A DNA stretch of 20,000 bases, taken from an uncultured virus (IMG/VR IMGVR_UViG_3300033463_000092) (taxonomy: Duplodnaviria > Heunggongvirae > Uroviricota > Caudoviricetes). Within the stretch, counting starts at the first letter, position 1. Every line of letters starts with the position of its first letter. Below the pieces are notes generated by a model. That model was not told where the DNA came from. It did no database searches and saw only the letters and a program-made list of their open reading frames with translations. Below are positions 1 through 20,000 of this stretch, piece by piece. The position numbers were made by a program, and so were the translations under genes. The stretch lies in the IMG/VR virus record IMGVR_UViG_3300033463_000092. One strand, written 5' to 3'.

Positions 1-16
1 AAAGGAGACTCCAATC

Positions 17-361
17 ATGGCTACCATCACAGATGCCAACGCTGCTCTGGTCCTCGACCTCAAGAAAACTTACACCATCGTCTATCGTAACCTTCGGAAG
101 GAACAGACCGACGAGGAAAGGCAGAAAGGACTTCGTCATCCCAAACCGATGAAGATCAAGATCTTGAACGGTCTCTATCACAACTATCCTCAGGACAGTT
201 GGATCGGTCACGACAGTGAAGATGGCTTTTGTGATCCTCTGGGTGAAAGGGTCTACTTCGATGGAGAAAAAGTCCCGGACTACATCCCTCAGAAGGAGAT
301 TCTTTGGATCGGCACAGATGAGGATTGGCAGAATTTTCTCAAAGCAGAGTTTACTTTTTGA
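17..361 (+). CDS. Hypothetical phage protein (114 aa)
   Basis: AAAGGAG SD at 1-7. The last codons (EFTF*) are encoded by the next promoter's -35 region. Confidence 0.8.
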   Translation: MATITDANAALVLDLKKTYTIVYRNLRKEQTDEERQKGLRHPKPMKIKILNGLYHNYPQDSWIGHDSEDGFCDPLGERVYFDGEKVPDYIPQKEILWIGTDEDWQNFLKAEFTF

Positions 362-413
362 GCCTCTCAGTTATACTATAATATCACCGCCAATCAAAAA
401 GAAAGGATTTGAA

Positions 414-614
414 ATGAAGGTCAAAGAACTCAAAGATATGCTCTCCCAATACCCCGATGACATGGAGGTAGAATTCTACACTTTTCTCAAGGAACCTCTT
501 GACATCATATGGGACAACGGTCCCGGACAGGTCATCATGGAGGACATCAGCTTGGACCAACGTGAGACAAGAGATGGGAAGAAGGAAAAGTTCGTTTCCA
601 TTTTGGTAGGATGA
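414..614 (+). CDS. Small phage protein, MKVKEL..L..YPDDMEV type (66 aa)
   Basis: Promoter 349, SD and ATG 414. N-terminal motif is common in phage hypotheticals. Confidence 0.85.
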   Translation: MKVKELKDMLSQYPDDMEVEFYTFLKEPLDIIWDNGPGQVIMEDISLDQRETRDGKKEKFVSILVG

Positions 615-695
615 TTAGGAATAGTTGACTTGGTTTACTTTTCAGTCATCCTTGTTATATTTTAATAATCACTGACAATTGAAAGGAACTTAGAT

Positions 696-935
696 ATGGA
701 TCAGCTTACCCCTCATGAAACAGACACCCTCGATCTCTCCCCTTACTTTCTCACCACTGCGGCGGCATTCTTGCTCCTCAAGCTTTTCGGGGTAGTCAAT
801 TGGAGTTGGTGGATCGTCTTGGCTCCTTTTTATGCTCCTTTCGTCATCGTTCTCCTCACGGCAGGCATACTTTACCTTACCACTTGGATGATATACGGCC
901 GCCCAATGGTCAGCTTCTCCTTCACTTGGAAGTGA
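696..935 (+). CDS. Small membrane protein with LKL.G...WSWW.V.AP motif (Tmemb_185A/Fragile-X-F-like phage family)
   Basis: Promoter 633 and SD. Two hydrophobic segments with LLKLFGVVNWSWWIVLAPFY. Confidence 0.8.
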   Translation: MDQLTPHETDTLDLSPYFLTTAAAFLLLKLFGVVNWSWWIVLAPFYAPFVIVLLTAGILYLTTWMIYGRPMVSFSFTWK

Positions 936-991
936 GTTTACTTTTCAGACATCCTTGTTATAATTAAATACAACAAGAAAGGATTTCTATC

Positions 992-1090
992 ATGGCTCTC
1001 ACTCTCACCATTCTTTTCTACGGCAACCTCATTCTCGGAGGTCTGTTCCTCATCGGCTGTTTCATCTACGGATTCATGGAAGAAGTTTAA
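992..1090 (+). CDS. 32-aa single-TM peptide MALTLTILFYGNLILGGLFLIGCFIYGFMEEV
   Basis: Promoter 936, AAAGGA and ATG 992. Below the ORF-track cutoff. Confidence 0.75.
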   Translation: MALTLTILFYGNLILGGLFLIGCFIYGFMEEV

Positions 1091-1106
1091 GATAAGGAGA
1101 TAAAAA

Positions 1107-1292
1107 ATGAAAAAGTTCATCATCTCGGCTCATACTTTCCCCACCACCGGCGGCACAACTTGGTTCGTCCGAACCATCCCGGCTAAGACCAAAGAGCTTG
1201 CCATCAAGGCCTTCTTCGCTCACTTTGGCAAACTGAATGCCATCGATCGGATCGTCGAAGCCAAAGAAAACGGTGATCCGAGGAACGACTGA
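1107..1292 (+). CDS. Small protein, beta-beta-alpha-beta (I.A.T.E.A) superfamily
   Basis: TAAGGAG SD. Motif TIPAKTKELAIKAF. Confidence 0.8.
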   Translation: MKKFIISAHTFPTTGGTTWFVRTIPAKTKELAIKAFFAHFGKLNAIDRIVEAKENGDPRND

Positions 1293-1365
1293 TCTTGGTT
1301 TACTTTTCGGTCATCTCTGTTATATTTTAATATAACCACCAACCAAAAAGAAAGGAATTTCCACC

Positions 1366-1614
1366 ATGACCAAGAAGACCGCAATCATGAATTTCGTCGA
1401 AGAAAACGGTGGGACCGTTCGCCGTAAGGACCTGGTCCGCTTCATCTGCGAACTCAACGGAAATGTTTATGATCCCATCCTTCACCGCGGATATTACTCC
1501 GCCGCTCTCTGCCCCACTTCCATTTGGAGAGACGGTCATCTTCTCAAACCCTCCAAGAACGAACCCAGGTATTTGATCCGTTCCGGGCGTGGTCTCTACA
1601 CCGTCTGCCGTTAA
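1366..1614 (+). CDS. Putative winged-helix-like small protein, paralog of 12482-12736
   Basis: Promoter 1298 and SD. Shares KKTAI.NFVE, YDPI.HRGYYS.A.CPT and GHL..PSK..PRYL.R.G.G.YTV with its paralog. Confidence 0.85.
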   Translation: MTKKTAIMNFVEENGGTVRRKDLVRFICELNGNVYDPILHRGYYSAALCPTSIWRDGHLLKPSKNEPRYLIRSGRGLYTVCR

Positions 1615-1624
1615 TCACACAGTT

Positions 1625-1662
1625 AACTGGGAACTCAAAAGAGTTCCCAGTTCTTTCACTTT
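1625..1662 (+). terminator. Hairpin / probable intrinsic terminator
   Basis: 12-bp stem AACTGGGAACTC-aaaa-GAGTTCCCAGTT followed by a T-rich tail. Confidence 0.65.
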
Positions 1663-1686
1663 TACAAAGAAAGGGATCTCTTTATT

Positions 1687-1890
1687 ATGCTTTACAAAGT
1701 GTTTCTTGAATTTGATCATACCAAGACCTGGCTTCCTTACTCCAAAGAGGCTTTTGTGGAATTTGATCCTTCTTTACCCATAAGTGTTCCAACTCAGTTT
1801 TGGCGGTGGGTTTGGAAGCAGCATGGCAGCGATGTGGTCTCCGGAATGTGTTGGCCGGCCAAAGAAGAAGACAAACTTTCCGTAGGATAA
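1687..1890 (+). CDS. Hypothetical protein (67 aa)
   Basis: AAAGGG SD. Ends 4 nt before promoter 1895. Confidence 0.7.
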   Translation: MLYKVFLEFDHTKTWLPYSKEAFVEFDPSLPISVPTQFWRWVWKQHGSDVVSGMCWPAKEEDKLSVG

Positions 1891-1965
1891 TTCGGTTTAC
1901 TTTCTCGGACTTTTGGTTATACTATAATATCAACCACAACCAATCAAACCGAAAGGAAACTAAAT

Positions 1966-2223
1966 ATGATGTACTGTGTCGTCAAGAGCTGTCCCGGCGG
2001 GGATGTTTTTTACGGTCCCTATTCCTCTGTGGAGGATGCCGAAGCCTTCATCAAGGATGATGCCAAGGCGGAAAAGGCTTCCCTGATGGAGTATACTGTC
2101 AACGAGGAGACCGAGACCCACTTCCCCTTCTATCGGCTCACCCTGAAGCTCACCCAGCTCTGGGACGGAAAGCCCTTCTCCTGGAATTGGAATGTCCGTT
2201 TTCTCCTCCCTTCGGAGAAGTGA
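1966..2223 (+). CDS. Hypothetical protein, paralog of 8552-8842
   Basis: Promoter 1895 and SD. GPYSSVEDAEAFIK and FSWNWNVRFLLP vs GPFKTPEMAVKFIK and FRWEVKYLLNP. Confidence 0.85.
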   Translation: MMYCVVKSCPGGDVFYGPYSSVEDAEAFIKDDAKAEKASLMEYTVNEETETHFPFYRLTLKLTQLWDGKPFSWNWNVRFLLPSEK

Positions 2224-2245
2224 TTCTGCCAGAAAGGACTACAGA

Positions 2246-2416
2246 ATGCATACCTACCGCTTTATCTTCACCCTAGATGATGCTCCTTCTACCTACCATA
2301 GCGACATCCTTGCTTTCGACCGCAAAGAGGCTGGAAAGATGTGGAAGGAAGTCAAAGCCATGATACCTTTCAGCCGCCGCAGAGTCCACATCGTCAAAGT
2401 CATTCCTCTGTCTTGA
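2246..2416 (+). CDS. Small protein, YRF.F...DILA....A...W family (56 aa)
   Basis: AAAGGA SD. Starts MHTYRFIFTLDD. Paralogs at 6722(-), 8907, 16043 and 16572. Confidence 0.85.
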   Translation: MHTYRFIFTLDDAPSTYHSDILAFDRKEAGKMWKEVKAMIPFSRRRVHIVKVIPLS

Positions 2417-2491
2417 TATCTCTAAACTTGGTTTACTTTTTGATGGTTGAGGTTATATTATAATACAACCACTAATGAAAGGAACCTCAAA

Positions 2492-2632
2492 ATGAAGAAG
2501 ACCAAAGAGCACATCATGATCGACCTGGAAGTTCGTCACAGTTGGGGAAGCTGCCGTCCCTACACTCGGATTCACAAATCAAAGAAAGCCTACAACCGCA
2601 AGGACCATTCTTGGCGGAACATGGAGGACTGA
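2492..2632 (+). CDS. Small basic protein (46 aa), SWG...P.TRIH.SKK.YNRK family, paralog of 12850-12996
   Basis: Promoter 2431, SD and ATG 2492. High identity to the second copy. Confidence 0.85.
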   Translation: MKKTKEHIMIDLEVRHSWGSCRPYTRIHKSKKAYNRKDHSWRNMED

Positions 2633-2635
2633 AAA

Positions 2636-2851
2636 ATGGTAAAAATTGTTATCAATACCGAAGGAGCTGCTTTCGCCGATGCCGCAGGCAATTACACGAA
2701 CTTCTCTGTCAATTTGGAAGTAGCTGACATCCTCCGCAAGTTGGCGGATCGCTTGACTCTCGTCCCGGATGCCATGACAGGAAGAGAGGTTCCCATCATG
2801 GATGGAAACGGAAACAAGATCGGGACTTTCATCTCCACCAAAGAAGAATAG
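2636..2851 (+). CDS. Conserved-type phage hypothetical (I.T..AAF.D...E.A.ILR.LA...D.NGN.IG.F)
   Basis: GGAGG SD inside the upstream gene. The G of its TAG stop is the first base of promoter 2851. Confidence 0.85.
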   Translation: MVKIVINTEGAAFADAAGNYTNFSVNLEVADILRKLADRLTLVPDAMTGREVPIMDGNGNKIGTFISTKEE

Positions 2852-2884
2852 TTTACTTCTAAACAACTTCTGTTATAATAAAAT

Positions 2885-3159
2885 AAATCGGAATTCACTG
2901 AGTAGGTGGGATGGCCACTGGAAGGTGATTAAGAGAAAGTATCGCTCGTCTCATTAAAAGAGAGACCGTGACGTCCGCCATAAAGAGTGGAATGATTCGA
3001 CCAAGAGCCTCTACAGATTCTCTCCGATCTTTTTATCGGCAAAAGAGAGACCCGGGTCTCTTGAGCAGCGATTAGTGTAACGAAGAGAGCACACCAGTTC
3101 GGAAGCTGGAGGCGGAGGCGCAAACCCTTCATCGCATTTACGCTCTTGCCGATTTTTTT
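2885..3159 (+). ncRNA. Structured non-coding RNA (~270 nt) with a 3' tRNA-like cloverleaf
   Basis: Consensus promoter at 2851, but no AAAGGA-ATG follows. Helices include GTCTC/GAGAC, CCGAT/ATCGG within TCTCT/AGAGA, ATGGC/GCCAT and CAAGAG/CTCTTG. Cloverleaf at 3068-3135. Ends in T7. Confidence 0.7.
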
Positions 3160-3216
3160 GTTTACTTTTCAGTCATTCTTGTTATATTATAATACAACAA
3201 ATAAAAGGATATCAAA

Positions 3217-3489
3217 ATGAATCAGAAGCTCGCCGAAAGAATCCAATCCGAATTGCTGGAAAAAGAAAATCTTTTCAAATCCATTGACTCGCCATCCGAT
3301 CTCGTTCCTCTCCCTGTCCGCAAAGTTCTTTTCGACCAAGCTTGGTCAGACGGCCATGCTTACGGAGATCATGAAGTCACGGCTCTCTACGACAAGTACT
3401 TGGAGCTGCAGGAACATATCCAAGCATGGTATGCGGACTACGAGGACACTTGCAAAAAACTTCAAGCCGCTTCGGATCTGTGGAAGTAA
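3217..3489 (+). CDS. Phage hypothetical with AW.DGH.YG..EV motif (90 aa)
   Basis: Promoter 3160 and SD. Stop directly abuts promoter 3490. Confidence 0.85.
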   Translation: MNQKLAERIQSELLEKENLFKSIDSPSDLVPLPVRKVLFDQAWSDGHAYGDHEVTALYDKYLELQEHIQAWYADYEDTCKKLQAASDLWK

Positions 3490-3547
3490 GTTTACTTTTC
3501 GGACAAGTCTGTTATATTATAATATACCCAACGGAAAGGAATCTAAA

Positions 3548-3712
3548 ATGGCTAAGATCAAACGAATTTGCGGAAACTGCTGCTACATGGACACGAACAA
3601 CCACTGCTTCGCAGAAGGTACCGAAGGTTCTTCCGGCCCTTATCAGTGTGCTTGCGGTCTGTTTGATCCCTGGGACAATCCGAAGTACAGGGAGCAGCCC
3701 AAGGAAAAGTAA
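3548..3712 (+). CDS. Small Cys-rich, putative Zn-binding protein (54 aa)
   Basis: Promoter 3490 and SD. CGNCCY...HC...CAC..F pattern. Confidence 0.8.
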   Translation: MAKIKRICGNCCYMDTNNHCFAEGTEGSSGPYQCACGLFDPWDNPKYREQPKEK

Positions 3713-3722
3713 TCAGCTCTTT

Positions 3723-3751
3723 AGGACCGATCTAACCAATCGGTCCTTTTT
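3723..3751 (+). terminator. Intrinsic terminator abutting promoter 3756
   Basis: AGGACCGAT-loop-ATCGGTCCT-TTTT. Confidence 0.8.
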
Positions 3752-3817
3752 CTTGGTTTACTTTTCAGATAAATCCGTTATATTATAATATCAACAACAA
3801 CCGAAAGGAATCTAAAA

Positions 3818-4108
3818 ATGCTTCTCGCCAACAAAGCTTACATTCTCTTCAAAGCCACCTTCTCCGCCGATCCTTCGGTCACTCTGGAAGATCGGGAATA
3901 TCTTCCGCTCATCCGCCGTGCCAAACGGTACATTCTCGACCATTTGGCCAAGGAAAAGTCCTCTTTCACCATCACCGCTTCGGTTTGTTTCACTCCTCCC
4001 ACCCCGTCTCAGCCTCTGACCAAGATGTCCACCTTCGTCTATTACCCCGAGGGCAACCCCGCGGCGGTCAGTCTCCGCCAGCGTTTCTTCCTCGTCCCCG
4101 AACTTTAA
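3818..4108 (+). CDS. Hypothetical protein (96 aa)
   Basis: Promoter 3756 and SD. C-ending codon bias like its neighbours. Confidence 0.8.
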   Translation: MLLANKAYILFKATFSADPSVTLEDREYLPLIRRAKRYILDHLAKEKSSFTITASVCFTPPTPSQPLTKMSTFVYYPEGNPAAVSLRQRFFLVPEL

Positions 4109-4168
4109 GGTTTACTTTTCGGACAATCCTGTTATATTTTAATACAACTAACGGAAAGGATTACTTCA

Positions 4169-4387
4169 ATGCTTCACAAATTCGTCCTCACCTTCCACGT
4201 CAACACGGAATTCGGCAAGCGTCGTGACCATGCTATCGTCCTCGCTCTCAATCCTCAGGATGCCATCGAAAAGTTCAAAGAAAGGGTCCCCGGCATGGGG
4301 TACCTCTGGGGAAGCCATCACGTGGAGTCTTACTCCGCCTTCCTCGTCCTTCCCATTGAAAAGACCAGATTTGCCAAATGGGCCTGA
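4169..4387 (+). CDS. Small protein, V.A....DA superfamily (72 aa)
   Basis: Promoter 4110 and SD. IVLALNPQDAIEKF. Confidence 0.8.
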   Translation: MLHKFVLTFHVNTEFGKRRDHAIVLALNPQDAIEKFKERVPGMGYLWGSHHVESYSAFLVLPIEKTRFAKWA

Positions 4388-4465
4388 GGAATCGGTTTAC
4401 TTCCCAGACAATCCTGTTATATTGTAATATCCACAACAACCACCCCAACCGAAAGGAAACACACC

Positions 4466-4753
4466 ATGATCACCGCAAAATTCTATGTCATCACCAGGTT
4501 CTCCGTCATCAGAGACACCGTCTACAAGGTCAGCAGCGAACAGACCCCTTACTCCGACTTCGGTGAGGCCTACGAAGCCATGCGGCAGGAGGCAATGGAG
4601 TGGTTCAAAGCATTCTCCAATCCCACCGCTTGTTTGGAGAGTACGACCAACGGAATCATCTTCAAGTACCGGCTCCAGGGTATGAATCCCCGGGAGTGGG
4701 TGACCCACTCCGAGCAGTGGGTCCTTTCAGAGGTCGAAGCCCGCCTCTTTTGA
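4466..4753 (+). CDS. Hypothetical protein (95 aa)
   Basis: Promoter 4395 and SD. PYSDFGEAY motif is loosely like 1966, 8552 and 11536. Confidence 0.85.
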   Translation: MITAKFYVITRFSVIRDTVYKVSSEQTPYSDFGEAYEAMRQEAMEWFKAFSNPTACLESTTNGIIFKYRLQGMNPREWVTHSEQWVLSEVEARLF

Positions 4754-4766
4754 AAGAGACCAACCG

Positions 4767-4799
4767 AGGAGATCGGCTCCCCAACCGATCTCCTTGTTT
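4767..4799 (+). terminator. Hairpin fused to promoter 4796
   Basis: AGGAGATCGG-loop-CCGATCTCCT then TGTTTAC. Confidence 0.65.
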
Positions 4800-4860
4800 A
4801 CTTTTCGAACATCTCTGTTATATTATAATACAACCAACCGCCTAAACGAAAGGAGACTCT

Positions 4861-5109
4861 ATGGCTACCAACTATACCCGTCTCGAACGTTACATGATCG
4901 AAGCTTGTTTGAACGATGAACTTGATGTGATGTACGGCAACTTCACCGTAAACCAAGTGGAACGGATCACCGTGGATGCCTCTGACATCATCAAGAAGTG
5001 CACCCCGGAACTGTACGAGCGGTACTTCAAGGATTACTGCGAACGGAACTCCATCCTCATCAAAAGAGAATCCAATCAGACCATTTATCTGGAAGTCAAC
5101 CCAGATTGA
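4861..5109 (+). CDS. Hypothetical protein (82 aa)
   Basis: Promoter 4796 and AAAGGAG SD. Confidence 0.85.
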   Translation: MATNYTRLERYMIEACLNDELDVMYGNFTVNQVERITVDASDIIKKCTPELYERYFKDYCERNSILIKRESNQTIYLEVNPD

Positions 5110-5172
5110 GTTTTACTTTTTGAATTCAGGTGTTATATTATAACATCCACCAACCAAAAGGAAAAAGTGAAA

Positions 5173-5464
5173 ATGAGTGAAAAGATTCTTACCGTGAACC
5201 TGGATTCTTGTTGGTCCAACTCTGCTCGTGTGAAAATGTTTGTCGACCAGCTGAAGGACAAAAATGTCGAAGGGTCCTTCCACGATGGCGGAGATGACGG
5301 TTCCTCCTGGACTTTGAAAGGCACCAAAGAGAATCTGGTGAAAGCCATCAATGCCCATTGGCTTCTTAACGGTTTTTTATCCTCCAGAAGATGTGATGGA
5401 CCAAGAGACGATGAGTCTCCTCGGTTTTGAGGTTTCCAAAGAAGGCAAAATTGATCTGATGTAA
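5173..5464 (+). CDS. Hypothetical protein with an apparent +1 frameshift at T6 (5373-5378). As written the ORF stops at 5430.
   Basis: Promoter 5111 and SD. Removing one T gives ...GFYPPEDVMDQETMSLLGFEVSKEGKIDLM* ending at TAA 5462-5464, which overlaps the next SD. Confidence 0.65.
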
Positions 5465-5477
5465 GGAGTATCTTTCA

Positions 5478-5606
5478 ATGCACTTCATCATCATCTTTGC
5501 CGTTATCCTCGCTGCCGCTGCTATCATCTCCGTTGGAGTTAAAATGTATCAAGTCGAGAAGGCTTTTCGGCAGCAAACCAAAGAGAGCTCAATTCTCCAT
5601 TATTGA
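5478..5606 (+). CDS. 42-aa protein with an N-terminal TM helix
   Basis: TAAGGAG SD. MHFIIIFAVILAAAAIISVGVKMYQ... Confidence 0.75.
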   Translation: MHFIIIFAVILAAAAIISVGVKMYQVEKAFRQQTKESSILHY

Positions 5607-5624
5607 AGTTCTAAATCTAGACTT

Positions 5625-5656
5625 CGGCTTCACTTCAACCAAAGTGAAGCCGTTTC
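5625..5656 (+). terminator. Hairpin closing the first cassette block
   Basis: CGGCTTCACTT-caacca-AAGTGAAGCCG-TTT. Confidence 0.65.
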
Positions 5657-5784
5657 AGCTAACTTAAAGTTGAAACATCAAAGCTTAAGACACTAACTTT
5701 GTAGTTGTGATTGAAGTTTTCAACTTCTCTTTGAAATAGATTACTCCAAATTAAGTTCAGTGAAGCTTAAGTTCTGTCATCTAT

Positions 5785-5799
5785 TTTAGAATAAATAAT
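5785..5799 (+). promoter_or_regulatory. Putative late promoter (T4 TATAAATA-like)
   Basis: TTTAGAATAAATAAT, 30 nt before ATG 5829. The identical 15-mer occurs on - at 19486-19500. Confidence 0.7.
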
Positions 5800-5828
5800 T
5801 TCATGTTTTGAACTGAAGGAAAACTTAT

Positions 5829-6459
5829 ATGAAAGTTGATGACATATTCAAAAAAGTTTATTTGGAAAGCATTATCAAAGAATCTGCTGAAGAAGATGAA
5901 AACATGCACGGTGATATGGATGATGTTGATTTCAAGAATGGCAAAGATGAAGGCATAAAAGAGATAGATGCTAAATCAGGGTTTCGTTTTGGAGTTGACA
6001 ACTTTGGCAGATATTATATGACTGATAAGGATGGTCTTTGGAAGGATATGAAGATTGAACCTAAGACCAAAACTCAACTTGACGTCCAGAAAATTTTTGA
6101 TCAGAAAGTGAAAGAGCTTACAGAAGAAGATACTTGCTGTGAAGATGTGGATGATAGTAAAATCAACGTTGTGACATCAAGAAGCCTCGATGGTAAAGAA
6201 TACTTCTTAGGCAGCGATGGGGAGGATAACTTTTACTTTGCTGAATTTAGTCCAGATGGCTGGAAACAAATTTATGGAGTTAAAACCACTTTAGATGCTG
6301 AAAGCATGTTTGATAGAATGATTGAAAACTGCCACAAGCCTTGGGGGGGCAGATGACGAAGGTGATGATGAAAGTTATGGAGATGATGACGATGATTATG
6401 ATCCATATGAAGAATTAGCCAGTCAAGGTATCTTCCCAGGCCGTCATGATGATTGGTGA
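5829..6459 (+). CDS. Acidic late-type protein, possibly an internal virion protein, with an apparent frameshift at G7 (6343-6349). As written the ORF stops at 6356.
   Basis: AAGGA SD. N-terminus FKKVYLESIIKE. Two internal repeats. Removing one G continues as ADDEGDDESYGDDDDDYDPYEELASQGIFPGRHDDW** up to the terminator. Confidence 0.8.
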
Positions 6460-6480
6460 TAAAGTCAAAAATACGGATAT

Positions 6481-6513
6481 AAAAAAGGACCGGGTTCTTC
6501 CCGGTCCTTTTTT
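6481..6513. terminator. Bidirectional intrinsic terminator between convergent genes
   Basis: AAAAAAGGACCGGG-ttctt-CCCGGTCCTTTTTT. Confidence 0.9.
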
Positions 6514-6515
6514 GT

Positions 6516-6722
6516 TTAGATTGCGTTGGAAGGGATGACGATGTCACCCCAGACGATGGTAGGAGAGTCGGTCCGGACGGCGGAGAGCAGGGTGGGTTTC
6601 CCGAAGGATGCCTTGACGGCATTCCATTTTTTGGTGGCCTCCCGTTTGTTGGGAGCGAGGATGTCCTGCCAGTGGGTGGCCTTGGTGGTAGGGAGGGTGA
6701 AGAAGAAGCGGTAGAGTTTCAT
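6516..6722 (-). CDS. Small protein, YRF.F...DILA family (68 aa)
   Basis: Minus promoter 6785 and SD. MKLYRFFFTL...WQDILAPNKREATKKW. Confidence 0.88.
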   Translation of the reverse strand: MKLYRFFFTLPTTKATHWQDILAPNKREATKKWNAVKASFGKPTLLSAVRTDSPTIVWGDIVIPSNAI

Positions 6723-6917
6723 GAGGAGGTTCCTTTCGGTTGGTGGTTGATATTAAAATATAACGGGGAATCCAAGAAAGTAAACCAAGTTGTCTGAACT
6801 TTCAGGTTTACTATGAACACTTTTGGCCGCCCCTCGGGGTCGGCAGGGATTAAAAGGTCCTCCTTTGTTCCACTGGTTGATATTTTAATATAACAGATAG
6901 ATCAAAAAAGTAAACTG

Positions 6918-6949
6918 AAAAAAAAGGGACCGCCGCGGCGGTCCCTTTT
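6918..6949 (-). terminator. Intrinsic (possibly bidirectional) terminator abutting minus promoter 6915
   Basis: A8-GGGACCGCC-gc-GGCGGTCCC-TTTT. Confidence 0.8.
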
Positions 6950-6969
6950 GGAGAGCGGAGAGTTGGGCC

Positions 6970-7242
6970 TTAAAAGGAGATGAGACCCTCTTCGGCGAGA
7001 TTGCGGCCGTCGACCCTCACCAGGAGATAAATCTCCCTGGGGCCCACAAAAAAGTGAGACCGCCAAATTTCCGTGGGATTGGAGTTTTTGAGAGAGTTAC
7101 GGAGACTGAAGAGGGCTCTCCCGGCCTCGCGGAATCCCTTGATGGGCTCGCTCACCCATTTGAACTCCCTGTCCCAAAAGCCGCCGTTTTCGGGGAGAGT
7201 GATGTGGGAGATCCGATAGGTGTGAGTGTGAGTGTGTCTCAT
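6970..7242 (-). CDS. Hypothetical protein (90 aa, MRHTHTHTYRISH...)
   Basis: Minus promoter 7316 and AAAGGAG SD. Real start is internal to the 152-aa track ORF. Confidence 0.82.
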   Translation of the reverse strand: MRHTHTHTYRISHITLPENGGFWDREFKWVSEPIKGFREAGRALFSLRNSLKNSNPTEIWRSHFFVGPREIYLLVRVDGRNLAEEGLISF

Positions 7243-7414
7243 GTGAGTGACTCCTTTGTGTTGGTGATTGGTGGGAACCGATATTATATTATAACAGGGA
7301 GATCCGAAAAATAAACCAAGATCCCATACAAATTTTAGCGGCGATGATCGGTTTACGAACCCCGTATGTCTGTTATATTTCAATATCAACCACCCCAACC
7401 GAAAGGACTGCCAC

Positions 7415-7582
7415 ATGGAATTCCGCATTCTCTACTCCACCCCGCTCCTCGCCGCCGCCAATCAGCGCATCGAGGCCTACGTGAAGGCCGGCACCGAAGA
7501 GGCCGCGATGGCCGAACTTCGGTCTTGGTTCACCCCCGCTGAATGGTCCGAAGTGAAAATTCACAGGGTCAGGGTGGCCTAA
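7415..7582 (+). CDS. 55-aa protein, V.A.T.E.A superfamily with C-terminal RVR (T7 Gp2-like pattern)
   Basis: Promoter 7351 and SD. MEFRILYSTPLLAAANQRIEAYVKAGTEEAAMAELRSWFTPAEWSEVKIHRVRVA. Confidence 0.8.
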   Translation: MEFRILYSTPLLAAANQRIEAYVKAGTEEAAMAELRSWFTPAEWSEVKIHRVRVA

Positions 7583-7663
7583 CCCAACTTGGAAAAGACC
7601 AGGGGCTGCCCGCTTCGGCTCCTGGTCCACCTCTCAGACAATCTTATCGAAAGGAACCTCAAC

Positions 7664-7816
7664 ATGAAACGCATTCTCTTTGTCCTCCTGCTCATCGCTG
7701 CCGCTGTCTTCATCCAGACCGCTCCTCACTGCCTCACTTGGTTCGAAGCCATCCGTACTTGGGGTCTCGGTCTCTTGGCCGTGGTCTGCGGCTTCCTCGG
7801 AACGATCGGTGCCTAA
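7664..7816 (+). CDS. 50-aa two-TM membrane protein
   Basis: AAAGGA SD. MKRILFVLLLIAAAVF...GLGLLAVVCGFLGTIGA. Confidence 0.8.
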   Translation: MKRILFVLLLIAAAVFIQTAPHCLTWFEAIRTWGLGLLAVVCGFLGTIGA

Positions 7817-7889
7817 GAAACTCAGTTTACTTTTCCAACTTCTCAGTTATATTTCAATATCAACCACCACCAACGAAAGGAACACCAAA

Positions 7890-8321
7890 ATGAAGAAGCT
7901 CAACATCACCGTTCTCACCACTCTCTCCGTCGACGTCCGCCCCGCCGTCCAGGCCACCGTCAAGTCCGAAGCCGCCATGTGGAACTACCTTCGTCAGGTC
8001 CGGGACAACATCACGGACGAGGACCTCAAGGTCGGCATCCAGGCCATCGTCACCACCGAGGACGGGGCGGAATTCAAGAACATCATCTTCCGCCGCAACT
8101 CCAAGGGCAAGATCGAAATGCCGAACTCGGTCAAGGCCACTTGCCGCCGCCAGGTCGAAAAGGCCCGTAAGGCCGCCAAGGAAGCTGCCGAAAAGGCCGC
8201 CGCCAAGAAGGCCCGGAAGGCCGAGGCCAACCGTCGGTACCGCGAACGGAAGAAGGCTGCTGCCGCTGCCGCGACCGCCGCGGCGGTCGCTGCTGAAGAG
8301 GCTGTTCCGACCGAAGCCTAA
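7890..8321 (+). CDS. Basic protein with a Lys/Ala-rich helical tail (143 aa), paralog of 11943-12371, putative nucleic-acid binder
   Basis: Promoter 7825 and SD. KARKAAKEAAEKAAAKKARKAEANRRYRERKK. Confidence 0.9.
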   Translation: MKKLNITVLTTLSVDVRPAVQATVKSEAAMWNYLRQVRDNITDEDLKVGIQAIVTTEDGAEFKNIIFRRNSKGKIEMPNSVKATCRRQVEKARKAAKEAAEKAAAKKARKAEANRRYRERKKAAAAAATAAAVAAEEAVPTEA

Positions 8322-8337
8322 TACCTCCCCGCCTCCC

Positions 8338-8368
8338 AGAGGACCGACTCACCGTCGGTCCTCTTTTT
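8338..8368 (+). terminator. Intrinsic terminator
   Basis: AGAGGACCGAC-tcacc-GTCGGTCCTCT-TTTT. Confidence 0.85.
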
Positions 8369-8392
8369 GACATAATAGTGAACTTGCACTCT

Positions 8393-8464
8393 ATGGGAGA
8401 AACTTAGAAACTTCTCTTGCATCTTCATTGTAAGCTACTTAGATTACATGGGAGAAACTTAGAA
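8393..8464. repeat. 17-nt direct repeat ATGGGAGAAACTTAGAA (2 copies, 55-nt period)
   Basis: Copies at 8393-8409 and 8448-8464 in an AT-rich intergenic gap before promoter 8484. Confidence 0.8.
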
Positions 8465-8551
8465 TTTTTTCTTATGAATCTCAGTTTACTTCTTAGTCCT
8501 ATCTGTTATATTTCAATATCAACAACAACCACCAACGAAAGGAACCCCATC

Positions 8552-8842
8552 ATGGCTTACTCCATCCTCGAGACTCGGAACACCACCACCACCGTCATCG
8601 GCCCTTTCAAAACCCCCGAAATGGCCGTGAAATTCATCAAGAAGTTGGCGGACGATATCAAGGCGGAACACCACCACGATCCCCGCTCCTATGTTCCTGA
8701 AGCCATCATCTCCGAGCTCGAATACTGCGACTACGGCCCGGAACAGTATCGCCTCGACATGAGTGTTGTGGATCGGTTCATGCATGTGAATTCCACCTTC
8801 CGCTGGGAAGTGAAATACCTCCTGAATCCGAAGAAAATCTAA
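8552..8842 (+). CDS. Hypothetical protein (96 aa), paralog of 1966-2223
   Basis: Promoter 8484 and SD. Starts MAYSILETRN. Confidence 0.85.
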   Translation: MAYSILETRNTTTTVIGPFKTPEMAVKFIKKLADDIKAEHHHDPRSYVPEAIISELEYCDYGPEQYRLDMSVVDRFMHVNSTFRWEVKYLLNPKKI

Positions 8843-8906
8843 ATCTCGGTTTACTTTCTCGGTCCTTTGGTTATATTTTAATATCACCAACAGAAAGGTC
8901 AACACA

Positions 8907-9113
8907 ATGCACACTTATCACATCGTCTTCAGCCTCAACAACGATCCCACTCACTATTGGTATGACATCCCCGCCGCCGACCAGAAGGATGCCATCAGGG
9001 CCTGGAACGAGATCCGTCGTGTCATTCCGGGTAAGACCACTCGGCTTTATGTGGCTCGCCATAACCCCAAGGATCTTCATTGGAATGACGGTCTGACCGA
9101 ATATCAGATCTAA
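8907..9113 (+). CDS. Small protein, YRF.F...DILA family (68 aa)
   Basis: Promoter 8849. MHTYHIVFSL...YWYDIPAADQKDAIRAW. Confidence 0.85.
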   Translation: MHTYHIVFSLNNDPTHYWYDIPAADQKDAIRAWNEIRRVIPGKTTRLYVARHNPKDLHWNDGLTEYQI

Positions 9114-9208
9114 GCTCCTTCCGACGGCGGGAATCCCAGTTTACTTTCTGGGATTCCCTGTTATACTATAATACAAATACAATCAATCCAACCGAAAGGA
9201 CCGCACCC

Positions 9209-9976
9209 ATGAAGCTCTTCATCCACTCTGTCGCTTCCTACTCCCCTCGCTGCAATCAGGTCATCCTCTCCTTCGCGGACGACGTACCGGCCCTTCCCAA
9301 GGAGGTTTACTCCTTCTCTCTCTTCATGCCCAAATCGGTCCAGCTGACCGCAGGTCAAGTCAACGAAGTTCCCTCCTGGATCGCCAAGAACATCTGGCAT
9401 TCCCAGTCCACTGCCTACATCCTCAAGGACCTCTTCAAGCAGGGAAAGGCCACGGTCCATAAGAGAGCCGAGAAGATCGAGATCGTCATCGCGATCGAGG
9501 AAGCCTTCAAGGCGGCGGAAGCCCTGAATGTGGAGGAGCCCATCGTCGAGAGCGGCGAATTCATCGGAAAGCCCGGTGACACCATCATCACCACCTTCAA
9601 GGTGGACAAGCTTCTCAAGAGCTGGGAGAACTACTACGAAGGAGTCTGGCGGCACAACGGACATGGGTGGGAGCATCCGACCGCTGCGGTCTGTCTGTGG
9701 CAGCTCTCTGACGAGGAAGGCCATACCTTCATCCTCCGCTGCACCAACGACGGCATCAACTCCGACATCGCTGAGGCGAAGTCCGCCGGAAAGTCCTTCC
9801 AGATGGAGGCGAAGATCGTCGGCCATCAGACCTTCCGTGGTCTCAAACAGACCAACATCAAGGTGAAGAAGCAGAAGATCGTGATGATCGGCAGCGACGG
9901 CCAGCCTACCCTGGAGGAACCGAAGGTGGAAGCACCGGTGGAAGAGCAGGAATACACCGATGAAGTCCCGTTCTGA
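9209..9976 (+). CDS. Putative OB-fold-containing protein with an SSB-like acidic C-terminal tip (255 aa)
   Basis: Promoter 9139 and SD. FIGKPGD...DEEGHTF...AKIVGHQTFRGLKQT pattern resembles a common phage OB-like domain. Ends EEQEYTDEVPF. The ORF is certain and the function is inferred. Confidence 0.75.
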   Translation: MKLFIHSVASYSPRCNQVILSFADDVPALPKEVYSFSLFMPKSVQLTAGQVNEVPSWIAKNIWHSQSTAYILKDLFKQGKATVHKRAEKIEIVIAIEEAFKAAEALNVEEPIVESGEFIGKPGDTIITTFKVDKLLKSWENYYEGVWRHNGHGWEHPTAAVCLWQLSDEEGHTFILRCTNDGINSDIAEAKSAGKSFQMEAKIVGHQTFRGLKQTNIKVKKQKIVMIGSDGQPTLEEPKVEAPVEEQEYTDEVPF

Positions 9977-10046
9977 GGTTTACTTTCTGGGATTCTCGGT
10001 TATATTTCAATATCAACAACAACCACCAACGAAAGGACCACCCACC

Positions 10047-10472
10047 ATGATCACCCTCGTCACCACCGCTCTCCCCGCTCCCTTCACCACCGAGACCGAT
10101 CTCCAGGTCAAATCCATCTCCGCCGCCTGGAATGCCATCCGGGCGCTCCGGGACGGAGCCGACCCTGCCGTTCTCAACGGAGTCACCCTCAAGGTTCTCT
10201 TGGACGAGCCCTCCGACCGCATCCCCGCCACCATCCGCTTCACCCTGAACTCCAAGGGAAAAATCGAATTCAAGGATGCCGCCAAGGTGTCCGCTCCCAA
10301 GGCTCCCAAGAAGGCCCAGAAGGCCGCCGCCACCGTCGTCGAGGAGGACGAAGACGACAGCTGGGACGACGAGCGGGGTCTCCGTCAGATGGAGGAAATG
10401 GCCGCCTACATCCACTCCGGGGCGGGCTTGGACAACTACTTCGCCGACCGAGATGCGGGGTTCGTGGAATAA
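10047..10472 (+). CDS. Chimeric protein: N-domain of the 7890/11943 family plus C-terminal MEEMAAYIHSGAG module (141 aa)
   Basis: Promoter 9978 and SD. VKS..AAWN..R.LRD and F..NSKGKIE motifs. Tail shared with 15364. Confidence 0.88.
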   Translation: MITLVTTALPAPFTTETDLQVKSISAAWNAIRALRDGADPAVLNGVTLKVLLDEPSDRIPATIRFTLNSKGKIEFKDAAKVSAPKAPKKAQKAAATVVEEDEDDSWDDERGLRQMEEMAAYIHSGAGLDNYFADRDAGFVE

Positions 10473-10486
10473 GTTTCCACACACCG

Positions 10487-10512
10487 AGGGGAGTCCGCGG
10501 CCTCCCCTTTTT
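10487..10512 (+). terminator. Intrinsic terminator
   Basis: AGGGGAG-loop-CTCCCCT-TTTT. Confidence 0.75.
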
Positions 10513-10678
10513 CTTCACATTAGAATGCATCCTCTGGATAGCTTCCTTTCCTGTCATATATTCCTTCGCCCTGTAGATCGGACAGCATCCTGGCTTTCTA
10601 GCAGCAGAGGTCATTTCCCAGTTTACGAACCTCTCATGCCTGTTATATTATAATACAATCAAACGAAAGGAACCCACA

Positions 10679-10855
10679 ATGCACACCTACCTCATCCCCT
10701 ACGTCGCCAAGAATGCCCGCACCAACAAGAAGGTGGAAGCCGTCTTTCGGATCCAGACCGTCAGCAAGGAAGCAGCGATGGATGCCTTCTCCGACTTCTA
10801 CTTCCAGCACCCCACCCTCGTCCAGGGAATGATCAAGCAGATCATCGAGGCCTGA
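10679..10855 (+). CDS. 58-aa protein, beta-beta-alpha-beta superfamily
   Basis: Promoter 10621 and SD. MHTYLIPY...FRIQTVSKEAAMDAF. Confidence 0.8.
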   Translation: MHTYLIPYVAKNARTNKKVEAVFRIQTVSKEAAMDAFSDFYFQHPTLVQGMIKQIIEA

Positions 10856-10868
10856 AGGAGAGGAAAAG

Positions 10869-11129
10869 ATGCCAACTTTCTTGATCATAGTCGTCTCCGT
10901 CTTCTTTCTCATCCTGTTCGCAAGCTTAAGAAGATGCTTTACCACATATAAGAACGTTTATGAAGATAAGACGAAGAGTGCTGTCCAACAACGGGCATCT
11001 TATCACGGACCTCACCCCAAAGAAAAACCCTATTTGAGTGGAGACATTGTGGAGTTCAAGCTGACCGTAAGGTCTGATCTTCAGATGAAAAGAATGACCG
11101 AGCTTGAAAAGAAGTTCTATTCTTTCTAA
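10869..11129 (+). CDS. N-terminally membrane-anchored protein (86 aa)
   Basis: AAGGAGAGG SD. Hydrophobic N-terminus. Confidence 0.75.
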   Translation: MPTFLIIVVSVFFLILFASLRRCFTTYKNVYEDKTKSAVQQRASYHGPHPKEKPYLSGDIVEFKLTVRSDLQMKRMTELEKKFYSF

Positions 11130-11168
11130 GACGATCGGATCGAAAGATAACTTCAAAGGAGAGAGAAG

Positions 11169-11468
11169 ATGAAGCAGAAAGCAATTACCGGCCTCTCTAC
11201 AGGCATAGTAGAACAGACCAATCCCAAAGCACTGTATGAGCTGATGGATCGGTGCACCACCGAAGCGAAGCACGTCCTCGCCCTTGCAGAAGGCTACAAA
11301 AGGACAATCCGTGCAGGAGAAGATACCTATTCCTGGGATGGGAGCCTGCACTTCTGGAAGATCGAAAGAGACAACGGGTTCTCGAACTACATACCTCTCG
11401 GGGTGGCAGAAGAGTCCCTTTCTCACCACCTCTTCAAAGGCGAAGACTGGTCCTGGAACCTCTGCTGA
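11169..11468 (+). CDS. Hypothetical protein (99 aa)
   Basis: AAAGGAG SD. Ends 5 nt before promoter 11474. Confidence 0.8.
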   Translation: MKQKAITGLSTGIVEQTNPKALYELMDRCTTEAKHVLALAEGYKRTIRAGEDTYSWDGSLHFWKIERDNGFSNYIPLGVAEESLSHHLFKGEDWSWNLC

Positions 11469-11535
11469 GATCGGTTTACTTTCTTAGACTCTCTGTTATA
11501 TTATAATATAACCAAACAAGAAAGGAACTCTTACA

Positions 11536-11868
11536 ATGGCCACTCAATACCGTGTCTTCCGCAATGTCGCCGTCCGTGCCAAGGACACCAAGGAACTTCT
11601 CCGCACCGAAACCGCTCTCTACGGTCTCTACGAGGACTGGGAGGAAGCCAGGAAGTTGGTCAAGGTCATCTCCAGGTCAAGGGAGCAAGTCCTCAAGGGT
11701 CAAGGTCTGGAAGTCAGGGTCCAATATCTCTTCCTCTTCGGCAGGGTCACTCTTCACTTCAACACTCTCTGGACCGAAGTCACCGTGACCTTCCAAGCCG
11801 TGAAGGAAGATCAGTTGGAAGATGCCATCAACAAGGCCAACGGGATCTGCTCCGAAAAGGAAGCCTAA
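11536..11868 (+). CDS. Hypothetical protein (110 aa)
   Basis: Promoter 11474 and SD. YGLYEDWEEA motif. Confidence 0.85.
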   Translation: MATQYRVFRNVAVRAKDTKELLRTETALYGLYEDWEEARKLVKVISRSREQVLKGQGLEVRVQYLFLFGRVTLHFNTLWTEVTVTFQAVKEDQLEDAINKANGICSEKEA

Positions 11869-11942
11869 AACTCAGTTTACAAGCTCAAGTTCTCTGTTAT
11901 AATATAATATCAACAACAACCACCAACGAAAGGAACACCAAA

Positions 11943-12371
11943 ATGAAGAAGCTCACCATCAAGTTCGAAAACATCAGCCGTCCGTATTCGCCGATGACGA
12001 TCTCCACCGTCAAGTCGGAAGCCGCCATGTGGAATCTCCTCCGCGAGGTCCGAGACAGCCTCACCGATGCCGACCTCGCCAACGCTCCGAAGGCTTTGGT
12101 TACCGACGAGGAAGGCAACCTCTTCAAGGACATCACCTTCAAGCGGAATGCCAAGGGCAAGATCGAGATGCCCAATGCCGTGAAGGCCACTTGCCGCAGG
12201 GCGGTGGAGAAAGCCCGTAAGGCCGCCAAGGAAGCCGCGGAGAAAGCCTCCGCCAAGAAGGCTCGGAAGGCCGAGGCCAACCGTCGGTACCGCGAACGGA
12301 AGAAGGCCGCCGCCGCTGCCGCCGCGGCCTGCAAGGAAGCAGCGGTCGAGGAAGCCACCCAGCAGAACTAA
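11943..12371 (+). CDS. Basic Lys/Ala-rich protein (142 aa), paralog of 7890-8321
   Basis: Promoter 11875 and SD. C-terminal half is near-identical to the paralog. Confidence 0.9.
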   Translation: MKKLTIKFENISRPYSPMTISTVKSEAAMWNLLREVRDSLTDADLANAPKALVTDEEGNLFKDITFKRNAKGKIEMPNAVKATCRRAVEKARKAAKEAAEKASAKKARKAEANRRYRERKKAAAAAAAACKEAAVEEATQQN

Positions 12372-12380
12372 CCTCCCCAC

Positions 12381-12418
12381 AACCGAGAACCGATGATCCC
12401 CGTCGGTTCTCGGTTTAC
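12381..12418 (+). terminator. Long hairpin whose 3' arm runs into promoter 12413
   Basis: AACCGAGAACCGA-loop-TCGGTTCTCGGTT(TAC). Confidence 0.7.
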
Positions 12419-12481
12419 TTTCAGCCATTCCCTGTTATATTGTAATATCCACCACCAATCAAACTGAAAGGACCGCCTACC

Positions 12482-12736
12482 ATGATGAAGAAGACTGCCA
12501 TCCTCAATTTCGTCGAATCCATGCCCAACCGCACCGCCACCCGTCGTGACATCGTGTCCTTCGTGCTCGGCATGAAAGGCATCACTTACGACCCGATCCG
12601 TCACCGCGGCTATTACAGTTGTGCCTTCTGTCCCACGGGTGATCCTCAGCACATCGGTCACCTCATTCGTCCTTCCAAGAAGGATCCTCGCTACCTCAAG
12701 CGGATCGGACACGGCATCTACACCGTGGCAGAGTAA
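12482..12736 (+). CDS. Putative winged-helix-like protein, paralog of 1366-1614
   Basis: Promoter 12413 and SD. Shared motifs as listed for 1366. Confidence 0.88.
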   Translation: MMKKTAILNFVESMPNRTATRRDIVSFVLGMKGITYDPIRHRGYYSCAFCPTGDPQHIGHLIRPSKKDPRYLKRIGHGIYTVAE

Positions 12737-12756
12737 CCTTTACCTCCACAGCCTCC

Positions 12757-12786
12757 AGGACCGATTTTTCACAGATCGGTCCTTTT
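12757..12786 (+). terminator. Intrinsic terminator abutting promoter 12791, same stem as 3723
   Basis: AGGACCGAT...ATCGGTCCTTTT then CTTGGTTTAC. Confidence 0.8.
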
Positions 12787-12849
12787 CTTGGTTTACTTTC
12801 TCGGACTTTCGGTTATATTTCAATACAACCAAAGGAAAGGAACCTCAAA

Positions 12850-12996
12850 ATGGCTAAGAAGCTCTCCATCAACCTCGACCAGATCGCCCTCGAAGCTCGC
12901 CGCTCCTGGGGCAGCTGCAAGCCCTGTACTCGGATCCACCGCTCCAAGAAGGACTACAACCGCAAGGACCGCTCTTGGCGGAATGACATCGACTGA
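12850..12996 (+). CDS. Small basic protein (48 aa), paralog of 2492-2632
   Basis: MAKKLSINLDQIALEARRSWGSCKPCTRIHRSKKDYNRKDRSWRNDID. Promoter 12791 and SD. Confidence 0.85.
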   Translation: MAKKLSINLDQIALEARRSWGSCKPCTRIHRSKKDYNRKDRSWRNDID

Positions 12997-13086
12997 CCCA
13001 GAGTCAAGTTTGGCAAGCAAGACTTGGTTTACTTTCTGAGACTTTCTGTTATATTTTAATACAACCAAACGAAAGGACCACCCACC

Positions 13087-13251
13087 ATGCTGAACTACCG
13101 CATCGCCTACCGCCTCACCACCGACCCCGTTCTCATCTCCGACCGCTTCATGGAGGTCACCGCTCCTTCCGCTTCCGAGGCCATGGCCGCGGCCGCCGAT
13201 CCTTCCCGTCTGCTCCTGGACTGCTGGGTCATCCGTCCCTCCGCCGACTGA
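13087..13251 (+). CDS. 54-aa protein, V.A.S..EA superfamily
   Basis: Promoter 13027 and SD. MLNYRIAY...MEVTAPSASEAMAAA. Confidence 0.8.
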   Translation: MLNYRIAYRLTTDPVLISDRFMEVTAPSASEAMAAAADPSRLLLDCWVIRPSAD

Positions 13252-13318
13252 GCGGAGGTTTTTCGGTTTACGAATCCTCAGTTTCTGTTATACTATAATA
13301 TAAGCTGCCGACGTAATC

Positions 13319-13401
13319 GCTAGTGTAGCTCAGCGGCAGAGCTGCCGAAAAGGCTAAACCCAGTTGGGTGAAGGTCGGAGGTTCGAGTCCTCTCACTAGC
13401 T
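13319..13401 (+). ncRNA. tRNA-like RNA lacking a canonical anticodon arm
   Basis: Acceptor GCTAGTG/CACTAGC, D arm GCTC-AGCGGCA-GAGC, T arm GGAGG-TTCGAGT-CCTCT. Middle is GCC-GAAAA-GGC plus ACCC-AGTT-GGGT. No CCA. Own promoter at 13266. Confidence 0.85.
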
Positions 13402-13441
13402 GGTCGGCGCCATTTACCACCCAATCGAAAGGGAACTCCTC

Positions 13442-13612
13442 ATGAAGATGAAGTTTGCTGTTTGTTTCAAGCCCATGACGAAGCCTGTTGAGGTCCTTGG
13501 TCGCTTCGATTCCCTGGAGGCAGCGGAACGACTTCTCCACTGGGAACAGACCAGTGCCCTCCTTGACCGTTCTTGGTATCGGTTCTACCACTTATACATC
13601 CAAGCTCTGTGA
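13442..13612 (+). CDS. 56-aa protein MKMKFAVCFKP...EVLGRF, tandem paralog of 13682
   Basis: AAAGGGA SD after the tRNA-like RNA. Stop abuts promoter 13613. Confidence 0.82.
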   Translation: MKMKFAVCFKPMTKPVEVLGRFDSLEAAERLLHWEQTSALLDRSWYRFYHLYIQAL

Positions 13613-13681
13613 GTTTACTTCTCAGACATCCCTGTTATAATATAATATCAACCACCACCCCAACCGAAAGGACCAAACACA

Positions 13682-13855
13682 ATGAAGTTCGCCGTCTGTT
13701 TCAAGCCCGTCATGCCCATGGACCCCATCGAGGTTCTCGGGCGCTTCGCCACCCGCAAGGAGGCAGAGGAATGCCTCAGCCAGGCGAAAGCCGCCGCCTG
13801 GGGCCACTGGTACAGGTACAACAGCCTGTACATCTACGAGTACGCCGCTCGGTAA
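13682..13855 (+). CDS. 57-aa protein MKFAVCFKP...EVLGRF...WYR...LYI
   Basis: Promoter 13613 and SD. Aligns with the upstream gene. Confidence 0.85.
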   Translation: MKFAVCFKPVMPMDPIEVLGRFATRKEAEECLSQAKAAAWGHWYRYNSLYIYEYAAR

Positions 13856-13860
13856 GCTTG

Positions 13861-13889
13861 AAGGCGGCCTTTGGAGGACCGCCTTTTTT
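13861..13889 (+). terminator. Intrinsic terminator
   Basis: AAGGCGG-loop-CCGCCTT-TTTT. Confidence 0.75.
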
Positions 13890-13974
13890 ATGCCTAGAAA
13901 CTTGGTTTACTTCTTAGACAATCCTGTTATATTTCAATATCAACAACAACCACCCAACCGAAAGGACTCTCGCC

Positions 13975-14175
13975 ATGATCTTCAAAGTCACTTACACGGT
14001 CGCCACTCCCAAAGCCACCCTCACCAAGACCATGCCGATCTCCGCGGACAGCTCCGACGAAGCAGGGCAGACCGTCCGCACCCTTATGGAAGCCACCTAT
14101 TGGAAGTGCCTCCACACCCAGGCCAAGGTCACCATCCTCTCCACGGTCCACTCTCATCTGATGGCTTTGGCCTAA
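13975..14175 (+). CDS. Small protein, PISA.S.EEA subfamily (66 aa)
   Basis: Promoter 13905 and SD. Paralog of 14254 and 14502. Confidence 0.88.
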   Translation: MIFKVTYTVATPKATLTKTMPISADSSDEAGQTVRTLMEATYWKCLHTQAKVTILSTVHSHLMALA

Positions 14176-14253
14176 ATCTCGGTTTACTTTCTGGGATTCT
14201 CGGTTATATTCCAATATCAACACCAACCACTCCAACCGAAAGGACCACCCACC

Positions 14254-14454
14254 ATGCTCTACCGTGTCACCCTCTGCATCGCCACCGCTTCCACCAACCG
14301 CGTCGAAGACCTCCCAATCTCGGCGGTCTCCCGGGAAGAGGCGGCCTCTTCCGCCAAGTCCTTCATGGAGTCCAAGTACTGGAACTCCTACCGCACCGAG
14401 GCGAAGGTGGAGGTCATCGCCATCGAACCTTCGCACCCCTCGGAATGGAGGTAA
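14254..14454 (+). CDS. Small protein, PISA.S.EEA subfamily (66 aa)
   Basis: Promoter 14182 and SD. PISAVSREEA...ME..YW....T.AKV shared with 13975. Confidence 0.88.
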   Translation: MLYRVTLCIATASTNRVEDLPISAVSREEAASSAKSFMESKYWNSYRTEAKVEVIAIEPSHPSEWR

Positions 14455-14501
14455 CCGCCTCCCTTTTCCACCTCAACCTCAACCCAGAAGGACCAGTCAC
14501 C

Positions 14502-14705
14502 ATGATGTACGACGTCACCATCTCTGTCACCACTCCTCACACCATGACCATCCGCACCGTTTCGATCCCCGCTGCCACCGAGGAGGAAGCCGGTGCAATG
14601 GCCTCTCTCTACATGGAGACCGCAATCTGTACTGAGAGCCCCACTCCAGTGGAGACCTCTATCATCTCGGTAGTCCCCAAACCTTCCATGCCTTTCAAGC
14701 ACTAG
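14502..14705 (+). CDS. Small protein, same subfamily (67 aa, MMYDVTISV...IPAATEEEA)
   Basis: AAGGA SD with a C/A-rich leader and no own -35. Confidence 0.82.
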   Translation: MMYDVTISVTTPHTMTIRTVSIPAATEEEAGAMASLYMETAICTESPTPVETSIISVVPKPSMPFKH

Positions 14706-14796
14706 AATGCACTGGAAGAAGGGTCGTGATCTTGGTTTACGATCCTTCTTTTCTTGTTATATTGTAAATATCCATCTAATCGAAAGGAACTCCGCT

Positions 14797-15015
14797 ATGA
14801 TGTACACCGTCACTCTTTCCGTCTCCTCGTCCGCCACCGGCACCTTCAAGTTCGCTGCTCACTCCGATGCCTGGGACGAGGAGGATGCCTGCCGAGATGC
14901 CGAAGTGAGGGTGAAGGACTACTTCCAGGAGCTCTATCCCACTTCCTCGGTGGAGGTCAGAGCCATTTCTGTCAGGAGAGGCTACTACTTCCCCGACGGT
15001 AAACCTCATCTCTGA
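14797..15015 (+). CDS. Small protein, same superfamily (72 aa, MMYTVTLSV...DAWDEEDA)
   Basis: Promoter 14735 and SD. Confidence 0.85.
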   Translation: MMYTVTLSVSSSATGTFKFAAHSDAWDEEDACRDAEVRVKDYFQELYPTSSVEVRAISVRRGYYFPDGKPHL

Positions 15016-15084
15016 GGTTTACGATCTTCCTTCTCTTGTTATATTTCAATACAGCTAATTCTAAACAGAAAGGACTTAAGTCAC

Positions 15085-15282
15085 ATGAAGCTCTATGATG
15101 TCACTTTCACTTACTCCGTCTTCGGTGCAAAGGAACATACCCGCACTCTTCAGGTCGCTGCCAGATGTGCAGCAGAAGCCCGTGACTGCTCCGACGGTCA
15201 GATCGCCGCCTACATCCTCAACCTCACTGGCACCTCTCCGGCCTTCTCGATCAAGTCCGTGGTTCCTTCCCAGGATATGTGA
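15085..15282 (+). CDS. Small protein, same superfamily (65 aa, LYDVTFTY...VAARCAAEA)
   Basis: Promoter 15017 and SD. Confidence 0.85.
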   Translation: MKLYDVTFTYSVFGAKEHTRTLQVAARCAAEARDCSDGQIAAYILNLTGTSPAFSIKSVVPSQDM

Positions 15283-15363
15283 GATTCTTGGTTTACTTTC
15301 TGGGATTCTCGGTTATATTTCAATATCAACACCACCACCTCTTAACGAAAGGAGATCCTCGTC

Positions 15364-15693
15364 ATGGCTAACTTCACCAAATTCTTCCGGAACGGCAAAA
15401 CCTTCTCCGCCTACTGCCGCATGCGGTACGGCCAGTCCAAGGAGATCTGGGCGGACACCACCCTGTGGCAGAAGTCCGGGGTCTATGCGATCGCCTTCGA
15501 CCAGGAGGCGGCCGATGCCAAGTTCGGCTGCCGTGAAAACGGCCTCAACCCTCTCAAGCCCCGCCATCGGGAGGCCGCCTTCGACGAGGAGAACTACCAA
15601 GAGCGGAAGATGGAGGAAATGGCCGCCTACATCCACTCCGGAGCGGGTCTTCAGGCCTACTACGAGGACCAGGAAGCGGGGTACACCTACTGA
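15364..15693 (+). CDS. Hypothetical protein (109 aa) with C-terminal MEEMAAYIHSGAG module
   Basis: Promoter 15291 and AAAGGAG SD. Tail shared with 10047. Confidence 0.88.
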   Translation: MANFTKFFRNGKTFSAYCRMRYGQSKEIWADTTLWQKSGVYAIAFDQEAADAKFGCRENGLNPLKPRHREAAFDEENYQERKMEEMAAYIHSGAGLQAYYEDQEAGYTY

Positions 15694-15765
15694 GGTGGAA
15701 GTCCCTGGGAGGTCTAAACGGCCTCCCAGCCTTCGTGCATTCCAGCCCATTCAAAGGAGATCAGA

Positions 15766-15975
15766 ATGATGAGAAAATTCTTCTTCAAAGCACTTCCATA
15801 TGCGGAAGCCGATCCGACAGAAATTCCACTCAGCCTCATACTGTCCCCACCAATCACGATGCATCTAGAGGCAGAGAACAAGGATGCAGCAGTCATTGCC
15901 TTCAAGAAGCTTTACCCTCATTCGTCGATCCTGACCGTCTTACCATGTCCGGCAAAAATCCCAGGAAAGCAGTGA
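15766..15975 (+). CDS. Small protein, L.A.N.D.A superfamily (69 aa)
   Basis: AAAGGAG SD. HLEAENKDAAVIAFKKLYP. Confidence 0.8.
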   Translation: MMRKFFFKALPYAEADPTEIPLSLILSPPITMHLEAENKDAAVIAFKKLYPHSSILTVLPCPAKIPGKQ

Positions 15976-16042
15976 AGATCGGTTTACTTTCTTAGACTCC
16001 CTGTTATATTATAATACAACCAAACAAGAAAGGAACCTCGCA

Positions 16043-16207
16043 ATGAACACTTACCGCTTCACCTTCTTCATCGACGACCCCGCCACCACCTACACCCACG
16101 ACTTCACCGCTCGGACCTTGGAATCCGCCACTTGGAAGTGGAAGCTCTTCTTCATCTACTACACCCTTCACCCCGCCACCCTCGTCAAGGTCAGCCTCCT
16201 TCACTGA
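16043..16207 (+). CDS. 54-aa protein, YRF.F family (MNTYRFTFFIDD...)
   Basis: Promoter 15982 and SD. Similar to 2246. Confidence 0.82.
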   Translation: MNTYRFTFFIDDPATTYTHDFTARTLESATWKWKLFFIYYTLHPATLVKVSLLH

Positions 16208-16303
16208 CCTTCACTGACCTTCCCTTTTCTCCCTTGGGAATCCCAGTTTACTTTCTGGGATTCTCTGTTATATTCTAATACAACCAAACGAAAGGACCTC
16301 ACA

Positions 16304-16477
16304 ATGGACACTCGCCACTCCTACCGTTTCACCTTCATCGATCCCATCACCAACCAGACCTACGAACTCCACACCATCCCGCAGCCGGACCTCCTCACCG
16401 CCATCAAGTTCCTCTACGGCCGGAACAAGGACCTCAACCAACTCCACCTCGTAGAGGTCAAGGAGATGGAGGACTAA
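16304..16477 (+). CDS. 57-aa protein (MDTRHSYRFTFIDP...)
   Basis: Promoter 16246 and SD. Confidence 0.82.
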   Translation: MDTRHSYRFTFIDPITNQTYELHTIPQPDLLTAIKFLYGRNKDLNQLHLVEVKEMED

Positions 16478-16571
16478 CCTCCAACCTCCGGGAACCGTGG
16501 TTTACGAATCACGGTTCCCTGTTATATTATAATATCAAACTCTCACTACTTCAACTGAAAGGACCCTCACC

Positions 16572-16781
16572 ATGCGTTACTACCGCTTCGTCTTCTCCCG
16601 CCCCAATTCGCCCGACATCTACTGGGAGGACATCCTCGCCCAGAACCAGAAGGCCGCCCGTGCGAAATGGACCCTCATCAAGGCCACCTACGGCTTCAAG
16701 GTCCGCCTCCTCTATGTCATCAGACCTGCGGCAAACACCACTCAGCTCCGCAATCTGGCCAATCTCTTCTACAACGCCTGA
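16572..16781 (+). CDS. Small protein, YRF.F...DILA family (69 aa)
   Basis: Promoter 16500 and SD. YWEDILAQNQKAARAKW. Confidence 0.88.
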   Translation: MRYYRFVFSRPNSPDIYWEDILAQNQKAARAKWTLIKATYGFKVRLLYVIRPAANTTQLRNLANLFYNA

Positions 16782-16789
16782 GGTGGGAT

Positions 16790-17008
16790 ATGAAAGAAGA
16801 GACCTGCTATACATTCTTTTTCTTTCTTCTTATCATCCTGTTTCTTGCAGGGTGCGGCCTCTTTACTTATTTCGGAATAGAAATGGGTTTCTGGAATTTA
16901 TTCCGGTTTTTCTGCATCATTATGCTTGCATGTCTTTTCACCAGTGCCATCCTTTTCTTTCTGATTCATGTGATGTGCGGTTTTATTTCTCTTTCCAATA
17001 AGAACTGA
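16790..17008 (+). CDS. Two-TM membrane protein (72 aa)
   Basis: GAGGTG SD. Very hydrophobic. Confidence 0.65.
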   Translation: MKEETCYTFFFFLLIILFLAGCGLFTYFGIEMGFWNLFRFFCIIMLACLFTSAILFFLIHVMCGFISLSNKN

Positions 17009-17088
17009 AAAAGAAAGGAAAATATGAATGTCTAAGTTCAAAGCGAAGTTCATACACTCAATTCAAATTCTAAAGGAGCAAGTTGGAT

Positions 17089-17265
17089 ATGGAAAAGAAA
17101 AATGATCCAGAACAGTTCATCTTTGAAGAACAGATGGAACAGATCAAAAAGTCCCTTGCGGAATGCAAAGATGTCTCAGGGATAGACAAAGTGGAAGTGA
17201 AGTTCCTAAAAGACCTGATAGCATTAGGAGAAAGGTTGAAGGAACTAGAAAAAAACAAGAAATAG
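17089..17265 (+). CDS. Small charged helical protein (58 aa)
   Basis: AAAGGAG SD at 17072-17078. Confidence 0.65.
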   Translation: MEKKNDPEQFIFEEQMEQIKKSLAECKDVSGIDKVEVKFLKDLIALGERLKELEKNKK

Positions 17266-17276
17266 GGGAATGAAAA

Positions 17277-17939
17277 ATGAAAGTCGTTTATTGTCCTCAT
17301 TGCAATCAGAAGTATCAGGTAGGAGAAGACTATTACGGCAAAACTATTGAATGTCAATCTTGCCATAAGTGGTTTGAGATCCACTTCAATCCCTACACTC
17401 CTTCTCAGTCTTCTAACCCTGTTCAAGTAGAGCAGAAGAAGGAAGAATCTATAGAACAGAAACAAGCGAAGGCAGGAAGAGATCATTGCCTTCTTACGAG
17501 AATTTGGAAATGGGTAGGCTACTTTTCAGCGGCCATTGCATTGTTCTGCCTTCTTCTAATCATCTTCAAAATAAGTTCAGAAACTTACAAACAGTCCTTG
17601 ATAAAATATCAGAAAGAACTTGAAGGAGAACTTTATCTAGTAAAAATTAGAGCTCCTATTGAACCGAGAAGGGATTGGGATCACTATAATGATTATGTGA
17701 AGAAGAAGGCAGAATATGACAAAAAAATGAGAGAGACAATTGATAAGATCTCAGAACTGACTGGAAAGATTGTTGACACTAAAATGAAGATTAAGAATGT
17801 TCCTGATCTCTCTATTCCTTCCTGGGTCTTGTTTACTTTCTTATTCAACTTCTTCTTCGCTTCAGTAATCTCATTCACCATCAGAGAATGGACTTTACTA
17901 CTTCAAACTTGTGCAGAAGGATTAAAAAGAAAGGAGTAA
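17277..17939 (+). CDS. Zinc-ribbon (MJ0042-like CPHC...CQSC) membrane protein with two TMs flanking a coiled coil (220 aa)
   Basis: CPHCNQKYQV...GKTIECQSCHKWF and two hydrophobic segments. Confidence 0.85.
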   Translation: MKVVYCPHCNQKYQVGEDYYGKTIECQSCHKWFEIHFNPYTPSQSSNPVQVEQKKEESIEQKQAKAGRDHCLLTRIWKWVGYFSAAIALFCLLLIIFKISSETYKQSLIKYQKELEGELYLVKIRAPIEPRRDWDHYNDYVKKKAEYDKKMRETIDKISELTGKIVDTKMKIKNVPDLSIPSWVLFTFLFNFFFASVISFTIREWTLLLQTCAEGLKRKE

Positions 17940-17946
17940 TTCGATT

Positions 17947-18153
17947 ATGTCTACTACACTTACAAAAATTCCTTGGTGGAGATGGTTTGTCGCTTTCTTC
18001 TGGGCTCTTTCCATAATTGCATCTGTGGTCTTTATTGTATCACTTCTTCGATCAAAAGATACCTTTCAAGATGCCTTGTGGATCTACATATCCGCAGGGG
18101 TGATTGCGGACTCCTTCATCAATGTCTACCTGTTTGACCAGAGCAGATGGTAA
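17947..18153 (+). CDS. Two-TM membrane protein (68 aa)
   Basis: AAAGGAG SD. Hydrophobic segments. Confidence 0.75.
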   Translation: MSTTLTKIPWWRWFVAFFWALSIIASVVFIVSLLRSKDTFQDALWIYISAGVIADSFINVYLFDQSRW

Positions 18154-18298
18154 AGCGACTTGCATAGGGTACGGAGGTCATCCTTCAATCGAGCAGAATC
18201 ACTTCTACATGCATGAAACATTCACTTGAGTCTAGATGAAAATGAACTATTCACCTGGATCAAAATTCGGCGCAAGTAGTTTTACTCTCTGAATACAA

Positions 18299-18328
18299 CA
18301 AAGGCTAGAAAACATCCTCTAGCCTTTT
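18299..18328. terminator. Probable bidirectional terminator between convergent units
   Basis: AAAGGCTAGA-loop-TCTAGCCTTTT. Confidence 0.7.
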
Positions 18329-18335
18329 CAATATA

Positions 18336-18974
18336 TTAGAATATCTGTTCTATATGCTGTTCTTGAGCCTCTATAGTGTCAGTTGGCTGAGAAAGTTCAC
18401 GAGAACCATCTCTAACCCAGTCTGGATGTTTTTCTTCCCAGATCTTGATAGCTTCTTCCAAACTATCTGCTCTAACCTCTGTAGCGGATTGGATAGAGGT
18501 AGAATTCACGTAATGGTGAGACAAGATCCTAAAATACTTATTCCCTTTCTTTTTCTCCTTCAGGTTGTTCCAAGGCTCCTTCCCTGGTAGATAATAGATC
18601 TTTACATCTGATTCAATGACAGTGAAAGCTCTCCTTTCCAGCTTATTGAGGAACAGAACTATTTGATCTCCTCCTTCTGCATGTCCAATCTTACTGGAAA
18701 TGTCCTCTATCACCTCTATCTTCTGATCCATGTCTTGTATCTTTTCTACTTCCTCTGGCAATTTGAATTGGAACAGGCAGACATAAGCTCCTTGTTCACG
18801 ACGGAATATGCAAGGATATTTGTATTCCTCTGATGGATATTTCTTTAGATCTTTCCATTCTACACCTTCTGCAGGATTTCCATCCTTTCCAATCACAGGA
18901 GGATCATCATCTCCTTCAGTCATTTCTAGAATTATTCTAGAATAAACTTCATTGAACTTATCTAAACTCTTCAT
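18336..18974 (-). CDS. Acidic late-type protein (212 aa), paralog of 19008-19457 with an extra C-terminal V.ADSLEEA domain
   Basis: AAGGA SD. N-terminus DKFNEVYSRIILE. Shares EW.D..KYPSEEYKY with its paralog. Confidence 0.88.
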   Translation of the reverse strand: MKSLDKFNEVYSRIILEMTEGDDDPPVIGKDGNPAEGVEWKDLKKYPSEEYKYPCIFRREQGAYVCLFQFKLPEEVEKIQDMDQKIEVIEDISSKIGHAEGGDQIVLFLNKLERRAFTVIESDVKIYYLPGKEPWNNLKEKKKGNKYFRILSHHYVNSTSIQSATEVRADSLEEAIKIWEEKHPDWVRDGSRELSQPTDTIEAQEQHIEQIF

Positions 18975-19007
18975 GTTATTTCTTTTCCTTACAATGTTTG
19001 ATTATTA

Positions 19008-19457
19008 TTAGAACGGTTCATCTGTCCACTTCTCTGCTTCTTTAACATCCTCTGGTGTCCTTTCCTCCCAGGGTATCTCATTCTTCAGATAGAAGTTCTC
19101 CACAGGTGTTTCAATCATTGTGAAAGTCCTTGGTGCTTTATGATTACTAAACATAACAACATAATCATCAGCATTTCTAGTTACATGCTTCACTATATCT
19201 TCAGCCATGTGGAGGCGATCCTCTGGTACTTCTATATTTCTAACAGCGTAGGGTACTTCAAATTGTACGTATCCTTCCATAGTCCCTTGCTCAACCTCCT
19301 TCATCAGGCTAGCATATTTGTATTCCTCTGAAGGATACTTACGGAAGTCTGACCATTCTATATCTTCTGCTTCCATACCCTGTCCATCTACTATCTTATA
19401 GAACATGTCCATATTAGAAAGGATATCTTCGCAGGCTAGTTTAAATCTATCTAACAT
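19008..19457 (-). CDS. Acidic late-type protein (149 aa)
   Basis: Downstream of the late-type motif. Aligns along its length with 18336-18974. Confidence 0.85.
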   Translation of the reverse strand: MLDRFKLACEDILSNMDMFYKIVDGQGMEAEDIEWSDFRKYPSEEYKYASLMKEVEQGTMEGYVQFEVPYAVRNIEVPEDRLHMAEDIVKHVTRNADDYVVMFSNHKAPRTFTMIETPVENFYLKNEIPWEERTPEDVKEAEKWTDEPF

Positions 19458-19485
19458 TTCTATATCTCTTCTAGTTATAATTACT

Positions 19486-19500
19486 ATTATTTATTCTAAA
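19486..19500 (-). promoter_or_regulatory. Putative late promoter, identical to 5785-5799
   Basis: ATTATTTATTCTAAA is the reverse complement of TTTAGAATAAATAAT, about 29 nt before ATG 19457. Confidence 0.7.
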
Positions 19501-19549
19501 TTCCGGTGGAATCTAGAAAAGATGGAGAAAAGAAGAAGCAATCATGAGC

Positions 19550-20000
19550 TTTAGAAAATCTCATGCAAATTTTTCGTGAATGGAATTTTCAATGCTAGAT
19601 TTTTCGCATGCAATTTTTCTCACGCAAGTTTTCAACTCTTGAAAAGTGCGAAAGTGCGAAAAACCCAAACTATGAAAACATATGGTCTAGAAAAATAGGG
19701 CTATCCTGAAAACCGAAAATGCTAGCGAACTTAAACTTTCATTTGAATTCTTATGGAAATTTTTGACAATAAATAATAAATCTTGAAAATTTTTTCTAGA
19801 ATATTTTTCATTGAAAATCAAATAGTGAATTTTGAAAATTTTTCTAGAATATTTTTTATTTGATTTTTTCAGTGAATTTTGAAAAATTTTTTCTAGAATT
19901 TTTTTATTCAATTTTTTCCAATAAATTCAAAAATTTTTTTGATATGTGAATTTTGAAAAATTTTTTCCAGAATATTTTTTCTTCAATAATTTCTAGAAAC
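19550..20000. repeat. Very AT-rich non-coding imperfect repeat tract
   Basis: (GTGAATTT)TGAAAA(A)TTTTT(T)CTAGAATATTTTT units with TCTAGA/TCCAGA at 19795, 19843, 19892, 19966 and 19992. Shorter CATGCAA.TTTTC-like units at about 19555-19635. Confidence 0.85.

Follow-up and report, generated by a model that had tools for sequence, protein, structure and literature searches.

About 20 small proteins of an uncultured cattle-gut phage predicted to share the Gp2/eL20 beta-beta-alpha-beta fold

Small phage proteins of one sheet-plus-helix fold already include inhibitors of RNA polymerase, uracil-DNA glycosylase, toxins and CRISPR. T7 Gp2 binds the beta-prime jaw of RNA polymerase, whose sheet it extends, and blocks open-complex formation; it is reported to require the invariant R56 and R58 of strand 3 plus an acidic strip (PMC3778932). 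For the archaeal virus SIRV2, 12 AcrID1 homologs are described, and a shared early promoter has marked anti-defence genes in archaeal viruses (PMC11065993). According to a review of jumbo phages, few anti-defence proteins have been described among their many small ORFs (PMC13282480). Here we bring together about 20 unannotated genes of an uncultured gut phage as one set, alike in predicted scaffold and in promoter and different in surface. They were analysed mainly in a window of 20,000 nucleotides, the end of a 72.9-kb phage fragment (~30% complete) from cattle gut. If their partners are distinct, the proteins would be pointers to new host targets, would show how one 55-residue fold can be re-aimed, and would provide a natural small binder scaffold.

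The member set and its sequence signal

A first-pass annotation of the window had proposed more than 15 mini-proteins on one scaffold, and this is upheld: all 17 named ORFs are present, with an ATG start, a length of 54-72 aa (ORF check) and an SD-like site upstream (Table 1; members are called by their start position). The strict core [IV]xAx[STND]xx[EDA]A is matched by 10 members and occurs as variants in the other 7, at a median pairwise identity of 17%. In a leave-one-out HMM comparison with 200 shuffles of each member's own sequence, 13 of 17 scored above all shuffles and 3 above 199, so that 16 beat at least 199 of 200. With the whole subfamily removed from the profile, at most 2 of 200 shuffles reached the score in eight of nine tested members. 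The lowest-scoring ORF, 16304, annotated as a probable member, was reached by 4/200 shuffles in the former comparison and 15/200 in the latter, and no homolog of it was found in the protein database; weakest by sequence, it yet shows the same predicted fold when modelled from its single sequence.

Three additional members, which surfaced as top-scoring 'decoys', lie upstream of the window (G000 47778, 48031 and 48761), bringing the family to ~20. Another ORF (G000 6911-7075, minus strand) carries the motif at a late position in its sequence and, despite a score of 10-12 bits, was excluded from the count as doubtful. In a sequence-based local scan, one family profile gave 16 matches in 73 kb here vs 0-1 per record in eight control phage records, the one true motif match in T7 being Gp2 itself; therefore some process concentrates the fold here. 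The module had also been noted at the C-terminus of the ORF 18336-18974 (minus strand), and the profile matches agree with a domain there, two profiles each scoring it above all 500 shuffles. The N-terminal part of this ORF is a paralog of ORF 19008-19457 (36% over 110 aa).

Pfam, PHROG, NCBIfam and PADLOC gave no assignment for the members. In the Pfam profile search at E 0.1, neither PF16857 (T7 Gp2) nor PF01775 (eL20/LX) matched any of the 17, and the Atlas feature score for PF16857 was only 0.78. In the reverse test, T7 Gp2 reached 8.8 bits against the family profile and beat each of 500 shuffles, the best of which scored 5.5. Two matches fell short of their cut-offs, namely 13975 with DpnD/PcfM-like (PF14207; 13.2 bits, cut-off 25) and 15085 with DUF7644 (PF24651; 13.9 bits, cut-off 27). 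RNA polymerase epsilon (RpoY) gave a profile E of 0.47 to 4njc, with no Pfam or NCBIfam match. A PDC-M02A assignment for 13975 was rejected, since the match spans 34 of the profile's 188 positions and is gone in a 95% identical relative.

Table 1. Members of the set and associated features in the window
Feature	Coordinates	Strand	Remark
Member, 61 aa, basic, second cistron	1107..1292	+	orthologs L007 (91%), L009 (54%)
Subfamily A member, 56 aa, second cistron	2246..2416	+	AF2 model beta-beta-alpha-beta
Member, 72 aa	4169..4387	+	own promoter (4110)
Subfamily A member, 68 aa	6516..6722	-	own promoter (6785, minus strand)
Member, 55 aa, own promoter	7415..7582	+	sole member with last-strand RxR like Gp2 R56/R58
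Subfamily A member, 68 aa	8907..9113	+	own promoter
Member, 58 aa	10679..10855	+	own promoter
Member, 54 aa, short helix	13087..13251	+	own promoter
Subfamily B member, 66 aa	13975..14175	+	own promoter
Subfamily B member, 66 aa, own promoter	14254..14454	+	Atlas model resembles eL20
Subfamily B member, 67 aa	14502..14705	+	second cistron
B-like member, 72 aa	14797..15015	+	promoter absent from X6 and X7 run contigs
B-like member, 65 aa, own promoter	15085..15282	+	weak phrog_2770 and DUF7644 matches
Member, 69 aa, long insertion between strands 1 and 2	15766..15975	+	second cistron, without own promoter
Subfamily A variant, 54 aa	16043..16207	+	own promoter
Lowest-scoring member by sequence, 57 aa, own promoter	16304..16477	+	single-sequence model, same fold
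Subfamily A member, 69 aa, net charge +8	16572..16781	+	own promoter
Putative C-terminal domain, same module, aa ~146-195 of 212-aa ORF 18336-18974	18390..18539	-	profile match
Promoter-cassette array GTTTAC-N14-19-GTTATA.T, A/C-rich linker, AAAGGA	349..16535	.	32 promoter-first genes in window, 13 of them members

Predicted fold and structural neighbours

Structure models cover 3 of the 17 members, one per subfamily and the weakest member folded alone. The models of 2246 (AF2, pLDDT 89; E2-10, E16-23, H26-38, E44-52), 16304 (no alignment, pLDDT 85; E5-13, E18-23, H30-40, H42-46, E48-55) and 14254 (Atlas, pLDDT 0.82) concur on a beta-beta-alpha-beta arrangement, and no unrelated folds appear among these three predictions. 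We predict from these models that the ~20 proteins share the Gp2/eL20 fold.

The best structural match of both AF2 models is ribosomal eL20/LX (Z 6.6, rmsd 2.5, 56 aligned; Z 6.3, rmsd 2.6, 56 aligned), which the Atlas model also matches at TM 0.78. For 2246 the other neighbours include Gp2 (2wnm; Z 5.3, rmsd 2.4, 52 aligned), AcrIE2 (Z 5.0), p56 (Z 4.7), AcrIC9 (Z 4.2) and T4 Dmd (Z 4.1), and for 16304 p56 (Z 5.0) and Gp2 (2lmc; Z 5.0, rmsd 3.4, 51 aligned); RNA polymerase epsilon reaches Z 4.3 and 4.0 to the two models. The Z values, from 4 to 6.6, are middling and all below 8, which according to the tool may mean a common arrangement only. Foldseek gave Gp2 as the first PDB row for 2246 (E 0.084) and no match at E 0.001 or better for the models searched. 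With 500 or more matches in BFVD at E 10, the fold is evidently a very frequent one in uncharacterised proteins of phages, and since an AI-designed TIM barrel also fits the strand-helix core of the family profile, the strand-helix motif alone is generic.

Promoters, ancestry and selection

The 72.9-kb fragment carries 100 near-identical copies of one promoter motif. That the genes mostly have promoters of their own, as first annotated, holds for 13 of 17 members, the second cistrons being 1107, 2246, 14502 and 15766. The motif would be a sigma-70-type promoter with an extended -10, which the host polymerase could read straight after DNA entry, and we infer an early timing of member expression. 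Several other small-gene families in the same island are likewise multi-copy, and the phage carries tRNAs, IF3 and RNA-repair enzymes of its own. The promoter pattern matched a single phage-like contig from the bin of a Lachnospiraceae MAG, and no match to the mini-protein family was found on that contig; the first 17.1 kb of the window gave short matches only (78-91% identity) against 401 Lachnospiraceae genomes.

The two subfamilies described as tight are borne out as groups and not as tight ones: YRF.F..DILA..W is exact in 3 of 5 copies and PISA.S.EEA in 1 of 3, BLAST identity within subfamilies is 29-50%, and likeness at the DNA level is limited to short patches. The profiles of subfamilies A and B compare weakly (probability 30%, E 5.5e-4); with a profile built from outside proteins, subfamily A gives a match of 93% probability. 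The tree, which has 44 rows, is star-like, with 24 of 41 inner branches open and the deep forks not separated; its grouping of Gp2 with 13087 is a long-branch join and was disregarded. Judged from these sequences, paralogy is clear for subfamilies A and B only, and the tree does not resolve a single origin for all 17. The set may have grown through old duplications inside these two subfamilies, with further members gained besides.

IMG/VR scans found no close relative, the cultured relatives searched gave at best a ligase below 30% and an ATPase of ~35% identity, and tblastn with a consensus-like outside member gave 1 weak match. The relatives that could be compared hold other members and fusions, their repertoires differ from one another, and the promoter of 14797 is missing in two runs. 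Cassettes would be gained, lost and re-wired, perhaps through recombination between promoter repeats, and it is for this reason that relatives would hold different sets. Apparent joints between promoters were not counted as rearrangements because the repeats cross-map.

Selection among relatives, a check suggested by the first-pass annotation, proved to be purifying and not diversifying. Three ortholog pairs have dN/dS of 0.24, 0.17 and 0.05, inside the range of neighbouring genes (0.02-0.41), with no sign of whole-gene diversifying selection in these pairs; the proteins are therefore kept. Among the codons listed for 14502, 12 changes are silent and 8 are replacements. The paralogs are old, 50-89% of synonymous sites being different, and their frames are intact, so they were kept while diverging. 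Net charge runs from -4 to +8, with 1107, 2246, 6722 and 16572 strongly basic (pI ~10) and 14502, 13087, 14797 and 16304 acidic; such a spread fits different partners.

Function and relation to known systems

We give about an even chance to the reading that the members are early inhibitors sharing the Gp2/eL20 fold, each acting on a different host or defence protein. The core would be held by the conserved aromatic, IxA and EA positions, with beta-3, at the edge of the sheet, and the helix left free for partner docking, as in Gp2. This reading is favoured because phage inhibitors with unrelated targets are found among the structural neighbours and because the same fold is predicted in both subfamilies and in the weakest member (3 models). 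It also draws on the score of Gp2 against the family profile, the members' own promoters, purifying selection, the spread of net charge, the varying sets of relatives and the concentration of profile matches here. It is weakened because ribosomal eL20/LX (Z 5-6.6), and not an inhibitor, comes first among the matches, and further by Z values under 8, the commonness of the fold in phages, ortholog dN/dS within the range of neighbouring genes, the star-like tree and the weak match between the profiles of subfamilies A and B. The diversified binder library envisaged by the first-pass annotation thus survives in its shared scaffold, own promoters and varied surfaces, and not in diversifying selection or a single ancestor; the fold is indeed one of phage inhibitors (Gp2, p56, Dmd, AcrIC9, AcrIE2), but its top match is eL20/LX.

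That match raises the alternative of an eL20/LX-like role, with members binding the ribosome or RNA and influencing host translation or the fate of RNAs, in company with the RNA-repair enzymes, tRNAs and IF3 that the phage encodes. The eL20/LX chains make up most of the best nine rows for both models, the Atlas model agrees, several members are strongly basic, and the contig codes for IF3, two RNA ligases and a polynucleotide-kinase-like protein. We nevertheless hold this unlikely: the lead of eL20 over Gp2 and PaaB is below 1 Z unit and amounts to a tie, Pfam has no eL20 match at E 0.1, and because several members are acidic the explanation cannot cover the whole set. That the set consists wholly or mostly of RNA polymerase inhibitors of the Gp2 type, fitted to one host strain or sigma factor or another, is very improbable, given that the last-strand arginine pair occurs in 1 of 17, subfamily A is mostly basic, PF16857 has no match, and the phage's own promoters look dependent on the host polymerase. 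In its favour are Gp2 and epsilon among the structural matches, the weak scores of Gp2 and YkzG/epsilon on the family profile, and the last-strand RxR of 7415, retained in 2 of 3 relatives. When 7415 was modelled together with the jaw of E. coli beta-prime (residues 1149-1216), the score was 0.01 where the mark is 0.32, with no controls folded; this result counts neither for nor against binding.

The remaining alternatives concern how the set arose. Redundant cargo, with cassettes multiplying via promoter-repeat recombination for a weak or rare benefit and no partner-specific division of labour, would suit the abundance of near-identical promoters, the further multi-copy small-gene families of the island and the differing repertoires of relatives; the low dN/dS with intact frames, the excess of silent over replacement codons listed for 14502, and paralogs that are old and were kept during divergence make it decidedly unlikely. 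Improbable to a slightly greater degree is a collection with unrelated functions that, beyond subfamilies A and B, consists of separate acquisitions or convergent users of a common simple fold. The low median identity, the star-like tree and the generic strand-helix motif speak for it, but scores with a subfamily left out exceed shuffles, subfamily A resembles the outside-protein profile, and control phages have at most one match each.

A broader and more tentative proposal, which we consider rather doubtful, is that phages use the Gp2/eL20 fold as an all-purpose scaffold for binding. This lineage would then be a natural mini-binder library of ~20 fixed variants on swappable cassettes, also grafted onto larger proteins, each with a different defence or housekeeping target; in Gp2, p56, Dmd and certain anti-CRISPRs, a single protein would survive from that strategy.

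The members resemble T7 Gp2 in predicted beta-beta-alpha-beta arrangement, size, IxAxxxxEA core and weak profile-level similarity, whereas T7 gave one true motif match against ~20 members here, none of the 17 in the window matching PF16857. The Gp2-type RxR is confined to 7415, with an RRR at the start of the same strand in 2246, and an acidic strip may be lacking in most of subfamily A, 4 of whose 5 members are positive by net charge. With the arginine pair kept in 1 of 17, the members are not Gp2-family proteins. The eL20/L18Ae/LX family, a component of the large ribosomal subunit, is the best fold match, but identity is 6-20%, and the proteins here are phage-encoded with mixed surface charge. 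Phi29 p56, T4 Dmd, AcrIC9 and AcrIE2, all small inhibitors from phages, combine sheet and helix in a similar way (Z 4.1-5.0). Their likeness to the members is one of structure (middling Z, 2-13% identity), and each acts on a target of its own.

In organisation, SIRV2 as described offers a parallel, having about a dozen diverged small AcrID1 paralogs in one genome, mostly of unknown function, with most copies behind one conserved early promoter and some without (13 of 17 here); that is an archaeal virus with one proven anti-CRISPR, whereas this is a bacterial phage with ~20 members known from sequence and models. The T4 GoF/MotB.1/Frd.2 LSm-like family is likewise reported as dissimilar early proteins of one phage with one predicted small fold, but it has three members and another fold (PMC12152347). 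RNA polymerase epsilon/RpoY (YkzG), a known Gp2 look-alike, is in contrast a cellular subunit; it is reported to bind another polymerase site than Gp2 (10.1101/2021.06.06.447298), and therefore the fold does not fix the target.

The members as genes and as a sequence family

The set of small look-alike genes is real. All 17 ORFs named in the first-pass annotation are present, encoding 54-72 residues, and each (17/17) is preceded by an SD-like site; 10 match the strict core motif. The promoter motif lies within 100 bases upstream of 13, bearing out the earlier statement that they mostly have their own promoters, and of the window's 32 genes called as promoter-first, 13 are members. In leave-one-out profile tests against 200 shuffles of each sequence, 13 members exceeded all 200 and three exceeded 199; the score of member 16304 (members are named by window start) was reached by 4 of 200. 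When an entire subfamily was withheld from the profile, no more than 2 of 200 shuffles reached the score of 8 of the 9 members tested, and 15 of 200 reached that of 16304. The remaining 67 small ORFs on the contig (G000) served as decoys; four of these scored high regularly, of which three (G000 47778, 48031 and 48761) were counted as further members and 6911-7075 was excluded.

The two subfamilies, A (YRF.F..DILA..W type) and B (PISA.S.EEA type), hold as groups but are not tight as first described, BLAST identity within them being 29-50%; synonymous sites differ at 50-89% in six pairs, and median identity over all 136 member pairs is 17%. The module proposed in the larger 18336-18974 protein was recovered above all shuffles (500/500) with two profiles, and the N-terminal part of this protein is a paralog of the adjoining ORF (36% over 110 aa). 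The module also occurs in tandem in unrelated outside proteins (P0025, P0043, P0032 and P0039); one, a putative amidoligase (PF12224), has two copies at its N-terminus. Three window N-termini share a motif or a close variant of it (see table) which may be akin to the capsid-targeting sequences of T4-type phages; in that case the module would enter the virion with the 18974 protein.

The motif GTTTAC-N14-19-GTTATA.T, with 100 copies on G000 by motif scan and mostly followed by an A/C-rich linker and AAAGGA, reads from its sequence as the -35, 17-base spacer and extended -10 of a sigma-70-type promoter. It presumably resembles T4 early promoters, and we infer early expression from it. Promoter strand polarity switches at G000 36.6 kb; between 30 and 70 kb GC climbs from ~30% to 55% along the promoter island, and GC3 of member genes reaches 0.89. 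The contig, a virus record of 72,879 bases of which the window forms the final 20 kb, is an estimated 30% complete, and therefore the whole genome is probably of jumbo size. It encodes an NAD-dependent ligase, two RNA ligases, IF3 and an AAA ATPase, the identity to best cultured matches being below 30% for the ligase and ~35% for the ATPase. Besides its possible source sample, bovine gut metagenomes from two other studies contain the window stretch, and their contigs were aligned to it.

Other features of the promoter island and related loci
Feature	Window	Other coordinates	Observation
tRNA-like RNA	13319-13401 (+); own promoter 13266		Rfam tRNA score 43 bits, no ARAGORN call; tRNA model matched by acceptor, D and T arms, not by anticodon and variable region (29 nt vs 18); no CCA after
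Second multi-copy family, KSEAAMWN motif	7890, 11943	G000 44096, 47248	Ala/Lys-rich tail; many homologs in relatives
KSEAAMWN, more distant copies	10047	G000 48284
Third family, TAIMNFVE...HRGYYS, four copies	1366, 12482	G000 29680, 38001	No Pfam or PHROG match for the two copies scanned
Small look-alike pair	2492, 12850
Small look-alike pair	13442, 13682
Small look-alike group	1966, 8552	G000 38343, 38680, 46919
M-x-x-x-K-F-x-x-(V/I)-Y...I-x-E or similar, N-terminal	5829 (+), 18974 (-), 19457 (-)
Module fusion		L007 (related phage) 7872-8267 (-)	Ahead of homolog of window ORF 4861
Promoter absent from metagenome runs X6, X7	14711-14791		One contig each joins across it, with 13 other letters instead; 14797 left as downstream cistron

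Fold and copy number

Structures were predicted for three of the 17 members, and these agree in fold, as the first-pass annotation had anticipated. The AlphaFold2 model of 2246 (subfamily A; pLDDT 89, from a 20-row alignment including other members) is strand-strand-helix-strand, and 16304, the weakest member, gave the same order without an alignment (best model pLDDT 85, the other four 69-71). The Atlas model of 14254 (subfamily B; pLDDT 0.82) reaches TM 0.78 to an eL20 cluster and 0.64 to a cluster containing DpnD/PcfM. Against 48,161 solved chains, eL20/LX ranks first for 2246 and 16304 (Z 6.6 and 6.3), with Gp2 (5.3, 5.0), p56 (4.7, 5.0) and epsilon (4.3, 4.0) also found; further matches of 2246 are PaaB (5.8), PurS (5.3), AcrIE2 (5.0), AcrIC9 (4.2) and Dmd (4.1). 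These scores are middling, no solved chain reaching Z 8 for either model, and Foldseek gave no match at E 0.001, Gp2 being its first row. Among predicted viral structures, at least 500 proteins are matched with a cut-off of E 10, and nearly all are uncharacterised; within the 50 listed, two carry the name RNA polymerase inhibitor. On the family profile T7 Gp2 scores 8.8 bits vs a best of 5.5 among 500 shuffles, and YkzG/epsilon has E 0.47; for the members, Pfam, PHROG and NCBIfam have no family at its cut-off.

The scaffold itself is thus known and widespread, and copy number is what stands out. On a profile of 14 proteins from outside G000 (partly chosen with the G000 profile, 7 from related phages), which misses Gp2 at 10 bits, 16 small ORFs of G000 score at least 10 bits and shuffles 0; T4, T7, PA5oct, Totoro and the control record G001 have none, and SPO1, phage G and RaK2 one each, such sequence counts being blind to look-alikes such as Dmd. 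A looser motif, which recovers Gp2 in T7, has 15 matches in G000 vs 0-2 in controls. By sequence scan the first half of G000 (1-36,600) holds no members. We found no open-access paper describing this fold multiplied within a single phage; the subscription literature or supplements may hold such a paper.

Relatives and selection

A promoter scan for relatives over 37 of 64 parts of the metagenomes gave at least 165 stretches, and at least 11 called genes in these loci score at least 10 bits. Among these genes are orthologs of 1107, 47778 and 48031; L007 adds two more subfamily A proteins, the questionable 6911 ORF occurs once, and the rest are further members, a homolog of window ORF 4861 being fused to one of them. 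The loci of a 52-kb relative have no family match, and its island may lie outside them. Among 1.84 billion representatives 37 matches were obtained, many being members and their orthologs, together with outside small proteins and tandem copies in larger proteins; several long repeat proteins among the matches look like chance.

Ortholog dN/dS is 0.24, 0.17 and 0.05 (other genes 0.02-0.41). In run contigs 14502 shows 12 silent and 8 replacement codons and 14797 shows 4 and 7, counted from the 40 of 137 differences listed (22 and 12 used; 2 promoter differences and 4 adjoining alignment gaps set aside). Neither measure gives a sign of positive selection at whole-gene level, and from both it follows that the member genes are conserved proteins.

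Readings of the set and known systems

That the set is redundant cargo appears improbable beside these counts. A collection of unrelated origin is slightly less probable still. Of the 41 inner branches in a 44-row tree, 24 are open, and profile-profile comparison joins subfamily A with outside proteins at 93% probability and with subfamily B at only 30%; a single origin of all members is at most likely. Binding of RNA or the ribosome by the basic members is unlikely, yet the least so of the alternatives, and a bank of polymerase inhibitors is the most doubtful.

We give about an even chance to a set of early-made small binders with different partners each: members would be produced early in infection, and individual ones would dock on different partners. 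This reading follows from net charges of -4 to +8 and from comparison with Gp2 and epsilon. PMC3778932 describes Gp2 as docking its third strand and helix onto the sheet of the polymerase jaw via R56 and R58, inhibition requiring an acidic strip. Epsilon, according to 10.1101/2021.06.06.447298, has the Gp2 fold yet binds another site on the polymerase, and the fold therefore does not fix the target; unlike Gp2, the members lack its arginine pair, with the sole exception of 7415.
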